Shown piece after piece: positions 1 to 64,000 of a DNA stretch of 64,000 bases; within the stretch, counting starts at the first letter, position 1, and each line of letters begins with the position of its first letter. The position numbers and the translations under genes are program-made. The notes under the pieces were generated by a model. The model did not search any database. It was given only the letters and a program-made list of their open reading frames with translations, and had not been told where the DNA came from. The stretch is from an uncultured virus (IMG/VR IMGVR_UViG_3300028586_000785) (lineage: Duplodnaviria > Heunggongvirae > Uroviricota > Caudoviricetes), in IMG/VR virus record IMGVR_UViG_3300028586_000785, one strand, 5' to 3'.

Positions 1-397
1 TCATTACGAAGTCTCGCTCTTGCTGACTTAGCCTCTTGTCAAAAACAGAGACACCAACGGCGCTATCTGTCCATATGACTCGGAACCCTTCACGAGAAAT
101 TGACTGGCTGGTGTTGCCATCGACAGAAAAGTCATTGACAACACCAACCGGACAAACACATACGTTCTCATGACCGAGAGAAGACTTTATGTCTTCCGAA
201 CGAGACCTCACGTCTTCGAAAGTACCACCTTCGAGAATCTGAAAAGTCTCCACGTTCATGTCTAGAACACCCTCGGGGCGCTCTAATTTGGTTAGCCTAG
301 AGAGCGGAAGTGTAGATTTCCAGAACTTCCTTCTGTCTGCTATTTCTTTGCTGTATTGGATACGTTGTACCCATTTAGGTGCGTTCATGGCAGACAT
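1..397 (-). CDS. Hypothetical protein, 3' end truncated by window edge
   Basis: Read manually: ATG at 397 (MSAMNAPKWVQRIQYSKE...), open to position 1, directly downstream of the SNF2 gene; not in the ORF track because it has no stop in the window. Confidence 0.7.
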   Translation of the reverse strand, partial: MSAMNAPKWVQRIQYSKEIADRRKFWKSTLPLSRLTKLERPEGVLDMNVETFQILEGGTFEDVRSRSEDIKSSLGHENVCVCPVGVVNDFSVDGNTSQSISREGFRVIWTDSAVGVSVFDKRLSQQERDFVM

Positions 398-411
398 AAT
401 TGTAGTCCCTC

Positions 412-2649
412 TTAGGCGGCAACTCCGACTTCTTTGGTCTTTCTGAGGATGGATCTCACAAGAGTCTCTACAGACTCGCTCTTCATCTCGGTAATCAATT
501 CATCCTGACCTTCGCCGTCGATAACTGCGTTGAAGGTAGCCTTCTTGATTCGGTTCATTTGAAGCAACCTGGGGTCTTCTGTACCGTCAACAACAGCATA
601 GTGAATGTTGGCATCGTGGGGAGGGAAGTCCTCAGAAAGTCGCGCCCAGCATCGACCAGCCATCTGAACGACCCATGACGGCACGAATGGAATCTCATGT
701 AGGTAGACATCCTTTGCGGCAGTAAGGGTGTGTCCCTCACGAGCAGCCATGCTGCAAATCATCAGGCGGTACCGGTCGTCCTTCTGGAACATTCTCTTGT
801 GCTGCTGAATGCTGTCACCAGACTGATCTCCACCAGGAAGGATGGTCAAGATACCGTACTTCTGTAGGTCTGGGTGCTCGATTAGAGCCTTACGGGGGTC
901 TTGGTGGTGAACGAATACGATAAGTTTCTGGCGTGTTTCGTCGCCTCCGGTCACTTCGGGGTCACCTGCCATAAACTTGTGAATCCACTCCACCGTGCCG
1001 TCAACCTTACCCAGCCCCAACCACTGACGAATCTTTGTAAGGCGCATCATTGCTTCACCGTTGTCAAGCTTCCTAGTGATCTCCATAACAGCCTTTTTGA
1101 TGGAGATGTTCTCCGTCTTTGCAAGCTCGCGAGCCTGATTGATTGCCCAGTCGCGGAACTCCTCATCCAAGCGCTCGTACTCCGCCCAAGCGTTCTCTGT
1201 CATAGAGATCTTGATGACGTTCTCGGTCAACTTAGGGAGAGGGTGCATAACATCAGACTTGCGTCGTCTAACCATTCCCGTATCAATGAGTAGTTTGTGA
1301 AGTTCCTTGACGTTTGCTGCACCCTTGTTCTGCCACAGGTGGAACTTGTCAAACTTGGCATCACAGAAGTAGTACTCGAATGCGCCCTTATCGGTAAGTG
1401 GTACTTCGAGGAAGCGAGGATTCTTTGAGCTTGCAGCACGCTTGAAGTCAAACTTGGGGTTCTTGATCTCCATCGTCGTCCTATCTAGCTTAGAGCGAGC
1501 GAACTTAGCGAAGATTTCGCTGATGCCGAGAATCTCCAAAAGGCTCCAAAGCTCAATAGGCGCGTTGAGGAACGGAGTTCCACTTGCCATGATAATGAAC
1601 GGCTCCACATTGTCTTTCTCAGCCTGCTTGATGATGTGCTTAGATAGCTGGTGAGCAGCAACGGTTCTCTTTGATGCATCGTTCTTGTAGACGTGACACT
1701 CATCAGCAATAAAGCCGAGAGGGTTGAGAGCAATGAGGTCATCTACACGATTCGAAATGATGTCGTGGTTGATGATGTAGAAGTCCTTACCCGGTTCCAG
1801 CGGCGCTGGCTTGGCACCATTGATGATTTCAACCTGTGCTTCGGACCACCACTTGAGAACCTCTTCACCAATCTCTTCCTTCATGGACTTAGTGACAGCG
1901 ATAACCACGGGGAACTTACCGTGCTTGATACCGTCCTTGCCATTACGGAACTGGTTGACAGCAAGTGAAGTGCCAACGAATGAGCCACCCTTTCCAAGAC
2001 CAACCTGATCGGTAAGTAGGCTAGTTCCTTGGTATGCCATCGCGAGGATGGATTCACGCTGCCAGGGCTTGTATTCACGGTTAGTGAGGAATACAGCAGG
2101 GTCGGGAAGCTCGATACCCTCGGCAAGAGAGTCCTCGACTAGCTGCGAGAGCACAGAACGCCACTCAGCACGCCCTTCGATAGCATCAGCGAGGTTGACT
2201 GAGATAGAGATACCATAAAGGAATAGAACGGCTTCAATCTGGTCAATGTCGGCAGTCTTTAGGTTGACCACCCAGCCAGCCAACGGAATGCTGTAGAAGT
2301 ACTTCTTGTCCATTTTGGCAATCTGGTCTGAAAGCGTCAGAGCATAGGGAGCCTGAATGATCATGTGATTCCCGAACAGCCAAGCGCTCGGCTCGGGCTG
2401 AATCAGGAACTGATTAGTTCTCGCCCACAGAGCATCTTCTACGCCCGCCTCGATCCAAGGGAATTCCTCTTTGAGTGCCAGAAGGTGTTCCTTGGCAGCA
2501 GAAATCTTGCCCATCGGCAGAACCTTGTTGCTCGTAGATGGGTCTTCGGTGAGAAGATAGTCGATCTTCTTAGATAGGTCGGCATCAAGCACCTCGATGA
2601 GGTCGGGCTTGGTTGTGACTACTTTTAGGATCTCGTTACTCATGGACAC
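412..2649 (-). CDS. SNF2-family (SWI2/SNF2-like) helicase/ATPase
   Basis: Motif I-like LTDQVGLGKG, DECH box, ASGTPFLNAPIELWSLL, RRRKSDV..LP, motif VI-like QMAGRCWAR. Confidence 0.85.
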   Translation of the reverse strand: MSMSNEILKVVTTKPDLIEVLDADLSKKIDYLLTEDPSTSNKVLPMGKISAAKEHLLALKEEFPWIEAGVEDALWARTNQFLIQPEPSAWLFGNHMIIQAPYALTLSDQIAKMDKKYFYSIPLAGWVVNLKTADIDQIEAVLFLYGISISVNLADAIEGRAEWRSVLSQLVEDSLAEGIELPDPAVFLTNREYKPWQRESILAMAYQGTSLLTDQVGLGKGGSFVGTSLAVNQFRNGKDGIKHGKFPVVIAVTKSMKEEIGEEVLKWWSEAQVEIINGAKPAPLEPGKDFYIINHDIISNRVDDLIALNPLGFIADECHVYKNDASKRTVAAHQLSKHIIKQAEKDNVEPFIIMASGTPFLNAPIELWSLLEILGISEIFAKFARSKLDRTTMEIKNPKFDFKRAASSKNPRFLEVPLTDKGAFEYYFCDAKFDKFHLWQNKGAANVKELHKLLIDTGMVRRRKSDVMHPLPKLTENVIKISMTENAWAEYERLDEEFRDWAINQARELAKTENISIKKAVMEITRKLDNGEAMMRLTKIRQWLGLGKVDGTVEWIHKFMAGDPEVTGGDETRQKLIVFVHHQDPRKALIEHPDLQKYGILTILPGGDQSGDSIQQHKRMFQKDDRYRLMICSMAAREGHTLTAAKDVYLHEIPFVPSWVVQMAGRCWARLSEDFPPHDANIHYAVVDGTEDPRLLQMNRIKKATFNAVIDGEGQDELITEMKSESVETLVRSILRKTKEVGVAA

Positions 2650-2777
2650 GCTTTCGATATAGTTGCACCATCATACACAACCCAGCGCTTTTGTCCAGCA
2701 ATCTTTATCGGAAATAGACGTAGACTTGGCTCACCTTGTTTGGTACAGTGTCACCCAAGCGATAAGAGGAATGTACG

Positions 2778-4214
2778 TTGGCAGAACAAAGCGAAAGCAT
2801 CATTGACCTCCCCGCAGCAGTCGAACTCGAACAGGATATCCTAGGAACCTGTCTAGTTGAAGGCTCTGTGTGGTGGAGAAAAGTTGAACAGGCGGCAGAA
2901 GGTATCGAGATCACCGATCTCTTCTTTGAGCCAGACCATAGGCTAGTAGCTAAGGCAATGAGTGCCCTCTACAACAACGGTACGCCAATCACTTCATCGT
3001 CCGTCATTGACGAGGTTTTGCTTCACCGTGAGTCGAATAGCCTTGTACCTTCGGTACCAGCATATATCTCTATCCTACAAGCATCCGGTAGCCTCCGCTC
3101 CCCCGATGAGGTTTCTTCTGCCGCCAAGAAGCTAGTAGAGAAGCAGCGCCTCCGCTCATTCATCAGTGGAATGCGCGAACAGGTGAAGATTGCTGGTCAG
3201 GACCAGCCCAATCCTAATGAAATCGCTTCTGCGCTGCGTAGCCTAGCTAGCGACCAGAGCATGATGACAACCGATATCAAGACATTCGGTGAGCAGCTTG
3301 ATTACCATGAAGAGCAGTCTGGACTTGCAGTTTCGGTTCGGGCATCGTCTGGAGTTCGCTCCCTCGATTTGAGACTTCAGGGAGGCTTCGGTTCTGGAAG
3401 CTTGACGATTATCGCTGCTCGACCCAAGGTAGGTAAGACTACTGTTATGCTCAACGCCATCCTCGCCAACCTACAGGATGGTCTCGTTGTGGTCTTTGCG
3501 TCATTGGAGCTTGGCTACAAAGAGGTCTACTCCAAGATGATGTCGGCGCTTTCTATGGTTCCTCAGCGTGATATCGCTGACTGGCTGGATAACAAGCGCA
3601 AGCTAGAAAGCTTCGAGCCGGATGAGATTGAAGAACTTGAGCGAGCCAAAAGCGAACTACGCGCCGCCATGTTCTACCCAATGTTCACCAATGACATTAC
3701 GCATGGTGTGGACACGATTATCGCCGGAGCATGGCAGGCACAGCAGCGTCATCCTGATCGAAAGATGGTTGTCTACATTGACTATGCCCAGCTTCTAGTT
3801 GAGGGTGTAGCTAACCGAACTGCCGAGATTGGTCAGGTAGCTAGAAAGCTAAAGGTGTTCGCTCAGGAGGTTGATGGACCAGTCATTATGGCTGCTCAGG
3901 TGAACCGTGATTCCGGTAAGAACGAAGAGGATGGAATGCCCAAGCCTCACCAGCTACGTGAGTCTGGTGACCTGGAGCAGACCGCTGACAACGTAATCAT
4001 GCTGAACCGTAAGGCTTTGCAGGATGAGACCCAGCCGGAGCATGTCATGGACATGTGGCTAGCTCTCGTTCGTTCTGGTGAGGCAGGTGAATGCCAGGCG
4101 TACTACAACCCTAGAATTCAGTACGTTACCGATATCCAAGAGGCAGATGCTGTCGCTGGTGTCAACATGGGTTCTGAATCAACATCGTCGTCGTTCGAGG
4201 AATACCAGGACTAA
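2778..4214 (+). CDS. dnaB: Replicative DNA helicase DnaB
   Basis: N-terminal P.AVELEQDILG...FFEPDHRL; Walker A AARPKVGKT; FASLE; IDYAQL; AQVNR; LRESGDLEQTADNVIML. Confidence 0.95.
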   Translation: MAEQSESIIDLPAAVELEQDILGTCLVEGSVWWRKVEQAAEGIEITDLFFEPDHRLVAKAMSALYNNGTPITSSSVIDEVLLHRESNSLVPSVPAYISILQASGSLRSPDEVSSAAKKLVEKQRLRSFISGMREQVKIAGQDQPNPNEIASALRSLASDQSMMTTDIKTFGEQLDYHEEQSGLAVSVRASSGVRSLDLRLQGGFGSGSLTIIAARPKVGKTTVMLNAILANLQDGLVVVFASLELGYKEVYSKMMSALSMVPQRDIADWLDNKRKLESFEPDEIEELERAKSELRAAMFYPMFTNDITHGVDTIIAGAWQAQQRHPDRKMVVYIDYAQLLVEGVANRTAEIGQVARKLKVFAQEVDGPVIMAAQVNRDSGKNEEDGMPKPHQLRESGDLEQTADNVIMLNRKALQDETQPEHVMDMWLALVRSGEAGECQAYYNPRIQYVTDIQEADAVAGVNMGSESTSSSFEEYQD

Positions 4215-4233
4215 GAAAAACACAAACAAAGAC

Positions 4234-4258
4234 GGGCGGGGAGCTTAGCTCCCCGCCC
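4234..4258. terminator. Bidirectional intrinsic terminator between convergent dnaB and dnaE
   Basis: GGGCGGGGAGC-TTA-GCTCCCCGCCC perfect 11-bp stem; A-rich upstream, T-rich downstream. Confidence 0.8.
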
Positions 4259-4273
4259 TTCTTGCGTACCCCG

Positions 4274-7200
4274 CTACTCTGACTCGAAAGTCACTCCGGT
4301 GATCTTTGAGATGCGCTGAATTCCCCTGAGGCTAATCTTAGATCCTTCCTCAGATGCGTAGGTCTTCTTGCCATGCTTGATAGTGATGAACACAGAACCC
4401 TCCACCATGCTCTCCATAGCGTTCATAAGGTCGCGAACTTCATCCTGCGTCTCAGCAAAGAATGTCACCTTAGACAACTCACTCTTATCTTCAACAGGAG
4501 CAGCGACAACCTTCTCTTCAACCACAGGAGCGGCTACCTCTTCTTCTGCCGGTGCAACCCCTCTGCGCCTGTTTCGACGTGATGAGATGAGTGCTGCATA
4601 CTCAGCCTCTTCGTCAGCCTTGCTCTTTTCAGAGACTGGCTCTACCGGTGCTTCTCCACGAGCCACACGGCGCTCAGCACGCTTCTTGTTCGTTACCGCA
4701 CGAGCAAGGTCTTCCGGGTTGGCAGACGACACGAGCCTGTTTGTGCCACTGATGATGTCATCGATAGAGCTAGTAGATACGTTGGTAGCTCTAATCTCAA
4801 TCTTTTCGTAGGGGTTACCGTCAGCATCCGAGAACTCTCGAACCTGATATGTACCACCAACAACGGCAAACTGACCGTTGTTCACAGCAGAATCGGTACC
4901 GCCGTACCAAACAACATCAATCGCTTCACCGCTATCGTTTTCAAGGATGAAGCTGTGCTGAGGACGACCGCCACCCTTGGACTGGCGAACCTTGTGAGCC
5001 GTAACTGTTCCATACAAGAACACCTGCTCACCCTCAGAGATTGGACGAATACCATCTTCGCGGTTCTTCTCCATCTCACTTTCAACCTTGCTAATAGCCC
5101 TGGTGAAAATGCCCATTTCGATAGCCCGCGAGTCAACCTTGCCGTCAGCCTGATACGAAGGGATAAGACCCTTGATTAGGGTGTACGGGTGGTCACCAGC
5201 AGCAAAGCCAAGTGCTTCAATCTCAGCCGAGATCTTGTCAGCGATTGAGTACTCATCACCTACGAGGTCAAAGCTAGAGAGAGGCTCTTCGGTCTCGAAC
5301 GAATCAAAGAGATCGTACATTCCAACAGTCGCCTTAGCGGATTTTGCTGCCACTCTGCTCTCAGCAAGCATTTCCTCAAGGTTGCTGTGAAGTGACATTC
5401 TCGAACCAATGAGGTTGTCGAATGCTCCGGCAGCAGTGAGGTGGAAGATAGCCTGCTTGTTGATACCACCGGCACCTGCCATACGAACCATGAAGTCACC
5501 AACGGAAGAGAAATCGCCATTACGGCTTCTCTCCGCCAGGATGTTGGTCAGCGTGCTACCACCACAGTTGCGCACACCTGAAAGACCAAGCCAAATAGCA
5601 TCCTTGGTCGTGGTCGAATCACCATTGGACTGGTTGATGTTAGGAGGGAACACATTGACACGCATTTTACGAGCCGAAGCAACCTGAGCGGTTCGACGCT
5701 CTCTATCCTGGGTGTCAATACAGGCGGCAGCATACTGTGCCGTGTAGTTAGCCTTGAGCCAAGCAGTCCAGTAGGCGATGTATGCGTAAACAACCGAGTG
5801 TGCCTTGTTGAAGGCGTAAGCAGCGAACGGAGGAATCATTGCCCACAGGTCATTGGCGACCTTTTCGCCGTATCCTCGCTCGATCACACCAGCCTTGAAA
5901 GGAACCTCCTGAGCAGCAAGCTTCTCAGCATCCTTCTTACCCACAGCCTTACGGAAGTCGTCAGCCTGTGTAGCCGAGTATCCAGCATAGTGCTGCGAGA
6001 GCGCCATGACCTGCTCCTGGTAGCAAAGAACTCCATAAGTCTCTGCGAACATCTCACGCATGTGCTCGTGGGGTACCTCAACCTTAGCTCTACCATTCTT
6101 TGCCTCAGCATAAGCAAGGTGAAGGTCGGTACCCATAGGTCCGGGTCGGTACAGAGCGATAACAGCCGAAAGGTCTTCGACGCTATCTGGGTCAACACGC
6201 CGCAAAAGGTCTCGCATACCGGGAGAGGTAAGCTGGAACACACCGTCAGTCTCACCAGTAGCGAGCATCTTGAATGTCTTCTTGTCATCGAGCGGAATCT
6301 TGTCGATATCGATCTGCACACCGAGGTCACGCTTGATAGAGACAAGTGCTTTCTTGATGATTTCGAGGTTGATAAGACCCAGGAAGTCCATCTTTAGACC
6401 ACCAGCAGCTTCCATGTCTACCGCGTCATACTCACAGACAGGAACCTTGTCATCTTCCTTCTTGGAGCGGTGCAGAGGGAAGAAGTTCGTGAGAACGTCA
6501 GGCGTGATAAGAACACCAGCAGCATGCGTACCGTGGTTATTGTGAGTGCGTTCCACGCCCATAGCGATACGGAACATCTCTTTGATTTCGTCATCTCGCT
6601 GCGAGAATTCACGGATAGCACGACCTGCTCGCCAGTGGTGGTAGTACTTGTGCTTCTCATCGGGACTAGTGGGAGCCATGACGGCTTCGAGAGTAGCCTC
6701 GACACCATCAATGGAACCCGGCCAGAGACCGGATGCGATAGAGCCAACCTTGTTACTGATACCCAAGATGAACGCAGCCTTTTGAAGGGCTGACTTAGGC
6801 TTGAACACCGAATAGGTTGCAATCTTCGCTACTCGGTCGTAGCCGTACTTCTCCTGTGCATATTTCACCATGTGCACACGGCTGGAAGGCTCGAAGTCGA
6901 TATCGATATCAGGCATCGACTTTCTACCAGGGTTCAGGAATCTCTCAAAGTACAGACCGTATCTGATGGGGTCCACCTTGGTGATACCCGTAGTGTAGGA
7001 GACAATTGAGCCAGGAGCGGAACCACGACCAGGACCAACGAGGTATCCCATGTTCTCAGCAGCCTTGATGAGGTCAGCCGTCATCAAGAAGTAACCATTG
7101 AAGCCCATGCTGTTGATAACGCCAAGCTCGTAGTCGATCTTCTCAACGACGTTCTGGGGCAGCTTCTTGTCCTTACCCACTCCATAGCGCTCCTTGGCAC

Positions 7201-8170
7201 CAAGGATAACCTCTTCCCTAAGCTGCTCGGATTCTGTCTTTCCGTCGTCAGTCGGGAAGGTAGGGATTAGGTATCCATCAGGGTCGTGCAGACCAATCTT
7301 GATGTCTCTTGCTCGCTCTTCGATGACAAGCGTGTTGGCGCATGCGTCAGGGAATTCTTCATGAGGGAAGAGCTTGTACATCTCTTCACTGGTGCGGAAG
7401 TAGTTCTCGTCGGAAGAGAATCGGAATCGGTGCTCGTCAGCGAGCTTAGCACCGGCAGTCTGCATGGTGATGAGGGCATCGTGCATTTCTGCTTCATGCT
7501 TGTGGTTGTAGTGCGAGTCCTGGGTGGCAACCAAAGGCGCTCCGATAGCCTTTGCGAGCGCAAGCTGATCAGGGATGATCTGTAGCTGCTCGGGAATGTT
7601 GTGGTTCTGGACCTCGATGAAGTAGTTGTCCTTACCAAACATGTCCTGGTGACGACCAGCTAGGGCAACAGCCTTATTGAAATCACCCTCCATAAGTGCC
7701 TTGTTGACGATGGAACCAAGGCAGCCACTGGTTGCGACAATTCCTTCGTGGTTTTCTGCCAGAAGGGCATCGTCCACTAGGGGCTTGTAGTAGTAGTTCT
7801 CCAATGAAGATACCGACTGGATCTTCATGAGGTTCTTGTAACCCGCTGTACTCGTGGCAAGAAGAATCATGTGGTATCTAGTCTTGCTGGGGGTAATACC
7901 CTTCTCACGCTGAGACTTGATCTCCTGAGCATCCTCTACATAGTAGGCTTCTAGACCAGGGATGGGCGTAAAGTCGTTGCCAGCCTTCTTCTGAGCGTCA
8001 GCAGCTTCCAGCAGCTTGATGATACCCGCCATTGTTCCGTGGTCAGTGATAGCAACACCAGGCTGGTTGTACTCCGCAGCAAGCCGCACGATATCCGGTA
8101 CTGACGACTTACCGTCGAGTAGCGAATAATCAGAGTGGGTGTGCAAGTGCACAAACTTGTTATCAGTCAA
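4274..8170 (-). CDS. dnaE: DNA polymerase III alpha subunit (DnaE), with charged C-terminal extension
   Basis: PHP motifs HLHTHSDYSLLDG and AITDHG; GPGRGSAPGS; FERFLNPGRKSMPDIDIDF; KMDFLGL; YAFNKAHS; OB-fold region. Confidence 0.97.
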   Translation of the reverse strand: MTDNKFVHLHTHSDYSLLDGKSSVPDIVRLAAEYNQPGVAITDHGTMAGIIKLLEAADAQKKAGNDFTPIPGLEAYYVEDAQEIKSQREKGITPSKTRYHMILLATSTAGYKNLMKIQSVSSLENYYYKPLVDDALLAENHEGIVATSGCLGSIVNKALMEGDFNKAVALAGRHQDMFGKDNYFIEVQNHNIPEQLQIIPDQLALAKAIGAPLVATQDSHYNHKHEAEMHDALITMQTAGAKLADEHRFRFSSDENYFRTSEEMYKLFPHEEFPDACANTLVIEERARDIKIGLHDPDGYLIPTFPTDDGKTESEQLREEVILGAKERYGVGKDKKLPQNVVEKIDYELGVINSMGFNGYFLMTADLIKAAENMGYLVGPGRGSAPGSIVSYTTGITKVDPIRYGLYFERFLNPGRKSMPDIDIDFEPSSRVHMVKYAQEKYGYDRVAKIATYSVFKPKSALQKAAFILGISNKVGSIASGLWPGSIDGVEATLEAVMAPTSPDEKHKYYHHWRAGRAIREFSQRDDEIKEMFRIAMGVERTHNNHGTHAAGVLITPDVLTNFFPLHRSKKEDDKVPVCEYDAVDMEAAGGLKMDFLGLINLEIIKKALVSIKRDLGVQIDIDKIPLDDKKTFKMLATGETDGVFQLTSPGMRDLLRRVDPDSVEDLSAVIALYRPGPMGTDLHLAYAEAKNGRAKVEVPHEHMREMFAETYGVLCYQEQVMALSQHYAGYSATQADDFRKAVGKKDAEKLAAQEVPFKAGVIERGYGEKVANDLWAMIPPFAAYAFNKAHSVVYAYIAYWTAWLKANYTAQYAAACIDTQDRERRTAQVASARKMRVNVFPPNINQSNGDSTTTKDAIWLGLSGVRNCGGSTLTNILAERSRNGDFSSVGDFMVRMAGAGGINKQAIFHLTAAGAFDNLIGSRMSLHSNLEEMLAESRVAAKSAKATVGMYDLFDSFETEEPLSSFDLVGDEYSIADKISAEIEALGFAAGDHPYTLIKGLIPSYQADGKVDSRAIEMGIFTRAISKVESEMEKNREDGIRPISEGEQVFLYGTVTAHKVRQSKGGGRPQHSFILENDSGEAIDVVWYGGTDSAVNNGQFAVVGGTYQVREFSDADGNPYEKIEIRATNVSTSSIDDIISGTNRLVSSANPEDLARAVTNKKRAERRVARGEAPVEPVSEKSKADEEAEYAALISSRRNRRRGVAPAEEEVAAPVVEEKVVAAPVEDKSELSKVTFFAETQDEVRDLMNAMESMVEGSVFITIKHGKKTYASEEGSKISLRGIQRISKITGVTFESE

Positions 8171-8242
8171 TTTCTAAACCTCATGCCTTATGTCCCGACA
8201 GATTACCATACGGTTTCTCGTCGGACAAGAGCAATCTGAGAG

Positions 8243-8512
8243 CTACATTGAATGAATTACGTTCGCCCAGAAGAGCAAGTGAAAGAACAAGAATACGCCG
8301 CATAGCGTTACAGAAACCCAAGGCATAACGACAAACCTACCGCGAACTTTTGCTCCGAACGCAGTTGCTGTAAAAGCAAGGATGAGACCAACCAAAGGGG
8401 CGATAACACCCGCCAGAATACCGAGAATGCTAAACCTCATAGACCAGTATGCAAGGAACTTCTTGGCTTCGGGTGTCTGCGCCAATGCATAAGCGGTGGT
8501 CGAATTAGGCAT
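8243..8512 (-). CDS. Small membrane protein (2-3 TM helices)
   Basis: Start re-called to MPNSTT (8512), overlapping the upstream AAA stop; hydrophobic stretches. Confidence 0.6.
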   Translation of the reverse strand: MPNSTTAYALAQTPEAKKFLAYWSMRFSILGILAGVIAPLVGLILAFTATAFGAKVRGRFVVMPWVSVTLCGVFLFFHLLFWANVIHSM

Positions 8513-9914
8513 TGTTAGCCTTTGCTTGCGCAACGCTGTTTCTGATGTTCTCCTTGATGCTTTCTGATACGAATGCCGGAACAACACTTACACCGCGAGG
8601 CAGTGCACCATTCTGGACTCCCTTTGCGCCTACCTTGGTTGCTAGATCAACGACATACTGATGAAGACCCATTGAGAAACCCTCATCTTGTGACAAGGTA
8701 GCAAACGACCAAGCGGAGACGTATGCATCGATAGAGAATCCTCGTTTCGTGACAATATCCATGAGACCTTGAATCATCTTGATCGATGCAGCATGGTCGA
8801 TGAGTTCGTCATTAGCCATGACGTGAATAGTCTCTCTTACAGCCTTGACGTTTTTGTCGGAAGGAATGCTTGTCATGCTGATACCAAGGTCTCTGACCTT
8901 CTGGATAACGTCTTCCGGCGAGTATCTCCTAGACTCCTGCTCGGTAATCTTGGACATCTTGTCAGCCCATGTGTTCCCGAGCAGAGCACGAGTCGTTTCG
9001 ATGATGTAGAACTTACGAACACCCGGCTTAGCACTCGCAAAAACGTTGTCGATGAGTTCGATCATCCTGCCTAGCTCGGTAACAGACCTTTCGGTGTGTT
9101 CCATACTGTCATACGGAACTAGTTCTTCAGGGAGCCAGTTCTTGCTTCTGAAGGCATCTTTACTTGATTGAACAAGAAGCTCGTTGATGTACCACTGAAC
9201 ACCGGGCGTGGGTGCCTCTTGCGGTCTATTGAACCCAGAACTCCATTCCTCTAGGAATAGCTCTACATCACCGTACCAGGCTACGTGACCGCCTCGGTTG
9301 ATGACCTGCTCGCCAAGCTCGTTTACGGTAGAAACCGTACCCTCGGGGTTGGCTGCCATTGCAATGCTGATATAAGGCTGGATGTTCTTGTCGCCATAGT
9401 GTCCGTGGGTCATCAAGCCCAGCAAAGCGTGCTGCTGGGCTGGCAGACAGGTTGTCATCTCATCCATGAACAAGATGGTGAGACCGTGATGGTCGTCCCA
9501 ATACTTGATAATCTGGTCTACCACGGAAGGTAGTGAGCGCTTCATTACGGTTTCGCCGCTATGCTCATCCAGCGAGGTAAACATCATGCCGTGAATGACC
9601 GTAGGATCTTCCGTGCTTGGCTGGATGGTGATTACTTGGTAAGGAACACCGTTCTCATCTTTCAAGTCGGCTAGCGACTGAATTGATCGAGTTTTACGCG
9701 CACCAACCGGACCCCACAAAGTAATAGGAGTCTTGTTCGCCAGGAACAGCTTCAAGAGGTCCACAGCGACTCTTCTTGGGTTGTCTCTTAGCTCATCAAC
9801 ACTCTGAACCTCAGAAGCCCAAAGACCTTTGAAATCAGCGATGGGCATAAAGGAAGGCTGCTGTTGACCTACTGCTACCTCTGGTGCGGTAGTTTCACTG
9901 ATTTCATGATCCAC
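8505..9914 (-). CDS. MoxR-like AAA+ ATPase (copy 1, atypical Walker A)
   Basis: LWGPVGARKT (RKT in place of GKT), ILFMDEMTT...QHALL, MAANP, INR; paralogous to 40152..41453. Confidence 0.8.
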   Translation of the reverse strand: MDHEISETTAPEVAVGQQQPSFMPIADFKGLWASEVQSVDELRDNPRRVAVDLLKLFLANKTPITLWGPVGARKTRSIQSLADLKDENGVPYQVITIQPSTEDPTVIHGMMFTSLDEHSGETVMKRSLPSVVDQIIKYWDDHHGLTILFMDEMTTCLPAQQHALLGLMTHGHYGDKNIQPYISIAMAANPEGTVSTVNELGEQVINRGGHVAWYGDVELFLEEWSSGFNRPQEAPTPGVQWYINELLVQSSKDAFRSKNWLPEELVPYDSMEHTERSVTELGRMIELIDNVFASAKPGVRKFYIIETTRALLGNTWADKMSKITEQESRRYSPEDVIQKVRDLGISMTSIPSDKNVKAVRETIHVMANDELIDHAASIKMIQGLMDIVTKRGFSIDAYVSAWSFATLSQDEGFSMGLHQYVVDLATKVGAKGVQNGALPRGVSVVPAFVSESIKENIRNSVAQAKANNA

Positions 9915-9935
9915 AGGGTAAAGACTCCAATTTGC

Positions 9936-10670
9936 TTAGCGGAATGACTCTCCCGTAGCATTCACTCGGGTCAAGCTGCTGGAGATTCTATCCCATCCAG
10001 ATTCGCCAATCCACGAAGATAGACCTAATCCCTGGCTATTTGATGTCTGAATTGCCATGTTGGTGGTGATGATGGTCAGCTTGTTGGTCTTGCTCCATCT
10101 GGACTCAATGAGGTTCCAAAGAGCCTTCTGCTGATGGGGTGTGAGCGCCTCATTCACAGCACCGAGGTCGTCGATAACAAGCAGCCCAAAACTAGCGAAG
10201 TGCTTTACAGGATCTTCATGCTCATTCCGGAACGAGAACTCATTGATGAGCGTAACTGAGTTGATGAACGCTGCTGAGATCTCAAGTTCATGAACAAGCT
10301 TACGACCGATTGTTGCAGCAAGCGTTGACTTACCTGTTCCTGATGGACCCTGGATGATTAGGAACTGAGTGGGTTCCTCGATGTAGTCGGCAAGCTTGTT
10401 GACATCGGCATCGGAAAGCGAGCCATCCCAACCAGCATCCACATTGATAGTCTCCGGACCATCGGGGTCGGGATTCTTGATAGATCCACCAAAAATCTCC
10501 TTGATGGAGTGTCCTCTGTACTGATCGTTGACAGTAGCAAGCCATTGAGAATCTAGCTTGTGGATGTAGTCTTCTTTACTTTGTTCTACCGCCTGACGCA
10601 GACGTTCGAGTGAGCGCTCCATGTTTACCTTTTGCCTTTTGTAATCGGTTCTCTTTGGCTTGGATGCCAA
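9936..10670 (-). CDS. DnaC/IstB-like ATPase (helicase-loader-like)
   Basis: GPSGTGKSTLA, LLVIDDLGA, LIESRW..TIITTN, WDRI. Confidence 0.85.
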   Translation of the reverse strand: MASKPKRTDYKRQKVNMERSLERLRQAVEQSKEDYIHKLDSQWLATVNDQYRGHSIKEIFGGSIKNPDPDGPETINVDAGWDGSLSDADVNKLADYIEEPTQFLIIQGPSGTGKSTLAATIGRKLVHELEISAAFINSVTLINEFSFRNEHEDPVKHFASFGLLVIDDLGAVNEALTPHQQKALWNLIESRWSKTNKLTIITTNMAIQTSNSQGLGLSSWIGESGWDRISSSLTRVNATGESFR

Positions 10671-11518
10671 TTGAACTCTTCTTCTAGAGAGGAGTATATT
10701 GCATCGGCGCTAGTTTTGCTAGCCCTAAGCAACTTTGTAACAGCTTCCCAGTAACCAGTCGGAGCCTGGTTGTGGAACTCCTGAATGATCTTGGGAGATA
10801 CGTTTTTGTTGAAGGCAATATCGGCAGCCTTATCAGCATAGAAGTCAATCTTGCCAGTCTTTTCCAACTCGACAACACCGGCAGCATAAGAGCTTCGACG
10901 ATCATCCTTTTTGACCTTGAAGTTACCAGCAGTCACCTTTTTCGCGTAACGGAGGATCTCTGATGGGAATAGTGCTTGGTGACCAACCATCAGAGCAACC
11001 TTGTCAGCAATCTCAATCAGATCATCTGCTTCGTACTTCTCGGTGATGAGTACGGCTGACTCGATATCTTCTGAACCCCAGTCGGCTCTTGTGGTTTCGA
11101 GAACACTCTCTACCTCGACAAAAGACATTCTCTGTCGATGACCGGGGTGTGGTTCAATCGAAGCACCTTCGCTTAGTGCGTTCAGTGCGAACTTGCGAAT
11201 CTTTGGGTTGGTGATAGCGGTGGTTAGTCTTCGGATGTCCTGAGGATCTCGTGTGCGGGGTTCAGTACGTGCCGCGCCCTCCACTACGTTTTCTAGTTCC
11301 TGTTCGCTCATACCTTCACTGAAGGCGCTACGGACTGCCTTAGCGAACTCTTTGTGGGTGGTCTTTGAATCTTCTCTCTCAGTGCGAAGGCACCACAACT
11401 TCCATAGTCTTGTAGTTGCCTTTGCCGCAGGATCTTTCGTGGATGAAGAGTGCGTGATGCTACCGCCACTATCCCAGTCATCAAACAAACTCAATGAGGA
11501 CATATCCTTCACCACCAA
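10625..11518 (-). CDS. Hypothetical helical protein, possible initiator partner of the DnaC-like ATPase
   Basis: 297-aa ORF overlapping the DnaC-like gene; function inferred from position only. Confidence 0.6.
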   Translation of the reverse strand: MVVKDMSSLSLFDDWDSGGSITHSSSTKDPAAKATTRLWKLWCLRTEREDSKTTHKEFAKAVRSAFSEGMSEQELENVVEGAARTEPRTRDPQDIRRLTTAITNPKIRKFALNALSEGASIEPHPGHRQRMSFVEVESVLETTRADWGSEDIESAVLITEKYEADDLIEIADKVALMVGHQALFPSEILRYAKKVTAGNFKVKKDDRRSSYAAGVVELEKTGKIDFYADKAADIAFNKNVSPKIIQEFHNQAPTGYWEAVTKLLRASKTSADAIYSSLEEEFNWHPSQREPITKGKR

Positions 11519-11555
11519 TCAATCTAGGTGGTGAAGATTAGCAGCGGTCAACTGG

Positions 11556-13586
11556 CTAGTCAACTTGAACGAACTCTTTTCTGCGATTTACCCATTCTGG
11601 TATCCATTTGTCTGCGTCTGTTTCACTACCGACATTCACAATGAGTAACTTGGCTGCTGACCGAGGTCGTACTTCCGCCCAAGGAAAGCAGCAGTCTGTA
11701 GAAGTGATAACGAGGTCTGGCTTGGGGTATTTCTTACCCTTGTGGACAAGCTTTCCTCGCATTAGCTTGTCTAGAATCTCTCCAAATCCTTGTGTTCCAC
11801 CAAAACCAAATGACCAGGCTAGTCTCACGTCTTCATCCCATCGTGATGTCTTGCCAACATCTCTGATGCTCATATCCGCTGAGAACCAAGTCACCTTGTC
11901 TCCGTAATTTGCTAGAACCTTCTTGCAGAGATCTGTAAACACCGTGGTGGACTTTGCCATCTTACCGGCATGCATAGACCCAGATACGTCTTGAAGTACA
12001 TAGATAGTCGGTGAGTATGAGAGAAGACCTTGCAGGATTGGTCCTATGGCTGCTTGGTTTGGATTCCTCACCGAATAGGACAGGTCTGATTGACCTTTGA
12101 TTTGGGTGCTACTCAACATAGCGTTTGCCAGCTTCATGAAGTGCCTATCCCAGTTGAGACCTTTCGCCTTTCGGTAGTTCTCGCGCCATACTCTCAACGA
12201 TCCTTCTAGATCGTCTCCAAACCCAGCCGGAGATATATCCTCCATCTCGTCAGAGAACTCACCGATGTCTTCGCTTAGCGCTTCAAAAGCGGCGGTAATT
12301 TCTCCCTGAGTTGGCTTGTCTGGTAACTCATAATCAGGCGTATCATCGTCTGGTTTCCATGCTGGATGGTCAATAAGGTCTGTGGGATTCTCCATTGAGT
12401 TCTGCCACATTTGTCCTAGCTCAGAACCTTGTAGCTCTCGAATCGCTTCGGCTTTGTCCCAGTCAGACATCTGCGCGGGGCTACCAGATTCTGATAGTTG
12501 ACCCTTGTCTTCGGTCGGTGAACCGTCCGTTGGCTCGGATGAATTAGAATACTCAGAACCCTCACCACTTGATTCCTGAGGATCACCCGACTCAGATTCG
12601 TCACCTTCATCTGTGCCATCACCTTCCTGATCATCAGACTCAGAACCACTTCCTTTGTTGTTCAGTCCTTCGGAAGAGCCACCTTCTCCGCCTTCGTCTT
12701 CACTTTGCTCATCTGAACCTTCACCGTCGCCATCAGAGTCTTCGTCACTTTCGCCATCGCCATCGGTGTCATCCTCGCTCGGTTCTTCATCGGAATCGCT
12801 TTCGGCACCATCGGCATCTTCCTGCTCATCTTCCTCTGATTCACCCTCTTGGCTTTCACCTGCTTGTTCATCTTCAGAATCTTCATCATCACTGCCTTCA
12901 TCTGACGTATCGGACTCTTCGTCTTGACCTTCTGGATCTTCTGAATCTGCCTCTTCTTCCGAGTCATCATCAGATTCGGAGGTATCACCGTCATCTTCTT
13001 CGGGAGGTGGTGGCTCTTCCATGAGCTTCTTGATCTCCTGGTGGTATTGCTCTGCACTAAGACCATCTTCCATACCCAGTACGCGAGGAATCCAGCCGTC
13101 ATCATCAAATCCGGGCGGAGCAGTGACATTCCAATTCTCTAGGTCGCGAGTGGTGAATAGGGCTGAATCTCCACAGATGCCGTAAACCATATCCATTGTG
13201 ACGTGCTTCTGCTCACGGTCAATGGTGCTGTTGATCTCTAAATCAAGCGCGGGTACCGCTTCTTCTCTCCACTGTTCGTCCTTGAGGAATTTGAAGCGTT
13301 GCCAACTATCTCTTGTGTGCCTTTGAAGCTCATGCTCAATTGCTCCTGCGAGATAGTGAAGAGGAACACTGAGGGCAAATAGCCTATCGACATAGATCCT
13401 AAAATCGCGATCAGTGGCAGTGGTAGAGCCATACGGCAAAACACCCTCTGAGTCTGGCATTACCTCTACAGGAACTATGACGAAGTTGTCCAAGAAGCGA
13501 CCCCACCAAGGCTTGATGACGGTGAGGTATCTCTTGGCGGCATTCACCTTTGCCCAAGGGAAACCTTCTTCGGGAGCGATAATCAC
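11556..13586 (-). CDS. DUF2201-like metallopeptidase-like/VWA protein (copy 1) with long acidic linker
   Basis: N-terminal ATDRDFRIYVD...IEHELQRH...DLEINS; about 200-aa D/E/S/G-rich linker; C-terminal VWA with MIDAS DVSGS, GFGGT and TD. Confidence 0.8.
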   Translation of the reverse strand: MIIAPEEGFPWAKVNAAKRYLTVIKPWWGRFLDNFVIVPVEVMPDSEGVLPYGSTTATDRDFRIYVDRLFALSVPLHYLAGAIEHELQRHTRDSWQRFKFLKDEQWREEAVPALDLEINSTIDREQKHVTMDMVYGICGDSALFTTRDLENWNVTAPPGFDDDGWIPRVLGMEDGLSAEQYHQEIKKLMEEPPPPEEDDGDTSESDDDSEEEADSEDPEGQDEESDTSDEGSDDEDSEDEQAGESQEGESEEDEQEDADGAESDSDEEPSEDDTDGDGESDEDSDGDGEGSDEQSEDEGGEGGSSEGLNNKGSGSESDDQEGDGTDEGDESESGDPQESSGEGSEYSNSSEPTDGSPTEDKGQLSESGSPAQMSDWDKAEAIRELQGSELGQMWQNSMENPTDLIDHPAWKPDDDTPDYELPDKPTQGEITAAFEALSEDIGEFSDEMEDISPAGFGDDLEGSLRVWRENYRKAKGLNWDRHFMKLANAMLSSTQIKGQSDLSYSVRNPNQAAIGPILQGLLSYSPTIYVLQDVSGSMHAGKMAKSTTVFTDLCKKVLANYGDKVTWFSADMSIRDVGKTSRWDEDVRLAWSFGFGGTQGFGEILDKLMRGKLVHKGKKYPKPDLVITSTDCCFPWAEVRPRSAAKLLIVNVGSETDADKWIPEWVNRRKEFVQVD

Positions 13587-14842
13587 GAATCTCTCCTAAC
13601 TCTTGTGATCGAACTTGTCACACGACTGGTGACCCATTTAGGTGTATGTAGTGCAGCAATGGTATTGACCATTGCATCCGACTCCACGTCAAACTGAGTT
13701 CGTGCTGGCGCGAGATCGTAGAACCTTTTTGCCTTGGGATGAAACACCTGTAGGGAGGTAAACCCTTGTGACGCTGTGAGTGGCATGGGGAACCAGTCAT
13801 ATGCATTAGCAGTGAATACCGACTCCACACCCTTCTTTTGCAGTGCGGTGTTGGTCACTGACTTGCCGATCTTATTGAGACCTTGAATCACACGCCATTC
13901 GAATCGGTTCATTCTCGCAGCACTATTGATGTTGACGAAAACAACTTTGATATCCATATCGCTAAGTGCCGCGATAGCAGCCCAGGCAGCAGCTTTGTTT
14001 TCTAGCTTGTCTCCACCCTTGTCATCGAGGTTAGAAGCACCGCTAGTTTCCAAGATGATGATTCCACCGTCTTTCGTAACGATAGCCGCATCACCAATAT
14101 TCTCTCTGAGGTCGTGACGCTTCTTGATGTCCTCACTCAAGAACAAAGATCCAAGGGTGGCTGCTTCTCCCCAAGAGCCAATTACTGCTGGGCATGACTC
14201 CATAGCTCGAATGACCAATTCACTCGCCGCGAGGTTGTGACGAATCGATGAACCGCTCCGGGAGCTATTGGTACCCACAGCGATATCGCGCCCCTGAGCG
14301 ACTAACTTGGCTTCTAGGTCAGTGAGTCTAGCCATCCACATCTCAAGCCTCTCAGTGGCGTTAGAGAGCCTCCAGAGGTATCCACTGCCGCCATCCTTGC
14401 GACCTTGCGTGTCCCTATTCATCCAAGCAGGAACTGCATTCTCGACAACTCCATACGAATACAAATCTCTTAGTGCTCGGTTGACATCACCAGGCTTGGA
14501 ATCAAGTAGCGAAGCCAGTTGAAACGTGGTCAATTGATGAAATTGAGCTAGCGAGGCTACACATCGTATACCAACAGAGGTATACACTTTGCTCTCTGCT
14601 GTGTCGATTGGGGCGAACACAGGCTCATTACTGGCATAGATGGTACCTAAGTTGTCTACGCTGTAGGAGAGCTTGGTGGCTGAGATGGTAGACCATTTGG
14701 TAGCTAGTGCATCAAGCCATTCGACTTCGTAAAACGGGTCAAGCCTATCTACCATACCCATTGACTTTCGCCTGGTTTGGTAGATAGGACTGATGTCCGC
14801 CTTGCGCACTTCGCCCGTTAGTTCATTCAGCAATCTTACCAT
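13583..14842 (-). CDS. Replication-relaxation family protein (putative relaxase)
   Basis: wHTH-like LAQFHQLTTFQLASLL...RALRDLYSYGVV, HNLAASEL, GDAAIV...IILET; adjacent to coupling protein; start re-called to MVRLL (14842). Confidence 0.65.
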   Translation of the reverse strand: MVRLLNELTGEVRKADISPIYQTRRKSMGMVDRLDPFYEVEWLDALATKWSTISATKLSYSVDNLGTIYASNEPVFAPIDTAESKVYTSVGIRCVASLAQFHQLTTFQLASLLDSKPGDVNRALRDLYSYGVVENAVPAWMNRDTQGRKDGGSGYLWRLSNATERLEMWMARLTDLEAKLVAQGRDIAVGTNSSRSGSSIRHNLAASELVIRAMESCPAVIGSWGEAATLGSLFLSEDIKKRHDLRENIGDAAIVTKDGGIIILETSGASNLDDKGGDKLENKAAAWAAIAALSDMDIKVVFVNINSAARMNRFEWRVIQGLNKIGKSVTNTALQKKGVESVFTANAYDWFPMPLTASQGFTSLQVFHPKAKRFYDLAPARTQFDVESDAMVNTIAALHTPKWVTSRVTSSITRVRRDS

Positions 14843-17588
14843 CCGTGAGCTTTGCGCGACGTTCACGCTCTTGCCACTCGTAGTATTCCACGATTGCATC
14901 CCCTACGGTAGTGTTTTGACGTAATAGGAACTCTGCCCACTTAGTCGCTAGCGGCACTCGTAGTGTGAACGGCGGAGTTGGTCTATCTCCGCGCTGCATA
15001 ACACCAACAGCAGTTCCATTGGGGAGGCTGTGGATATCGTTGGTACTGTAGATGTTCTGTTCCTCGGAAGCAGATGAAATCTCAGAGATAGCAGTACGTA
15101 GGTCATTGGATTCGTGAAGGTTGAACCAGAACTTTGTACGACTTGAAAGAACCGTAGACTTCGCTTGGAATGGCATCTGTGAAGGAGACTGTGAGCCTAA
15201 GAAGTAGGAAGCGCCTCGCGAACGACCTTCCTTTCCAGCCTCTGAAATGACGTTAGCAACGTCATCGTTATCGGAGTCAACGGCTACGTCAGCAACCTCA
15301 TCGAAGAACATGGGGATGCGCTTACCCTGAGCCTGCCAACCTGAGCATCTTGCCTTGATGGTGTTCCACAAGATGTAGTTGGTGATGAGCAGTAGCTTAC
15401 GCGCCGCCGAAGAGCCAACCGTGGAGTCATAGCTTCCACTAGGTAGGCGGAACGGACCCATGTTGAGCACGATGGGAGCAAAGTGGAATGGGAATTGAGA
15501 GACAGCCACGGCGGGTCTTTCATCCGGAGACCAGAGAACATTAGCCTCCGCCATCTGAGCAATCTTGTTCAAAGCTGGACCGAGTACACTTCCGCTCTGT
15601 GAGCTACGACGAAGAGCCGGGTCGAAGAATCGGCTTAGCTTTCCAATGGCAGCGCCAAGAACCTGTTCACGAGGGTCTTTTGTGCCCTTTGCTACCATCT
15701 CATTCTGTAGCTGAAGAATCCGCTCACCAATATCGATTGTGGACTCTCCACCGAGCAAAATGCGGGCAGTCTCAACGATGTTCGGCTTGACAATGTTGAC
15801 GTAGTTTTCCATTCCTAGGAACTCAAAGTCAGACTCATTCATTGTCATTGCGATGAGTAGCGAGTTGTAGAGAACCTCTCTAGATGCTGCCCTAATGCCA
15901 TCTCCATACGCGAATTGCATACCCGAAACAAGAACGTCGATGTTTGCGCGCACTTCATCTACGGAAGCGCCTTCGGAAAGCCTACGACCCTCTAGGGATA
16001 GCCTGTACTGCGAGCGAGGGTTGTGCGCCTCAATGAAAATCGCACGCTTGTGCTTGCGAGCGATCTCCCAAGCATCAGCAGCACCTTCACCCTTAGTCTC
16101 AGCCCAAATAGGTGTGATCTGTAGGTTATTGGTTCGCTCCAAACACGCCTTGACCGTTCCAGCGAAGATGACTTGGAGAAAGTTTGTCTTACCTGAGTTA
16201 GGCGCACCAGCGGTATACATCGAGTAGTGCAAATCAGTGATATCAAGTGATACCCATTGACCCGATCCACTCTGTCCATAGTAGATAGGGAACTTGGTAT
16301 CAATCATCGAGTTAGGGATACCACGAGAAAGCGAAGCTCCGGCATGGATATCGCCACCACCACGGCTGAATGCGGAGGGGAAGCTAAGGATCTCAAACAG
16401 CGCAATAGGACTGAGGTAATTGACTCGCTTAGTAGAAGGTGATGCTTCGTGCGACTCAACAGAGTTTCCTCCGTAGCGCATACCAAGCGTACGACTTTCA
16501 AAGAACCAACGAGGGTTCCAGAGCCAGAATACATACGGTGGCACATTGAACTCACCCATAGTGAGACGCTCTCTAACAGCCTCGATAGACATGGTGTTTG
16601 CCTTGAACAGCGAGAACCAACCAATACCAACAGAGAGAAGGATAAGCGGCACTCCGAGGAACCAGGGGATTCCCTGCACCACAGTGAAAAGCAGCGAAAT
16701 GATTGCCGCTACGGAGGACAGCACACCGCCCGTCTTGCCGACAGATGCCGCAGAGAATGGCTTGACGCTGTGCTGCCAACCACTTGTAGCAATGGAGTTG
16801 ACGGCGCTGCTCAATAGCGTAGTTGACATGGATCGTTTGCCCTGTGCTGGCATAGATGTAGAGGCAACAATGGTGGCTCGAATTGGCTGGTTGCTCATTG
16901 TCTGAGTCTGGACACCCATACCGTACTGCATGGAATCTCCACCAGAAGCGATGTTGTCTGCCGTGATGAATCCGGCAAGCTGCCTCTTTTCACCATCGGT
17001 CATGAACTCTGTAGTAACAACAAATGACGCAGCTACTTCCTTAGGAAGCCTTTCGAGTACAGTGGAGAGAGCTTTGGCAACAGAACCACCCTCCTTGACG
17101 GGGCTTGTTGCCTGTAGCGGAGAAGACTTGGCTCGGTAAGCAACCGAGATATCCTCGACGGGAATGTATGGCTGACTATCCATACGGTTGGCGCGAGCAC
17201 CTACCGACTGAGCAGCAATCCTGACCTGTGAGCCATCCCCGTAATGCTCAGAGCTAATGCCAAGGTAGAGGTGGATAGACGTATCTTCATGACGCGACCA
17301 CACATAGGAAATGACCCCTCTGTCACGGTGAGGAAAGCTGGACCTAACTGACTCAGCTAGAGTCACTAGACCTACTAGATCAGATGTGTGAATCTGGTCA
17401 TTTGGTCCCTCAAACTTACGGAAGTTGCCTTCATACTCGATCTCATTCCAAATGAATTCACCAATAAGCGCACCGCGCCTTTTTCTGGCTCTTTCACGGA
17501 TTACGTACCTACCGCTTGTAGCTACTGCGCCGATAAGAAGTGGCACCACAATGAGAGCCACCAGTACGATGAGAAAGTAATTCAACAC
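14823..17588 (-). CDS. Type IV coupling protein (VirD4/TraD-like ATPase)
   Basis: N-terminal TM plus internal TM pair; Walker A GAPNSGKT; Walker B FFDEVAD; EGRSRGASYFLGSQSPSQ. Confidence 0.8.
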   Translation of the reverse strand: MLNYFLIVLVALIVVPLLIGAVATSGRYVIRERARKRRGALIGEFIWNEIEYEGNFRKFEGPNDQIHTSDLVGLVTLAESVRSSFPHRDRGVISYVWSRHEDTSIHLYLGISSEHYGDGSQVRIAAQSVGARANRMDSQPYIPVEDISVAYRAKSSPLQATSPVKEGGSVAKALSTVLERLPKEVAASFVVTTEFMTDGEKRQLAGFITADNIASGGDSMQYGMGVQTQTMSNQPIRATIVASTSMPAQGKRSMSTTLLSSAVNSIATSGWQHSVKPFSAASVGKTGGVLSSVAAIISLLFTVVQGIPWFLGVPLILLSVGIGWFSLFKANTMSIEAVRERLTMGEFNVPPYVFWLWNPRWFFESRTLGMRYGGNSVESHEASPSTKRVNYLSPIALFEILSFPSAFSRGGGDIHAGASLSRGIPNSMIDTKFPIYYGQSGSGQWVSLDITDLHYSMYTAGAPNSGKTNFLQVIFAGTVKACLERTNNLQITPIWAETKGEGAADAWEIARKHKRAIFIEAHNPRSQYRLSLEGRRLSEGASVDEVRANIDVLVSGMQFAYGDGIRAASREVLYNSLLIAMTMNESDFEFLGMENYVNIVKPNIVETARILLGGESTIDIGERILQLQNEMVAKGTKDPREQVLGAAIGKLSRFFDPALRRSSQSGSVLGPALNKIAQMAEANVLWSPDERPAVAVSQFPFHFAPIVLNMGPFRLPSGSYDSTVGSSAARKLLLITNYILWNTIKARCSGWQAQGKRIPMFFDEVADVAVDSDNDDVANVISEAGKEGRSRGASYFLGSQSPSQMPFQAKSTVLSSRTKFWFNLHESNDLRTAISEISSASEEQNIYSTNDIHSLPNGTAVGVMQRGDRPTPPFTLRVPLATKWAEFLLRQNTTVGDAIVEYYEWQERERRAKLTDGKIAE

Positions 17589-17621
17589 GCCTCCTAGTTA
17601 TAGAGGACTCTGCCGATATTG

Positions 17622-18761
17622 TCAGAAATTGAAGTCACTATCGCTTGCTTGCTGAGTCCGCTGCGTCTCGTCGAACATCTGCTCGTCAACACTTCGGATG
17701 ACACGGTTACCCCGCTTAGCAAGTTCGTCGTTACGATACGCGAGCGACATTCTATCAATCATATCGGCGTGCATGTTGGAAACGACCTCTACGACATGCT
17801 GTGCTCGACCATTACTTCCAGAGAAGATCTGAGCGATAGCTTCGTCCATAGTTGCCTCTGCCTTGGAGATGAGACCCTTGCCTCTTTTGACCAAAGCTGA
17901 AAGTGCTGCAAAGCGCATCACGGCATCATTAGAGAAGGAAACTTGGTCAACTAGGTCGTACGAAAGACCCATGATAGCGTCGTCCGCAGAAGCCAAGTAT
18001 CGAGCAATCTGTGTCTTGACCGAGTAAATCTCATCGATGTAGCTAGAGATAGGCATGCCGGTCTGACGCGCACCGTCGATGTTGTTGGCGATAGTCTGCA
18101 AGGTGTTATACAGACCGAGCCAGTTGTCATTCTGATTGAGAATCATCTCGACATCAGTCTTAGCCGTTTCGCGCAGAGACCTAATTCGATTAATCTCTCG
18201 TTGCTGCATGGCGCGGATCTTTTCGAGTGCTGTATCGGCTGCATCGAGGACTTCAGAAGAGGCGTAGCCAGGAAGTCTATCCTGGTCACCGAAAACAACG
18301 GTATCTAGCACAGATGCAGCATCATTCATCAAGCTGTCGATATCAGCCGGGGTGTAATTGACACCCTTTACTACGGCGGGGTTCAACCACTGTAGTGTCT
18401 CGGGGTTGAGTAGACCAAACGAAAGCAGTTCATAGAACATTCGGATAGACCAACGTGCGGGGTCTCTCAGTTCCGCCTCGGTTGGAGCCGTAATTCTGGG
18501 ATCAATCCAGTAGATTGGGTGGAACAAGAAGCGGTTCGCTGTATTGCTAGGCGATAGCTTAGTCTTCTTCGGATTGGTTGGATCAATCTCCGGATACGGG
18601 ATAAAGGGGAAGCCAAATCCGTTCTCAGCAAACTGACCGGTCGTGAGACCAGAAATACGTGAAAATACACGTCTTAGTGTTGCGATCTCAGTAGCAGTGG
18701 ACAAGCGGAAAGGCTTGACGCTACCGAGGATTCTGTCTTCGCGAGAGAGCGACGTAACCAA
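17622..18761 (-). CDS. Hypothetical protein with helical C-terminal half
   Basis: 379-aa ORF co-oriented with the cluster; no recognised motif. Confidence 0.7.
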   Translation of the reverse strand: MVTSLSREDRILGSVKPFRLSTATEIATLRRVFSRISGLTTGQFAENGFGFPFIPYPEIDPTNPKKTKLSPSNTANRFLFHPIYWIDPRITAPTEAELRDPARWSIRMFYELLSFGLLNPETLQWLNPAVVKGVNYTPADIDSLMNDAASVLDTVVFGDQDRLPGYASSEVLDAADTALEKIRAMQQREINRIRSLRETAKTDVEMILNQNDNWLGLYNTLQTIANNIDGARQTGMPISSYIDEIYSVKTQIARYLASADDAIMGLSYDLVDQVSFSNDAVMRFAALSALVKRGKGLISKAEATMDEAIAQIFSGSNGRAQHVVEVVSNMHADMIDRMSLAYRNDELAKRGNRVIRSVDEQMFDETQRTQQASDSDFNF

Positions 18762-18856
18762 TTAAACCCCTAGTGATGAATGTTGTGCGTTCGTACGCAC
18801 CATGATACTTCGTTCGATGCAAGCAAGAACGATTATTGGAATAAAGCTGACCAGAC

Positions 18857-20593
18857 CTAAGACTCGTCTAGATCGAACTCACGAGGGTCAACCTGAGCAA
18901 CTGCATTTTCAAGCATCTCAAACTGTTCGTCGGTAATACGCTTGTGACTACGTAGCACCAAAAGGTTTCGAACTGTCTTCTTGGTGTCCACCTCTAGTTC
19001 AGGAATTGCCAAAGCTAGCTTGTTACTCGCAGCTTCGAAAATTGCGTCAATCAGGTCGTCGGGGTCAGAGATGATCTCAGGAGCATCAGCAGATGATTCC
19101 TCTTTAGCAACCTCTTTTTCCTCCACCACTGCGTTCGCGTTAGGAGCGATTGTCTCTCGCTGCTTAGGCTCTTTCTTGGCAGAGTCGTCCGGCCAGGAGC
19201 TAGCTTCTGGCTTGGATGACGATTCGAACGGCGATGCCGCAGGACGCTTCTTTAGCTCTTCAATGGAGTCCAAGATCTCGTCCGCTCGCTCAGTAATGTC
19301 ACGTAGTGCGGCATTGTTGGTGTGAGGAACGACAAACTGAATGAGAGTGGTCTCCAAGAGGACGCGGGGGTCGGACTGAGAGAACAGTGCATGTGACTCC
19401 CCTAGCTTCCTCATCATGTGAATCAGCTTGTCAGTGCCAACCTGTTCTGCCATGTCTACTACAACATCAAATTCAGCATCAGTCAGCTTGACCAACTCCG
19501 GCGCGTTGACAGCTAGGAGCATCGAGCGCCAGTACGAAAGCAGGGTCGAAGAGACCTCATTGATGCTGAGTCCATTCTCAATAGCAGCGGCAGTAGCAAC
19601 AACAACCTTTGCTACGTCTTTCTTGACGATTGCCTTGGTAATCGAAGAGCCGTGGTTCTCGTATGCAAAGGTCGCATCCGTATTGTGAGACAAAGCCTCC
19701 AGTGCAGCAAGTGCATCTCGGGGAGAACCCTTACCCTTGTAGACGACACCAGAAACCTGCTGTTCAGTCAACGAGATGTTTGCTCCTTCTGCAACCTCCT
19801 TGATAAGAGACTCCATGAGTGAGTCATTCAGCAAGTGGAACGAATACTTGGTTGCCCGCGAACGAATCGCAGCTTCAAGGCGCTCTGGGTTTGTAGTGCA
19901 AAGAATGAACACAACGTTGGGCGGCGGCTCTTCGAACGTTTTTAGAAGTGTTCCGTTAGCCTGCTTAGAGAGCAGGTGGACCTCATCGATGATGTAAACA
20001 TTCTTCTTTGAGCCATGAGCGAACTGGGTCTCGTTGATAAGACGACGTGCATCATCAACAGAGCTATTGCTTGCCGCGTCAATCTCTGTAACGCCCTCAG
20101 CGCCATTTCCAGCCCATACGTTGACGCATAGGTCACACACTCCACAAGGCTCTCCATCGCCCTTAGAATAGGGGCAGTTGAGCGCTGAGGCAAAGATACG
20201 AGCGGTCGTCGTCTTACCACAACCACGCTCGCCAGTGAACAGGTAAACGTTGGCAACTGTGTTATTGATTACTGCCGAACGAAGACCCCTAGCACTTTCA
20301 TCCTGACCAACAAGGTCGGCAAACTTACGCGGGCGGAACTTGCGGTACAGAACCTTGTATTCCTCCCCCTCGACTACCTTCTGAGTAGTGGGGGATGCAG
20401 GAACTGGAGTCTTATCTGTCTCTACGGACTTTACAACTTCGGCTCGCTTTGGCTCTTCCTCTGCCTCATCAACATCATCCGATTCGGTATCGATGTTGTC
20501 GCTATCGCTACTAGGGCTGTCTTCGTAGTCGCTTTCATCGACATCCTGATCGTCAGCCTCTAGCGCTTCGTCTTCTAGCGTAAATTTGGTCAA
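18857..20593 (-). CDS. dnaX: DNA polymerase III gamma/tau clamp-loader subunit
   Basis: LYRKFRPRKFADLVGQ, GERGCGKTT, C4 zinc module, EIDAAS, IIDEVHLL, LLKTFEEPP, SRA arginine finger; acidic N-terminal extension. Confidence 0.95.
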   Translation of the reverse strand: MTKFTLEDEALEADDQDVDESDYEDSPSSDSDNIDTESDDVDEAEEEPKRAEVVKSVETDKTPVPASPTTQKVVEGEEYKVLYRKFRPRKFADLVGQDESARGLRSAVINNTVANVYLFTGERGCGKTTTARIFASALNCPYSKGDGEPCGVCDLCVNVWAGNGAEGVTEIDAASNSSVDDARRLINETQFAHGSKKNVYIIDEVHLLSKQANGTLLKTFEEPPPNVVFILCTTNPERLEAAIRSRATKYSFHLLNDSLMESLIKEVAEGANISLTEQQVSGVVYKGKGSPRDALAALEALSHNTDATFAYENHGSSITKAIVKKDVAKVVVATAAAIENGLSINEVSSTLLSYWRSMLLAVNAPELVKLTDAEFDVVVDMAEQVGTDKLIHMMRKLGESHALFSQSDPRVLLETTLIQFVVPHTNNAALRDITERADEILDSIEELKKRPAASPFESSSKPEASSWPDDSAKKEPKQRETIAPNANAVVEEKEVAKEESSADAPEIISDPDDLIDAIFEAASNKLALAIPELEVDTKKTVRNLLVLRSHKRITDEQFEMLENAVAQVDPREFDLDES

Positions 20594-20653
20594 AGCAAGT
20601 TCTCCTTCGTTGCTGGAAGATAGTACAACAACGAAGGAGAACTTGCAACAGTC

Positions 20654-23600
20654 TTACTGACCTGTATTTCTACCAGGGAACCAGTTTGCGATAGTACGCT
20701 GTAGGTTTTCCATTGAGGCAACCTGCATTTCGGCAATGTCTCTTTGCTCGCTGGTTGTCTGTCGTAGCGAATCACTCTGGTCTGCTACAGAATGCTGAAT
20801 GCTACGACCGAGAGCGTCAAATCTCTCGAACGAAGGCTCCATAACCTCGCTCATTGCACTACGAACAGAAGACCCAATCTCACCAGGCAAGTTGCTCATA
20901 GCCCTGGTTAGACCCTCAGAACCTTCGAATCCTGCTGCGGCATAGTTACCACCGTTGCTGAGTCCGGCAGTAGAAACATCCTCTGCCATTCCCGGAGCTT
21001 CGAACTCTGAGCCAACTGCGGCGCGGAGGTTTTCGGAACGAGCATCGTTGTTATCAACGCTACCAATTCTGCTTCCCTCTGCACTGCCGTTGTTGGTTGT
21101 GTTGGTGGTGTTGTCGTTGTTCGTGATGTTTGTAACACCAGCGAATGCACCTCCTGCAACACCAGCGCCGGTAGCCTCGGCATTGTCAGCTTCCTGACCA
21201 ACACCGTTGGAGAGAGCGACACCCTCACCAGTCTGGATACCGCCGACACCTTGTGACTGCTCACCAGCCTCACGCTGAATACGTTCGAGAGCAATAGCCT
21301 TGACGTTTGCCTCACCAGTTTGCTCTCCCTTTTCATTAGGAAGCTCTTCATTGGTGATGGCGTTATCGAAGAATCCTCGACGTGCATTTTCGTTTTCAGC
21401 AGTTTCGGCAGGAGCACCCTCAAGCTGAGTTGCGGCACCTGCGCCCATTGCGCCAACTGCGCCTCGGACCATTTCTTCATCACCGTTGAACTCGCCCTCG
21501 TCCATTTGACGTTCGAGGTCGGCGGTGCTACGAGAATTGATCTCTCTTGTAACATCTTCCGCTGGGATGCCAGCCTGGCTACGTACAGCCTCAGACTTCT
21601 CAGCAGCCTCTTGTCTCTGCTGAGCAGTGAGTAGAGCATCATTAGCGACAGGAGCCTCAGGGTTTGCACCGTTAGGACCATCAGTCTGGTTCTTGTTCAT
21701 GCCATCACCGATGGTACCAGGGGTGGTTTTCGCCATAACCCCAGGTGTCTCGATGAGAGAACCAGCAGCACCAGCAGGAAGACCGCCAGTTGCGCTGTCA
21801 GCAGCTACAGGAGGTAGGTCGCCATTTCCGTTTGCAGGACCGGTACCGGCTGCACCGGCAACTCCAGCAGCAACAGCCGCTTCCTTGACTGCATCTGCCG
21901 TATCCTTCTTGGTGTTCGGGTCTTCGGCGGTTTCCTTGTTCTCTTCTGCACGCTGAGGCATGTCAGGCTGACGTGGCTCTTTGTCATCGGCAGTGTTCTT
22001 GCCAAGACCATCAGGAAGGTTGGTGTTACCGAACGAAGGCTGAGGGCGCATACCCTTTAGCTGTCCGAAGCCCATCTCTCTCATGGAACCACCATTGACT
22101 GCGGAAGAAGCCATGTTCTGACCAACTGACATAGCTCCGCGTACGGTAGTAACGTCAGCCTTGAAGACATCTCGAAGGAGCTTCTTGGTTCCGTAGAAGG
22201 CGACACCAATAGCAACGGCGTTCAGGATTGCTGTAACGAACGTTCCTAGCGGGGTTCCGTCTCCTGTGAAAGCGCTCACGTTCAGAACAGAAGAGTTCAG
22301 AACACTGTCGAACGCAATGCTGAGAAGGTTGATGATGGCAATAGCAATCGCAATGAATGCTACGAAGATCAACTGAACCATCTTGGAAGAGAGGAACAAC
22401 TTACCGACAGTTGCTAGCGCTCGTCTACCCGCACGGATTGGCAGGATTAGCACCAACAGAACTGCGGGGAATGCGATGAGAGCAAGCACTGAAATCATCT
22501 GCAAGATAAGTGCACCAAGCTGCATAGGTAGCAGACCAACGGACATCATAACAGTTCCGACAACAGCGACAATTGCTGCTGGCCAGACCATTCCTGAGGC
22601 TGAACCGTAGGTCATCTTGAAGAAGTCAATAGCCTCCGTTGTTGTTACGTCATCATTAGCAAGCTGTGCTGACGTGTTTGCAGGTACAGAGAACCCAATG
22701 AAGAACAAGGTGAATACTTCATCATCTGTAGTCCAAGCGAACGGGCTGAGAAGATCCATAGGGTCTCCACCAAGAATTCCGCCTGTAGCAGAATCGTTGT
22801 TGTTCTTTGCACCAAATGCCCAACCACCAGTGTCATCGTTAATCTGGAGAACTTTTTGACAGTTCTCATCAGTCAACTCGTCGCCAGTTTCTCCGCTCGG
22901 CTTGTCATCATCATCAACCTTGGTTCCCAAAGCACCCTTGAATGCATTGGATACCCTTAGGTTGTTTCCATCGAACGCACATGCTGCCCAGTAGAACTTG
23001 AACGCGGTAGTGCCCTTTGCGGTTGCGAGGTTAGTTCCGAAGAATCCAGCAAGCTGGCTCTTACCCTCTTCGCCATTCTTGAAAGAACCATCGGCATTAA
23101 GGAAGGCACCATTGTTGCCGTTATTGAGCGCGTAGTTGTACAAACCAGCCTCACGGGAGAGGTATGCCTGCTCTACGGGGTCAGAACCACGAGCAGACTC
23201 CCACATACGGCACCAAGAAGCCTCACCAGATGCAGTGGAACCATAAGATGCTTCTGCTGCTGGCTTGTAGAGGACTCTGAATACGAGGTTGTCGTAGGAC
23301 ATGATCGAGCGGACACTTGTGTCTGCAATTCCATTGAAAGCGTTGCCCTTGAGCATTCTTTCAGCAACTGGATGCATACCGTTAGTTACATAACGAGAAC
23401 AGTCGGAACCGGTCGTTACGTTACTTGTGCTATTACCACTAGCTACATTCCCGATAGACGTGCTGATAGTTGAGATAACGCCACCAGCGATATTGACTAC
23501 TTGGTTCACCGCGTCACTAGCGAGAGTTAGACCAGATCCAAATGACCAAGGTGCATAGCTCTTCCAGTCACCCGTATCAACATCGACATTAGCGCTAGCG

Positions 23601-24424
23601 CCCTTACCAAATGGAATGGTGTTGGTAGATCCGTTTAGCGCATCGACTTGATACCTGCTGCTGTTGTCCCAGTTCTTAGAAGACGCGGAAGAAATGAACA
23701 TGAGGGCAGCAATAGCTCCACCCGAGATAACGAGATCTCCCAATAGAGATGAGTCTTTTCTTGCAAGCGGCGAAAGTCGCACAGCAGTAGCTACCGCAAA
23801 CAGAGCGATGGCAATGAAGAATGGTGATGCACCACTTAGCGCACCTGATGTACCCGCCGATGAAGTCAACCAGCTACCTGCCAATTGAGAGAAGAACCAG
23901 TCAATAGTAGGCATGAATGAAGACAGAAGGTCGAGGCTCGTGATGAGGATCATGAGCAGACCAATAGCCAGAAGCACAATTGCTCCGACTGTAAACATCA
24001 GGTTAGCCAGCGATACGAAAGCTGCTACAACCAACGAGCCAATGTTTGCGAACCCGACTGCGGGAACGGGCAATAGGGTAACTGTTGACCAACGCGCAAA
24101 AGTAAAGTAGCTCAGACCCTGAAGACCATTTGAGCCACCATTCACTGATGCTGCTAGGTCAGGAACGCTGTTGTAGGAAGCTGACGCAGCCGCGCCAGAT
24201 TCATTGATGCCCGCGCTCTGCATCGCAGAAGACAAAGATGTCTGGTATGCAGTAGCCGCCGTTGCGCTATTGCTCACTGTGGACACAGTGCTAGATGATG
24301 CCATCGAGGCGCTCGGGTCGCTAGTCAGCGTACTCGTGACTGCGATACCAAGGACCGCAACAGCCACGAACATGTAGACGAAAAGACGCTGGCTTTTAAT
24401 CCCTCTTAGTACCTTACGAATCAC
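20654..24424 (-). CDS. Large polytopic conjugation membrane protein (VirB6/TcpH-like) with low-complexity C-terminal tail
   Basis: N-terminal signal/TM, two multi-TM blocks flanking a Cys-containing extracellular domain, G/A/N/E-rich tail; lies in the VirB4/VirD4 cluster. Confidence 0.65.
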   Translation of the reverse strand: MIRKVLRGIKSQRLFVYMFVAVAVLGIAVTSTLTSDPSASMASSSTVSTVSNSATAATAYQTSLSSAMQSAGINESGAAASASYNSVPDLAASVNGGSNGLQGLSYFTFARWSTVTLLPVPAVGFANIGSLVVAAFVSLANLMFTVGAIVLLAIGLLMILITSLDLLSSFMPTIDWFFSQLAGSWLTSSAGTSGALSGASPFFIAIALFAVATAVRLSPLARKDSSLLGDLVISGGAIAALMFISSASSKNWDNSSRYQVDALNGSTNTIPFGKGASANVDVDTGDWKSYAPWSFGSGLTLASDAVNQVVNIAGGVISTISTSIGNVASGNSTSNVTTGSDCSRYVTNGMHPVAERMLKGNAFNGIADTSVRSIMSYDNLVFRVLYKPAAEASYGSTASGEASWCRMWESARGSDPVEQAYLSREAGLYNYALNNGNNGAFLNADGSFKNGEEGKSQLAGFFGTNLATAKGTTAFKFYWAACAFDGNNLRVSNAFKGALGTKVDDDDKPSGETGDELTDENCQKVLQINDDTGGWAFGAKNNNDSATGGILGGDPMDLLSPFAWTTDDEVFTLFFIGFSVPANTSAQLANDDVTTTEAIDFFKMTYGSASGMVWPAAIVAVVGTVMMSVGLLPMQLGALILQMISVLALIAFPAVLLVLILPIRAGRRALATVGKLFLSSKMVQLIFVAFIAIAIAIINLLSIAFDSVLNSSVLNVSAFTGDGTPLGTFVTAILNAVAIGVAFYGTKKLLRDVFKADVTTVRGAMSVGQNMASSAVNGGSMREMGFGQLKGMRPQPSFGNTNLPDGLGKNTADDKEPRQPDMPQRAEENKETAEDPNTKKDTADAVKEAAVAAGVAGAAGTGPANGNGDLPPVAADSATGGLPAGAAGSLIETPGVMAKTTPGTIGDGMNKNQTDGPNGANPEAPVANDALLTAQQRQEAAEKSEAVRSQAGIPAEDVTREINSRSTADLERQMDEGEFNGDEEMVRGAVGAMGAGAATQLEGAPAETAENENARRGFFDNAITNEELPNEKGEQTGEANVKAIALERIQREAGEQSQGVGGIQTGEGVALSNGVGQEADNAEATGAGVAGGAFAGVTNITNNDNTTNTTNNGSAEGSRIGSVDNNDARSENLRAAVGSEFEAPGMAEDVSTAGLSNGGNYAAAGFEGSEGLTRAMSNLPGEIGSSVRSAMSEVMEPSFERFDALGRSIQHSVADQSDSLRQTTSEQRDIAEMQVASMENLQRTIANWFPGRNTGQ

Positions 24425-24427
24425 GAA

Positions 24428-25054
24428 TTACTCCCAGTTCCTTGCGCGCTTTTGCTGGTAACGCTTAGCCCAGTTTGTCGACTCGGTACGCGGTACTAGA
24501 CTAAGGTACACGAAGTCATTGCGCTCATCTACAGAAGGGGAATAAAACTTGTTCTGAGGTCTCGGCATGGATGTAGACCGCGCCGTTCCAAGCCATTCGA
24601 CGCAGTTGATGGGGATCTTTCGACCGTCAACAGTAGCCATATCACGGGTGATAGACACACCTCTTCCGAAGACGCGACCGATCTCCTTGCTGAGCTTGTC
24701 TCTCTGTACCCACAGGTACTCATTTAGACCCTCACCGCTGTATCGACGGTAAGGGCTGGTGCGTGCAATCTGTCTACCAAGGATGAAACCACCAATAGGT
24801 GCAAGGATCATGAGGTAGTAGGAGACGACATCTCGGATTCCGGGAATGCCAGAGACAGCGCTAATTACACCGAAGATGAGAAGACCAATACCAAGAGTAC
24901 ATATAGCAATCCAGACCATCTCAGCTAGGGATAGACGGATGGTTGACTTCTTGAATAGACGACGCTTTTTGTTTCTCACAACGAAAACTGAGTTCAGACT
25001 CATTACTCCGTTTGCGAGTGCCCTAGATTGGGGCGTAGATGATGATGCTGCCAT
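24428..25054 (-). CDS. Two-TM conjugation protein (PrgI/TcpE/VirB3-like)
   Basis: Two TM helices after a basic N-terminus; position within the T4SS-like cluster. Confidence 0.5.
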   Translation of the reverse strand: MAASSSTPQSRALANGVMSLNSVFVVRNKKRRLFKKSTIRLSLAEMVWIAICTLGIGLLIFGVISAVSGIPGIRDVVSYYLMILAPIGGFILGRQIARTSPYRRYSGEGLNEYLWVQRDKLSKEIGRVFGRGVSITRDMATVDGRKIPINCVEWLGTARSTSMPRPQNKFYSPSVDERNDFVYLSLVPRTESTNWAKRYQQKRARNWE

Positions 25055-25092
25055 TACTTCTCTCGACTCGTAGTGCGTTCATTGTAGAACAC

Positions 25093-25135
25093 CAAAGGGC
25101 GGCGACCAGCCAAATTGACTGATTGCCGCCCTTTG
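25093..25135 (-). terminator. Stem-loop downstream of pilin-like gene (terminator or mRNA stabiliser)
   Basis: CAAAGGGCGGC (25093-25103) / GCCGCCCTTTG (25125-25135) 11-bp inverted repeat. Confidence 0.6.
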
Positions 25136-25165
25136 ATTCTGGTTCTATCAGAGGGTTGGGTAGGG

Positions 25166-25477
25166 TTAGCCGATAGAAACAAATAGGTCAACAACCCAGT
25201 TGCAGATACCGATAATCCAGTTAACGATGTCAGGCAACTGCTTGATGTTGAAGAGTAGAACGATAAGCGCACCGGCACCAAGGAATCCCATGACACCAAT
25301 ACGGCTTAGCTTACGTCCACCACCCTGCTTGGAGGGAAGAGCGAACTGGAAGAGGATGAAGAGAACCCAAATGATACCGAGAACGAAACCGATCTTGGTA
25401 CAAGCATCAACAAGCTCCTGTGGGGGAGTCCAAGAGAACTCTGAAATTGCTGCCGCAGCAGATTGAAGTTTAGACAT
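25166..25477 (-). CDS. Small two-TM protein, VirB2/pilin-like
   Basis: 103 aa; two hydrophobic helices separated by KQGGGRK loop; T4SS context. Confidence 0.55.
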   Translation of the reverse strand: MSKLQSAAAAISEFSWTPPQELVDACTKIGFVLGIIWVLFILFQFALPSKQGGGRKLSRIGVMGFLGAGALIVLLFNIKQLPDIVNWIIGICNWVVDLFVSIG

Positions 25478-25572
25478 TGTGCCCTACACCTTTCGATAGA
25501 CCATCAGGACGACTACTCACAATTATAGGCAAATTCACAGGTAACAATTCACTTTTCGAAGAAAACAGCAAA

Positions 25573-27663
25573 TTACTTTCCTTTTCTTCCAGTGAAGATG
25601 CGTCGAATCCAACCGCCGCCCTTTTTGGGGTTACCGACAGCACGGTAATTGGACCACTGGTGCAACTCTTCAAGAGGAACGATGCCGTTGAAGAACCTAG
25701 CGAACAGCACTACGGCATTCTGGAATGTGTCTGTGTTGGTTAGCGAACCGACCCATCCAGTTGCCCACTCAGGAATGAACGGTAGGTATCCTCCAAGAGC
25801 TAGGGGTGCAAGAACGCCACTATCCTCTACTGCCTTGAACTCAGCAGGACCGGTCTTGTTGAGCAGGACCGTGATAGCAGGCATTGATACTCCCAAACCA
25901 CCCGAGATAACTGGCGTGGTAAGGATTCTTGCCGCCCTCTTGAGGTCATCAATGTGCTCAACACCAGCATCAGAGACGATTACAACACGGTCAGCAGCCT
26001 TTGCAAGCTTCGAGTCCATGATGTCATCATTGCTAATCGTGTCAGCGTCGATGAAGACAATTCCACCCTGCATCTTGGCGTACTGAGCAGCCTGGAAAAC
26101 AGCCTGCTGGATGTACTTGGTGTCTCGCTTGGTGGTGTCATAAGGACACGCAATGATGTTCAAACCGTTTTCGAGTCGGTGAGTTGACTCAGCAATAGCC
26201 TTTGCCTTCAAAGCGGGAAGGTTGCTGACAATACCAGACTGATCATTCAGCCACTCAAGCATAGATGCAAGGTGACCAGAAGTTCTGTCAGGGTCGATGT
26301 TGTGACGCTGAGCAAGCTTAGAGTTTCTGTAGTCAGACTCAATGAGCCATACAGAGGTATCTTCGTTACCAGCACGCTTCATTGACACTGCAACTAGCGA
26401 TGCAAGAGTCCATGCGGTAGTGGTCTTACCTGCTCCACCGTGAGAACCAGTGACGTAGATAATCTTTCCACCGGTACGGCTCTCAAAGTCATTGCTAGAA
26501 CCTGCGGGCATCTGGTCGAACATTGCTCTTTCGCGCTGGAACTGCGAAGGCGTAGGTGCCGGGTTAGGCGACTCCTGAATGAACGAAGACCTCTGTGTGG
26601 GAGGGCTGTACGAGGGTGCAGAAGTAGGTGCCGGTGCATTTACAGGAGAACGCTGCTCAAACTGCTGAGGCTGTTCCTGAGGTGCAGGTGCTTCGTACTG
26701 TGGCTCCTGGAAAGTAGGCTCTTCGGGAGCGTAATACGTTGGCTCTTCTTCAGGGGCATTGTACTGAGGCTCGTTACCAGTGTACTGAGTACCTTCGTAT
26801 ACTGGCTCTTCGAAGACCGGAGGAATACCACCGGGGGTTAGGAAGCTAGCCATAGGTGCAGGTCCAGCAGGCTGTTCCTGTGCATCATCAAGATAGTCCG
26901 TAGGAGGCTCTTCTACAGCAGGAACGCTCTCAGGCTCTACGTAGGAGGGGTACTGAGGCTCATCCTGCTGACCGTAGTTCTGAACGTCTTCAGGTGAGTA
27001 GTTGTTGTACTGAGAATTCTCGAATACGGGTACCTCGGTAGAGTACTGACTTCCTTCATAGTCAGAATCAGCAGCGTACTGAGGCTCAGGCACTGAGTAC
27101 TGAGAATCAGCATAGTTGCTATCATCCTGCGCAAAAGGAAGAGGCGCTACATCAGACGGTGCTTCAAACTGAGGAACTGCCTCGGCATATGAGTCACTGA
27201 CCTGATCCTGGTAGTCAGGCTCAGTAGGCACCTCAAAGGTGGGAACCTCGAAGACCGGATCGGGGGTGTCGTCTACATAAGATGGAACGGCAAACTCGAC
27301 TGGCTCCTGTGGCTCTTCGCTTTCGACCCACTCGCCATCTTCTAGCCAAGCGTTAAGCGCGCTATCGGTGTATGGAGCGGTTGTGAAAGGCTCCCAATCA
27401 AGCTTTACTGCTACACCAACAGAGCGAACTCTCTTGGCTTTCGAGATGGTGTCGTCGTCTGCATCAGCAGATACATACACCTCAGAACCTTCAATGGCTG
27501 TTACCTTGCCATTGACCTTGGTTACTACGAACTGTGCAGCCTCATTGATTGAACCGAAAAATCCTACGCCCTGAGTAGCATCTACTCCGAGTGCACGCGC
27601 AACTCTTTCTAGGTCGGTACCTTGTACCGAACCAAACCCAACAAAAGCTACTTTCTTTGTCAC
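25573..27663 (-). CDS. ParA/MinD/CpaE-like ATPase with long acidic P/E/Q/Y-rich linker
   Basis: IIYVTGSHGGAGKTT deviant Walker A, WLIESD, VFIDAD, VLLNK, C-terminal amphipathic WIRRIF. Confidence 0.75.
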   Translation of the reverse strand: MTKKVAFVGFGSVQGTDLERVARALGVDATQGVGFFGSINEAAQFVVTKVNGKVTAIEGSEVYVSADADDDTISKAKRVRSVGVAVKLDWEPFTTAPYTDSALNAWLEDGEWVESEEPQEPVEFAVPSYVDDTPDPVFEVPTFEVPTEPDYQDQVSDSYAEAVPQFEAPSDVAPLPFAQDDSNYADSQYSVPEPQYAADSDYEGSQYSTEVPVFENSQYNNYSPEDVQNYGQQDEPQYPSYVEPESVPAVEEPPTDYLDDAQEQPAGPAPMASFLTPGGIPPVFEEPVYEGTQYTGNEPQYNAPEEEPTYYAPEEPTFQEPQYEAPAPQEQPQQFEQRSPVNAPAPTSAPSYSPPTQRSSFIQESPNPAPTPSQFQRERAMFDQMPAGSSNDFESRTGGKIIYVTGSHGGAGKTTTAWTLASLVAVSMKRAGNEDTSVWLIESDYRNSKLAQRHNIDPDRTSGHLASMLEWLNDQSGIVSNLPALKAKAIAESTHRLENGLNIIACPYDTTKRDTKYIQQAVFQAAQYAKMQGGIVFIDADTISNDDIMDSKLAKAADRVVIVSDAGVEHIDDLKRAARILTTPVISGGLGVSMPAITVLLNKTGPAEFKAVEDSGVLAPLALGGYLPFIPEWATGWVGSLTNTDTFQNAVVLFARFFNGIVPLEELHQWSNYRAVGNPKKGGGWIRRIFTGRKGK

Positions 27664-27753
27664 TACCCTACCCTAGCCAATTCTCTCGTTCATCTTTCGG
27701 AATCTTAGCAAACCCTTTCACTAAGACTCCGTTTTTGGGGTTATACCCCTTTA

Positions 27754-30510
27754 CTAGTTTGCGTCTGCTTCTTCGAACTCTGAAGTTAGGTCACTGTCCT
27801 CACTCATGATGTCGAGCAATGCTCCGCCATATCCACCAGACTGAGCAGCTTTAGCAAACGACTGCTGAGCCTGAGTTGCGGCGGTCTTCATCTTGTTGGC
27901 AAGACCTTCCTTGTCAGTACGACCGAGGTCAAGCTCATACTGCGGCCAGGGTCCACAGACCAAGCCACCTGCCCAGTTGTAGATGTTGTCGATGTAGTAG
28001 CCGTTAGGAAGTTTGGCACCGCCACGCTTAGGACCAGCTTCGATAATCCATCTTCTGTTAGCTTCGGTATCAGGCAGACCGGTTAGTTCGAAGTACGCGA
28101 GTAGCTCGTTCTCGTCTGCCTCGTTGATAGCCATGAATAGGTAACGGTCGAAGTAGGAGGACATGTTGCTAGCACCATTACCGCTACCAGAACTCTTTTC
28201 AGAGCGGGCATCGATCCAGTCAATGATTCTCTGGGTACCCATGATAAGCATGATGTTAGCCTGTCGCCATTCACGACCACCCTTGGTAAGGATTGCCATA
28301 GCTTCACGGGACTGCTTGAGAACCCACGACTCGTCAACCACAATCGCACCACCCTGACCGCCACCAACTACTTCCGCAGCGTACTTGAACGTAACGTTGA
28401 TGGAAAGAACGGTGTCAATCTCAGGGTCGGTGTAGTCGTTAGATGTCTTGGTGGAATCAGGAAGCTTCATAGAGCTACCCCACTCCATGAGGAACGAACG
28501 ACCACTTGTAATCTGCTTCTGCAATTCAGAGCTAGTTGCGCTTGGTGCTACGAAAGCCTTCCAGAATGCGCTAATGCTCATCTTGCTTCTGATGAAGTCA
28601 CGGATTTCAGCATCGCTAATCTCTTCAGTTCCAGCAGCGGTGTTACCGAAGATAATTTCGAATGTCGTTCTGTTTCTCTTGTCCATCGCACGCTCGTAAA
28701 TCTCAGAAGAGATCTTGGTACGACGCTGGGAAGCGGTTGCTCCACGGTCTTCGTACATACGGTTAGCTGTCAAAACGGCATCAGTAATGAGGTCTGCAAC
28801 GTCCTTACGGTTTCGCAAGAAGAATACCGGGTCAAGAAGACCAGGGTTCTTGTCGAGGTACTCGGTCTCCATAGAGATGGTGATACCGTGGATGTGGTCG
28901 AACGTAGGCTTCAGCGTACCTTCCTTCTTCGGGTTGAAGAAGGCTACAGGAAGACCCATATTTGCGATCTGAATGCTCATCTGTAGCAACTGCTGCGTCT
29001 TACCAGCACCAGGACGACCGGTCACCAACATACCAGGAACGCGGTTGTTCTTTGCGGCACCATCGACCTCAGTCATGATCTCTTCGTAAGAGTGACCTGC
29101 CGTAGCTAGACCAATGAGGATGCCAAAGTTGGCACAAGGCTTGGTGCTACGGAAAAGACCGCTCATAGCGAGCATTCCCGGAAGCATGACGTTCGACAAC
29201 TCAGGACGCTTCGTGTTTCCACGAGGAACACGAAGCGTCTGTCGAGGGTAAGTCGGAAGCGATGCCATGATTCCCAGAGGCTGACGACCAACGAGGAGGT
29301 TTGCCTCCATATCATAGCTCTTCAAGCTGTTGAATAGTTGGTTCGTCTTTCCATCACCCTGGATCTTTGCGCCCATGATGATTTCGAGGTTGTCAAGCAT
29401 TGGAAGCTTGTACTCGTTGATGACATATCTCGCCTGCTCAATAGCATCAAGGTCAGAAATCATTCCAGCGACCTCGTGACGTGAAGTGTCACCTAGACGA
29501 CGACCAGCTTCGTTCTTCTTGATGTTCTTGAGTTCGAGAAGGTTCTCAGCAATCTTTGGTGCACGAATCTGCCCTCTAATGCTAATCATTACCACCTCTG
29601 AGGTGGGACGGTAGAGAGGCTTTGCCCATGCTGCATCTGGGTCCAGCGGGTCTTTCAGGTTTACCCCCTCACGAGGCTTCAAAGCGAATAGCTGAATCTC
29701 CTTGTACTTCGGGGTGATGATGGACATACCCGAAAGCGGTTCCTTCATACGAGTCGTCTGGAGCGAACGGGAGAGGTTGTACTGAGCATCAGAAACACCA
29801 TACCAAGCAGTAAGCTGTTCGAAGTCTTCCGGGTGCTCAATGAAGTCAAGCTCGGTGAATCCTGCACCAAACATGATGTTGTCTACGTCATGTAGGTCAC
29901 GGCTCATAGAAGCTAGGTCTACTTCACCGGGGTTGGTCATGATCTCAATGTATCGACGAATCTTCTCGGTAACGCCGAATGCATCACCGAATAGCGTACC
30001 GGGGATAAGACGGACACCCATGTACTGATGCCAGATGGGGCGACTATAACCATCGGTCATCCTCTTGAGATAGTCACGAGTCTTCTGAGTGATCTTGCCC
30101 TCGCGGTCATCATCTTCATTCAGCACTCGGATACCGGTTGACTCTGACTGAGTAATCTGGATGTGGAAAGGACGACGGATGTCGTTACGAACCTTCTCAA
30201 GCTGCGAGTCCAAGAAACGACCGAACTCGGTAATAGCCTGAGTGAAGAACTTCTGGTTGTAGATGATGTTCTCTGGGTTCTTCAACCACTCTGTCTGTAC
30301 GTCCGAAGGGAACTTGTAGTACTTCCAGATGGAGCCATCATAACCCTCAAAGAGACCATTCTGCCAATGCTCTACGTAAGGCTTTGCATCAACGTGACTA
30401 TCAGACTCTGAACCGTAAGGTCCATGTCCAAGAGACTCTTCATTGCTCTTGATGACGTAATCGATGAAACCTCTCGCGAGGCTCCGCTTCTTGTCGTTCT
30501 CGTTTTCCAT
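27754..30510 (-). CDS. VirB4-like conjugative ATPase
   Basis: 918 aa; Walker A GRPGAGKT, FNPKKE, Walker B VVDESWVL, GREWRQ..LIMGTQ. Confidence 0.8.
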   Translation of the reverse strand: MENENDKKRSLARGFIDYVIKSNEESLGHGPYGSESDSHVDAKPYVEHWQNGLFEGYDGSIWKYYKFPSDVQTEWLKNPENIIYNQKFFTQAITEFGRFLDSQLEKVRNDIRRPFHIQITQSESTGIRVLNEDDDREGKITQKTRDYLKRMTDGYSRPIWHQYMGVRLIPGTLFGDAFGVTEKIRRYIEIMTNPGEVDLASMSRDLHDVDNIMFGAGFTELDFIEHPEDFEQLTAWYGVSDAQYNLSRSLQTTRMKEPLSGMSIITPKYKEIQLFALKPREGVNLKDPLDPDAAWAKPLYRPTSEVVMISIRGQIRAPKIAENLLELKNIKKNEAGRRLGDTSRHEVAGMISDLDAIEQARYVINEYKLPMLDNLEIIMGAKIQGDGKTNQLFNSLKSYDMEANLLVGRQPLGIMASLPTYPRQTLRVPRGNTKRPELSNVMLPGMLAMSGLFRSTKPCANFGILIGLATAGHSYEEIMTEVDGAAKNNRVPGMLVTGRPGAGKTQQLLQMSIQIANMGLPVAFFNPKKEGTLKPTFDHIHGITISMETEYLDKNPGLLDPVFFLRNRKDVADLITDAVLTANRMYEDRGATASQRRTKISSEIYERAMDKRNRTTFEIIFGNTAAGTEEISDAEIRDFIRSKMSISAFWKAFVAPSATSSELQKQITSGRSFLMEWGSSMKLPDSTKTSNDYTDPEIDTVLSINVTFKYAAEVVGGGQGGAIVVDESWVLKQSREAMAILTKGGREWRQANIMLIMGTQRIIDWIDARSEKSSGSGNGASNMSSYFDRYLFMAINEADENELLAYFELTGLPDTEANRRWIIEAGPKRGGAKLPNGYYIDNIYNWAGGLVCGPWPQYELDLGRTDKEGLANKMKTAATQAQQSFAKAAQSGGYGGALLDIMSEDSDLTSEFEEADAN

Positions 30511-30582
30511 ATTGGTCGTATCCTACCCTTAGATTCCAGTTGCCCTAGTGTTTCTATGATTCAGCTTGCTGAGCAAACGCTG

Positions 30583-31863
30583 TTAATCCGTTGGTTCACC
30601 CTCAGATGAGTCAGACCCACCCGTAGTTGTTCCGCCATCTGTTGTGTCAACCGTGTCGCCAGTTCCACTGTTAGACCCGGAGCCGCCGTTACCGGTGCTA
30701 CCACTTCCGGTCGCAGGAGACCTTACACCACTGGTGATGTTATTGAACTCTTCTTCGTTCAACTTGTTGGTATCTGAATCAAGTGTCTGGTAAGTACCGA
30801 CTGGACCCCAAGCAACAATCAAAGGCAAACCACTCTCAGGTGCCTGAATGAGAATTTCCATACGCTGAGTCTGAGTTGCACCAACACGCTCGATAACCTC
30901 GTTAGGTCGAGTTGGGTCAGGCTCTGTGTAGTCAGGAAGCTTCATCTGCCATGTGACCTGTCCGACAGCTTCATTGACGTTGCCGTCGTTTTCCTTGAGC
31001 CATACAACGCTGACGGAGTTCTCAACGTACTCCCAAGCCTTTGTGGAAAGAGCACCAAGGTAGTAGCTATCACTGTTGTCTCCGGTGATCTGCTTCAATG
31101 CACCAGAATTGTTGGTGCTGTATGCCTCTGCCCACGACTCAAGCTGTGCTTCGAGATTCTCAGTTGCGCTGACGTTTCTCCACGAAGGAACGTCAGACTT
31201 AACAGGCTCGCCATTAGCTGAGGTGCTTGGCAAGATAGAAGGCTCACTGATTAGTGTGGGAAGTGATGTGTAGTCATCTAGTGACGGAATAGCGAAGGTC
31301 ACAGAGATGTTGCTGAGGGTTCCGTCAACATAGGCTGAGTACATATCAATCTCGTAGAAAAGCCCCTCTGTGTCTGGCGACTCTTCCTGACGACCACCGA
31401 TGAAAGTAACGTTACGTACCGTAATCGATGGGGCGTAGCGAGCGGGGTCAGCGGCGGCAGAAGCTTCGTCATCAGTGAGATCACTCTCTCCTGCATGCGG
31501 CCAGGTGATTCCATCTGCTAGCTGAACGGGAGCGGGAGAGGGGTTGGTGTTGTACCAGCCATCAATGATTTCCTTACCGAGATCCGAATAACGAGTCTTG
31601 AATGATGGGTTGTACTGAGTCTCCATCATCGAGCGAAGCTCTACGTTCTGGTTCTTGTTGTTGTTTACCTGGAAGGCACCCGCAACCGTAAGTATCATAA
31701 AGGCAATGACGACTACCCAGACACCAATAGCGGCAACACGCTTACCCAGCGTTGATCTAGAGCGTCCCATCTTTTCGCCAACGGCGCGGTAGAAGTCCTC
31801 ATCCGTTGGAGCGGACTCTCGGAGTTCACCGAAATCACGATTTTTTCTCTGTTGTGCCATCAA
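30583..31863 (-). CDS. Single-TM conjugation protein (TcpC/VirB8-like)
   Basis: One N-terminal TM; two tandem NTF2-like-sized extracellular regions (WAEAYSTNNSGALKQITGD); upstream of VirB4-like gene. Confidence 0.55.
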   Translation of the reverse strand: MMAQQRKNRDFGELRESAPTDEDFYRAVGEKMGRSRSTLGKRVAAIGVWVVVIAFMILTVAGAFQVNNNKNQNVELRSMMETQYNPSFKTRYSDLGKEIIDGWYNTNPSPAPVQLADGITWPHAGESDLTDDEASAAADPARYAPSITVRNVTFIGGRQEESPDTEGLFYEIDMYSAYVDGTLSNISVTFAIPSLDDYTSLPTLISEPSILPSTSANGEPVKSDVPSWRNVSATENLEAQLESWAEAYSTNNSGALKQITGDNSDSYYLGALSTKAWEYVENSVSVVWLKENDGNVNEAVGQVTWQMKLPDYTEPDPTRPNEVIERVGATQTQRMEILIQAPESGLPLIVAWGPVGTYQTLDSDTNKLNEEEFNNITSGVRSPATGSGSTGNGGSGSNSGTGDTVDTTDGGTTTGGSDSSEGEPTD

Positions 31864-31924
31864 AGTTCCTCAGCAAGCTTGTGTTGAGGTGACATCGTAG
31901 CACCCAGATTCTTTGACAACACAA

Positions 31925-31967
31925 AAAGCTGAACCGCTGATGAGAGATCCACCAGCGGTTCAGCTTT
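31925..31967 (-). terminator. Intrinsic terminator
   Basis: AAAGCTGAACCGCTG / CAGCGGTTCAGCTTT 15-bp inverted repeat followed by a T-run on the minus strand. Confidence 0.8.
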
Positions 31968-31983
31968 GCTTAGATATCAGTCG

Positions 31984-32973
31984 TTACTTGACCGAAAGGG
32001 ATGTAGAACCCCAACCTAAGAACTTTTTGAAATCTTCCTTTTCGAGAACCTTCTCTACCTGAGCCAGTGGCAAGTACTTGGGGTCGTAAGACTTGATGAG
32101 TGACTGGTACTTGTCAGGGCTAAGTCGTTCCTTGTTAGCTTCAATTGCGGCTGCGCGATCATCGTCAGCAAGGTCATCGAGGGGAATCGGAGCAGCATCG
32201 TCGTAGTGGAATTTACGGTTTGTGGTGAACTGAACACCGGCACCATCAGCAAAGCTGATACCGTGCTTAGCCATCTTTGTTCCGTCATCTACTTCACTGT
32301 TGAAGATGTCTTCTAGCTCTGACATGCCCGCCTTGATGACATCCATTTCATCCTTGCGGTCTAGGTACTGAGAGCGGAGGCAGCCAACTGCATATACCTT
32401 AGCCTTATCTTCGTCGCTGAGGTAGCCCGAGATAACTTCATACGCCCCACGAGCAGATGCTGAGTCAGTATCCATTTCCTTCGCGAGGTCGCTAATGAAG
32501 TCATCGAATCCTGGCTTGTTGGCAGCATTGATGATTGCTACCGCCTGGTCGTTAGGCTCGACAAAGCCAAAACCTAGGTCGTGAGGGTTGGGAAGGATAG
32601 ACGTGTCACCGAATTCATCGGCGTAGTCTTCGTCATGAACCAATGCGACAAACGGCTTGGCGAAATCGCGGTGGTTGTTCCGGATGTTCGAGTTCGACGA
32701 AACGGTGTCGATAAGTGACGCTACGTCCTGAGGGGTCTTGCGAGTAATCTTTTCCTTAGACCAATTCAAGGACTCTTCGGAGATATTGGTGAGAACAGAC
32801 ACGTTACCAATGTTGTTTCCCTTGTGCGACTGGCGCGGAGGGGCAACGATGTGAGACATCTTGGTGCTCTTGCCGCGAGTTTGGGTACAGGCGATTGCCG
32901 CCGCTGAACCAGCGAGGTGAGTCTGTGTACCGTGTACTTCTGGATTGAGGCACTGTACTTTTGTTCTTGACAC
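31984..32973 (-). CDS. Hypothetical protein with N-terminal Cys/His motif (C-x5-H-x4-H-x9-C)
   Basis: 329-aa ORF; AAGGAG RBS upstream; acidic body. Confidence 0.75.
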   Translation of the reverse strand: MSRTKVQCLNPEVHGTQTHLAGSAAAIACTQTRGKSTKMSHIVAPPRQSHKGNNIGNVSVLTNISEESLNWSKEKITRKTPQDVASLIDTVSSNSNIRNNHRDFAKPFVALVHDEDYADEFGDTSILPNPHDLGFGFVEPNDQAVAIINAANKPGFDDFISDLAKEMDTDSASARGAYEVISGYLSDEDKAKVYAVGCLRSQYLDRKDEMDVIKAGMSELEDIFNSEVDDGTKMAKHGISFADGAGVQFTTNRKFHYDDAAPIPLDDLADDDRAAAIEANKERLSPDKYQSLIKSYDPKYLPLAQVEKVLEKEDFKKFLGWGSTSLSVK

Positions 32974-33002
32974 GATGAGCTACTCCTTGTTGTCGTATTT
33001 AA

Positions 33003-33024
33003 AGGATAAACCGACCCTCTGACA
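33003..33024 (-). promoter_or_regulatory. RecA-NDp/PafBC-like promoter
   Basis: Minus strand TGTCAG-agggtcggtt-TATCCT (N10 spacing). Confidence 0.6.
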
Positions 33025-33035
33025 CTCTTATGTTA

Positions 33036-33803
33036 TCACGAACTCGCTTCTGGCGTTTTTGGGGGTTCTGGGGTCTTAGAGAACAGAATCTCCCAACTCT
33101 GAGTATCAGGGCTATCCGCACTGATGATGAATACGTAGCCTTTGTAGTTGCTAATCGAAGAATCTAGCGACTTGGCTTCATTACGCTCTACTGTCGAGTT
33201 CTTACCCCCGGAAAGCTTGATGGGGGAATCACCCTTCAGTGGCACCAAGGACACGTTAGTGGTGCCTATTCCGGTAGTGATGATGTCAGCGATGTCCGCA
33301 TCACCGTCAAACATGAATACGCGCGGACCTGTGCCAGTAAGTGACATGCTTGCGACCTTATCGATAGAACCAAGAGACTCCGCGCTGATCGCCCAAGACG
33401 TATCGTCTTCAGCTTCTACCAGGAAGTTTGTCGTTCGCGCAGGGCTGTCCTCTGTAGGGTACTTGATGAATACAGAAGTGCCACCTTCGCTTTCGTCAAC
33501 GCTTGCGACCTGTTCAACCTTTTCTCCGTCGTAATCTAGTTCAGCTAGCTTGACATCAGAGGTTGCGCTCATGGTCAGTACAGAAGGCTCATCGAATCCA
33601 GCCGGGAAGTCTATCTTGATCTCTTTTTGTCCAGATCCATTGATGGTGAAAGCTGGCTTTTCAGCCGCCTCTTGGTTGTAGGTCGGAGGAACGATCTTGG
33701 CTGGACCAGTAGAAGTGGGTACAGGCTCCGGTTCCCCTGAACATCCGGTGAGAACCATCGCGGACACAAATAGGACTGCTGCTAGCTTACTTAGATTCCT
33801 CAT
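33036..33803 (-). CDS. Lipoprotein (paralog of 33787..34587)
   Basis: Start re-called to MRNLSKL; lipobox VLTGC; two beta-rich repeats each ending W-S/A/E-I. Confidence 0.8.
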   Translation of the reverse strand: MRNLSKLAAVLFVSAMVLTGCSGEPEPVPTSTGPAKIVPPTYNQEAAEKPAFTINGSGQKEIKIDFPAGFDEPSVLTMSATSDVKLAELDYDGEKVEQVASVDESEGGTSVFIKYPTEDSPARTTNFLVEAEDDTSWAISAESLGSIDKVASMSLTGTGPRVFMFDGDADIADIITTGIGTTNVSLVPLKGDSPIKLSGGKNSTVERNEAKSLDSSISNYKGYVFIISADSPDTQSWEILFSKTPEPPKTPEASS

Positions 33804-34587
33804 CGACAGGAACCTCCTTTGCCTTATCGATAGACCATTCACCCGAGTACTGAACAGTAATGATGGAGCCGTTACCCGGTAGTGCTGTATCAGCAGTCTG
33901 ACTACCTCCACCTGTCGTTCTGTTCAGAATCACTCTGTTCTGATAGCCATAGGAACGGATAATGATGCCGGTTCCTTCACTCTTGACTGCTACGTTCTGT
34001 GTTTCTCCATTGACTACGAATGCTGTAGAGTCTGTACCCTCTTGCTTCTTGTCAAACGTGGTTAGCTGAGACAGGGCAATTACGTCCATGCTCCACTGCC
34101 CCTCACCAAAGGCTTTGACGGCAACCGTCTCAGACTTTCCTGAAGCACCCAAAACAGCAACTGAATCTTCTGGCTCATCAAAGTAGCCAATTGGCTCGGT
34201 GTAACTACCGTCAGCAGCAACACCAACGAAGTAACCTTCACGCTTACTCTTGAATGTCAGCTTGGTGACAAAAGGCTCTCCTGCCACCGGAGGCTTGATA
34301 TCAAAGACAACTGATTCAGCAAGACCGTCAGGAAGGTCATCAGGATTGACTAGGTTGTTATCCACATCATCACTAGGCTTGACGGTTTCGCTCGTATAGG
34401 TAACAGGCTTACTGTTTGACTCACTAGAAAGGTCATAGCGAGGACTACTCTGTGATTCCTGCTCGGGGTATGTAGGGTAGATAATCACTTCTGGTTCATC
34501 AGACGTTGGTGTACAGCCCGACAATACGACAGCCAGGGCGATAGCCATTGGCACTAGTGTGGCTCGACGTTTCATTGCTCTCCTCAT
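33787..34587 (-). CDS. Lipoprotein
   Basis: Signal peptide with lipobox VLSGC; GQWSMDV...GEWSID repeats similar to its neighbour. Confidence 0.8.
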   Translation of the reverse strand: MRRAMKRRATLVPMAIALAVVLSGCTPTSDEPEVIIYPTYPEQESQSSPRYDLSSESNSKPVTYTSETVKPSDDVDNNLVNPDDLPDGLAESVVFDIKPPVAGEPFVTKLTFKSKREGYFVGVAADGSYTEPIGYFDEPEDSVAVLGASGKSETVAVKAFGEGQWSMDVIALSQLTTFDKKQEGTDSTAFVVNGETQNVAVKSEGTGIIIRSYGYQNRVILNRTTGGGSQTADTALPGNGSIITVQYSGEWSIDKAKEVPVDEESK

Positions 34588-34712
34588 TGCTTACACATCT
34601 TATACAGAACCCGCGCAACCTCGCCGGATATCCACAAACTACTTGATAGGTGCTTCCTCTTGTTATCCAACGGTAGACATGGTAGATTATGGCGTAGAGG
34701 AAAGAAGACACA

Positions 34713-36686
34713 TTGACTAACAAAGAAGAACGAATCGCAGCGCTCACGGCTAAGCGTGATGAAGCTGCGCAGGCATATTTCTCGGGCGAATCAATCATCT
34801 CAGATGATGAGTTTGATTTGCTCGTCGCTGAGCTTGACTCCCTTGGTATCGAGGAAGAGTCTTCTGGTGTGGGTCATGGTTATGTCCCTAGTGGCAAGGT
34901 GTCTCACAAGCAGCGCATGCTTTCTCTGCGAAAGGTCTTCACTGAAGAAGACATCATCAAGTTCGTGGCGGACGTAGAAGCCCGTCAGTACACGGTTGAA
35001 CTAAAGTACGACGGTGGAGCGGCTTCCCTCATCTATGGGCTTGATGGCTATTTTGAACAGGCGATTACTCGCGGCAATGGCACTTATGGTGAAGACATTA
35101 CACCTGCTATGCGTGAACTCATTGCGGCGGGAAAAATCCCCGACTTCGTGGATACAGGTCGTGTCCGGACTGAGGTGCGCGGCGAGGTTATCGTTACACA
35201 TGAAGACTTCGAAAAGCTCAACGACTCTCCCTTGGGTGGAGACTACTCCAACCCCCGAAACACTGCGACAGGAATCATTCGGCGTAAGGATGTAACTGGA
35301 ATTGGCGAGTTCGTCAACTTCGTCGCTTATGGAGGAGACCTCCCGACTTGGCAACTAGAAGAAGAGGGCTTCCTTACCTCCATCGAGCACTACTTCGAAA
35401 CTGTCAAAGACAACCATGCTGAATCGATCATGGCTCTCATCAACAAACTCGAAGACGACCGTAAGACGTTTGGGTTCGACACGGATGGAGTGGTCATCAA
35501 GGTTGCTGACCAGCCGACCCGAGATTCTTTGGGCGAGTCCTCAACATCTCCCAACTGGGCTGTTGCTTTCAAGTTCAAGTCAGAAGTGAAGCAGACTGTG
35601 CTTCATGCTGTCGAGTGGAGAACCGGAAGAACAGGAAGAATTGTGCCTGTTGCTGTATTCGAGCCTATCAAGCTCGGTGTGAACGTAGCCCGAGCTACGC
35701 TTCACAATGCCACTTTCTTGGCAGAGAAGGACATCAAGATCAACGATACGATTGATGTCCAGCGAAGCAATGAGGTCATTCCTTACGTCATTGGTCGTAA
35801 TGGTGACCACTCTGATATTGCAGTAGACATTGTGATTCCCACTGCATGCCCTACCTGTGGCGCTCCCATCTTCCAGAAGAACAAGGACATCGTTTGCTCT
35901 GTTGGTAACTGCGACCCCAGGACAATCATTACCTACGGACTTGCTCAGCTAGGAGTTCTGGGTGTTTCGAGCAGCATCGTCGGAAAGCTTGTTGATGCCG
36001 GTGTCGTCAAAGACTTGGTAGATATGCTGGGTGTCAAGCCTGAACAGATCTCTGCTTTGGAAGGCGAGGGTCACGTTTCCGGACAGAAGGCAGTCAAGGC
36101 TATCAAGGACGCAATCAAGGGGGCTACCGTTGCTAAGTGGTTCACTGCTCTTGGTATTGCACAGGCATCTCTTTCCACTGGAACACAGCTTGCAGAGCGC
36201 TTCCACACCCTCGGGGGTATCGCCGCTGCCGAAGAGAAGGATTTGCTAGGTCTTCCCCGTTTCGGCGCTGCCAAGGCTAAGAGTGTCATTGCCGCTCAGG
36301 AGCGAATCGAGTACACCGAACGCGAGCTATTCTTGCGATACGGTTACAAGCCTGTCGAAGCAGAAAGGGTGGTTGTTCCTAGTGCAAGCCCATTCATCGG
36401 TCTCAATGTCGTAATGACTGGCAAGTTCCCCACCTTTGGTCGCACTCAGGCAGCAGATGAAGCAAAGCGCCTTGGTGCAAACGTCCAGAGCAGCGTTAGC
36501 AAGACGACCAACATCGTCGTTGCTGGTGAAGATGCGGGGTCGAAACTACAGAAAGCTACCTCTTTGGGTGTTACAGTGATGGACGCTGGCGAGTTCGAAA
36601 AGATCGCTTATGAGTTGACTGCAAAGCCCAAAACGGGTGGTAACGTTGACCCAGCAGACAACACGCTCAATGCGTTGTTTGATTGA
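34713..36686 (+). CDS. ligA: NAD-dependent DNA ligase LigA
   Basis: ISDDEFD, MLSL, ELKYDG, TRGNG, EVRGE, NPRN, DGVVIK, AFKF, ATLHN, zinc finger CPTC...C...C, HhH repeats, BRCT (SVSKTT..VAGEDAGSKLQKA). Confidence 0.97.
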   Translation: MTNKEERIAALTAKRDEAAQAYFSGESIISDDEFDLLVAELDSLGIEEESSGVGHGYVPSGKVSHKQRMLSLRKVFTEEDIIKFVADVEARQYTVELKYDGGAASLIYGLDGYFEQAITRGNGTYGEDITPAMRELIAAGKIPDFVDTGRVRTEVRGEVIVTHEDFEKLNDSPLGGDYSNPRNTATGIIRRKDVTGIGEFVNFVAYGGDLPTWQLEEEGFLTSIEHYFETVKDNHAESIMALINKLEDDRKTFGFDTDGVVIKVADQPTRDSLGESSTSPNWAVAFKFKSEVKQTVLHAVEWRTGRTGRIVPVAVFEPIKLGVNVARATLHNATFLAEKDIKINDTIDVQRSNEVIPYVIGRNGDHSDIAVDIVIPTACPTCGAPIFQKNKDIVCSVGNCDPRTIITYGLAQLGVLGVSSSIVGKLVDAGVVKDLVDMLGVKPEQISALEGEGHVSGQKAVKAIKDAIKGATVAKWFTALGIAQASLSTGTQLAERFHTLGGIAAAEEKDLLGLPRFGAAKAKSVIAAQERIEYTERELFLRYGYKPVEAERVVVPSASPFIGLNVVMTGKFPTFGRTQAADEAKRLGANVQSSVSKTTNIVVAGEDAGSKLQKATSLGVTVMDAGEFEKIAYELTAKPKTGGNVDPADNTLNALFD

Positions 36687-37372
36687 TAGAGGAAAAGACT
36701 TTGCCACTAAGCATTCCAGAGCTACAGCCGAACGATAAGGTCACTATTCGTGACTCTAACGGCAACGTCACCGATGTCTTCGTGTCATCTGTCGCCAAGG
36801 GAAAGCTGGACTACGAGAACCAGCCCTTTTTCATCGACACTAATGGGGAAATTCATTGGAGTGGTCGCTCTGTTATCTTGGACACAACCAGAACCGAACC
36901 AAAGGCGAAGCCTCAGAAGCCTACAGATGGTCGCAACTGGCGCGAGCAGATCACCCTCCATCCTGACGGTACACCAAAAACGATGAAGGAGATCCTGCTC
37001 AGCAGGGAGGACGGTAAGACCTTCGAAGATGAGGTTCGAGGTATCGTAGACGGCAGTAAGGAAAACGCGCTAGATGCGGTAAACCTTGCGCGCTCAACAG
37101 TGCTTTGGTTCCCTCGTCAGTTCCCTAAGATTGACACCTTTGATCTTCGTAATGACCCAAGATCAGATACCCTCATTGGGTACCGCGCCGAGGGTGTCAA
37201 CGAAGTAGAGAAGTTCCGACTGTTCCGTACTGGTTCCGTTGTGAAGCTGGTAGATAATGGCGAGGGCAAGCTTCCACGTCGATTTGGACGACGGTACGTA
37301 ACCTACTTTGGTGTGGGACTTATCATCTTGCCGGTATTGGCAGTCATCTCCGTCATCATCGGAGCTTTCTAA
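36683..37372 (+). CDS. Hypothetical protein with C-terminal TM anchor
   Basis: Overlaps ligA stop; hydrophobic C-terminus. Confidence 0.7.
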   Translation: MIEEKTLPLSIPELQPNDKVTIRDSNGNVTDVFVSSVAKGKLDYENQPFFIDTNGEIHWSGRSVILDTTRTEPKAKPQKPTDGRNWREQITLHPDGTPKTMKEILLSREDGKTFEDEVRGIVDGSKENALDAVNLARSTVLWFPRQFPKIDTFDLRNDPRSDTLIGYRAEGVNEVEKFRLFRTGSVVKLVDNGEGKLPRRFGRRYVTYFGVGLIILPVLAVISVIIGAF

Positions 37373-37782
37373 GCTGCTATAGCAGATTCCTTAGCGCGGA
37401 CATCAACGAACTCATCTGGCGAGAAGTAGATGGTGATTCCGTTTTTGGTGTTGAAAGCCAATAGACCCTCATTCGGCTTTCCCGCATCGGTAATGGAATC
37501 GATGTCTTCGAACTCTTCACCATAGCCATCAGTGATATCTAGTTCGTAGGTGGCACCGTTGTCGATATCTTCCTTGATGGAAGACGCAGGAAGGTAGAGA
37601 TCTAGGTTGTCACTACTGACCATTTTAGAATCAGTCTGGATCTTTGGAACAAGACCCTTTCCAAATGCCTTGGTACGTACAGCAGAGGCGTTGAGGTCTC
37701 TATGAAGGTGGCAGAGGCTGGAAGGATCGGTGGTTGTGTTGTTGCACACCTGGCATTTGACAGAGAACTGCATCTTAGTCAT
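37369..37782 (-). CDS. Hypothetical protein with N-terminal CxxC-x10-CxxH zinc-ribbon-like tag
   Basis: VKCQVCNNTTTDPSSLCHLH; strong AAGGAGGTG RBS. Confidence 0.8.
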   Translation of the reverse strand: MTKMQFSVKCQVCNNTTTDPSSLCHLHRDLNASAVRTKAFGKGLVPKIQTDSKMVSSDNLDLYLPASSIKEDIDNGATYELDITDGYGEEFEDIDSITDAGKPNEGLLAFNTKNGITIYFSPDEFVDVRAKESAIAA

Positions 37783-37828
37783 TTCAACACCTCCTTCGTA
37801 ACGAGGGTTGTTCTTCCCTCTGTGTTAC

Positions 37829-37850
37829 ATTGTACTACACTGCACTGACA
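37829..37850 (-). promoter_or_regulatory. RecA-NDp/PafBC-like promoter
   Basis: Minus strand TGTCAGTG-cagtgtag-TACAAT, full match to TGTCRgtg-N8-TAnnnT. Confidence 0.7.
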
Positions 37851-37876
37851 CTAATATTTGCCAAACCCTATCAGAG

Positions 37877-38440
37877 CTAAGCTAGAAGTCTCTCGTGAGC
37901 CATAGATGGAGGAAGGTCGATGTATCCATGACGACCAAGCCTAAACTTGACCGCCGCCCACGATGCTAGTCCGGTCGCAGCAGCTATCTCTTGATAGGTG
38001 GCACCATTCTGCTTCTCTGCATGCATGAGTGCAGCTAGCTGACCACTAGCTAGTCTTGAAGGTGCATCTGCCGGTGTGTTTCGACTGACTTGTGCGGCAA
38101 GTATTCTCAGTTCAGATAGCTTCTTTGCCGTCTGATCGGGAATGACATACCTTTTTGACTTCTCCTTCTCAACAACCGTCTTACGTGATAAGGGCTTATA
38201 CGTAGGGAAGGCAGGTGCATCGATTAAGGCAAATGACTCGTTTGCTTCTAGGTTCTTGATTCGATTCCTAATAGCCTCCGCCGAGAATCCGACCGCTCCG
38301 CCAATCTTCCTCAAAGACCATCCATGTTTGGCGGCAAGCTTGAAGTAGTAGTTGGCACAATTGACATCGCCATTGGTGTGAACGTCCATAAGAAAGGTGC
38401 ACACTTCATCGGGCAGCACATGCGCGGTATCGGTGGTCAT
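37877..38440 (-). CDS. Tandem helix-turn-helix DNA-binding protein
   Basis: GWSLRKIGGAVGFSAEAIRNRI and GATYQEIAAATGLASWAAVKFRL. Confidence 0.75.
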   Translation of the reverse strand: MTTDTAHVLPDEVCTFLMDVHTNGDVNCANYYFKLAAKHGWSLRKIGGAVGFSAEAIRNRIKNLEANESFALIDAPAFPTYKPLSRKTVVEKEKSKRYVIPDQTAKKLSELRILAAQVSRNTPADAPSRLASGQLAALMHAEKQNGATYQEIAAATGLASWAAVKFRLGRHGYIDLPPSMAHERLLA

Positions 38441-38550
38441 TCAAGTTCCTGTTCTTCAAGCATCCCTATTAAGCGGGTTCATGCTATCAGAGCTAGAGGC
38501 TTGCAATCTCGATTACGAGTAAGCCTCACAAGGGGTATTTCCAAGCTGTT

Positions 38551-39111
38551 CTAGAAGAAGGTAGCTGCGCTTCTTGGCTCATCGGAATTGGCAAACTCTT
38601 GGATGTAACCCTTTGTATCTAGAGGGTGGAATGACCCCTCATTTACCCTTGTCTCGACCTGGGACTGAATGATTGAAACGAACTCTGTACGTAGCTCAGG
38701 GCTGCCAAACTCCGACATAGCGCTGCTATCCATTCTTTCCCAGATGAGTGCCAACGAGGTGTCGTCGATACCAGATGCGTATGTATGAGCAGCTTCCGAG
38801 CCTTTCCTCTGGAAGGTTGACTCAATAGCTCTCACCGACACACGTGCCTTCATCCATTTGGAGAATTGTTCGTTTTCATCTAGGTCAAAGATTGACTCTT
38901 CGCTAGCGTAATCAGGTAGAGATATCCCGGTCTCATGTGACAGCCAACCGCTCGACCTATCATTAGCAATCTCGCTTGTGTGGATCTTAGGCATGGGTAT
39001 CCGGTTGGTAGCCGATACTGATGCGGATTGTGTTTGGTGCAGGTAGCAGAGACCATTGCTGTTCTTAGTGATGTTGTTGCACTTTCTGCATTTCACAGCT
39101 TGGTCGCTCAT
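38551..39111 (-). CDS. Hypothetical protein with N-terminal CxxC-x10-CxxH tag
   Basis: Start re-called to MSDQAVKCRKCNNITKNSNGLCYLH; same tag as 37369..37782. Confidence 0.8.
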   Translation of the reverse strand: MSDQAVKCRKCNNITKNSNGLCYLHQTQSASVSATNRIPMPKIHTSEIANDRSSGWLSHETGISLPDYASEESIFDLDENEQFSKWMKARVSVRAIESTFQRKGSEAAHTYASGIDDTSLALIWERMDSSAMSEFGSPELRTEFVSIIQSQVETRVNEGSFHPLDTKGYIQEFANSDEPRSAATFF

Positions 39112-39158
39112 GGTCGTTTCTTTCGGTATCCGAGCACACACTTTGTTGCGCTAAGTAG

Positions 39159-39180
39159 ATCATGCCACTAGCCACTGACA
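39159..39180 (-). promoter_or_regulatory. RecA-NDp/PafBC-like promoter
   Basis: Minus strand tTGTCAGTG-gctagtgg-CATGAT. Confidence 0.6.
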
Positions 39181-39188
39181 AGTTAGCC

Positions 39189-39995
39189 CTAAGCAGCAAG
39201 CGCTAGAGTACGGTTGCTGCTCAGACCAAGACCACCATATGATTTGAACAAAGACTGGTCGATATCGAACTTCGTAATCATTCCAAGATCTCTAATCGAG
39301 CCGCCCTGACGTACTACATTCATGAATCTATCAAACGAGACTCCGCTTTCAATGAGAGTGATGAGGAAGTCTACGTCCAGTTGAGTGCTGGCAAACATGA
39401 CCGATTCAATAGAGTTGGTAGCTCGTCTAATCGATAGGTACGCATCACGGTATTCCGAAGGGTTCAGGATGAGTAGCTCAGCGGTCTTGCATGCCGATAT
39501 CTCTTCTGGGCTGAGTCCTAAGACCTTTACAGCATTGATGTCACCAGCGGTCAAATCTGGTACGAAAGAGCCTAGGTAAGCCGCCTGTGCCACTGGAACA
39601 CCCATTGCGTCCACCATTGCTCCGACAACAAATGCATTGCTCTCGAAGGTTGCATAAGCGGTAGACAGGTAATCCGAAACGAATTGCGATGCCTTATCAA
39701 TAGTCTCTTGGAGAGGATAAAGAGTAAGCACCCGACCTGAGCCTGAATGCAGCGCCACAACGTAATCGAGGTAGTTAGGGTTTGACTGCCATATACGCAC
39801 AAGAAGGTTCAAATCCTCTTGTAGGGCGACTGAGCGACCCTGCAACCCCTTTAGAAGGTCACTCAACTTGCTCTTCCTAAACCGAATCTCAGCATCCAGA
39901 GGGCTAGAACCTTGGTTGAGGATACGAACGGTTTGGAGCATTAGTTCGTGGGAGGGGAGGTTGATGTGAATGTTACCATCGCGAACGAAGTACAA
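39189..39995 (-). CDS. Hypothetical protein
   Basis: 268-aa ORF; TTG start with AGGAG RBS. Confidence 0.7.
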   Translation of the reverse strand: MYFVRDGNIHINLPSHELMLQTVRILNQGSSPLDAEIRFRKSKLSDLLKGLQGRSVALQEDLNLLVRIWQSNPNYLDYVVALHSGSGRVLTLYPLQETIDKASQFVSDYLSTAYATFESNAFVVGAMVDAMGVPVAQAAYLGSFVPDLTAGDINAVKVLGLSPEEISACKTAELLILNPSEYRDAYLSIRRATNSIESVMFASTQLDVDFLITLIESGVSFDRFMNVVRQGGSIRDLGMITKFDIDQSLFKSYGGLGLSSNRTLALAA

Positions 39996-40017
39996 GGTTA
40001 TCTCCTGGATTAAATGG

Positions 40018-40137
40018 GACGGGACGCACTCTAACTATCCGAAAGTTAGTGAGTGCGTCCCGTCTTGGGGCGACCTAAGATGTCAGTCAGTGGTCGCCCA
40101 CTCTTCGGACCCTCTGGAAAGAGTTAGCGAGTCCGAA
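40018..40137. other. Three consecutive stem-loops (structured 3' UTR, terminator or sRNA)
   Basis: GACGGGACGCACTC/GAGTGCGTCCCGTC (14 bp plus inner stem), GGGCGACC/GGTCGCCC, TTCGGAC/GTCCGAA. Confidence 0.7.
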
Positions 40138-40151
40138 TTCTTTACTGGACC

Positions 40152-41453
40152 TTAGCGAGCGCCAGCAGCGGACTGCGTGCGCTTGTAGGACTTGCTGAGG
40201 AGACCAAGCTGGACGTAGACCGACTGGGGAAGCTCGTTCTCCTTCACACCGAACATCGGGATGATCTTGGAGGCGAGAACACCCGACATGACGAAGCCAG
40301 CAGCCTGGTGCTTGTCAGCGACCTTGACGAAGAAGTTCACGATGTCCTCGAAGTTCTTGACCGTCATGTAGTTCAGGACGTAGGCGAGCATGGCGTAAAC
40401 CTTGTCGGTACCGTACTGACCCCAGTCGTGCTTCTCGTCCTTAGCCATACGAAGAAGCTCGTCGGCGGACGGGAAGTTCAGGGCGCTGTCCCAGGTCTTG
40501 AAGGCGGCACCCTGGTCGAGACCGATGATGGAGGCGATGGTCATGTCGCGAACAACACGGTCCTCAGCGTCGGTGTAAGCCAGAGCCTGAGCGAGCTTGG
40601 TCCACGTACGACGCGAAGCCCAAGCCTTACCCGACTTCTCGGGGTTGCTGTCCACGACAGGCGAGATAGCAGTCATGTTCGTGAAGAGGTAACCGCTCAG
40701 ACGAGCAAGCTCAGCCTTGAAGTTGTTGTTGAGGGTAGCAACTTCCTCAGCCGGAAGACCCTTCGTGTTGGGAAGGGGCTTGCCGAAGTTGGTACGGAAG
40801 CCGTCAACCCAGTCAGCGTTCGGGAGGCTGAACTTGTGGTGAGCGAAGCGGTTGGCGAACGGCGGGGAGAGGTACTGACCGTTGGCAGCCTGGTCGATGT
40901 CGTTACCAGCGGCGACGAAGCGAACCTCGTCGGGCAGACGAACACCATCGATCTCGCGCTCCTCAACAACGGAGAGCATCGAAGCCTGAACGTCCTCACC
41001 GATGGAACCGATCTCATCCCAGAAGATGATGGTCTTGGGGTTAGCCATCGCGAACTCGAACCAGTCGGGCAGAGCGTTGACGGTACGGGCACGGAGGGCG
41101 GCGAGGCGCTGGTGCTCGGTGAGGTTCTCGTCCTCGGTGATCTCCTTGATCTTCTCGTCCGAGGGACGGACGACAATCGGGATACCTTCGAGGAAGGTAG
41201 GCTCCTTACGCGAACCGATGACCACCTGGACCTTGTACCCGAGCTTCTGGGCGATGGCGAACACGGTCTGGGTCTTACCGGAGCCGGGAGGACCCCACAG
41301 AATCGGGGGGATACCCGCACGGATCATGGTCTCGATGTAGACCTGCTGGGCGTGACCCTCATCGGAGGAAGCGAACCACGTCTCGGACGCGAAGGTGGGG
41401 GAGACGGTCTCGACGGTCTTGGTGGCAGTGGCGAGGTTGATGCTACCGGACAT
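40152..41453 (-). CDS. MoxR-like AAA+ ATPase (copy 2, canonical)
   Basis: LWGPPGSGKT, IFWDEI..DVQASML, FVAAGN, LSPPFANRFAH, SRRTW; strongly C/G-ending codons. Confidence 0.9.
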   Translation of the reverse strand: MSGSINLATATKTVETVSPTFASETWFASSDEGHAQQVYIETMIRAGIPPILWGPPGSGKTQTVFAIAQKLGYKVQVVIGSRKEPTFLEGIPIVVRPSDEKIKEITEDENLTEHQRLAALRARTVNALPDWFEFAMANPKTIIFWDEIGSIGEDVQASMLSVVEEREIDGVRLPDEVRFVAAGNDIDQAANGQYLSPPFANRFAHHKFSLPNADWVDGFRTNFGKPLPNTKGLPAEEVATLNNNFKAELARLSGYLFTNMTAISPVVDSNPEKSGKAWASRRTWTKLAQALAYTDAEDRVVRDMTIASIIGLDQGAAFKTWDSALNFPSADELLRMAKDEKHDWGQYGTDKVYAMLAYVLNYMTVKNFEDIVNFFVKVADKHQAAGFVMSGVLASKIIPMFGVKENELPQSVYVQLGLLSKSYKRTQSAAGAR

Positions 41454-41481
41454 TTTGTTACTCTCTTTCGTATGTTTAGTG

Positions 41482-41524
41482 TGACTGACATTTATAGACT
41501 AACCGCTATCAAACGGCTTGTCAA
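41482..41524 (-). promoter_or_regulatory. Sigma-A-type promoter with TGTCAGTCA box at the predicted start site
   Basis: TTGACA (41519-24)-N17-TAGTCT (41496-501), then ATGTCAGTCA. Confidence 0.7.
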
Positions 41525-41548
41525 GTCGATTCGGAAACTTTTTCTGAA

Positions 41549-43015
41549 TTACTTGTCGGTGAGGTCGATCTTGACCTTGCGGAGGAAATCGGGGATTGCA
41601 TCGTAGTACTGCTCGGCACCAGCGAAAGAGACAATACCGCCGACGATGAACTCCGTCTTACCCTCGGGCTTCTCGCTCGGCCAGGGGGTCTCGTTGTCCG
41701 TGAGGACGATACCGACATCGACCTTCATCTCAGCGAGCTTGGTGAAAGCAACACGCATGTCGGTTCCACCGCCACCCACGAACTCGATCTCCGAAACGCG
41801 ACGGATGCGCTTGACATCCTTGACATTAGCGTCCACCGAGAAGATGTAGACGTTATCGACTCCACCACGGCGGATGATGTCGTTGACCTCGGTAAGCACG
41901 TACTGAAGGTTATCGAAGTTCGAGCCGGAAGAGTCGAAGGCAATACCCACGTTGATGCGGTGAGCCTTACGCTTCGGGAACATGATGTCATCGACAGGCT
42001 GGACACGACCAGGCATACGCGGGTTGGTGTGCGTACGACCCATCTTGGCACGACGCTGCGTCTGAGCGTACTCGCCACGAAGAACACTCTGCCAGCGAAT
42101 CTTCGGCGGAGCGAGGACGTTCTTAGCCCACTCCTTCACGAAGTTAGGCGTGGTACCGATACCCTTGGAACGATTGGTGCCCTCGCGGTCAGCAGCGTTC
42201 TGGATAGCCTTAGCAACCTCGCTACGAGCGTACTGGTGGTCCATCTCGCTACGCTCAGGAGCCTCACGACCGCTCGCCTCCTTGGGGTCGCTGCCACCGT
42301 GCTGAGCAGAACCGCAGTTGTCCAACTGGTTCTCATAAGGAGTGTCCATGCCGCTCTCACCACGACCAGCACCGGGCTGACCCTGCTGGGGCTGACCGGA
42401 ACCATCGCCAGGCTGACCCTGCTGGGGCTGACCCTGCTGACCCTGCCCCTGACCCTGCTGAGGCTGACCAGAGCCGTCGCCCTGCTGAGGCTGACCCTTC
42501 TGCTTGTTGCCGGACTTCTTCTGCTGGTCCTTGAACTTCTCCATGAGAAGGTCGTAGTAGTCCTCGGCGCGCAGACCATCCTTGAAACCGAACGTGCTGG
42601 GGTAGTAGATCTGCTTCATGACAGCCTTGGACTCGTCAGGAAGGTTCTGGTTGATCTCCATGTCGGTAGCCCAAGCCCAGAAGTCCTCGACGGAATGCTC
42701 AGCCTGACGACGGTTGAAGTGCTCGAAGAGGATGTGGTAGCACTCGTGAATCAGTCCACCAGAAGCCCACACGATTCCAAGCTCCATGACACGCTCGAAG
42801 TGGATGTAGACACGACCGCGCTTGTCCACCGCGAAGGTGAAACCCTCGCCCATCTCGTCGCCAACGGCAATCGGGTAGAGCGAGACAAGCTGCGAACGGA
42901 TGTAAGGGGCACCAACGCCGTTCGACATTGCGCGAATGGCAATGGTGTCGAAGAAGTCGCGCTGCTCGGACGTGAGCTTGCGGTAGCTGTTGCCGCTGCT
43001 GATGATGCTTCCCAT
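41549..43015 (-). CDS. DUF2201-like metallopeptidase/VWA protein (copy 2, canonical)
   Basis: Start re-called to MGSIISSG (GAAAGAGG RBS); TFAVD, HECYH (HExxH), DMEINQ, AEDYY, Q/G-rich linker, VWA DSSGS, GGGGTD, LTD. Confidence 0.9.
   Translation of the reverse strand: MGSIISSGNSYRKLTSEQRDFFDTIAIRAMSNGVGAPYIRSQLVSLYPIAVGDEMGEGFTFAVDKRGRVYIHFERVMELGIVWASGGLIHECYHILFEHFNRRQAEHSVEDFWAWATDMEINQNLPDESKAVMKQIYYPSTFGFKDGLRAEDYYDLLMEKFKDQQKKSGNKQKGQPQQGDGSGQPQQGQGQGQQGQPQQGQPGDGSGQPQQGQPGAGRGESGMDTPYENQLDNCGSAQHGGSDPKEASGREAPERSEMDHQYARSEVAKAIQNAADREGTNRSKGIGTTPNFVKEWAKNVLAPPKIRWQSVLRGEYAQTQRRAKMGRTHTNPRMPGRVQPVDDIMFPKRKAHRINVGIAFDSSGSNFDNLQYVLTEVNDIIRRGGVDNVYIFSVDANVKDVKRIRRVSEIEFVGGGGTDMRVAFTKLAEMKVDVGIVLTDNETPWPSEKPEGKTEFIVGGIVSFAGAEQYYDAIPDFLRKVKIDLTDK
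42374..42500 (-). repeat. Coding tandem repeats (GQPQQG / GDGSGQPQQG)
   Basis: Imperfect GGCTGACCCTGCTG units repeated within the linker. Confidence 0.8.
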
Positions 43016-43037
43016 GATTTCCTCTTTCTGGTGAGTA

Positions 43038-43084
43038 ACTGACTGACAATAAGAAAGGTACCACAGATGAAGAGGTCGTGTCAA
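43038..43084 (-). promoter_or_regulatory. Sigma-A-type promoter with TGTCAGTCAGT box at the predicted start site
   Basis: TTGACA (43079-84)-N18-TACCTT (43055-60) with extended -10 TG, then TGTCAGTCAGT (43038-48). Confidence 0.7.
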
Positions 43085-43089
43085 ACGGG

Positions 43090-44175
43090 TTATCCCATTA
43101 TTTTCTGCATCCATCTTCTGTTGCGTTGTCTACGCTGCCAGCGCCTCAATTCTCTTGCGTAATCGGCATCTGCATCGCGAGGATAATCAACAGGATTAGT
43201 GATCTCGGAGATGACCTGTGCCATGAATCCACCGGAAGCGCCCTTAAGAAGGTCTCTAAGACCCCAATCCTTGCTGATCTTACCATCTTCGTCTTCTGCT
43301 TTGCGAACCGTGTTAGCTCCTTGCATGGTGGACTTGGTGATGTAGTACGCAGAAACTAGGTAACGCGATCTAGGGTACTTGGAAACAAGAGCCATTTTGA
43401 TGGCATCCTTTAGCTCTCTTTTGAGTGCCTCAATTTCAGCATTGGTTCTTGGGTGCTTCTTTTCGTCGATAACCTTACGGTGCCCCTTGGGTAGCTCGCC
43501 ATCTTCATCCAACTCTTCCTTTGAGACAATGAACTCAGCTTCCTCTTCATCCCCTCCGATGCGCGAAGCAGTAACAATCACCTCATCAGCGACAACACCA
43601 TCCTTCATAGATGTGGCAGCAAAATCACCTTCATGGGCGCTATCGAAAGCCTCTGCCGAGAGTACGTACGATTCATCTTCGTAGACGGTTTCGCCTGTAA
43701 TTTCGGTGTACTCGCGAGGGCGGAAGTCTCTAAGTACTTCGGCGGCTTGCTCTGCTGCTTCATCACCAAAGTCTTCTGGGAATGTGTAGGGGATTACAGC
43801 CCAGCTAGCACCAGATGCAGAGTACCAACCATCACCTTCTTCGACGTTCCACCTATCATCTACCTCTTCTTGCCTTGCGGGAGAAAGGAATACACCCTTA
43901 CCCTCATCGGTCGATACAACATAGATGCCCTGTCGAACTTCTTCGACGTTGGTAGGCTTACCCCAAGGTGAGTCTTTGATGGAGTCCTTACTGAACCCAG
44001 CAGAATAGAAGTTGGTACCCATTACCGTGTTTGGGGAAGTAGGGATTTTTGCCAACTGTGAACCTGATAGGTCGTCACGACGAATCCACACGCGGGTCTG
44101 GCGACCATTCCTATCGACTCTTGGGACAAGAATTAGACCTGCACGAGTAATGTGAGGTGATGATTTCGTTGGCAT
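43090..44175 (-). CDS. Hypothetical protein: N-terminal VDRNG tag plus a divergent DUF7007-like domain
   Basis: SPWG...GIYVVST..GVFLS...GWY...WAVIPYTFP...LRDFRP.EY..ITG resembles the plasmid DUF7007 pattern as recalled. Confidence 0.6.
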   Translation of the reverse strand: MPTKSSPHITRAGLILVPRVDRNGRQTRVWIRRDDLSGSQLAKIPTSPNTVMGTNFYSAGFSKDSIKDSPWGKPTNVEEVRQGIYVVSTDEGKGVFLSPARQEEVDDRWNVEEGDGWYSASGASWAVIPYTFPEDFGDEAAEQAAEVLRDFRPREYTEITGETVYEDESYVLSAEAFDSAHEGDFAATSMKDGVVADEVIVTASRIGGDEEEAEFIVSKEELDEDGELPKGHRKVIDEKKHPRTNAEIEALKRELKDAIKMALVSKYPRSRYLVSAYYITKSTMQGANTVRKAEDEDGKISKDWGLRDLLKGASGGFMAQVISEITNPVDYPRDADADYARELRRWQRRQRNRRWMQKIMG

Positions 44176-44196
44176 ACTAGAACCTTTCTAGTACCT

Positions 44197-44218
44197 ACTA
44201 TCCCATGTAGGTACGACA
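44197..44218 (-). promoter_or_regulatory. Possible RecA-NDp/PafBC-like promoter
   Basis: Minus strand TGTCGT-acctacatgg-GATAGT (one -10 mismatch). Confidence 0.4.
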
Positions 44219-44295
44219 TCGACAGAAGGTTTCAAATACCTCTTGCGCGCTACGAGTGCCAGATGTAGACTTCAGCCCGATTTAGGAGATTTGTA

Positions 44296-45030
44296 ATGGC
44301 AGAAGTTCGTTCGGTATCATCGACAGGTGGAGAGAAGGGTGTCAAGGTTCAGGCTTACGACAAGATTCCCCCTAGTGCTCTCATTGAGCTAGCTAAGTTG
44401 TATGGCGTTGGTGCACTCAAGTATGCCGACCATAACTTCCGCAGAGGTTACGAGTGGAGGAAGTCATACGCAAGCTTGCAGCGTCACGCCAATCTATTCT
44501 GGTCTGGTGAAGACATTGATCTAGAAATGAACGTCAGCCACATGGCATCTGTCGCCTGGCATGGCTTTGCGCTTACTGAGTTCTTCTTCACCTTCCAGAA
44601 GTTTGATGATAGACCGGTTGCTCCTATTCATGTCGAACACGACTTCGAAGTTGGTGTCATCGAGTCCAAGGACTATCCCGCCAAACATCAGGATACCGTT
44701 GTGCGGGCAGTGGGCGAAGTAGAGCCACGATTTGATCTGCTGCCTCAGCGACCTTTGGCTGAACTTGCGCGCTTCTATGGCGAAGATGCTGCCGAGCCGG
44801 TGACGGACTATGGTAGAGCATGGAGTGATGAATACGCGAGACTACAGGAACATTCTGTAAGGTTCTGGGCTGGCGAAAACTACTTCCCCGCCACTGGTCA
44901 TCTCAATAGTGTGCACATTACGCACCACGCATTCAACCTAATCGAACTGTCGCAGCGTTTCGTTGATTACGATGACAGACTCATTGAAGGTGCCGCCCCT
45001 ATCGGCTTTACCTCACTACCCAACAAGTAA
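44296..45030 (+). CDS. dATP/dGTP diphosphohydrolase-domain (DUF5664-like) protein, internally duplicated
   Basis: GGEKG...YDKIP..AL.ELAKLYGVGALKYADHNFRRG..W...SLQRH..FWSGEDID...SHMASVAWH; second degenerate copy RFDLLP..LAELARFYG...FWAGE. Confidence 0.8.
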   Translation: MAEVRSVSSTGGEKGVKVQAYDKIPPSALIELAKLYGVGALKYADHNFRRGYEWRKSYASLQRHANLFWSGEDIDLEMNVSHMASVAWHGFALTEFFFTFQKFDDRPVAPIHVEHDFEVGVIESKDYPAKHQDTVVRAVGEVEPRFDLLPQRPLAELARFYGEDAAEPVTDYGRAWSDEYARLQEHSVRFWAGENYFPATGHLNSVHITHHAFNLIELSQRFVDYDDRLIEGAAPIGFTSLPNK

Positions 45031-45039
45031 AGCCTCAAG

Positions 45040-45077
45040 CTAAGAAAGCCCCCGATTGATTTCGGGGGCTTTCTTAG
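45040..45077. terminator. Bidirectional terminator between convergent genes
   Basis: CTAAGAAAGCCCCCGA / TCGGGGGCTTTCTTAG 16-bp inverted repeat. Confidence 0.85.
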
Positions 45078-45086
45078 TTGATGGGG

Positions 45087-46166
<1,080 letters not shown>

Positions 46167-46170
46167 CTAT

Positions 46171-48390
46171 TTACAGGGTGCAGGAAACGCAACCCTCAAC
46201 TTCGGTACCTTCAAGCGCAAGCTGACGAAGACGAATGTAGTAAAGGGTCTTGATGCCCTTTCTCCATGCGTAAATCTGAGCCTTGTTGATGTCACGAGTT
46301 GTAGCTGTATCCATGAAGAACAGCGTGAGAGAAAGACCCTGGTCTACGTGCTGTGTTGCAGCAGCGTAAGTGTCGATGATCTTTTCGTAACCAATCTCGT
46401 AAGCGTCCTGGTAGAACTCAACATTATCGTTCGTCATGTGAGGTGCGGGGAAGTAAACACGACCCAGCTTGCCTTCCTTGCGAATCTCAATGGGAGCAGC
46501 AATCGGGTGGATTGACGAGGTGGAGTTGTTGATGTACGAGATGGAACCGGTGGGCGGAACAGCCTGTAGGTTCTGGTTGTAGATACCGTACTTCTGGACA
46601 GACTTAGAGAGCTTCTTCCAGTCTTCCTGCGTAGGAATCTTGACACCAGACTTCTCGAATAGCTCAGCTACACGTGCAGTAGCTGGCTTCCACTCATTGT
46701 CGATGTACTTGTTGAAGTACTCTCCCGTTGCGTACTTGGAATCCTCAAATCCGCCAAACACTTCACCCGTCTCCTTGGAGATGAGGTTGGATGCACGAAT
46801 TGCGTGGTAAGCAACAGTGTAGAAGTAGATGTTGGTGAAATCAATACCCTCTTCAGAACCGTAGAAGATGCGCTCTCGGGCAAGGTAACCGTGAAGGTTC
46901 ATCTGACCAAGACCAATGGCGTGAGATGACTTGTTACCGAACTCAATGGACGGCACAGAGCTAATGTCACTCATGTCAGAAACAGCGCTCAATGCACGGA
47001 CTGAGGTCTCAATGGTCTTCGAGAAGTCAGGCGAGTCCATAGCCATTGCGATGTTGAGCGAACCAAGGTTGCAAGAGATGTCCTTACCGGTGATGTTGTA
47101 GCTACCATCGGCGTTGTACTCAGTAGGAGTATTGACCTGGAGAATCTCAGAGCAGAGGTTAGACATGTTGATGCGACCCTTAATCGGGTTTGCACGGTTT
47201 ACGGTGTCTTCGAACATGACGTAGGGGTAACCCGACTCGAACTGAAGCTCAGCAAGCGTCTGGAAGAAATCACGAGCCTTGATCTTCGTCTTGGTGATTC
47301 GAGCGTCATCAACCATCTCGTGATACTTCTCGCTGACGGAGATGTCACCGAAAGGTAAACCATAGACATTCTCAACATCGTAAGGGGAGAAGAGGTACAT
47401 GTCCTCATCCTTCTTAGCAAGCTCGAACGTAATGTCGGGAATGACAACACCAAGAGAAAGTGTCTTGATGCGGATCTTCTCGTCAGCGTTCTCACGCTTC
47501 GTGTCGAGGAACTTCATGATGTCGGGGTGGTGAGCGTTGAGGTACACGGCACCGGCACCCTGACGAGCACCAAGCTGGTTTGCGTAAGAGAATGCGTCTT
47601 CGAGCATCTTCATGACGGGGATAAGACCGCTGGACTGGTTTGCAATCTTCTTGATGGGCGCGCCAGTCTCTCGTAGGTTGGAGAGATTTAGTGCAACTCC
47701 ACCGCCGCGCTTAGAAAGCTGTAGCGAAGAGGTAATTGCGCGAGAGATGGACTCCATGTTGTCTTCGATGCGAAGAAGGAAGCAAGAAACAAGCTCGCCG
47801 CGCTGCTTCTTTCCGGCATTCAGGAAGGTGGGTGTAGCGGGCTGGAAACGACCGCTGATGATCTCAGTAACGAGTTCAGAAGCAAGCTTCTCATCACCAC
47901 GCGCGAGGTAAAGAGCAGTGATACACACTCTGTCCTCAAAACGCTCCAAGTAGTTCTCACCATCGAAGGACTTCAAGGTGTAAGAGGTGTAGTACTTCAA
48001 AGCACCCAAGAACGAGGGGAAACGGAACTTGTAGTCGTAAGCCTGCTTGAAGAGCTTCTTGACGAAGCTGAAGTCATACTGCTCGATAACCGCCGCCTCG
48101 TAATACTCTTCCTCGATCAGGTAACCAATCTTCTCTTCGAGGTCATGGAAGAAACGCATCTTGCTGTTTACGTGGTCAAGGAAGTAACGGCGAACCGCAA
48201 CCTTGTCCATATCAAACTGGATCTTCCCATCCTTATCGTAGAGATTGAGCATGGCGTTGATTGCGTGGTAATCCAGACCATCAGTGATCTTTGCAATCTC
48301 TTGTGCCCGGTCGTCAATCTCTGCTGCATCGATGGGAGCGATCTTTCTGAAAGACGCTCCCTCATTCTTACTGTCTACTGTTGTTGCCAA
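46171..48390 (-). CDS. nrdE: Class Ib ribonucleotide reductase alpha subunit
   Basis: [50 protein letters not shown]-terminal CVSC. Confidence 0.97.
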
Positions 48391-48830
48391 AATTCTTTCA
48401 ACCCTTCCTGGACTTGCTCTACGTCGTTGATCGTACCCATAAGTTCAAATCGATAAAGTACGGGTACGTTGCACTTATCGCTAATGACACTACCTGCTGC
48501 GCAGTAAGCCTCACCGAAGTTTCTATTGCCTGCGGGAATGACACCCCGTAAATGTTTTCTGTTGCCTTCCTCGTTGAGGAACTTGATTACCTGTTTGGGA
48601 ACAGCACTATCAACCTTTCCTGTTTCGGGGTTGATTTCTCCACCATAGGTAGGCACGACCAAAACAAAGGGCGAGTCGACAAATAGCGGTGATTCTGTGC
48701 GCTTCAAAGGGATTCGTACGGAATCCATTTCGAGCTTCTCCACAAACCTTTTCGTGTTCTCCGAAACAGAGGAAAAGTAAACGAGATTAGGTGTTGGTGA
48801 AGCATCTACTTCTGTAAGAGCAAGAGACAT
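48375..48830 (-). CDS. nrdI: Flavodoxin NrdI
   Basis: [44 protein letters not shown]. Confidence 0.95.
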
Positions 48831-48859
48831 TTCTACCTTTCATAACCTAGTGGTGGGGA

Positions 48860-48949
48860 CACAAAAGCCAAGCCTGAAATGATGCTTTGGCTTGGCTTAA
48901 ATCCCTACCGGAACCTCGTGTTCGTCAAGTGTACAACCCTTCCCGGACA
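48860..48949 (-). promoter_or_regulatory. nrdIEF leader: RecA-NDp-like promoter followed by a terminator-like hairpin
   Basis: tTGTCCG-ggaagggttg-TACACT (48928-48949); AAGCCAAGCC/GGCTTGGCTT stem (48865-48898) followed by TTGTGT. Confidence 0.45.
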
Positions 48950-49021
48950 ACGCAATAGGTTACCGACACATTGCTAAAAACAAGTTCTTCGGTACAGTGA
49001 AACTATGTCATCGGAGACCAG

Positions 49022-49050
49022 TTGACAACCTACTTGACTTGATGTATGGT
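49022..49050 (+). promoter_or_regulatory. Sigma-A-type promoter
   Basis: TTGACA-N17-TATGGT upstream of GAAAGGA RBS. Confidence 0.65.
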
Positions 49051-49077
49051 TGATTTAACTAGAAGAAAGGAACGATC

Positions 49078-49392
49078 ATGAAGCTCCGAAAGTACAGTAG
49101 CGACCCTAGCATTCGTCAAATGATGGGTGCCGCGTCTGACGTTCGCTTCACCGGTAGTGTTGTTCAGAAGATGAACGACGGAAAGACCGTTGTCATCAAC
49201 GTCTCTCTTCCTGACGTGGATGAGCCTGTGAAGACCACAGTCACAATGATTCCTCGACGGTTCAACAAGGTAAGCGTCTCTGATGTCATCGCCGGTACTG
49301 CTGACATCGTGCGTGATGGATCATCCGGTGAGTTCAGCGTAGCTCCGTCACTCTTCGTCGTGCGTGACCCTCGCGGAAGACAGATCGCCTAG
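49078..49392 (+). CDS. Hypothetical small beta-rich protein
   Basis: 104 aa with its own promoter and RBS. Confidence 0.75.
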   Translation: MKLRKYSSDPSIRQMMGAASDVRFTGSVVQKMNDGKTVVINVSLPDVDEPVKTTVTMIPRRFNKVSVSDVIAGTADIVRDGSSGEFSVAPSLFVVRDPRGRQIA

Positions 49393-50186
49393 ATAACAAC
49401 AAGGTCGTCTAAACCCAACTCCGAAGCACTCTCGGATACTTCTGTAAGAAGGCGGAGTTGAAGGTTAGACAAAGCCTCGTCGAGCGAAGAGAATTCCCTT
49501 TTGAAAACGGGGATCTCTTCGCTTTCGTCGTTAATCTTGTATACCTTGATTGCATCACCTTCGGCGGGGACATCGGCGCTAATCACCCAGTAACCACCTC
49601 TCGGCAGTTCAAGAGCGTTCAGGTCTTCTTCTGATGCATTTGGCGTACAAGCAATATAGGCAGTAAGGACATCATCTGTTGACGTGAAGTAGGAGATGTC
49701 AAAGAGATGAGTTCCGAATGAGTCGTGAATAACCTTGACTACCCCAGTGAAGAATTCAAGAAGCTCAGTATCCGCTCCCTTGATGATCGACACTTCGTAA
49801 CTAGAACCAGCCGCAAAATCGATTACGATTCGGTACTCACTACTAGTGTCCACAATCACTGACGTGAACTCCACATCGGGCGATACAGACTGGTAGGACA
49901 GAATAGACTCTGGTTGAGCAAAAGCAAGTCCAACAGCTTCGAGTGCGGGGTCAACTAGCGACTCACCGTCTTCAAATTTCATCAACCCTCGGTCGATAAG
50001 AGCTTGCGTCCCCCTCAACACTGTCTCTTCTGAGGGCGGATAGCTGTCTGAAATCTTCTCGTGGTCTTCTAGGTCGCTAAGTAGACCCATCACCCTGAGC
50101 GAAGACCAAAGAACCTTGTCAGGAACGGTGTTGACAAGTAATGCTACTAGCTCGTTACCGCTTAGTCGGAATGGTGTTACGCTCAA
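49389..50186 (-). CDS. EspG-like protein, paralog 3
   Basis: FRLSGNELVAL...QALIDRGLM..DGESLVDPALEAVGLAFAQP. Confidence 0.5.
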   Translation of the reverse strand: MSVTPFRLSGNELVALLVNTVPDKVLWSSLRVMGLLSDLEDHEKISDSYPPSEETVLRGTQALIDRGLMKFEDGESLVDPALEAVGLAFAQPESILSYQSVSPDVEFTSVIVDTSSEYRIVIDFAAGSSYEVSIIKGADTELLEFFTGVVKVIHDSFGTHLFDISYFTSTDDVLTAYIACTPNASEEDLNALELPRGGYWVISADVPAEGDAIKVYKINDESEEIPVFKREFSSLDEALSNLQLRLLTEVSESASELGLDDLVVI

Positions 50187-50188
50187 AA

Positions 50189-51181
50189 TCAGACCTCTGG
50201 ATCGTCTAGTGGTTGCTCGAACCCATCGCGCTTGGCAAGAGGAACATCAGAGAGTTTAGCGATGTATTTAGCTGCCTCGTCGATATTCGAGAAAGCAACC
50301 GATTCTTTGTTCGCTCGGGCATCAAGCAAGTCAACAGAGTTGACAGCAACAACGTAACCACCCTCTACCGGACTGTCATTTTCGTCAAGCAATGGAGTGT
50401 ACTCCACACCCTGAGTAGGCTCTTCAAATGCCGCTGTCCAGCGCCCGCTAGCATCAGCGAAAATTGCAGCATTGACTTCTATTCCTCCGGGGATCTTGAT
50501 GCCATACACGGCGGTCTTAGGTGCCTTAGGAGGGGTAACGTCATTGGCGACCTTGACTAGCTCAGACACAAAACCTGCTACAGACCCTGGAGCAACTAGC
50601 TGTAGGTCAAAAAGCATCGAGTTGAAATCATTGGGTGCGATGACAACACTGCCGTGCTCTGTGGCGATGATGGATGCGGTGTAAGCCGTGACGGGGTAGG
50701 AGAAACCATTCGGAGGTGTTTCGGGAACAGACTTCTCGGCAGCCTCAGCGCCCATGCGAACCGAAAGCTGCTTTACGAACTCTGCTCTCTGGTATTCAGC
50801 AAGCATCGTAAAGTTATGAATGACCCGATTGGGGTTGGTCAAAACCTGCAAGATGGGCTTGATGATGGGATTGGTGAACTCACCCTCATCGGAGATTAGA
50901 CCTCGTTCGCTCATAATCTGAACGCCCAGCCGCTTTGCCTTATCGGCAATCAGCTTGTTTCTCAGGATGGAGCCAGAATAGTTACGAGGAAGCTCATACT
51001 CGTCAGTTCTGTCCTCGAATGTCATGGCAGACTGAACTACCACGTTAGCAATGGGACCAAGAGCCGACAAAGACTCATCGATGATACTGACGATTGCATC
51101 TTCTCCAGGATTACCCTGAGTAAGAAGCAGTCCAGATAGCTCGTGAATATCGAGGTCGATAACGGATGTGTGCTTACTCAA
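50189..51181 (-). CDS. EspG-like protein, paralog 2
   Basis: IDLDIHELSGL...QIMSERGLISDEGEFTNPIIKPILQVLTNP. Confidence 0.5.
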   Translation of the reverse strand: MSKHTSVIDLDIHELSGLLLTQGNPGEDAIVSIIDESLSALGPIANVVVQSAMTFEDRTDEYELPRNYSGSILRNKLIADKAKRLGVQIMSERGLISDEGEFTNPIIKPILQVLTNPNRVIHNFTMLAEYQRAEFVKQLSVRMGAEAAEKSVPETPPNGFSYPVTAYTASIIATEHGSVVIAPNDFNSMLFDLQLVAPGSVAGFVSELVKVANDVTPPKAPKTAVYGIKIPGGIEVNAAIFADASGRWTAAFEEPTQGVEYTPLLDENDSPVEGGYVVAVNSVDLLDARANKESVAFSNIDEAAKYIAKLSDVPLAKRDGFEQPLDDPEV

Positions 51182-52222
51182 TCAATTTCCCTTTTCGTCG
51201 AAGAAGAAATCAGGAATGGTGTCTGGGAGGTGATCTGACTGTGAGTGGAGAGTTGCTTCCATGAACCGTTTGGTGTCTCGAATCAACTCGACGCTCGTGC
51301 CTATAGGAGACCAACCATCGTCACCATTTCTGATATCAACCTGAGTATAGGGCGCTGAGCCTAATTCAGCAACCTCAGGTGCCGAAGAGAATATGTTCCC
51401 GAACTTCTCTTCGTGGTTTCCTAGTAGCTTGAAGTCCTCGTTTGTCTCATATGGCACGTACCACCGAGCAATACCGTCATCATCAAGTTTCATTTGAGCG
51501 AGGGCTACTACATTGGAGCCGTGAGCATTGCTTCTCGTTAGAGATACAGAATATGGTCTAAACGACTCGCCGGATACCGAGGAAAGTAGTTTGTCGATAG
51601 AGCGGTTCACACCGTCTGCTACGACAGAGCCAACATTTGACGAAAGCTTGCCGCCACCCGGGATGCCGATGAACCTAATGTAGTCCTGCGCTTGAAAGTG
51701 CTCAGCCACCAACCAGTCTCCTGCGTAACTCTGAATGGCATAGAGAGAAGACCTCAATATTGGGGTGGCATTTGGGTTTCTGATCGAGACCTGAGACGTT
51801 CGATAAGCCATATGCTCGACAGGAGTCCTAAGAATCTTCAAGATGCTATCAAGCGAGCGATGTGTCTTGAAGCTACCCTCGGATGCCGGAATGAGGAACC
51901 CCTTGTCTACAAGCGAGGTAATGCCTACAGGAGCAACAGTGGTAACCCAGTCACCAAATACCTTGGTAGCTATCTCTAGGTCGTTAGCAGAAGGGATGTA
52001 TCCATACTCCATTGACTTCGTGATGAATCTCTGTTCGTCTTCGTTGCTTGTCACAATGGGCGGAGTAACCCCAGAAAAGTCAATCGACTTGATTAGCGAG
52101 AACAGAAGCTCGTGGTTAGGCACAAAAGAGGTAAAGGCTGCAACCTCAGCGAAATTCAGTTCCGCGATAGTCACAGCCTCACCCTCAATTTCGGCAATGC
52201 CAAAGGGTATTTCCGTCATCAT
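51182..52222 (-). CDS. EspG-like protein, paralog 1
   Basis: AELNFAEVAAF...TSLVDKGFL...HRSLDSILKILRTP. Confidence 0.5.
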   Translation of the reverse strand: MMTEIPFGIAEIEGEAVTIAELNFAEVAAFTSFVPNHELLFSLIKSIDFSGVTPPIVTSNEDEQRFITKSMEYGYIPSANDLEIATKVFGDWVTTVAPVGITSLVDKGFLIPASEGSFKTHRSLDSILKILRTPVEHMAYRTSQVSIRNPNATPILRSSLYAIQSYAGDWLVAEHFQAQDYIRFIGIPGGGKLSSNVGSVVADGVNRSIDKLLSSVSGESFRPYSVSLTRSNAHGSNVVALAQMKLDDDGIARWYVPYETNEDFKLLGNHEEKFGNIFSSAPEVAELGSAPYTQVDIRNGDDGWSPIGTSVELIRDTKRFMEATLHSQSDHLPDTIPDFFFDEKGN

Positions 52223-52286
52223 CTTTCACATCCTGCTTGATAGTCAGCTAACACTATCATCTATCATTTGGGCAGGATCTGATTAA

Positions 52287-52451
52287 TCAATCATTGGATG
52301 TGCGTGGTCTACTTTCAACCCATTCGATACCAGAGAAAGCAGCGATGTCGCCATCAGCTTCAATGAGAGCGGTGTTTAGATCATCTTCGTGCTGAAATGT
52401 GTAGACAAGGTTGTTTCCTTCATCGACAACTTCGATAACTGCTGTAGCCAT
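52287..52451 (-). CDS. Small acidic protein (54 aa), not in the ORF track
   Basis: MATAVIEVVDEGNNLVYTFQHEDDLNTALIEADGDIAAFSGIEWVESRPRTSND*; GGAGGA RBS; directly downstream of the ardC-like gene. Confidence 0.7.
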   Translation of the reverse strand: MATAVIEVVDEGNNLVYTFQHEDDLNTALIEADGDIAAFSGIEWVESRPRTSND

Positions 52452-52481
52452 TTTTCCTCCGGTGCGGGTTTTGACGACAGG

Positions 52482-53516
52482 CTACACTACGTCTGCGTTC
52501 CGCCATTCAAAATCGTCAAGAAGAGATTTAGTTGTCTTGGCAACACTTTCGGCAGCAGTTGCAACCATCTTTTCTCGGTCGTTGCCAGTTCTTACCCCAG
52601 CCCAGCCCGCAACATAGCTTGCTGATGATTCGGCGTGCTCATCCATGCCGTTAGCGCGAAGAAGGACATATGCGCCGGACTCTGCTTCCACTTCCATTGA
52701 GTTGCGCTGTCCGCCGTGACCAGTGTGGTATTCATCCGCTCTTTCGAGATGTCCGGAGGCAATATGGAACAGTTCGTGCGCGAGAGTTTTGGTCTTCTCT
52801 GCATCGCTCATAGAGTTGAGGATCTTGACTGTCTTATCGGTAGGGTCGGTGGAGGTCGCACCACGTACCGTACCGCCCAGAGAGTCCACGTACTCGACTG
52901 TGAAGCCCTTAGCCTTGATAGCAGACTCAATGTCATCACTAAGCCCTGCGGGAGGCGTAGAAGCCATTTCGCGGTGCGAGGTAGGCAGTTCCTCACCTTC
53001 TGTTTGGGCAATATCAAACACTCCAACACCAAAGAAGATGGATATTTCGGTCTTGACGGGCTTGCCATCTGGACCGATAACCTCATCACCATTCTTATCG
53101 GTCTTGGTAATCTTCTTCTTTCCGAAGGCATTGATGGCGATTGCCTTTTCACCCCTACGAGGGTGACGACCGAGAGATTCCCACGTCTTGTATCCTGCTA
53201 CCCGGGTTGCCTTACCTTGCGTCTGCATATCGATAAGGATCTGGTTGTTCCACGAGTAGTTTCGGAACTTGCTCATGGACTTGAGGTAGTGATTCCAGTT
53301 CTCATCCTCTGCCAAAGCTGAAACTCGCGCCTGTAGCTCATCCCTATAACCATCAAGACGCTCCTTAAGGGTTGGTCCCTTCTTCTCGGACTCCTTGGCT
53401 GCACTTTTTGGCTTCACACCTGCTACTCGACTTGTCGATGCCTTGGATACCCTTTTCTTGCGAGTGGTCTGAACACCGTTCTTATCAACGATAGGTGTGT
53501 CTACTAGCTCGTTCAT
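52482..53516 (-). CDS. ardC: ArdC-like ssDNA-binding/metallopeptidase antirestriction protein
   Basis: FRNYSWNNQILI..Q...ATRVAGYKTWESLGRHPRRGEKAI...VFDIAQTEG; KTLAHELFH; EVEAES. Confidence 0.85.
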   Translation of the reverse strand: MNELVDTPIVDKNGVQTTRKKRVSKASTSRVAGVKPKSAAKESEKKGPTLKERLDGYRDELQARVSALAEDENWNHYLKSMSKFRNYSWNNQILIDMQTQGKATRVAGYKTWESLGRHPRRGEKAIAINAFGKKKITKTDKNGDEVIGPDGKPVKTEISIFFGVGVFDIAQTEGEELPTSHREMASTPPAGLSDDIESAIKAKGFTVEYVDSLGGTVRGATSTDPTDKTVKILNSMSDAEKTKTLAHELFHIASGHLERADEYHTGHGGQRNSMEVEAESGAYVLLRANGMDEHAESSASYVAGWAGVRTGNDREKMVATAAESVAKTTKSLLDDFEWRNADVV

Positions 53517-53548
53517 GTGCGTCCCCTAGGTTGTCTGGCTACCTGCTA

Positions 53549-53570
53549 AGTTTAGCAAGACGCTACGACA
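53549..53570 (-). promoter_or_regulatory. RecA-NDp/PafBC-like promoter upstream of the ardC-like gene
   Basis: Minus strand TGTCGT-agcgtcttgc-TAAACT. Confidence 0.55.
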
Positions 53571-53994
53571 GTCTGCTGAGGCGATGCCGAACACTTTCGT
53601 AATCACCTGACACCCTAATGGAATCGATAAGAATGGTATCTGCCGAGTAACCTGACTGATTCATCCATTCGCGAACAGCATGACTAGTCACGGTGCTGTT
53701 CTTGCACAAGAATACGATGACCGAACGCTTCTGAACAATCAAAGCGATCTCTTCCTTATTCACTCTCACGCGGCGAGCCAGAATTTCATAACCCTTATCT
53801 TCGGCGGCGTTCTGGAGGCGCTGACGGAACCAGAAGCTCGATTCACCCTCCGGGGGATAGTCATTCTCATCAGAACCGAACTCGGTTCCTCGCCATTTTG
53901 GTCGAGTGTTCGATTCCCCGCTGACTTTGAACGAAATTGTCTTTGGATTACCGTTTCGATCAAGGATGGTCTTTGTGGCGGTTGTCTCAGTCAT
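53563..53994 (-). CDS. Degenerate YraN-like (restriction-endonuclease fold) protein with N-terminal LDRNG tag
   Basis: KGYEILARRVRVNKEEIALIVQKRSVIVFLCK aligns by eye with YraN Gy.Il.rN.r...GEiDiia....lvFvEVK, lacking the catalytic D and E. Confidence 0.5.
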   Translation of the reverse strand: MTETTATKTILDRNGNPKTISFKVSGESNTRPKWRGTEFGSDENDYPPEGESSFWFRQRLQNAAEDKGYEILARRVRVNKEEIALIVQKRSVIVFLCKNSTVTSHAVREWMNQSGYSADTILIDSIRVSGDYESVRHRLSRLS

Positions 53995-54032
53995 GACCAG
54001 GCTCCTATTGCTATTAGTGACTACACTCTACC

Positions 54033-54410
54033 TTATGACGCATCAGGTAGAACATCTTGAGATTGAGTGACATGAGTTTCTCCGGAAACAAGAGTACGTT
54101 CAATTTCGCCGTTCTTCTTGTATCGAATTCTCACAGGTAGAGTATTCCTATCTAGCCAAGTGCGCTTATCTGACTGGATCTTCATGACTGAACGTGCACC
54201 ATAATTAGCAACTTCCGCAATGGTGGCATCGAGTTCGTCGAACTGTTCTTCGGGAGTCTTCTGGGTGTCTACGAGTCCACTTAGATAAGCAACATCTACA
54301 TACTCATTCCATGTCTCCTGAAGCTCTTTTCGCAAGCTCATGATCTCAGCGGCTATGTCGGTCAGAGATTTACTTGGATCGATGTCCTCAGGCGAGCATG
54401 AAAACATCAC
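54033..54410 (-). CDS. Hypothetical protein
   Basis: 125 aa; 4-nt overlap with the upstream gene. Confidence 0.7.
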   Translation of the reverse strand: MMFSCSPEDIDPSKSLTDIAAEIMSLRKELQETWNEYVDVAYLSGLVDTQKTPEEQFDELDATIAEVANYGARSVMKIQSDKRTWLDRNTLPVRIRYKKNGEIERTLVSGETHVTQSQDVLPDAS

Positions 54411-54811
54411 ACAAACCCATCACCAACGGTGTTTTTGGGCTGCGGCGCGACGTAGTTGTAAGGAGTAGCCTTACCCATCTCACCAAGGTCGGTGTGGTCA
54501 GAACCCTGCTGAATCTCCTTAGCGGGGAAGCGGTACTTCGAGAAAACAACGGTGTCGCTGTCTTCGAGGTGCGCCTCGGTAGGCTTCTTCATGACATCGA
54601 CCACGACCAGCTTGAGATCCTCTTCACCCGGAATGCTGAACGTACCGACCTCATAGCACGAAGGAGCTTCGTCGCGAATCATCTGCCAGAACCGATCCAG
54701 ACGGCGACGGGTGGTAACAATGCGAAGAGTTGCCACCTTGACCATGTTCGGCGCAGCGGGCGCATCCTTGACAACATCAGTACTGGGCATTGCATCAAGC
54801 TTAACGGGCAT
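54407..54811 (-). CDS. Hypothetical protein
   Basis: 134 aa; GAAAGG RBS; TTGACT-N17-TAAGTT promoter candidate at about 54847-54875. Confidence 0.75.
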   Translation of the reverse strand: MPVKLDAMPSTDVVKDAPAAPNMVKVATLRIVTTRRRLDRFWQMIRDEAPSCYEVGTFSIPGEEDLKLVVVDVMKKPTEAHLEDSDTVVFSKYRFPAKEIQQGSDHTDLGEMGKATPYNYVAPQPKNTVGDGFV

Positions 54812-54885
54812 AAGTAGACCTTTCTACGGTTCTTTCTACTAGCTACAACTTAGTGCATGTTGACACCAAAGTCAAATTGGTCTTA

Positions 54886-54978
54886 CTGATTGAGACACTA
54901 ACCCCGGCGAACCAGGGACTTCGTATCACGTCGGCATCACGGCGGAACATCCCAATAATAGGAGAGTGTCTCAATCAG
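54886..54978 (-). CRISPR. Candidate degenerate single-spacer mini-array (crRNA-like element) inside a 14-bp inverted repeat
   Basis: Minus strand after the cas6e stop: GACACTCTCCTATTATTGGGATGTTCCG (28 nt, I-E-like GGG-ATGTTCCG end), CCGTGATGCCGACGTGATAC (20 nt), GAAGTCCCTGGTTCGCCGGGGTTAGTGTC (29 nt, stem with UUCG loop). The two 'repeats' are not similar in sequence. Confidence 0.4.
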
Positions 54979-55609
54979 AAGTCTTGTTGTCGATGGTTAG
55001 TAGACCGCAGCCATATCCCTTAGCTCGACCAATTCCACCCACCATAGCTGCTCTTAGCGCATCCGCATCATCAATGCGACCTGAGCCATGTACACGAGCG
55101 ATAGCTAGCGTTACCTTAGAACTGCCTCTTTTGAAGGTGTCAATGTCGTACGAGTCAATTGACAGCGCATTGGTTTTGAGACCCGCGCCGGTAAGCTTTG
55201 CACCAATCCACTCTTCGAGATCTTCCTCTTTGATGGGGACTCTTTTGTTTGACTGAGTAACTGTGTTTACGGGATTGACAGCCAGTGAAAAGTGGTAAGT
55301 ACCATCGTCAGAAAGGCTATCTAGCAGAGGCTGACACGACACCTGCTGGAATCCACCATCGGGAGCAGAAGACCACCCCGATGCTTCTACAATATGTTCT
55401 ACCGAAGGAGCCTCAGGACTAACGATGAGCAGTGCAGTTTCCTTCCCCGATCCGTCCAATCGCCATAGAACGCGGTTCTCACCAATCACCGTCTTTTGGG
55501 TAGGAGCGAAAGCCTGCAACACTGTGGCGTGAGCAACCTGTCTGGAAACAAGCAGCTTCCTTGAAGCAGCCCTATACGTGTTGATAGGGATAGAGGTCAT
55601 GTAAGTCAT
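54971..55609 (-). CDS. cas6e: Type I-E Cas6 (Cse3/CasE)
   Basis: QVAHATVLQAF, RVLWRLD, LLIVSP..P, FSLAVNPV, GIGRAKGYGCGLLTI G-loop. Confidence 0.95.
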   Translation of the reverse strand: MTYMTSIPINTYRAASRKLLVSRQVAHATVLQAFAPTQKTVIGENRVLWRLDGSGKETALLIVSPEAPSVEHIVEASGWSSAPDGGFQQVSCQPLLDSLSDDGTYHFSLAVNPVNTVTQSNKRVPIKEEDLEEWIGAKLTGAGLKTNALSIDSYDIDTFKRGSSKVTLAIARVHGSGRIDDADALRAAMVGGIGRAKGYGCGLLTIDNKTSD

Positions 55610-56328
55610 TTCTCTCCCTCGGCTACACTCATCGCAAATGTCATAGCTGGATTGCTATGGACACGCGGGACGGGATTTGTCTCTTGTTCAACATTGATGC
55701 GTTCGTGGAATACACCGCGAGGGGAATACCTTCTTGCTGCGCTGTCGAAGGTAACTGGGTTGTCCATCACGACATCAGAAAGATACCCTTCATCTTCGTC
55801 AATGGGGTCTCGGAATAGAGAAATTGTGGACTCATCCGTCTTGGGCATGGGAAAGCCAGATAGTGCACCTCTTACATCATCTGCCACTACAGAGTGGAAG
55901 ATAGGCTTGTTAGGTGGGCACGATTTCCTTCCCAAGAACAATGCTCGCTTGGGCTTCCTGAGAGCCTGAGCAACCGAATTGACGAGCGCGCCACTATCTG
56001 AATACAGCGCCACCACAAATTCTGCATCAGCTAGGTAGTACCTCTCGGTGATTCGATTTACCCTGTCGCCCTTAGTCGGCTGAGTAATGATACTGACGGT
56101 ATGGTAATCACGCTGAATTTTTCCTACTGAATCAACACGTACTCCATACGACATGCCTGCGAGGTCAGAAATGTCATCACTTCTGTCTCGACCCATAGCA
56201 TTGGCGACCAAACCGAGTATTGCACTCTTGGTTGGGTAACTCATGGTAGATCTGGCATGACCAATAGTCGTAGTACCCCATGACTGCAATACACCAGACA
56301 GAACCATGATGACGCTAGGCATCAGCAA
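55606..56328 (-). CDS. cas5e: Type I-E Cas5 (CasD)
   Basis: LSGVLQSWG...RST..PTKSAILGLVANAMGRDR, RDYHTV, RYYLADAEF, LFLGRKSCPP. Confidence 0.95.
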   Translation of the reverse strand: MLMPSVIMVLSGVLQSWGTTTIGHARSTMSYPTKSAILGLVANAMGRDRSDDISDLAGMSYGVRVDSVGKIQRDYHTVSIITQPTKGDRVNRITERYYLADAEFVVALYSDSGALVNSVAQALRKPKRALFLGRKSCPPNKPIFHSVVADDVRGALSGFPMPKTDESTISLFRDPIDEDEGYLSDVVMDNPVTFDSAARRYSPRGVFHERINVEQETNPVPRVHSNPAMTFAMSVAEGEK

Positions 56329-57400
56329 CCACTACATTCTTGACGGCGGCAACAAGATCCTTGAGGGGTAGACGCTCAGCAAACGGAATGTCCATTCCCG
56401 CACCAGTGCCAATGTAGAAAGCATGCTCCGGCAAGCCGTAATTGTCATAGAGAGACGACGCTTCATCAATAAGCCGCATTACGGCTTCACTAGCGATGTC
56501 TTCTCCCGACAGCACACTACTGAAAGCAGAGGCAAGAGAAAGAGGCTGATCGTCGGAGATTGTCACGAGGACAAAATGAGGAAGGGTTTGCGCTGCAAAG
56601 CTAGACTGCTTACCAGAGGGCATGGACCGAACAAATGCGTTGACAAAAGCACCAACGGCATCAGCAGTGAACTGAGCGTCACCATCTAGATTTTTGCTCA
56701 GTGTTGCTGTATCAAGACACGCATAGCGGTATACGGTAGAGGACACAAAGTCAATCGATCCGATGATCTTGGTCTTGGACAGTGCATCATCGATACCAAC
56801 AAACGAATCGCGCTGGTTGGTAAGCTTGTCTACACCAATGATGTGAGCAACACTTGCTGCTGCCTCAACGCTAAGCTCGGCGTTTGCTGTCATCATTCTG
56901 CCAAAGAGTGCGAGGTCTACTGTGTTCTTACCGACAAGTGAAGATTTGATTTCAGAAACCGAGATGGACTTCCTTTTACCATCAACCACTTCAACCGCAA
57001 CATCAACCAGACTATCTAGCTGGCTCGGGCTGTAGAAGACGATCATCTTGGAACTAGTGACAGAGCCAGGCTCCACCTCTTCGTTATCGGCTTCTGTCTT
57101 TTCAACAACACCAAGAACGATCTTGACCAAGCTGTCTACTAGCTTGCCATCCGCTTTGGGTCGTACTTCAAGCAGCCTTTTCCTGAACTCTGACGGTAGC
57201 TGAGTCGTTCGGCAACCCATGTAGCTGGCATCATAGTTCTCGGCAAAGAACTGACGAATGGCATACTTCCATGATTGTGAAGAAATACGAGCGCGCTCTA
57301 CGCCACCAAATAGAGCCTTTTTGGGCATACCGCTATCATCGCGGTTGAGTGCCGAAGGCGGCAGTGTCTGAAGAGCATGGATGTTGATGAATTGGGTCAA
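56315..57400 (-). CDS. cas7e: Type I-E Cas7 (Cse4/CasC)
   Basis: FINIHALQTLPPSALNRDDSGMPK..FGG..RARISSQSWK.AIR, DLALFGRM, VEAA..VAH, YRYA, MPSGKQSSFA. Confidence 0.95.
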   Translation of the reverse strand: MTQFINIHALQTLPPSALNRDDSGMPKKALFGGVERARISSQSWKYAIRQFFAENYDASYMGCRTTQLPSEFRKRLLEVRPKADGKLVDSLVKIVLGVVEKTEADNEEVEPGSVTSSKMIVFYSPSQLDSLVDVAVEVVDGKRKSISVSEIKSSLVGKNTVDLALFGRMMTANAELSVEAAASVAHIIGVDKLTNQRDSFVGIDDALSKTKIIGSIDFVSSTVYRYACLDTATLSKNLDGDAQFTADAVGAFVNAFVRSMPSGKQSSFAAQTLPHFVLVTISDDQPLSLASAFSSVLSGEDIASEAVMRLIDEASSLYDNYGLPEHAFYIGTGAGMDIPFAERLPLKDLVAAVKNVVVADA

Positions 57401-57420
57401 TGTTGTAATCTCCTGACCGA

Positions 57421-57449
57421 AGGTTAGACCACAGAAGCTATCGTGTCAA
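57421..57449 (-). promoter_or_regulatory. Internal sigma-A-type promoter upstream of cas7
   Basis: TTGACA (57444-49)-N17-TAACCT (57421-26), then AGGAG RBS. Confidence 0.6.
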
Positions 57450-57456
57450 ATCAGCG

Positions 57457-59487
57457 CTATCTAGACACGATGAGTTCGGCTATGTCCCTTTGATGCATAC
57501 CACTAATGACGGCATCGGTGAGGGTGGCTAGGCTCCCAAAGTCAACGGAGCCACCTCGGGCTATTACCACCCCAGCTAGACTTCGCGCATTCTCAATAGC
57601 CTGCATCTTGTCTCTCGATGCAATCATCTGTGAGACCCGCATGTCAAAAGCATCACCTGATTCATTCTTCAATACATCAAGGAATGCGAACAAACGAGGC
57701 TCTACTGCGTGCGTAGAACTACCATCCGAGCGCCTTTTCCATGAAGACCATATCTTCATGACCTCACTAGCGATGTCACCGGCATTAGAGCGAACAGAAA
57801 TGTCGCTAGCGATAGCCCATCGAACATAACTTCCAAGCTCACGGTCTGGTCCAGTCATGGATTCCAAACCAAGAGTTCTTCTCAATCTGGCTCTAGAAGA
57901 AGCTACCGAAAACAGTTTCTTCTCTCCATTTTGAGTCCGCCAGACACCAAGTAGCTCTTTCGCTGTAGCTGTGTCGGACACCTCGTCTGCGTGGGTGCCT
58001 AGTGCACTTGCAAGCATCTGGATTGCGGCACTTGTCGATGAAGTGTTGGAAGAGATGTTCCTGAACATCCATAGGAAACTTCTATCTAGATCCATTTCGG
58101 CAGAGCGCATCATCGACTTCATCGCCGTGACATCGACCTCGCCGTACTTTGCCGTGAGGTAATCCTTGACGAAGCCATAGTAAGTTGACTTCACCATACT
58201 CACCATTTTGGCTGAATCATCTTCTAGCTGTGCAACTACAGAGGCGCTAGATAATCTTGCGATTGACTCTACAGAGACACTCTTGTCAATGACACCACGG
58301 AAGACCTGAACACGATCATCAGTGCTCGCACCGATGATTCGAACTCTCACCGGTAGCGATATACCTAGCAAGTTGGACACCTTTGCCGCCCAAGTGACAT
58401 TGAGGGGTGCCTGAAAACCAGGCTTACTACGGGGAAGCAATGCTGGAACGTTCTGCCATACAGAGTCCTCCGTGAGGTAGTACGCCGCCATTTCTCCGGT
58501 CTTGCTTTCGCGCCAAGCTGTCTGTGTTTCATGATGCCGCGCCATGTGCACCTGAGAGCTTTTGCTACTCAATGAGTTATTCTCAGAAGAGACAGCAGAG
58601 GTAACCATGCCATCTTCAGCAATGAGCCTTACACTCTTTGCGAACCACACAAAAAGTTGTACCTGACCGGCAGGTTTGGCGCTTCTTTGCTTGAAAACTG
58701 GACGTTTTGACTCTTCGTCGAATTCATACATAGTGGGTACCTTCTTCCCACTCTTCTCTTCCCAGAAAGGCATGTCACTCTTCTTTAGCTGTGAAGGAAC
58801 CAGATTCAGCAGAAGAGTCTCATAGAGATTGCGTCCAGATAGCTGAGTAACCCCAATTGACGAGCACCACCCTCTATGCCCCTTAGGATAGAAGCGCGCA
58901 ATGGCGGTTTCATCGCTCGGGTTCATACCAACAACAGGACTCAAAGGAGCCATCGTGGACCAGGAGTGGTAGGCAATAAGGATGCGCGCTGACTCGGCGT
59001 AGCTCACTCGCGCCGCAAAATCACTGTTCTTGAAAACGCTAATCAGATCTGCATCTGGCATCATCTTACCCAAGCTGTACTTAACAGAAGAGTAGGTTCC
59101 GCTTTCCTTGCTGCTGTACTCCAAGTTCGGTATCTGGAAGAACGGTCTCTTGCTATCAAACAGATCAAAACGATGCTGCCACTCATCTAGGTATGTAGAG
59201 GCGATAGACGACAAAGCACCACTGTCGTCATCCCACAGCATCTTCCACAGAGCAACATCAGCGTTTTTGACGTGGTTCTTCTGCTCTATGAAAAGAGGCG
59301 TTACCGCACGGTACATGACCGCCAAGACAAGTCTCACGACAGATGCCGTCTGCAATGGGTTATCGCATTCGATAGACTTGATCTGAGCCGACTTGATGAA
59401 TACGTCACGAAGCGATACGACATCCGAATGTCCGCTATTCAGGCTCACCGGAATCCAAGGCTCGGATACAAGATTGAAGCTAGGCAA
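57457..59487 (-). CDS. cas8e: Type I-E Cas8e (Cse1/CasA) with C-terminal Cas11 (Cse2)-like extension
   Basis: FNLVSEPWIPV, VSLRDVF, RLVLAVMYRA, YLDEWQHRFDLFDSKRPFFQ, GRNLYETLLLNL; last ~133 aa resemble Cse2. Confidence 0.9.
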   Translation of the reverse strand: MPSFNLVSEPWIPVSLNSGHSDVVSLRDVFIKSAQIKSIECDNPLQTASVVRLVLAVMYRAVTPLFIEQKNHVKNADVALWKMLWDDDSGALSSIASTYLDEWQHRFDLFDSKRPFFQIPNLEYSSKESGTYSSVKYSLGKMMPDADLISVFKNSDFAARVSYAESARILIAYHSWSTMAPLSPVVGMNPSDETAIARFYPKGHRGWCSSIGVTQLSGRNLYETLLLNLVPSQLKKSDMPFWEEKSGKKVPTMYEFDEESKRPVFKQRSAKPAGQVQLFVWFAKSVRLIAEDGMVTSAVSSENNSLSSKSSQVHMARHHETQTAWRESKTGEMAAYYLTEDSVWQNVPALLPRSKPGFQAPLNVTWAAKVSNLLGISLPVRVRIIGASTDDRVQVFRGVIDKSVSVESIARLSSASVVAQLEDDSAKMVSMVKSTYYGFVKDYLTAKYGEVDVTAMKSMMRSAEMDLDRSFLWMFRNISSNTSSTSAAIQMLASALGTHADEVSDTATAKELLGVWRTQNGEKKLFSVASSRARLRRTLGLESMTGPDRELGSYVRWAIASDISVRSNAGDIASEVMKIWSSWKRRSDGSSTHAVEPRLFAFLDVLKNESGDAFDMRVSQMIASRDKMQAIENARSLAGVVIARGGSVDFGSLATLTDAVISGMHQRDIAELIVSR

Positions 59488-62431
59488 CAGCCACCTTCTT
59501 TTCTACCTTCATCTCCAGACCTCTATCGTGCCTATAGGAGATGGAGAAGCTGCGACCATTCAGCGTCATGTTTTCTCTCAATACCAAGACGTGCTTGTGG
59601 CGCAGAATAGGCTCTGAATGCCATTCAGGCATCAGGTCTGTTTCGAACAGGATCTCTTCGTCAACAAGAGCGTCATACTCTTTGCCGCGCAGTCTTAGCA
59701 TGCTGGCGGCAATAGCAAGTGCCGTTTCCCGTGTCGGCTTCGAATTGAAATCAACTGGAAGTCCCGCGCCGTCAAAATCTCCATCAAGAGTCTGAATCTG
59801 ACCTTGACCATTCGACTTTAGGATGATGACTTCTTCTTCATCTTCGATGTCACGAACCTGAGCCAGAGCTTTGGATTCTGTCTTTCCTACTTCGCGATTG
59901 ATATGACTCTGCCAATCGAGAATATCCGTCTCGGGAGCGGGGAGAAGGTAGTTACTGTCAGCCTTGTCTCGCTTTTCGGCAATAAGAGCCTTCCACTCCT
60001 TCTCTGCCTCTCTCCACTGCTCTTTCCATTCTTCGGGCGCACGGACACGATCACCATACCCACGCCGCACCAGCGCAGAGATGTCCTTAGGAAGGTGAAG
60101 TCTACTGTCGTCATCCAGAGCGTACGGACGTAGAGCGTGAACTGCTCGGTAAAGCGTCTTGAGTGGGTAAATGCTTTCGGCGGAATGGTTGATGCCGGGA
60201 ACACCAGAGTCTTCCGCACCGTCCCAATTGGAGACCCCTGCGATATACATGCGAGGCTCTGTAAACACTCTGGGTCGGGTGGGAATCACATGACGGTGAG
60301 TTCTTCCAGCCCTCTGAAGCAGTGAATCGATAGGGGCGATGTCGGATACGCTTTCATCGAAGTCGATATCCAGAGATTGCTCCATTACCTGCGTTCCTAC
60401 GACAATGAGTCTTCTGGGTCGCTTAGAAAACTCCTTACCTAGATAGTTGTTGAGCTTCTGCTCCTTGATAGCTCTATCCAATCCAATGAATCGTGAGTGT
60501 AGGAGTAGCACCTCGACGTTCATGTCAGAGTCCTCAAAGAACTCTTTCATCGCGTCATAGGTCTGCTGTGAGCGAGCAACGGTATTCCGGAAGATGCCAA
60601 TGCAGCCACCGTGAATCAACCTGTCTGACAAGCGCTTAGCAAGCCTTTCGTTGTCAGCACCACCAGCAAGGATGTTGAGCGCCAGAGGGTTCTTATTGGA
60701 AGCCCCCTCAGTATGGTGAACATGAACGCCGGTCTTGTCTAGAACGGAGATGAGTGGATACTTGATAGTGGTGAGGGGCTTGAGGTTGATACCACCCACA
60801 TCGTTCTTAGACTTACGACTCGACACAATCTTTTCAGGGTTGAGCGTAAGCGGAAGGGCAGTTCTGGGCGCACTCATAGCCTGCCTTGAATTCAGACCGT
60901 CATTGTACGCAGAAACTAGATCCTTTCGAATGTCTGTGGGAAGGGTCGCAGAGAGTAGCACCACGGGAACACCGTAGTATCCCAACCACTGCAATGCCCT
61001 ACCGAGGAAGACATTCATGTATGCGTCATAAGCATGCACCTCGTCAAGGATAACAACCTTGTTCGCGAGTGCCAGGTGTCGTAGAGCGACATGCCTGGCG
61101 GCAAGAGCAGAGACAAGAACCTGATCGATTGTTCCAACCACGAAGTTGGACAAGGGTCCAAGTCGAGTACCCTGCGCAAGCCACTTGTTGATGTGACCGC
61201 CATCAATGCTTTCTTCACGTGCGGCATCAAAGAGTTCGGAGAACGTTCCATTGAGACCAGAGCGCGAGTGAGAAAGATACATGGACATGCCGGTACGACT
61301 ACCCGGGAGGTTGCTCACCCAGCTTCTAGCGCGAGCGAAGATAGCATCTGATGTTGCGATGGTAGGTAGTGCCACAAATACACCACTTGCGCCAGTCTTC
61401 TGTGCCATGACCTCAGCAACAGCTAGCGCAGCCTCAGTCTTTCCTTCTCCCATTGGTGCCTCAATGATAATGAGTCCACTATCGTTGAGCGGCTTGACAG
61501 CTTCTAGCGCAGCGCTCTGTACAGGTCGAGGCGGGAAACCAAATCTCGTGTGGAAGAACTCAGCACCTGCATTAGGTGGAACAGAAGGATTCCACTTAGA
61601 GGGAATCGGTAGAGCCGAGAGTGCCTTGACCGCCCTGTCAGTCTCTTTCTGGACATTTACGTCAAGTGACTTACTCTTCAACGACATATTGCAGCCAAAG
61701 CCCTGAGAAGCGCCCCAGTCGGCAGCGACCACGAATCCCATCAAGATGGTTTCGGCTGAGCGAGATACATCCGAAGTGGACCACGATGCAAACTTCTTGT
61801 TAGCCCCAGAAATGGCAGCGGCATAGTCAAAAATCTCACGCTGCACCTGGACCCACAACGGGTCAGACAATCCCATGATGTCTTCTCGACCAACACATGC
61901 AGCGAGCAGTTCATGAGACAGAGGGTGACCGTGGTGGCTTCCGACAATGATTGCGCAAGAGTCGGCTACAGACTCCGAGACTCCGTATTCGAGTAGAAAC
62001 TTCTTGACCAAGATTGCAGAGATAACCTCGTGCCGAATAAGGCTTCTGTCAAGACCACGCGGCACATGAAGACCGTTCTTTCCCATGAACGCATCATTGA
62101 GTTCATTGACGTAATCATCTTCTGATGCAAGGAATACGGGGGAGGATTTACCTAGGTCGTGAATACCGGCAAGGAAGATGGCAAGGGTGCGCGCATCATC
62201 ATCGCCTCCCACGGCAATCGAGACATCCCTCTTTGCTGCCTCTGGTAGGTACTCATCATATAGTCTAGATGCGACTAGAGCCGTATCAGCAAGGTGTCGG
62301 TACAGGGGCATCCAGAAGGTAGTGTCCTTACCCTTCTGGGTCTTACCCCAGACCGAACGCGCCGCAATAGATAGGCTCTCAGCCTTGCGTGCTACACGGA
62401 GCGCGTGCTTCTCATGGTTAGTTGGCATCAT
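59480..62431 (-). CDS. cas3: Cas3 HD nuclease-helicase
   Basis: WGK..PLYRHLADT, HDLGK, RHE, HHG, ADW (HD domain); APMGEGKT, DEVH, SAT, QRAGR.HRH (SF2 helicase). Confidence 0.97.
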   Translation of the reverse strand: MMPTNHEKHALRVARKAESLSIAARSVWGKTQKGKDTTFWMPLYRHLADTALVASRLYDEYLPEAAKRDVSIAVGGDDDARTLAIFLAGIHDLGKSSPVFLASEDDYVNELNDAFMGKNGLHVPRGLDRSLIRHEVISAILVKKFLLEYGVSESVADSCAIIVGSHHGHPLSHELLAACVGREDIMGLSDPLWVQVQREIFDYAAAISGANKKFASWSTSDVSRSAETILMGFVVAADWGASQGFGCNMSLKSKSLDVNVQKETDRAVKALSALPIPSKWNPSVPPNAGAEFFHTRFGFPPRPVQSAALEAVKPLNDSGLIIIEAPMGEGKTEAALAVAEVMAQKTGASGVFVALPTIATSDAIFARARSWVSNLPGSRTGMSMYLSHSRSGLNGTFSELFDAAREESIDGGHINKWLAQGTRLGPLSNFVVGTIDQVLVSALAARHVALRHLALANKVVILDEVHAYDAYMNVFLGRALQWLGYYGVPVVLLSATLPTDIRKDLVSAYNDGLNSRQAMSAPRTALPLTLNPEKIVSSRKSKNDVGGINLKPLTTIKYPLISVLDKTGVHVHHTEGASNKNPLALNILAGGADNERLAKRLSDRLIHGGCIGIFRNTVARSQQTYDAMKEFFEDSDMNVEVLLLHSRFIGLDRAIKEQKLNNYLGKEFSKRPRRLIVVGTQVMEQSLDIDFDESVSDIAPIDSLLQRAGRTHRHVIPTRPRVFTEPRMYIAGVSNWDGAEDSGVPGINHSAESIYPLKTLYRAVHALRPYALDDDSRLHLPKDISALVRRGYGDRVRAPEEWKEQWREAEKEWKALIAEKRDKADSNYLLPAPETDILDWQSHINREVGKTESKALAQVRDIEDEEEVIILKSNGQGQIQTLDGDFDGAGLPVDFNSKPTRETALAIAASMLRLRGKEYDALVDEEILFETDLMPEWHSEPILRHKHVLVLRENMTLNGRSFSISYRHDRGLEMKVEKKVAVA

Positions 62432-62440
62432 CAGACTACG

Positions 62441-62469
62441 ATGATAGCCACCCTTCTACTAAAAGGCAA
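62441..62469 (-). promoter_or_regulatory. cas3 promoter candidate (near-leaderless transcript)
   Basis: TTGCCT-N17-TATCAT, 9 nt before the first ATG; no RBS visible. Confidence 0.55.
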
Positions 62470-62476
62470 GTTGAGG

Positions 62477-63292
62477 TTATGGGGCGGTGTATGCGAATAC
62501 CTGAGTGCTGATGGTCTCGTTCTTTGAAAGGTCTCCCTTTTCAAGAGAACGACACTTCGCTCCAACCTTGTAGTTCGTCTTTACGCCCTTGACCTTGTAG
62601 TTGTCGTCGAGGAAGTCAAGAGACTGATTGTTGGAGCTAGACCATGCACCAGATTTTGTGCTGCCGTTGCCGTAAGTAACGCGAATCTGATAAGCGGGTG
62701 CGGTGGTAGGACCACATGTGACACCCGTCCATGTGAGGTTTTCAACTCCATTGGTCATCGTGATTGATGCCGGGATGCCGATGGGTGCAGCAAGCCTGTC
62801 AGGCACCGTTGGCTCAACATTGGCAGGCGGCACATATCCTGGTCTACAAGTAAGTGGGAGGGTTAGCTTGGCTTTTTCGACCGCAGTAGGGTTCTCAGAA
62901 GAGACGTAATATATCTTGCCGGTCTTTACCTTGCCGGACACGATGTATTCATTGTTGTAACACCACTGCACAGTTGGGTTTTCTTTGAATGAAGATGTAG
63001 AGAACGTGTATGGATACTTCCACTTCGACAGGTTGTCTAACCCGCCGTTACTTGGCACGAAGTTCTGATTCACCGTACCCTTGGCAGCAATCCAAGCCTC
63101 CTGCGCAAAAGCCATATTGACTAGCTGTGTACGGACAACATTGTCTCGCTGGTTGTTGATAATGCCAGGCGCTGTGAGAGTTCCAGCAGCAATCAAGATT
63201 GCAGAAACAGCAACAGTGATTGTTTGCATGATCGAGTTCTCCGCGCGATCAGATCGCACAGAGGGCATTAGTTTTGTAAACCAGTTAGTCAT
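62477..63292 (-). CDS. Type IV pilin-like membrane-anchored protein with Cys-paired C-terminal beta domain
   Basis: Start re-called to MTNWF; hydrophobic helix TITVAVSAILIAAGTLTAPG followed by NNQRDNVVRTQLVNMAFAQEAW pilin-like helix. Confidence 0.55.
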   Translation of the reverse strand: MTNWFTKLMPSVRSDRAENSIMQTITVAVSAILIAAGTLTAPGIINNQRDNVVRTQLVNMAFAQEAWIAAKGTVNQNFVPSNGGLDNLSKWKYPYTFSTSSFKENPTVQWCYNNEYIVSGKVKTGKIYYVSSENPTAVEKAKLTLPLTCRPGYVPPANVEPTVPDRLAAPIGIPASITMTNGVENLTWTGVTCGPTTAPAYQIRVTYGNGSTKSGAWSSSNNQSLDFLDDNYKVKGVKTNYKVGAKCRSLEKGDLSKNETISTQVFAYTAP

Positions 63293-63403
63293 CAACTCAT
63301 CCTCGGAACCGTCGTTTTTGGGTCTGTTTTGACGACGGTCACAGTTTCGTATCACTCTACACTACCTGCTAGTATCACCCCTGTTTTATTGGTAACATCA
63401 GGC

Positions 63404-64000
63404 ATGAGCACATCAATCGTAATACTTGCAGCAGGAAAGGGAACACGCCTCGGCATGCCGTTCCCCAAGCCACTCACGCCGATTGATGATGGCAGGACCA
63501 TTCTTGGTCGGTCTTTGGATCTCATCCATAGTGAGTTTGGTCCCCGCGCCGTCAACATTGTCGTCGGATTCCAGTCCGAACGAATTGTAGAAGCGTTTCC
63601 TACCGAGCGCTACATCTATAACGAACAGTACGACCAGACGAATACATCCAAATCACTTCTCAGAGCACTACGCGCTGTTCCATCCAAAGATGGTGTGATT
63701 TGGTTCAATGGTGATGTTGTTTTTGACGAAACCCTGTTGGCACGAGTCTCTCATTTCTTGATGGAAGAGCAGTCTTTCGTTGCGGTTAATACTTCAAGCG
63801 TTGCTGACGAAGAAGTGAAGTACACGGTAGATGAGTACGGATTTATCGACAAGCTATCGAAGACGGTTCCCGTCAAGGATGCGTTGGGTGAGGCTGTTGG
63901 TATCAACTACGTGTCACCGAGAAACAAGTTGGCTCTGATGCACAACCTCAATAAGGTGGGAAACCAAGACTACTTCGAAAGAGGTATAGAGCTGGCTATC
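63404..64000 (+). CDS. Nucleotidyltransferase (LicC/sugar-phosphate NTP-transferase family), truncated by window end
   Basis: Read manually: MSTSIVILAAGKGTRLG...PKPL...YNEQYDQTNTSKSL...NGDVVFD...EEVKY...GEAVGIN. Confidence 0.85.
   Translation, partial: MSTSIVILAAGKGTRLGMPFPKPLTPIDDGRTILGRSLDLIHSEFGPRAVNIVVGFQSERIVEAFPTERYIYNEQYDQTNTSKSLLRALRAVPSKDGVIWFNGDVVFDETLLARVSHFLMEEQSFVAVNTSSVADEEVKYTVDEYGFIDKLSKTVPVKDALGEAVGINYVSPRNKLALMHNLNKVGNQDYFERGIELAI

Follow-up and report, generated by a model that had tools for sequence, protein, structure and literature searches.

PafBC-dependent promoters (recA P1, or RecA-NDp) have the published consensus tGTCgg(N10)tA(N3)T, in which the GTC of the -26 element is reported to be strictly conserved across actinobacteria (PMC8635444). 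They lack a -35 element, their non-palindromic box lies at about -28 to -23, and they precede chromosomal repair genes. The trigger reported for PafBC is single-stranded DNA (ssDNA), and pieces as short as 6 nt are described as activating it (PMC11804915). A parallel between PafBC and the appropriation of sigma by MotA and AsiA of T4 is drawn in PMC8635444. At T4 middle promoters, a box at -30, bound by MotA, stands in place of the -35 element and the host -10 is kept. The Frpo/ssi promoters in the leading regions of conjugative plasmids are folded single-strand promoters.

The window (the whole 64-kb stretch of DNA analysed here) contains six sites that an earlier note had picked out as spaced 22-mers just upstream of co-oriented genes. 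All six were found at their coordinates on the minus strand, each pointing at a gene on that strand, and a minus-strand ORF starts 17–97 nt downstream of every one of them. Together with their counterparts in related elements, they belong to a real, conserved class of promoters without a -35 element and of PafBC format. This conclusion is well supported, and the six sites are probably active promoters.

The six sites lie on the minus strand, and so do the nrdI leader, the tandem helix-turn-helix gene and the two canonical promoters described further below. Site 1 (TGTCAGAGGGTCGGTTTATCCT, 33003..33024, box TGTCAGAG-N8-TATCCT) is a promoter-like sequence 29 nt before a gene for a 329-aa protein with a GTG start (31984-32973), and site 2 (TGTCAGTGCAGTGTAGTACAAT, 37829..37850, box TGTCAGTG-N8-TACAAT) stands 46 nt before a 137-aa gene (37369-37782). 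Site 3 (TGTCAGTGGCTAGTGGCATGAT, 39159..39180, box TGTCAGTG-N8-CATGAT) has an extended -10 TGG and lies ahead of a 196-aa gene (38551-39141). An extended -10 TGG is also present at site 4 (TGTCGTACCTACATGGGATAGT, 44197..44218, box TGTCGTAC-N8-GATAGT), 21 nt before a DUF7007 gene (43090-44175). Site 5 (TGTCGTAGCGTCTTGCTAAACT, 53549..53570, box TGTCGTAG-N8-TAAACT) lies 32 nt before an ArdC-like gene (52482-53516); its TGTC falls within the final codons of the upstream ORF, and it also contains TGCTAAACT, an extended -10. Site 6 (TGTCCGGGAAGGGTTGTACACT, 48928..48949, box TGTCCGGG-N8-TACACT) heads the nrdI-nrdE-nrdF operon (45087-48830), 97 nt before nrdI.

The distance from TGTC to the -10 hexamer is 12 nt at all six sites (10 nt counted from the 6-nt box), and the fifth base of the box is G or A in five of them, as it is in 12 of 13 sites compiled from a 202,737-bp relative (G001). 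Four of the hexamers read TAnnnT; CATGAT and GATAGT lack the first T, and these two sites carry the TGn of an extended -10, which is kept in every ortholog. Sites 1, 2 and 6 have no TGn, nor do most of the sites in G001. No TTGnnn occurs 16–18 nt from any of the six -10 hexamers, and a sigma-70 consensus scan of positions 32900-52800, which covers five of the sites, picked none of them. A TGTC box, 12 nt, a sigma-A-type -10 and an absent -35 make up the layout, which is of PafBC type as that type is published.

G001 is collinear with the window at 66–79% identity and has kept all six sites. Across the six orthologous intergenic regions, TGTC and the -10 are invariant and the spacers and flanks diverge, a comparison that rests on one to three relatives per site, with a MoxR-like protein 57–72% identical to that of the window. 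The orthologs of site 1 read TGTCAGAGG...TATTCT in G001 and TGTCGGAGG...TAATAT in the relative L002. At site 2, TGTCAG and TACACT are kept in G001 and in a further relative, L001, with a gap of 13 nt, not 12. Site 3 shares TGTCnGTG...GTGnCATCAT/GATGAT with G001, L001 and L002, and the same three have in common with site 4 both TGTC and TGrGATAGT/GATTAT. In G001 the ortholog of site 5, TGTCGTAACCAGTTGCTAAGAT, likewise precedes an ArdC-like gene, and site 6 is near-identical in G001 and L001. Most boxes in G001 read TGTCG(C/T/G), and most of the genes that its sites would drive have no recognisable function. Searches of plasmid and phage collections for close relatives matched nrdE only; genome contigs gave no match to the DUF7007 protein or to the MoxR alignment, and viral contigs searched with the DUF7007 protein gave none. 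Contigs that carry a gene of the element reach 805 kb, compared with 64 kb for the window.

Enrichment of the motif over shuffled sequence is not seen over the whole window but is clear in the stretches upstream of genes. On both strands of the whole window, TGTC-N12-TAnnnT has 6 matches against 6.91 ± 2.63 in shuffles and is not enriched, and the relaxed TGTCR-N12-ANNNT has 29 against 20.5 expected, a count that 6 of 100 shuffles reach. In 32 non-coding gene-upstream regions (3884 nt, bounded by crude ORF calls), N12 gives four sense matches and the other spacings from N8 to N17 give zero or one each. The shuffle mean is 0.25, none of 2000 shuffles reaches four, and matches are 64 times as dense there as elsewhere in the window (Poisson P = 6e-7). 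TGTC by itself shows no excess upstream of genes (ratio 1.47), which places the signal in the combination of box and -10 at one set distance. Gene-upstream sequence of G001 gives 11 sense matches at N12 versus 0–3 at other spacings, with a shuffle mean of 0.94, no shuffle among 2000 reaching 11, and a density 14 times background (P = 1e-9). When all pairs of 4-mer and gap before TAnnnT were ranked in G001 without a prior hypothesis, TGTC at gap 12 came first with 11 of 226 anchors; the canonical TTGA at gap 19 had 9 cases. The 13-site matrix of G001 leaves out a doubtful match at 20928, which has the -10 AAGGGT and lies 113 nt from its gene, and includes the DUF7007 ortholog site, which the ORF caller had put in coding sequence. 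In the window, a TGTC-N13-TATGGT sequence ahead of dnaE (8205-8227) has no conserved counterpart in G001 and was left out of the count. As a control, Microbacterium phage Cece, a cultured jumbo actinophage, showed no N12 excess in the 150 of its 186.5 kb that were scanned; judged on that part, the class is not shared by mobile DNA of actinobacteria in general.

The elements form a family of giant, plasmid-like DNAs that encode their own replisome, nrdIEF, type I-E Cas proteins and a VirB4-like ATPase; a tandem-repeat search did not find a CRISPR array. An actinobacterium living in plant litter and on leaf surfaces is their probable host. The actinobacterial setting presumed by the earlier note is made probable, though indirectly, by a WhiB-domain gene on G001, whose family matches only Corynebacterium glutamicum among 14 control genomes. 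The best plasmid matches of DnaE and Cas7e are also actinobacterial. NrdE was dropped as a host marker, being 76–78% identical in amino acids to Rhizobiales and Actinobacteria alike.

The sites of the element thus resemble PafBC-dependent promoters in the TGTC(R) box, the 12-nt distance, the TAnnnT hexamer, the missing -35 and a non-palindromic box at about the same position. They differ in that the first T is missing from some -10 hexamers, which have TGn instead, and in that one ortholog pair has 13-nt spacing. They also lie on giant mobile DNA, where the genes behind them are nrdIEF, the ArdC-like gene, the DUF7007 gene and three genes without a family match, and not repair genes of the chromosome.

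Given this PafBC-type layout, sigma adaptation by the host's PafBC is the most likely mechanism, and we see an even chance that host PafBC reads the TGTC boxes of the class in this way. This assumes that the host carries pafBC. With ssDNA bound, the PafBC of the host would be placed between region 4 of sigma-A and the TGTC box, and would let the host RNA polymerase start at otherwise silent promoters. These consist of a TGTC(R) box at about -28 to -25, a gap of 12 nt, or of 13 nt in certain orthologs, and a -10 for the housekeeping sigma factor, often with an extended TGn. Once ssDNA appeared in the cell, roughly one in ten promoters of the element would fire, those of the six window sites among them; the ssDNA might stem from DNA damage, from transfer or replication of the element itself, or from another invader. 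Activation of PafBC by ssDNA, one part of the earlier proposal, has been published (PMC11804915). An element-borne homolog of this WYL regulator, which had been offered as an option, did not appear: there is no WYL match among 49 ORFs of the window, and PF13280 has none in the six frames of G001 (266 kb examined together with the window). The absence of a WYL gene from the parts examined fits reliance on a host factor; such a gene could lie elsewhere on the element, beyond the 64 kb seen and the 202,737-bp relative.

Should PafBC be the reader of these sites, the element would have tied some of its genes to the alarm by which the host senses ssDNA, among them genes for dNTP supply, one of anti-restriction type and several whose function is not recognisable, and sigma adaptation would reach beyond chromosomal repair genes to mobile DNA. 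The timing of genes on large actinobacterial elements to entry, replication or host damage would then have a simple explanation that is open to test. In the titles and opening lines of abstracts of papers listed by searches of the PafBC/RecA-NDp literature, including work on phage, prophage and conjugation, no such promoters on mobile elements were found.

A conserved core of only four to five bases could also be shared by another DNA-binding adaptor, and it is unlikely, in our estimate, that the box is read by a non-WYL activator encoded by the element itself, which would replace the -35 contact much like MotA/AsiA of T4 or PafBC itself, act independently of host PafBC and provide the element with a separately timed class of genes. 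One candidate is a 187-aa protein with two helix-turn-helix (HTH) modules, encoded between sites 2 and 3 (37877..38440) and the only candidate reader borne by the element that was seen near the sites. All four elements conserve its gene, 9 database proteins resemble its product at 50–100% identity, and the gene has a conserved extended -10 promoter of its own. In three of the four orthologs scanned, weak HTH matches lie near residues 36-67 and 136-180; in that of L002 they lie near residues 39-71 only. The AF2 model has a mean pLDDT of 84.9, and a Foldseek search of the PDB with it found nothing at E <= 0.001, which does not help the case for this candidate. The other candidate is the WhiB-domain protein of G001, which has 227 aa with an N-terminal extension of about 130 aa. 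Wbl proteins bind sigma-A region 4. The absence of the class from the scanned part of Cece would suit a lineage-specific activator, and so would TGTCAGTCA, which occurs near +1 of two promoters of canonical type, those of a MoxR-like ATPase gene (TTGACA-N17-TAGTCT, 41482..41524) and of a DUF2201 gene (TTGACA-N18-TACCTT, 43040..43084), as if one protein acted at both kinds of site. Its presence there is unexplained by the use of PafBC. However, these +1 boxes read TGTCAG(T/C)CA and differ from the TGTCG(C/T/G) boxes of G001, and the agreement of core, spacing and missing -35 with the PafBC format would have to be a coincidence. As in T4, a box takes the place of the -35 and the host -10 is kept, but the sequence and position of the box differ, and the ORFs scanned (49 in the window, 126 + 26 in G001) gave no match to a MotA, AsiA or sigma family. 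A variant that we hold to be distinctly improbable is that the element family has evolved a private non-WYL sigma adaptor for a PafBC-like -26 box, with these two proteins as candidates, and so mimics the DNA-damage promoters of the host.

The earlier note had gone further than host PafBC and proposed an establishment regulon, fired in the recipient by conjugative ssDNA and constituting an actinobacterial counterpart of hairpin promoters; its interpretation as a whole is partly supported, and this portion of it we consider decidedly improbable. It would accord with the VirB4-like ATPase and the Replic_Relax protein encoded in the window, with the membership of the ArdC-like gene in the class, and with the activity of such short ssDNA on PafBC. 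Disruption of pafB or pafC also impairs M. smegmatis as a conjugation recipient, a defect that the authors credit to RecA (PMC5656591). The proposed outcome resembles that of Frpo/ssi promoters, since early anti-restriction-type genes would be tied to the entry of ssDNA, but those promoters are folded single strands and the sites here are ordinary duplex promoter layouts. The sites in G001 are scattered over 2–188 kb and not clustered by a transfer origin, and in the window about 20 kb separate the relaxase-like gene from the closest site, both of which speak against such a regulon. Transfer of the element as ssDNA is moreover presumed, and DNA damage or replication of the element would give an identical signal. 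The claim that the class serves anti-defence and dNTP genes applies to two of the six, the ArdC-like gene and nrdIEF, so that a recognisable anti-defence gene is one in six; it does not extend to the other four, one of which has only DUF7007. The 329-, 196- and 137-aa proteins had no sequence match in Pfam, PHROG, NCBIfam or the PDB.

Actinobacterial promoters often lack a -35, the extended -10 of sites 3, 4 and 5 might work without an activator, and TGTCAGTCA also occupies an operator-like position at +1, but it is very improbable that these are housekeeping promoters acting through a -10 or extended -10, with TGTC as a repressor operator or an unrelated constraint, because the constant distance of 12 nt to the -10 ranks first in the unbiased test, TGTC alone shows no upstream excess, and half of the window sites are without TGn.

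The actinobacterial SOS box, which would mark genes of the element as under LexA control, has the consensus TCGAAC-N4-GTTCGA. Its core CGAAC-N4-GTTCG has no match in the window or G001, and the looser GAAC-N4-GTTC has none in the window and four in G001. Four metatranscriptome runs gave short contigs only, at a depth of 2–7 that is too sparse for transcript starts and with carry-over of DNA possible; these contigs overlie the MoxR, DUF2201, 137-aa, DUF7007, nrd and ArdC-like genes.

Rfam had no match in the window at the gathering threshold. The leader of nrdI (48831..48927), between site 6 and the gene, contains two conserved hairpins with 22 predicted pairs, the second of which (about 48866-48897) is followed by TTTTGTGT and is terminator-like. 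Their stems are invariant and their loops vary, with compensatory changes absent, and the leader is a possible attenuator.

All six sites proposed in the earlier note to be damage-type promoters, each a TGTC box separated by 12 nt (N12) from a -10 hexamer, were found at the positions given there, on the minus strand, where almost all of the window's genes are encoded, and in each case a minus-strand ORF begins 17-97 nt downstream. Site 1 (33003-33024), site 2 (37829-37850) and site 3 (39159-39180) precede genes of 329 aa (31984-32973), 137 aa (37369-37782) and 196 aa (38551-39141), respectively, for which no family match was found. Behind site 4 (44197-44218) lies a DUF7007 gene (43090-44175), behind site 5 (53549-53570) an ArdC-like gene (52482-53516) and behind site 6 (48928-48949) nrdI-nrdE-nrdF (45087-48830), all on the minus strand. 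The -10 pattern TAnnnT is present at four of the six; sites 3 and 4 carry CATGAT and GATAGT, both preceded by an extended -10 TGn. No -35 element was detected at 16-18 nt at any of the six sites, and a sigma-70 consensus scan, whose range took in five of them, picked none.

Whether the motif exceeds chance depends on where it is counted. Over the entire window and both strands it does not: TGTC-N12-TAnnnT occurs 6 times versus 6.91 ± 2.63 in dinucleotide shuffles, and TGTCAGTG 3 times versus 3.64 expected. In the stretches upstream of genes (32 stretches, 3884 nt in total, based on crude gene calls: longest ORFs chosen greedily with a 90-aa minimum, and three further ones entered manually), enrichment was clear, with 4 sense matches at N12 and 0-1 at each other gap from N8 to N17. 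None of 2000 within-region shuffles reached 4 (mean 0.25), and the motif was 64 times as dense as elsewhere in the window. TGTC by itself was barely enriched in these stretches (ratio 1.47); what is enriched is the composite of TGTC and a -10 at fixed distance.

Relatives of the window were sought through its MoxR-like ATPase (40152-41453), which has few: five close (48-72% identity) and five distant (<31%). Contigs carrying an identical copy reach 805 kb in length, and those with relatives include ones of 654 and 495 kb. Three syntenic loci were compared, L001 and L002 from metagenomes and L003 from a 202,737-bp IMG/VR record (G001), which was then taken whole. G001 from 112.7 to 176.9 kb aligns collinearly with the window (nucleotide identity 66-79%), and all six sites are kept in the orthologous intergenic regions; L001 keeps sites 2, 3, 4 and 6, and L002 sites 1, 3 and 4. 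Across these orthologs spacers and flanks vary around an invariant TGTC and an invariant -10, and every ortholog of sites 3 and 4 retains the extended -10 TGn. The distance from TGTC to the -10 in the site-2 orthologs is 13 nt, not 12.

The upstream stretches of G001 (130 stretches, 17.1 kb), which the earlier note did not draw on, contained 11 sense matches at N12 versus 0-3 at other gaps, a count that none of 2000 shuffles reached (mean 0.94); of six "antisense" matches, three were the same sites viewed from the divergent neighbour. The original observation is confirmed and strengthened. As a method control, the cultured Microbacterium jumbo phage Cece was scanned over 150 of its 186.5 kb and showed no N12 excess (12 matches versus 4-17 at other gaps, mostly intragenic). 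Among all pairs of 4-mer and gap before TAnnnT in G001, TGTC at gap 12 was the commonest (11), and TTGA at gap 19, the canonical -35, had 9. From these two signals, the element family appears to use two or more classes of promoter, the canonical TTGACA-N17-TAnnnT and the TGTC-N12-TAnnnT type, besides which there are many extended -10 sites.

PafBC, the ssDNA-triggered WYL-domain activator of actinobacteria, is described as recognizing tGTCgg(N10)tA(N3)T, with the box at -28 to -23 (the "-26 element"), in promoters that lack a -35 and in which GTC is strictly conserved across actinobacteria; it acts by sigma adaptation, inserting between DNA and sigma-A region 4 (PMC8635444), and is reported to be activated by ssDNA bound to its WYL domains (PMC11804915). 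The window sites agree with this published class in every sequence feature, differing in their location on a giant mobile element. Of 13 G001 sites, 10 have G and 2 have A as the fifth box base, and 11 have a G two bases ahead of the -10. A PafBC-format reading is plausible, and PafBC, a conserved host factor with exactly this site format, would be the simplest reader, to which we give about an even chance. No LexA boxes were found. The promoter type is already known; its deployment by a giant mobile element was described in none of the papers that literature searches listed, judging from titles and the starts of abstracts.

The main alternative, which we regard as unlikely, is that the box is read by an adaptor borne on the element. 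A conserved 187-aa protein (37877-38440, minus strand) with two helix-turn-helix modules resembling an internal duplication is encoded between sites 2 and 3 and has a separate conserved TGATAGCAT extended -10 promoter (38441-38550), and G001 encodes a WhiB-fusion protein of 227 aa (184259-184942; L013:4259-4942 in the G001 piece L013), whose C-terminal WhiB domain scores 25.5 bits against a cut-off of 23.6 and which carries an N-terminal extension of ~130 aa. The 187-aa protein has a confidently predicted fold, but this matched no solved fold, nor did the protein match any family. The further suggestion that the element carries its own PafBC homolog found no support: no WYL gene was present among the window ORFs scanned or in the six frames of G001.

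Less of the proposed ssDNA-triggered establishment regulon of anti-defence and dNTP genes could be retained. The ArdC-like gene is the sole recognisable anti-defence gene among the six and nrdIEF the sole dNTP one, and the description does not extend to the other driven genes. The G001 sites are scattered over 2-188 kb and not clustered in a leading region, and the same trigger would arise from damage to DNA or from replication of the element itself. Given this scatter, these other sources of ssDNA and the three genes lacking a family match, the establishment part of the reading is weak and the model speculative.

The gene content suggests that the window belongs to a family of giant plasmid-like elements with their own replisome. 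It encodes DnaE, DnaB, a DnaC-like loader, tau/gamma and NAD-dependent ligase, together with NrdIEF, the MoxR ATPase, a DUF2201 VWA protein, the DUF7007 and ArdC-like proteins, an SNF2 helicase, two transfer-related proteins (a VirB4-like ATPase and a Replic_Relax protein) and type I-E Cas proteins. Further genes on G001 encode two T2SSE ATPases (Tad-like secretion ATPases), a T2SSF protein, CCA-adding enzyme, NAPRTase, ThyX, dUTPase, RtcB, SbcCD, SSB and a sliding clamp, and a single array there comprises 65 tRNA genes and a tmRNA (tag ANASRNDFALAA). IMG/VR lists G001 as a provirus; we use the label "giant plasmid-like" despite this because scans of G001 proteins with Pfam (126 + 26 proteins) and PHROGs (66 proteins) revealed no family of capsid, portal or terminase; nine ORFs spanning locus joins and 7 other called ORFs fall outside both scans. 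An actinobacterial host is inferred from the WhiB-domain protein, DnaE and Cas7e: among 14 control genomes the WhiB family matched Corynebacterium glutamicum only, and the best plasmid matches of DnaE and Cas7e are actinobacterial (35-41% identity). NrdE was uninformative. Metagenomes in which this DNA occurs come from leaf litter, phyllosphere, plant and straw; 14 runs contained half or more of the sampled words, and the 20 rows with the DNA came from 17 studies.

Between site 6 and the nrdI start codon, the leader (48831-48927, minus strand) contains two hairpins, in which the loops differ among three elements but the stems do not. After the second comes TTTTGTGT, as in an intrinsic terminator, so the leader, which had no Rfam match, may act as an attenuator or yield a small RNA. 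Near +1 of the MoxR and DUF2201 genes, ~5-6 nt past the -10 of both conserved canonical TTGACA promoters, lies TGTCAGTCA (41482-41490 and 43040-43048, minus strand), kept in relatives as TGTCAG(T/C)CA. It could be an operator or a conserved transcript start, and is left unexplained by the PafBC-format reading.

The type I-E operon (54971-62431, minus strand; cas3, cse1, cas7, cas5, cas6e) has no separate cse2, and its Cse1 is long (676 aa, with a Pfam match only to residues 5-466). The scan of window ORFs gave no cas1 or cas2 match, and the window contains no CRISPR array; G001 has the same Cas gene set. Plus-strand genes are few in the window. One (44296-45030) matches the N-terminal domain of the dATP/dGTP diphosphohydrolase family (PF18909) in two stretches and faces the DUF7007 gene over the intergenic region with site 4. 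The 40-44 kb stretch is GC-richer (57% versus ~50% elsewhere), and a 432-aa plus-strand ORF there (40308-41606), antisense to the MoxR gene and matching no family, is most likely a shadow ORF.

Follow-up and report, generated by a model that had tools for sequence, protein, structure and literature searches.

A type I-E CRISPR-Cas derivative without adaptation genes on a large mobile element, with a Cas8e-Cas11 fusion and a putative hard-wired short guide

What guides a type I-E Cascade and its Cas3 nuclease when neither adaptation genes nor a normal repeat array accompany them? The question is raised by a cas operon in a 64-kb stretch of DNA (hereinafter, the window) that belongs to a 229,183-bp contig, the element being roughly 230 kb in size. 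A preliminary description of this DNA proposed an adaptation-less, type I-E-derived Cascade with Cas3 on a large mobile element, and the family matches and intact-looking catalytic motifs obtained here agree with that reading. A collinear relative of the element (G001; 202.7 kb, 96% complete by CheckV) is filed as viral in IMG/VR. It yielded no matches to Terminase_6N or the HK97 capsid, although divergent structural genes could escape such a search, and no structural PHROG was found among the 53 G001 ORFs and 40 window ORFs scanned. Conjugation-type matches in the window comprise Replic_Relax (27 bits, cut-off 25.3) and AAA_10 (58.5 bits); the window also encodes an ArdC-N domain, and PilB-, PilT-, and PilC-like genes are present in G001. 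Neither a canonical relaxase nor VirD4 was identified in scans of the window and G001. The element-encoded repertoire further includes diverged tRNAs, tmRNA, a CCA-adding enzyme, and an RtcB ligase.

The operon consists of five co-directional minus-strand ORFs that fill positions 54971-62431 in the order cas3-cas8e-cas7-cas5-cas6e. All five were assigned by profile matches (Pfam, NCBIfam, and PADLOC), so that the genes named in the preliminary description are real and placed as it had them. Related loci occur in three other contigs (L001, L002, and L007), of which L007 was found with an alignment query of viral contigs, a single-protein query having returned nothing. The L001 contig stops at cas5; in the three loci that reach far enough (the window, L002, and L007) all five frames are open and full-length. 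Near-identical copies of the locus are present in runs from 17 studies, and no DNA-level relative was found among GenBank phages. A putative promoter-like element, recognized by eye, precedes cas3 on the minus strand (62441-62469; -35 at 62464-62469, -10 at 62441-62446), and two hexamers with the same 17-nt spacing occupy this place in the window, L001, L002, and L007.

As claimed earlier, the genes on both flanks are unrelated to the system. Upstream lies a minus-strand pilin-like ORF (62477-63355, probable start 63292), which is outside the system and syntenic in L001, L002, and L007. It has no Pfam, NCBIfam, or PADLOC match, and its nearest Atlas clusters bear a prepilin N_methyl domain (score 0.86 for the 292-aa ORF, to be taken as a lead only). 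Downstream, a conserved 134-aa ORF with its own promoter-like element (54407-54811, minus strand) is syntenic in L002 and L007; it belongs to no family in Pfam, NCBIfam, PADLOC, or PHROGs and has no usable Atlas match. Contigs from RNA libraries cover parts of cas5 and of the 134-aa ORF only, leaving the region between cas6e and this ORF, which is of particular interest below, uncovered, a gap that does not argue for silence, and they may reflect DNA carry-over.

Cas3 (983 aa; 59480-62431, minus strand) combines an HD nuclease with an SF2 helicase and a Cas3 C-terminal domain. It matches Cas3_HD (4.6e-39, residues 28-243), Cas3-like_C_2 (4.3e-35), Cas3_C (3.8e-14, residues 860-972), and PADLOC Cas3e (2.9e-184), the helicase core spanning residues 321-714; to judge from these matches, the N-terminal HD nuclease is fused to the helicase as type I-E requires. 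In an alignment to the solved Cas3 4q2c, the stretches IHDLGK, GSHHGHP, GEGKTEA, LDEVHAYD, LSATLP, and QRAGRTHRH are all present, which we take to represent the HD motifs together with motifs I, II, III, and VI of the helicase. The earlier impression of intact-looking catalytic motifs thus stands at the level of sequence. No protein of the operon is better conserved than Cas3, with 82.6% identity between the window and the collinear relative, compared with 51-69% amino-acid identity for the Cascade subunits, which argues for Cas3 being in use.

The three smaller Cascade proteins all score above the cut-offs of their type I-E families. Cas7e (361 aa; 56315-57400, minus strand) matches Cas_CT1975 (PF09344, 8.3e-86) and TIGR01869 (6.4e-74; 249.8 bits, cut-off 178), being just 35-41% identical to Cas7e from Actinomycetota plasmid records. 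Cas5e (240 aa; 55606-56328, minus strand) matches TIGR01868 (2.5e-41; 141.9 bits, cut-off 69) and PF09704 (5.2e-34) and has no extra nuclease domain. Cas6e (212 aa; 54971-55609, minus strand) matches PF08798 (1.3e-42), the PADLOC Cas6e profile (3.4e-42), and TIGR01907 (50.9 bits, cut-off 45.2). Its His27 and glycine-rich C-terminal loop are invariant in three relatives, and by these residues the enzyme looks catalytically competent.

The large-subunit gene (57457-59487, minus strand) encodes a protein of 676 aa that belongs to the Cse1/Cas8e large subunits of type I-E by both family and fold. CRISPR_Cse1 (PF09481, 2.5e-60) covers residues 5-466, with further matches to TIGR02547 (1.2e-31) and PADLOC Cas8e (7.4e-58). 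In the structural model, the N-terminal two-thirds of which is of low confidence (mean pLDDT 56.5), residues 1-541 match solved Cse1 chains with Z 7.7-8.8, and the top structural match of the whole protein is 8zlu_C (Z 10.7). Most other Cse1 matches are 448-559 aa long, whereas eight members of the family studied here have 664-693 aa. The additional part, residues 547-676 (57460-57849, minus strand), is predicted to adopt a Cas11 (Cse2/CasB)-like fold with pLDDT mostly between 85 and 94; by VIA-align it matches CasB 4h79_A (Z 9.9, 128 aligned), Cse2 2zca_A (Z 7.5), and CasB 3wa8_B (Z 6.8). A weak TIGR02548 match to the fusion protein (E 0.0085, residues 514-654) and, independently of it, a weak PF09485 match at the equivalent position of a relative's protein point the same way. 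In the predicted structure the fusion keeps the usual Cas8e helical bundle, after which the Cas11 domain is added. The preliminary description had listed cas11 as absent. No ORF for a stand-alone cse2/cas11 exists between cas8e (ending at 57457) and cas7 (starting at 57400), so there is indeed no separate gene, but according to the model, with its three matched Cse2/CasB structures, Cas11 is not missing: it is fused to the C-terminus of Cas8e. An internal start with a ribosome-binding site at the Cas8e-Cas11 junction is not conserved across the four loci, and L007 has no in-frame start between Cas8e residues 470 and 580.

No array was detected in the window. Tandem Repeats Finder returned 20 rows, none of them CRISPR-like; a direct-repeat search found two families, both within a coding repeat at 42356-42493; Rfam gave no matches; and a periodic-motif scan revealed no array. 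Where type I-E arrays have repeats of about 29 nt, spacers of about 32 nt, and a 61-nt period, the locus offers a single 49-nt unit. The earlier claim that cas1 and cas2 are lacking at the locus holds for all ORFs scanned: Cas1, Cas2, and stand-alone Cse2 are absent from the flanking ORFs (Pfam, NCBIfam, and PADLOC), and no Cas protein was found among the remaining window ORFs (PHROGs, with Pfam for 25 of them). The same pattern extends to the collinear relative G001, where neither cas1 and cas2 nor a normal array with a 61-nt period was found; there were no matches to Cas1 or PF09827 (Cas2), and one PF09707 hit of 15.8 bits, inside a 440-aa frame, fell below the cut-off.

The statement that there is no repeat array remains correct for the window but overlooks one repeat-pseudo-spacer-repeat unit directly 3' of cas6e (54882-54981, minus strand). 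In the predicted fold, a long outer closing stem that overlaps the cas6e stop codon encloses a repeat-like hairpin, an 8-nt handle, a 20-nt pseudo-spacer, and a second hairpin. This degenerate repeat/short pseudo-spacer/degenerate repeat arrangement inside a cas locus is the one that characterizes CreR and CreA. Hairpin 1 (54950-54963, minus strand; 5-6 bp with a tetraloop) is followed by the putative 5' handle (54943-54950, minus strand), whose first base is the last base of the hairpin and whose length of 8 nt was adopted from type I-E practice. Next come the candidate 20-nt pseudo-spacer (54923-54942, minus strand) and a second repeat-like part (54902-54922, minus strand), composed of 5 nt and a GC-rich 6-bp hairpin (54902-54917). 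The repeat-like part is present in a single copy, with no second one in the window, and no terminator-like site separates cas6e from the unit. Rfam at a permissive threshold assigned the unit to no CRISPR-DR family and produced two chance miRNA-like matches only.

The same layout follows cas6e in all three relatives that extend this far, and these three sequences form the basis of the comparison. Hairpin 1 is found in each of them with different stem and loop letters; the second stem is likewise kept, with a G-U to G-C change and differing loops. Seven of the eight handle bases and 16 of the 20 pseudo-spacer positions are invariant, and the distance from the handle to the end of the second hairpin is 49, 49, and 48 nt. 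A 28-nt core comprising the end of hairpin 1, the handle, and the first 17 spacer bases is identical at 26 of 28 positions in each pair, whereas cas6e is 49-56% identical in DNA among the three relatives, and cas6e together with cas5 49-58%. Compensatory changes affect 4 of the 26 consensus pairs, so that the hairpins covary, with MAFFT mis-registering hairpin 1 of L002. The fold z-scores are -4.26 for the window, -4.75 for L007, and -4.28 for L002, and in each case none of 200 shuffled sequences folds as well. The preliminary description had mentioned a tiny adjacent RNA as a possible guide source; judging from core conservation, covarying hairpins, and fold z-scores, this unit is the best candidate guide.

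G001 contains, in addition, a degenerate five-spacer mini-array with 20-nt spacers, located 45 kb from the cas locus within a cluster of 64 tRNA genes. Its period is exactly 48 nt over five intervals, as against 61 nt in the canonical comparators, a Streptomyces plasmid (NZ_CP108804.1) and a Nocardia farcinica record (NZ_LN868939.1). Each repeat folds as a hairpin, and the handle letters of the crRNA-like unit also close the first repeat. The array was missed by the first k-mer CRISPR scan and recovered by a later hairpin scan, which shows that degenerate arrays are easy to overlook. For three of its five spacers, a likeness to tRNA genes in antisense orientation is seen, with 15 of 20 bases agreeing, a level reached by 4-7 of 300 shuffles. 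A scan of viral contigs for 48-nt-period motifs returned 40 loci, of which 36 were judged to be coding tandem repeats or chance matches and one is the G001 array. The other three are CRISPR-like and lie in viral contigs without Cas7e; two have short spacers (L025 and L031), and in the third (L026) the last spacer is 21 nt long, the others being about 32 nt.

Targets of the conserved guide were sought both on the element and outside it. When mismatches were allowed, scanning the window, L001, L002, and all of G001 gave chance-level matches only. The exact 22-nt pattern occurs at one locus in viral contigs and two in genome contigs. The viral match was rejected as a target because it lies in the RecA-like gene of an unrelated phage fragment, and the two genomic ones because they encode the same peptide in unrelated MAGs; as all three are inside unrelated coding sequence, they look like chance. 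With the 39-nt core as query, BLAST returned nothing below E 0.6 from E. coli genomes or GenBank phages, and the two canonical type I-E loci contain no site with fewer than three mismatches. An 8-nt seed match mirroring the Cas3 HD codons in the window and L002 was dropped, since it has poor PAMs and is explained by coding, as was a 10-nt match of the 3' part of the guide at 63355, which is window-specific and absent from the relatives' own pairs. Around the cas3 promoter and in the upstream divergent region of the window, L001, L002, and L007, no match of at least 9 PAM-proximal bases was found. The pseudo-spacer of G001 itself has a 10-nt PAM-proximal match beside an ATG, at a site that overlaps a promoter-like element and precedes a tRNA-Met gene by 23 nt; this site was found after the fact and in one genome. 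By chance, about 0.4 such sites would be expected if the ATG is disregarded, and about 0.02-0.03 if one of four PAMs, those of E. coli, is required.

Our main reading, to which we give a probability of about one-half, is that the locus is a self-contained adaptation-less type I-E derivative, in which a shortened Cascade-Cas3 draws on short, hard-wired guides rather than on an acquired array. The unit would be co-transcribed with the cas operon, and Cas6e would cut both hairpins to release an RNA about 49 nt long, made up of the 8-nt handle, the 20-nt guide, and a 21-nt hairpin. The canonical type I-E crRNA is about 61 nt long. On the shorter RNA a reduced Cascade could assemble from one Cas8e-Cas11, about four Cas7, Cas5, and Cas6e. 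In E. coli, shortening the spacer by 12 nt yields a (Cse2)1(Cas7)4Cas5Cas6e complex, and with 20 nt the spacer stands at the lower limit of what permits interference (Kuznedelov et al., 2016; PMC5159557); by analogy with this one-Cse2, four-Cas7 Cascade, a single fused Cas11 fits 20-nt guides. The complex would bind a conserved 20-bp DNA target that lies outside the sequence seen here, either in the host chromosome or in a rival element, and pass it to Cas3 for degradation. By analogy with the relative, more guides of equal format are probably encoded in another part of the replicon, in a small array grown by duplication. An extension of this reading, unlikely in our estimate, is that the element wields an RNA-guided host-takeover device: a miniaturized effector (a single Cas8e-Cas11 fusion with about four Cas7 and a crRNA of 49 nt) whose 20-nt guides are inherited and multiplied by duplication, with no Cas1-Cas2 acquisition, and are partly directed against tRNA genes, to judge from the likeness of the G001 spacers to such genes and the place of the mini-array in the tRNA cluster. 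Cascade-Cas3 would then attack host or rival tRNA genes, the element supplying its own diverged tRNAs.

Several other explanations have to be weighed against hard-wired interference guides. It is unlikely that the unit is a CreR/CreA-like regulatory RNA, with which the element's own Cascade pairs partially with an element promoter and represses it without cutting, any interference guides having another source. Its degenerate repeats, short pseudo-spacer, site in a cas locus, and PAM-proximal conservation are those of described crRNA-like regulators, and the ATG-flanked 10-nt site on a promoter-like element before the G001 tRNA-Met gene would suit such a role; that site, however, is a post hoc find in a single genome, the four loci have no comparable match of at least 9 bases near the cas3 promoter or in the divergent region, and a pure repressor would not need Cas3, which is retained as the best conserved protein of the operon. 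The proteins might instead be loaded mainly by crRNAs of the host or of other replicons, the unit being a decayed pair of repeats from the end of an array since lost. Incomplete phage and plasmid CRISPR loci have been proposed to borrow parts from the host (PMC7162821), no normal array is present in the window or G001, and Cas6e looks catalytically intact, to judge from its residues. We nevertheless regard borrowing as distinctly unlikely: a decayed remnant would hardly keep 26 of 28 core positions and covarying hairpins beside DNA that is 49-58% identical, the hairpins are unlike the canonical repeats compared, with a period of 48-49 rather than 61 nt, and a single fused Cas11 would, by the E. 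coli analogy, fit short guides.

The conserved core might also serve as something other than a guide, namely as an operator in the DNA for a regulator acting on the downstream promoter, as a gene for a small peptide, or as a stabilizer at the 3' end of the operon mRNA. The core does contain two 11-nt tandem half-repeats one helical turn apart and lies about 50-75 nt upstream of the -35-like hexamer of the 134-aa ORF, yet covarying hairpins on either side are superfluous for an operator, as is the ending that the first G001 repeat has in common with the unit, and the 7-nt half-site is not enriched (9 occurrences in the window against 7.8 expected, 22 in G001 against 24.7). A promoter class built on this half-site was accordingly dropped. 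An ATG-initiated frame starting from the core extends over 36, 31, and 22 codons in the three relatives, but these unequal lengths, the absence of a ribosome-binding site from all three, and the fact that both substitutions in the first nine codons hit second codon positions speak against a peptide. The outer stem would shield a 3' end, as expected of a stabilizer. Taken together, these non-guide roles are improbable. Least credible of all is that a type I-E system was captured and survives as a non-functional relic heading for loss, to which the missing cas1, cas2, and array and the fast divergence of the Cascade subunits (51-69% identity between relatives) could be ascribed, but not the five open, full-length frames in the window, L002, and L007, the 664-693-aa fusion retained in eight family members, the preserved catalytic stretches of Cas3 and Cas6e, or the near-identical copies in runs of 17 studies; we consider it very improbable.

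The locus thus suggests a naturally miniaturized, hard-wired version of the type I-E complex, placed between canonical immunity, crRNA-like regulators, and array-poor plasmid or transposon systems. If the short-complex reading is true, it is the natural counterpart of the compact, fixed-stoichiometry Cascade that engineers made by trimming spacers; it makes do with fewer genes, cas11 not being separate, and with a shorter guide, while its processive Cas3 is intact, and it is relevant to what sets the length of Cascade and to compact type I tools. It would also show a mobile element converting adaptive immunity into a fixed-guide device, and it raises the question of which sequence merits hard-wiring across relatives whose Cas proteins are about 45-55% identical. 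Should the guide be a mere autoregulator, the locus would be a modest addition to the CreR/Cracr literature.

Compared with canonical type I-E systems, the locus has the same families, the same cas3-cas8e-cas7-cas5-cas6e order, an HD-helicase Cas3, and a GC-rich hairpin in the repeat, after which comes a handle of similar sequence. It differs in that cas1e and cas2e are absent from the ORFs scanned, casB/cas11 is a domain of cas8e, there is no long array, the repeat-to-repeat period is 48-49 rather than 61 nt, and Cas7 is only 35-41% identical. CRISPR loci without Cas1, Cas2, and Cas4, with compact arrays and conserved effector residues, have been described on huge phages and large plasmid-like elements (Al-Shayeb et al., 2020; PMC7162821), which, like the present carrier, are large and rich in replication and translation genes. 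Those systems are class 2 or a type I-C variant with another helicase replacing Cas3, whereas type I-E with Cas3 is found here; no type I-E system with Cas11 as a fusion, with one guide unit only, or with 20-nt spacers is mentioned in the portions of that paper available to us.

Types I-B, I-C, and I-D likewise have large-subunit genes whose 3' end holds small-subunit sequence (reviewed in PMC5965380). In those types Cas11 is reportedly made separately through internal translation (10.1101/2020.04.18.045682), whereas no internal start for Cas11 is conserved in the four loci considered here. The Cas5-HNH variant of type I-E resembles the locus in its reduced Cas11 complement; it has one Cas11, six Cas7, and normal guides (10.1101/2024.07.22.604555; PDB 8zlu), so that one Cas11 need not mean a short complex. 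That variant has no Cas3 and cuts with the HNH domain on Cas5, whereas the present system keeps Cas3 and has a plain Cas5. The short-spacer E. coli Cascade was made in the laboratory from a canonical system and was less stable, whereas the complex proposed here, as read from sequence, would be natural and, if so, co-adapted.

CreR, CreA, and the Cracr mini-arrays of phages and plasmids consist, as here, of a degenerate repeat, a short pseudo-spacer, and a degenerate repeat; type I-E examples with 21- and 24-nt pseudo-spacers and an 8-nt handle have been reported, as have multiplexed arrays with mutually similar spacers (Shmakov et al., 10.1101/2023.03.03.530964; Liu et al., 10.1101/2023.03.10.532045, 10.1101/2024.10.29.618823). 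The short pseudo-spacers of this type that are already known repress transcription without cutting. CreR lies upstream of the promoter that it represses, whereas the present unit is at the 3' end of the operon and has no convincing promoter target in cis. The short-spacer, type I-E-like arrays of L025 and L031, on viral contigs without Cas7e, are akin to Cracr. Cracr elements hijack their host's Cas proteins, whereas the element described here encodes its own Cascade and Cas3.

The window carries a cas operon of five co-directional genes on the minus strand, separated by small gaps or joined by short overlaps: cas3 (59480-62431, 983 aa), cas8e (57457-59487, 676 aa), cas7e (56315-57400, 361 aa), cas5e (55606-56328, 240 aa), and cas6e (54971-55609, 212 aa). 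All five genes have type I-E family matches in Pfam, NCBIfam, and PADLOC (e.g., Cas_CT1975, 8.3e-86; PADLOC Cas3e, 2.9e-184), which confirms the cas3-cas8e-cas7-cas5-cas6e order of the preliminary description. Alignment of Cas3 to the solved structure 4q2c recovers the expected conserved stretches, which we take to be the HD motifs and helicase motifs I, II, III, and VI. In Cas6e, His27 and the glycine-rich C-terminal loop are invariant across three relatives. Neither the flanking open reading frames (ORFs) nor the other scanned ORFs of the window show any likeness to cas1, cas2, or a separate cse2, and three array searches detected no CRISPR array in the window; the reported lack of adaptation genes and of an array thus holds for the window. 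The earlier interpretation of the locus as a minimal, adaptation-less, and probably active system to which the adjacent RNA matters is retained, except for its statement on cas11. cas3 begins at a conserved CTGATGATG, 9 nt past a -10-like hexamer and without a ribosome-binding site (62432-62446), and its message may be leaderless or nearly so.

The claimed absence of cas11 is contradicted by the C-terminus of Cas8e. With 676 aa, this protein exceeds most other Cse1 proteins found (448-559 aa) by approximately 130-230 residues, and a format of 664-693 aa is common to seven further proteins that are 44-56% identical to it. NCBIfam gives a weak Cse2 match for residues 514-654 (E 0.0085, under the cut-off), and when the 202,737-bp record of a relative (G001, which contains the locus L007 below) was searched in six frames with the Pfam Cse2 family, its Cas8 gave a match at the corresponding C-terminal position (15.7 bits). 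An AlphaFold model derived from eight sequences, poor in the N-terminal two thirds and confident from about residue 410, was compared with 48,161 solved chains independently of Foldseek. Residues 1-541 align to the Cse1 structures 3wvo, 4qyz_A, 5u07_C, 4ej3, and 4h3t (Z 7.7-8.8) and to 8zlu_C (Z 10.7), and residues 547-676 align to Cse2/CasB (4h79_A, Z 9.9 over 128 residues; 2zca_A, Z 7.5; 3wa8_B, Z 6.8), although middling scores are common for helical folds. Among the 50 matches listed, the only proteins that align to this C-terminal part alone are nevertheless Cas11 proteins. No conserved in-frame start with a ribosome-binding site was found at the Cas8e-Cas11 junction in four loci, and the related IMG/VR contig L007 has no ATG or GTG between Cas8e residues 470 and 580. 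Because of the length format, the fold and weak sequence matches, and the lack of a conserved internal start, we read Cas11 as the C-terminal part of Cas8e, so that the predicted product would be a single chain with one Cas11 per Cas8e.

The stop codon of cas6e is followed directly by an element of 100 nt (54882-54981, minus strand) composed, within a long outer stem, of a 5-6-bp hairpin, eight bases resembling the type I-E 5' handle, twenty further bases, and a repeat-like segment of 21 nt that includes a GC-rich 6-bp hairpin. An identical layout is found 3' of cas6e in the metagenome contig L002 and in L007, the only relatives with sequence extending that far. The 28-nt core is identical at 26 of 28 positions in all three pairwise comparisons, against 49-58% DNA identity for cas6e and cas5. 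The three units have fold z-scores between -4.3 and -4.75, none of 200 shuffles of each folding equally well, and 4 of the 26 pairs in the consensus fold retain pairing through changes on both sides, a covariation signal that, with three sequences, is suggestive but no proof. The units span 49, 49, and 48 nt from handle to hairpin end; for a canonical type I-E crRNA, the Liu et al. preprints and 10.1101/2024.07.22.604555 give approximately 61 nt with an 8-nt handle. There is no terminator-like site between cas6e and the unit, and a promoter-like sequence of the downstream gene stands 3' of it. From these features we infer that a guide-like RNA is encoded within the locus itself.

A similar format occurs in an array of the relative. 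A hairpin scan of G001 revealed a degenerate mini-array, missed by a k-mer scan, on the plus strand at 76250-76521 (L012:16250-16521), between tRNA-Val and tRNA-Asp genes. It consists of five to six degenerate 28-nt repeats with 20-nt spacers, the period being exactly 48 nt in each of five intervals, a value also returned by Tandem Repeats Finder; the canonical type I-E comparison loci have a 61-nt period. Every repeat folds into an identically positioned hairpin (one perfect, three with an internal loop), and the end letters of the first repeat are those of the handle in the cas6e-adjacent unit. The five spacers are mutually similar, which points to growth by duplication rather than by Cas1-Cas2 acquisition, and no targets above chance were found for them in G001. 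The 64 kb of the window hold no array with a 48-nt period and no tRNA genes; by synteny, the tRNA cluster of this replicon would lie beyond the window. Three of the five spacers (L012:16282-16493) match the antisense strand of tRNA genes among the 64 that G001 carries at 15 of 20 bases, a level reached by only 4-7 of 300 shuffles, and two of these matches begin right past the T-loop, in register with the repeat handle. No comparable resemblance to tRNA genes is seen for the guide next to cas6e. Two other viral contigs, one of them a complete 41-kb genome with terminal repeats, contain degenerate type I-E-like repeats with spacers of approximately 20-22 nt and no Cas7e gene (L025:1370-1670 and L031:1370-1700), and resemble the "Cracr arrays" of Liu et al.

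The window is part of a 229,183-bp contig. G001 (CheckV 96%, filed as a provirus by IMG/VR) is collinear with it, all 39 window ORFs of at least 150 aa having ordered tblastn matches at 38-90% identity. G001 gave no Cas1 match and no Cas2 match above the cut-off (one of 15.8 bits lies within a 440-aa frame). Its 64 tRNA genes and a tmRNA (tag ANASRNDFALAA) are clustered at 64.9-81.8 kb (L012:4899-L013:1841). Replisome, ribonucleotide reductase, ligase, and similar genes are common to both records, and G001 additionally encodes a CCA-adding enzyme, RtcB, and NAD-salvage genes. Searches of G001 for terminase and HK97 capsid gave no match, nor did 53 ORFs of G001 and 40 of the window include a structural PHROG. 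PilB-, PilT-, and PilC-like genes are present in G001 (L010:4574-9879), and the window contains matches to Replic_Relax and to the AAA_10 ATPase family as well as an ArdC-like gene (13583-14899, 27754-30510, and 52482-53516); a pilin-like ORF directly upstream of cas3 is a lead only. The predicted pilus-type, Replic_Relax, AAA_10, and ArdC-like gene content points away from a phage. The carrier can safely be called a mobile element, with a phage and a conjugative megaplasmid both possible. Near-identical DNA, covering at least part of 54400-56400, occurs in runs of 17 studies, mostly of leaf litter, straw, plant, and phyllosphere metagenomes; a straw metagenome and a run that bears the label of one coded organism both contain, on long contigs, copies of this region that are at least 99% identical, and two phyllosphere RNA libraries contain diverged fragments of cas5 and of a 134-aa ORF. 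Upstream of the pilin-like ORF, the divergent region contains a motif of approximately 30 nt (63335-63380, minus strand; about 6100-6150 in the related loci L001, L002, and L007) that is conserved in all four loci and is possibly an element-specific promoter or operator. A GC-rich coding tandem repeat of 9- to 15-nt units (42356-42493), inside a DUF2201/VWA-like ORF (41549-43114), falls where the local GC content peaks at 0.57.

Beyond the existence of the genes and the unit, we infer every step of the mechanism proposed here. When E. coli Cascade assembles on a 20-nt spacer, 12 nt shorter than normal, its composition is (Cse2)1(Cas7)4Cas5Cas6e, and interference persists with spacers down to about 20 nt (PMC5159557). 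Since a sole Cas11 fused to Cas8e and the 20-nt spacers of all guide units would fit this one-Cse2, four-Cas7 composition, we suggest a naturally short Cascade with hard-wired guides; the first guide would share the operon's transcript. A single Cas11 is no proof of such a complex: the Cas5-HNH variant combines one Cas11 with six Cas7 (10.1101/2024.07.22.604555). Target degradation is favored over mere binding, because Cas3 appears intact and no other protein of the locus is as well conserved (82.6% identity between the window and G001, compared with 69% for Cas7, 56% for Cas5, 55% for Cas8, and 51% for Cas6). However, the short pseudo-spacers described so far (CreR, CreA, and phage Cracr) repress promoters without cutting, those of phage Cracr arrays being 21 and 24 nt long (Liu et al. 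preprints 10.1101/2023.03.10.532045 and 10.1101/2024.10.29.618823). The unit might likewise act as a CreR-like repressor guide, which we consider unlikely. One candidate site in G001 (72747-72769; L012:12747-12769) fits this model: an ATG followed by a 10-nt PAM-proximal match to the start of that element's own pseudo-spacer, at a distance of 23 nt upstream from a tRNA-Met gene and overlapping a promoter-like hexamer pair. It was found post hoc and in a single genome. The guide has no detectable target in the window, the relatives' loci, G001, viral and genome contigs, E. coli genomes, GenBank phages, or canonical type I-E loci.

Several elements of the proposed short Cascade have known counterparts. 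Adaptation-less CRISPR loci are known on huge phages and plasmid-like elements (PMC7162821), as are crRNA-like mini-arrays (10.1101/2023.03.03.530964; 10.1101/2023.03.10.532045; 10.1101/2024.10.29.618823), and in other subtypes the small subunit is found at the end of the large-subunit gene (PMC5965380). The whole combination was not found in the literature searched, a partial set. What appears to be new, from the predicted genes and RNA, is a Cas3-bearing type I-E system with a fused Cas11, no adaptation genes, and a conserved single 3' guide unit in a 48-49-nt format. By analogy with the shortened E. coli complex, this format matches a stoichiometry of one Cas11 and four Cas7, and the hypothesis of a short Cascade is specific and can be tested at little cost.

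Follow-up and report, generated by a model that had tools for sequence, protein, structure and literature searches.

A candidate one-spacer mini-CRISPR in the 3' tail of a type I-E cas operon carried by an uncultured virus

Which guide does a type I-E effector use when no CRISPR array lies beside it? This question is raised by a 64,000-nt stretch of DNA from an uncultured virus of the Caudoviricetes (IMG/VR record IMGVR_UViG_3300028586_000785), which was analysed as a whole and is called the window below. Its minus strand carries cas3 (983 aa, 59480..62431; Pfam Cas3_HD at 4.6e-39, with Cas3-like_C_2, Cas3_C and DEAD), cse1/cas8e (676 aa, 57457..59487; Pfam CRISPR_Cse1 at 2.5e-60), cas7e (361 aa, 56315..57400; Pfam Cas_CT1975 at 8.3e-86, TIGR01869 at 6.4e-74), cas5e (240 aa, 55606..56328; TIGR01868 at 2.5e-41) and cas6e (212 aa, 54971..55609; Pfam PF08798 at 1.3e-42, TIGR01907 over its cut-off). 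All five signature genes reach a curated Pfam or NCBIfam cut-off. Cas3 comprises the HD nuclease, the helicase and the Cas3 C-terminal domain, and when it is aligned to PDB 4q2c the H, HD, HH and DEvH motifs are present. Cas3 thus retains its nuclease and helicase motifs, and the Cas proteins are intact.

The small subunit is less straightforward. There is no separate cse2 ORF between cse1 and cas7 or elsewhere in the operon. PDB Cse1 chains align to residues 2-406 of Cse1 only, and the C-terminal 197 aa of the protein resemble Cse2 at values under the respective cut-offs (Pfam Cse2 at E 0.006, TIGR02548 at E 8e-4). The comparison of this extension with the Cse2 profile gave an hhalign probability of 2.8%, its AF2 model is all-helical at low confidence (pLDDT 49.5), and no short homologues of it were found. 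Judged by these profiles, a Cse1-Cse2 fusion is possible. In the related 202,737-bp IMG/VR record G001 the search for Cse2 was negative, with a control that gave a signal in only 1 of 14 genomes.

As for guides, no CRISPR array was found in the window, and there is no Cas1 among its 48 ORFs scanned against Pfam. No array, defined as at least three copies sharing an 11-mer at 40-90 nt spacing, was found in the 202,737 bp of G001 either, and Cas1 was not found there by a search whose control gave a signal in 7 of 14 genomes. Nor did the window or G001 yield an ordinary array from the repeat family to which the unit described below belongs. Since neither an array nor cas1 turned up in these two sequences, the structured unit directly behind cas6e is the only candidate guide for this Cas3-Cascade set. 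The window's Cas6e is recorded on contigs of up to 536 kb, and the element to which it belongs may be of about that length (~536 kb). Judged from 64 kb of an element possibly that large, the unit is probably the sole guide RNA of an otherwise array-less system.

What, then, is this unit? The preliminary description of the locus had pointed to a perfect 14-bp inverted repeat overlapping the cas6e stop, and the same coordinates were recovered here. On the minus strand, the 5' arm of the outer stem lies at 54965..54978 (CUGAUUGAGACACU in RNA) and the 3' arm, assigned from the inverted repeat and from covariation, at 54886..54899, where it overlaps the tail of the second repeat-like unit. The arms of 14 nt each are 100% complementary and 65 nt apart, and the stop codon of cas6e (54971-54973) falls within the 5' arm. 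By our own arithmetic estimate, the chance of a perfect 14-mer pair within 200 nt somewhere in 64 kb is ~0.05. The list of inverted repeats for the window, with a minimum length of 13 nt and a range of 200 nt, has 18 entries. Apart from this pair, the perfect ones among them (45040-45077, 46116-46161, 40018-40064, 29205-29239) enclose loops of 6-19 nt and have the look of plain hairpins; of those listed, only the pair at 54886-54978 encloses a long structured insert. For RNA of the cas strand the predicted folding energy is -39.8 kcal/mol (z = -4.2), a stability that none of 200 shuffles matched. In the window the opposite strand folds about equally well (-39.4 kcal/mol), which is what one would expect of an inverted repeat. 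Strong plain hairpins also stand at other gene ends in the window.

Inside the outer stem, hairpin units, an I-E-like handle and a 20-nt segment had been described, and all of them are indeed in place, on the same strand as the cas genes. The first repeat-like unit has as its stem hairpin 1 (54950..54963, UCCUA-UUAU-UGGGA, 5 bp, predicted in all three loci compared below), which retains the CC(C/U)/GGG base of an I-E repeat stem. This hairpin leads into a predicted 8-nt 5' handle, AUGUUCCG (54943..54950), which is followed by the 20-nt spacer-like segment CCGTGATGCCGACGTGATAC (54923..54942), lying between the two repeat-like units and able to form a hairpin of its own (hairpin 2). The second unit (54894..54922) consists of GAAGU, hairpin 3 (CCCUGG-UUCG-CCGGGG, 54917-54902) and the 8-nt tail UUAGUGUC. 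Cas6e cuts I-E repeats at the 3' base of the repeat hairpin. From this cutting mode and the positions of the hairpins, a mature crRNA-like RNA of 49 nt (8 + 20 + 21) is predicted at 54902..54950. Cutting by Cas6e is not assured, as hairpin 1 is short and AU-rich compared with hairpin 3.

Is the likeness to CRISPR repeats real? In the arrays beside the closest cellular relatives of Cas6e the repeats are 29 nt long and read GTGCTCCCCGC-4 nt-GCGGGG, then ATGAGCCC or ATGATCCG. The handle of the first unit is identical at 7 of 8 positions to ATGATCCG of a real repeat (locus L197), the second unit holds a hairpin of the I-E type, and the geometry is kept; the anatomy of repeat, spacer and repeat suggested earlier thus stands. 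In 29-nt frames, the first unit resembles real I-E repeats at z 1.4-2.9 over its own shuffles in the three loci and the second, over nine comparisons, at z 1.0-4.5; a control segment gave z -1.0 to 1.8. Two features expected of CreR/CreA-type RNAs are therefore found here: two repeat-like units round a spacer-like segment in a cas locus, and a 5' handle in the first unit with a 3' hairpin in the second. Rfam gave no match to its CRISPR-DR families in 53900-55700, even at E up to 10, and no match of any family at gathering score in the window. The element illustrates why array finders and Rfam miss such guides: its two repeats have hardly more in common than the base of the hairpin.

Checking for conservation downstream of cas6e homologs had been proposed, and such conservation was found. 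The same element stands directly after the cas6e stop in a metagenome contig (L110; Cas6e 50% identical) and in G001 (locus L111; Cas6e 51% identical), so that it is present in all three loci, which share a common four-way junction fold. Standard pairs occupy 98.9% of the 92 pair cells of the three-locus alignment. Five pairs are changed on both sides, four in the outer stem and one in hairpin 3, a covariation that rests on three sequences only; its observed values were reached by 0 of 500 shuffles, slid controls were 30-46% paired, and RNAalifold independently recovers the same helices. In the outer stem the both-side changes concern 4 of 14 pairs and every cell is paired. Hairpin 1 retains 5 of 5 pairs, one of them via a change from U-G to C-G, and hairpin 3 is retained in all three loci with one double change from G-C to A-U. 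Given this conservation with covariation in three of three related loci, the element is more than a product of chance.

The sequence between the helices is retained as well. In the handle, ATGTTCC(G/T), only the last base varies among the three loci; the spacer is identical at 16-17 of 20 positions between loci, and the geometry of 8-nt handle, 20-nt spacer and 21-nt 3' part is common to them all. No other stretch of the locus is as well conserved as handle and spacer together, which show 86-93% identity between loci, compared with 63-65% for cas6e DNA, 72-75% for the next gene and 61-70% for the intergenic stretch. Three of the four variable positions of the spacer (two in pairs, one in the loop) preserve the pairing of hairpin 2. 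Since the spacer folds on itself and most of its changes respect that fold, its conservation could reflect structure and not a target. Cascade ignores every sixth position of a spacer, and position 18 is the sole variable spacer position that is such a sixth position. The 8-nt tail of the second unit is different in all three loci. A second guide downstream of hairpin 3 was considered and rejected, because its would-be handle differs in all three.

Other relatives are few. IMG/VR scans with Cas6e, Cas7, the hairpin-3 16-mer and the handle motif gave no further relative beyond G001; among the IMG/VR matches listed for the 16-mer nearly all are single and none is at array spacing. The metagenome scan for relatives of the locus found one locus, and none was found in GenBank phages. 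Two further relatives of Cas6e are on record (P0004 to P0006).

Could the element be a cis-acting 3' structure of the cas mRNA, a relic of a lost array with no working guide in it? Such a structure might stabilise or insulate the 3' end, or offer Cas6e a binding site through which the operon is regulated by feedback; guides for the Cas proteins would in that case have to come from another source, such as host arrays. The covarying outer stem, which in each of the three loci begins at the stop codon, fits this idea, as do the strong plain hairpins at the other gene ends, the lack of a spacer target (see below) and the substitutions in the spacer, most of which preserve its hairpin. However, there is no run of U after the outer stem in any of the three loci, where the bases are not U-rich, and the terminator scan lists no intrinsic (Rho-independent) terminator at the element; the preliminary description had named a mere terminator-like structure as the finding that would overturn its reading, and these results speak against it. 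A purely structural role also leaves unexplained why the single-stranded AUGUUCC and most of the spacer are retained base for base (86-93% against 63-65%), and why the retained parts are exactly those that a mature I-E guide needs. In our opinion this explanation is rather unlikely, yet it is the one to be taken most seriously among the rivals.

One may also ask whether the element acts as RNA at all. A perfect palindrome whose two strands fold about equally in the window could be a DNA feature, such as a protein-binding palindrome, a recombination site or a small insert with terminal inverted repeats, and coordinated changes can also arise in half-sites to which a dimer binds. Yet 10 of the 92 pair cells are G-U and pair only in RNA of the cas strand, the inner hairpins covary too, and a separation of 65 nt between the arms is unlike an ordinary operator. 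With the covariance model the cas strand reaches 99-113 bits; the other strand reaches 20-23 bits in L123/G001 and L110, and for the window no match on that strand is listed. The model found no second copy of the element. That the element occurs once in each genome, and in all three genomes at one and the same position, speaks against a mobile insert; the idea of a MITE was rejected. We regard a role as DNA as highly improbable.

The reading that we favour, with a probability of roughly 0.6, sees in the element a degenerate mini-CRISPR with one spacer, yielding a 49-nt guide with a fixed 20-nt spacer. It would be co-transcribed with cas6e, in the 3' tail of the cas3-cse1-cas7-cas5-cas6e mRNA of a huge phage-like carrier that, on this reading, has neither an ordinary CRISPR array nor cas1/cas2. 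Cas6e would cut at the 3' bases of hairpin 1 (between 54951 and 54950) and hairpin 3, which would release the 49-nt RNA made of AUGUUCCG, the 20-nt guide and a 21-nt hairpin end. A shortened Cascade, built with some four Cas7 subunits, would take up this RNA and thereby be hard-wired to one conserved target, which might be blocked or passed to Cas3, depending on how far the 20 nt pair. The outer stem would pair exactly those parts of the units that a mature guide can spare, and it probably keeps the precursor in a defined fold after the ribosome leaves the stop codon.

Parts of such a design have precedents. CreR is reported to retain the 5' handle in its first unit and the 3' part in its second, and mini-arrays in cas loci are reported with spacers of 20-60 bp (10.1101/2023.03.10.532045; Shmakov et al., PMC10120712). 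These cases share with our locus two degenerate repeat-like units round a short spacer-like segment in a cas locus. They also differ from it. The known I-E cases presented there sit between cas3 and cse1/casA, match the casA promoter beside an AAG PAM, and occur together with ordinary arrays that supply competing guides; in our locus the unit follows cas6e, with whose stop codon it overlaps, and neither a promoter match nor an ordinary array was found. Further, the unused halves of the two units pair here into a covarying outer stem, unlike in the CreR/CreA cases as described there, and no outer clamp stem on mini-arrays is described in the available part of the mini-array survey (PMC10120712).

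Effector-only CRISPR-Cas loci of huge phages have compact arrays with a median of six repeats, whose spacers target other phages or genes of the host (Al-Shayeb et al. 2020, PMC7162821). With those loci ours shares a very large phage-like carrier, intact interference genes and the fact that no Cas1 was found, but unlike those arrays it has a single unit with unlike repeats and a near-constant spacer across three lineages. As for the length of the guide, E. coli Cascade accepts shortened spacers with fewer Cas7 subunits; those shortened guides were engineered, and interference required spacers longer than 20 nt (Kuznedelov et al. 2016, PMC5159557). A natural 20-nt guide would stand at the border of interference.

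A parallel in size comes from viral crRNA-like RNAs, for which one preprint gives I-E spacers of 24 and 21 nt and a 49-nt I-F RNA that assembles with four backbone subunits (10.1101/2024.10.29.618823). They are phage-borne degenerate units with short spacers, and 49 nt is the size predicted here. Could our element, like them, be an RNA decoy or hijacker of a host type I-E system, one that soaks up Cas proteins or steers them to a host cas promoter? That phage-borne units of this sort are presented there as acting on host I-E and I-F systems speaks for it, and so does the resemblance of the handle to that of a cellular I-E repeat. The viral RNAs of that account, however, work through Cas proteins of the host, with a spacer copied from a regulator of the host, whereas the element here brings its own Cas3 and Cascade, a full effector set. 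It has also stayed beside the element's own cas6e through ~50% protein divergence, and no matching cellular unit or cas promoter is among the 28 pattern hits described below. We consider a decoy improbable.

A fixed guide is also known from another arrangement. In CRISPR-associated transposons, atypical repeats carry fixed 'homing' guides. The likeness would extend to a degenerate pair of repeats with one conserved guide that directs a Cascade without adaptation genes to one fixed site; unlike those transposons, our locus has no transposition machinery and has Cas3.

If the guide is fixed, where is its target? The spacer was searched on both strands, at its full 20 nt and as a seed with every sixth position free. 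In the 64-kb window the best matches are at chance level, the upstream sequences of cas3, the 292-aa gene and the downstream genes contain no match, and neither strand of L110 and L111 has one above chance. A feature of CreR/CreA-type RNAs, a match of the 5' part of the spacer to a promoter beside a PAM, was thus not found in the window, in L110/L111 or in the three promoter regions. G001 has three matches of at least 10 seed positions, where ~1.5 are expected, and only one of them has an I-E-type PAM: ATG followed by 10 nt, situated 14 nt before a tRNA-Met gene and near chance level. In IMG/VR the pattern scan returned 26 stretches, one of which is G001 and the others unrelated; a group of related IMG/VR contigs sharing a stretch that matches most of the spacer was judged to be chance. 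Among 185,579 species genomes there were 28 exact pattern hits, scattered over unrelated taxa, with ~35 expected by chance, and BLAST of handle plus spacer against GenBank phages gave only matches with E >= 0.4. The search for promoters with an I-E-type PAM that had been proposed for the spacer hence yielded no convincing target in the window, in L110/L111, in G001 or in the databases.

The two genes downstream had been put forward as candidate partners of a regulatory or antitoxin guide, a suggestion that our analysis does not favour. These small genes (134 aa and 125 aa, 54033..54811, minus strand) belong to no family in Pfam, NCBIfam or PHROGs and have no usable Atlas hit. In L110 and L111, too, the element is followed by homologues of these genes; in the relative, synteny in any case extends over the whole neighbourhood. 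A promoter-like site for them lies on the minus strand at 54847..54875, with TTGACT (54875-54870), 17 nt and TAAGTT (54852-54847), and its TTTGACTTT is invariant in all three loci. The consensus promoter scan omitted this site, as the -10 matches at 3 of 6 positions only; the downstream genes appear, from the sequence, to have a conserved -35 box of their own. The words CGTGAT and GTGATAC were considered as a promoter motif and dropped because they are not enriched. In CreTA an adjacent toxin has a promoter repressed by the RNA; the spacer here has no match in the promoter-like region of the next genes. With no toxin candidate and no target in any nearby promoter, an antitoxin role of the CreA type finds no footing.

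A more specific version of the mini-CRISPR reading can be formulated, which we offer only as a tentative possibility. The locus may be a single-purpose I-E machine, with a Cascade of about four Cas7 subunits, a small-subunit domain fused to Cse1 and its sole guide in its own mRNA tail, that directs Cascade together with Cas3 to a single conserved site, whether in the host or in the element. Each transcript would then deliver one guide plus the proteins that bind it, and the guide would have remained near-unchanged as the proteins drifted to ~50% identity. One candidate site would be the promoter-like stretch before the tRNA gene in the tRNA cluster of G001.

If the mini-CRISPR reading is true, this would be a natural and complete Cas3-Cascade effector that has abandoned adaptive immunity altogether and serves one hard-wired guide, with a mobile element and not a cell as its carrier. 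It would show CRISPR machinery domesticated into a regulator or nuclease with a fixed target, and a compact, self-contained operon with the guide in its mRNA tail could be of practical use. Knowing the target would tell which benefit so large a phage draws from ~8 kb of cas genes.

Some observations on the carrier and its surroundings may be added. Of the tRNA genes called in G001 (202,737 bp), 64 have a named anticodon and one is unassigned; there is also a tmRNA. Three RNA-library runs have assembled contigs on 54223-54647 and 55678-56343 only, outside the element and possibly from DNA carry-over. The runs containing the stretch are leaf-litter, straw, phyllosphere and plant metagenomes.

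In our opinion, the minus-strand unit at 54886-54978, behind cas6e, is best read as a degenerate one-spacer mini-CRISPR in the tail of the cas mRNA, which would yield a 49-nt guide with a fixed 20-nt spacer; we put the probability of this reading at roughly 60%. All the features listed in the preliminary description (inverted repeat, hairpin units and 20-nt segment) are present. The two 14-nt arms, 54886-54899 and 54965-54978, are perfect inverted copies of each other, and one of them contains the stop codon of cas6e (54971-54973). On the cas strand, the insert runs from a 5-bp hairpin ending GGG and followed by AUGUUCCG, through the 20 nt CCGTGATGCCGACGTGATAC, to a second unit composed of GAAGU, the hairpin CCCUGG-UUCG-CCGGGG and 8 nt. 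The element RNA folds into three small hairpins inside the outer stem (-39.8 kcal/mol, z = -4.2; 0 of 200 shuffles as stable). Among the perfect inverted repeats of the window, only this one has a long structured insert; the others are plain hairpins at gene ends with loops of 6-19 nt. The strong inverted repeats of 14-21 nt with such loops at 45040-45077, 46116-46161, 40018-40064 and 20595-20646, three perfect and one 95% complementary, are probably terminator-type hairpins; the small ribonucleotide-reductase gene lies between the first two. The outer stem lacks a following U-run, and a scan for terminators gave no entry at this position.

Three proteins are closely related to Cas6e (46-51% identity); the next ones are cellular type I-E proteins, mostly from Actinomycetota, at about 40% and below. 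Our DNA comparison took in the window and two of these three, L110 (a 3,616-bp metagenome contig) and L111 (a stretch of the IMG/VR record G001, which shares the window's gene order over 20 kb). Conservation downstream of cas6e homologs, which had been named earlier as a check, is indeed found: in both loci the stop codon of cas6e marks the start of the element. Standard pairs make up 98.9% of the 92 pair cells in the three-locus alignment, and double-sided changes affect five pairs, of which four belong to the outer stem and one to hairpin 3, that of the second unit. The observed pairing values are reached by 0 of 500 shuffles, partners slid by 1-3 columns are 30-46% paired, and RNAalifold, unaided, gives the same four helices. 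The covariation support thus appears good, not overwhelming, coming as it does from three sequences, in one of which the structure was first seen. G-U pairs occupy 10 of the 92 cells, and a covariance model scores the cas strand at 99-113 bits vs 20-23 bits for the opposite strand in L110 and in L123, another stretch of G001; among the matches listed, none is on the reverse strand of the window. Hence what is conserved is a cas-strand RNA and not a palindrome in the DNA, and for the same reasons a feature acting at the DNA level is very unlikely indeed. The model finds exactly one element per genome.

For comparison repeats, 301 genomes of one actinobacterial class were searched with the window's Cas6e; 23 matched, and arrays were examined beside the four best matches. 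The cellular 29-nt repeats consist of GTGCTCCCCGC, four loop bases and GCGGGG, then ATGAGCCC or ATGATCCG. The first unit ends GGG-ATGTTCC(G/T), and its handle, the predicted 8-nt 5' end of the guide (54950-54943), is identical to ATGATCCG at 7 of 8 positions. The CCC/GGG base of its stem is kept and the top shortened; in L111 it starts GTGCTCCC, as do real repeats. The second unit retains the hairpin CCCYGR-4 nt-YCGGGG and, in part, the five pre-stem bases, while its last 8 nt are unlike in all three loci. When the units were globally aligned with three clean repeat consensuses and compared with shuffled units, z was 1.4-2.9 for the first unit, 1.0-4.5 for the second and -1.0 to 1.8 for a control segment. 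The proposed repeat-spacer-repeat anatomy therefore holds insofar as both units outscore shuffles against real I-E repeats, but it gains nothing from Rfam, where no CRISPR-DR model matches the element; this is unsurprising for such worn repeats. Judging by the handle, hairpin and alignment-score comparisons, each unit keeps exactly the half that mature I-E guides contain, and the same half-by-half pattern is reported for CreA and CreR in the available text of 10.1101/2023.03.10.532045. The outer stem pairs the halves that the mature guide discards, joining the first unit's 5' part to the second unit's 3' tail, and in each of the three loci it starts at the stop codon; the available text of PMC10120712 describes no such clamp for mini-arrays. 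In cellular loci the array comes after cas6e-cas1-cas2, so that with cas1-cas2 lost it would adjoin cas6e, just where the element stands.

The operon itself, all on the minus strand, comprises cas3 (59480-62431), cse1 (57457-59487), cas7 (56315-57400), cas5 (55606-56328) and cas6e (54971-55609), each reaching the curated cut-off of type I-E models. The Cas proteins are intact and conserved, and the HD and helicase motifs of Cas3 are in place by alignment to solved Cas3. There is no separate cse2 gene in the operon, no Cas1 in a Pfam scan of 48 window ORFs, and no CRISPR array in the window by three repeat searches. Directly upstream of cas3 lies a family-less 292-aa ORF (62477-63355, minus strand), matched by a 290-aa ORF in the same position in L111; between the ORF and cas3 there is a conserved sequence, TTGCYT-17 nt-TAYYAT, that resembles a promoter. 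Cse1 has 676 aa, of which solved Cse1 chains align to residues 2-406 only, and its L111 relative (684 aa) has the same layout. The last ~197 residues match Cse2 models weakly (E 0.006 and 8e-4, both under the cut-offs), profile comparison of this tail with two cellular Cse2 proteins gives a probability of 2.8%, no short homologues of it were found, and its predicted structure is all-helical and of poor quality (pLDDT 49.5). Going by these comparisons, the protein may be a Cse1-Cse2 fusion; if so, each complex would have one small-subunit domain, which suits a guide 12 nt shorter than usual.

In G001, 96% complete according to its source, we found no array of at least three copies with a common 11-mer and a spacing of 40-90 nt, no second element copy and no Cas1, the control of the last search being detected in 7 of 14 genomes. 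Since a selected effector set needs a guide and no other candidate is in sight, it seems reasonable to regard the element as a guide candidate rather than a relic. The spacer is nearly constant across the three lineages, which points either to a structural constraint or to a conserved target that is fixed. Of its four variable positions, three leave its own hairpin intact, as expected of a cis-acting structure without guide function. We find that alternative rather doubtful, however, because intact effectors need a guide and because handle and spacer (28 nt) are 86-93% identical between loci against 63-65% for cas6e DNA; the next gene stands at 72-75% and the intergenic stretch at 61-70%, all approximate values. 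A decoy against a host system is, in our view, improbable.

Cas6e cuts I-E repeats at the 3' base of the hairpin. Cuts at the 3' bases of hairpins 1 and 3, in the first and second units of the putative mini-CRISPR, would release a product of 8 + 20 + 21 = 49 nt. This size has precedent: I-E crRNA-like RNAs from prophages have spacers of 24 and 21 nt, and an I-F RNA of 49 nt assembles with four backbone subunits (available text of 10.1101/2024.10.29.618823), while the Cascade of E. coli can take up shortened spacers, with a smaller number of Cas7 subunits, interference needing spacers >20 nt (available text of PMC5159557). The outer stem may give the precursor a defined fold after the terminating ribosome leaves; alternatively, it could keep the cut ends from separating, or provide a duplex on which another RNase would act. 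Cutting is possible given that Cas3 looks competent from its motifs, and by analogy with E. coli, where 20 nt is the border for interference, blocking would be just as possible.

A promoter target with an I-E-type PAM, as had been envisaged, did not emerge from the window. It holds no match of at least 10 spacer seed positions, none of the best partial matches falls in a promoter, and the promoter-like regions upstream of cas3, the 292-aa gene and the downstream genes have no spacer match. G001 has three sites with at least 10 seed positions matched vs about 1.5 expected by arithmetic. At 72747-72759 (12747-12759 of its stretch L120), the I-E-type PAM ATG is followed by a match to the initial 10 nt of the spacer that G001 itself carries; this site stands 14 nt upstream of a tRNA-Met gene in the tRNA cluster and overlaps a promoter-like TTGACC-18 nt-TACCAT. 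With about 0.1 PAM-bearing sites expected by chance, we regard this candidate target as a lead near chance level. An exact-pattern scan of 185,579 species genomes returned 28 matches in unrelated taxa vs roughly 35 expected by chance, the same kind of scan of IMG/VR returned G001 and unrelated matches only, and GenBank phages gave no significant spacer match.

By anatomy, the element is near the crRNA-like RNAs of degenerate mini-arrays, but it departs from that group in that the searches of the window and G001 turned up no convincing promoter target with PAM and no ordinary array. The effector-only CRISPR loci of huge phages fit in theme, although those loci, in the available text of PMC7162821, carry small ordinary arrays. 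We see no evidence for the suggestion that the two downstream genes (134 and 125 aa) are partners of the RNA: they are conserved after the element, yet this holds for the entire neighbourhood, and the invariant stretch TTTGACTTT, located downstream of the element and upstream of their start and unlisted by the promoter scan, suggests from its sequence a promoter of their own. Neither gene has a family match, and the Atlas gave no usable match for the 134-aa protein.

The window comes from a phage-like mobile element of very large size. Among the products of the window's large ORFs are a DnaE-type polymerase, DnaB helicase, clamp-loader subunit, NAD-dependent ligase and ArdC-like protein, together with NrdI and a class I ribonucleotide reductase; many others belong to no family. 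Neither tRNA genes nor Rfam families were found in the window. Contigs recorded with the window's Cas6e reach 536,346 bp, and the best accessible relative, the 202,737-bp record G001, encodes a tmRNA and 64 tRNAs whose anticodon is named, plus one unassigned call. These lie in one ~17-kb cluster (L120-L121, about 64.9-81.8 kb), the tmRNA tag being ANASRNDFALAA. Given its plasmid-like genes, all on the minus strand, for an ArdC-like anti-restriction/metalloprotease protein (52482-53516), a Replication-relaxation domain protein (13583-14899) and an AAA_10 ATPase (27754-30510), the carrier, instead of being a plain phage, may be a phage-plasmid or megaplasmid relative. A protein with a dATP/dGTP diphosphohydrolase N-terminal domain is encoded at 44296-45030 on the plus strand (PF18909, 1.3e-34); enzymes of this type are associated with phages whose DNA carries modified bases. 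Tandem CTGACCCTG-type repeats with periods of 9 and 15 nt (42356-42493) encode a repetitive peptide stretch inside the minus-strand ORF 41549-43114, which has DUF2201 metallopeptidase-like and VWA-like domains. Contigs from three phyllosphere metatranscriptome libraries match 54223-54647, in the two downstream genes, and 55678-56343, in cas5/cas7, some at 90-95% identity; their source may be RNA or carried-over DNA, and these matches place relatives of the element in leaf-surface communities.
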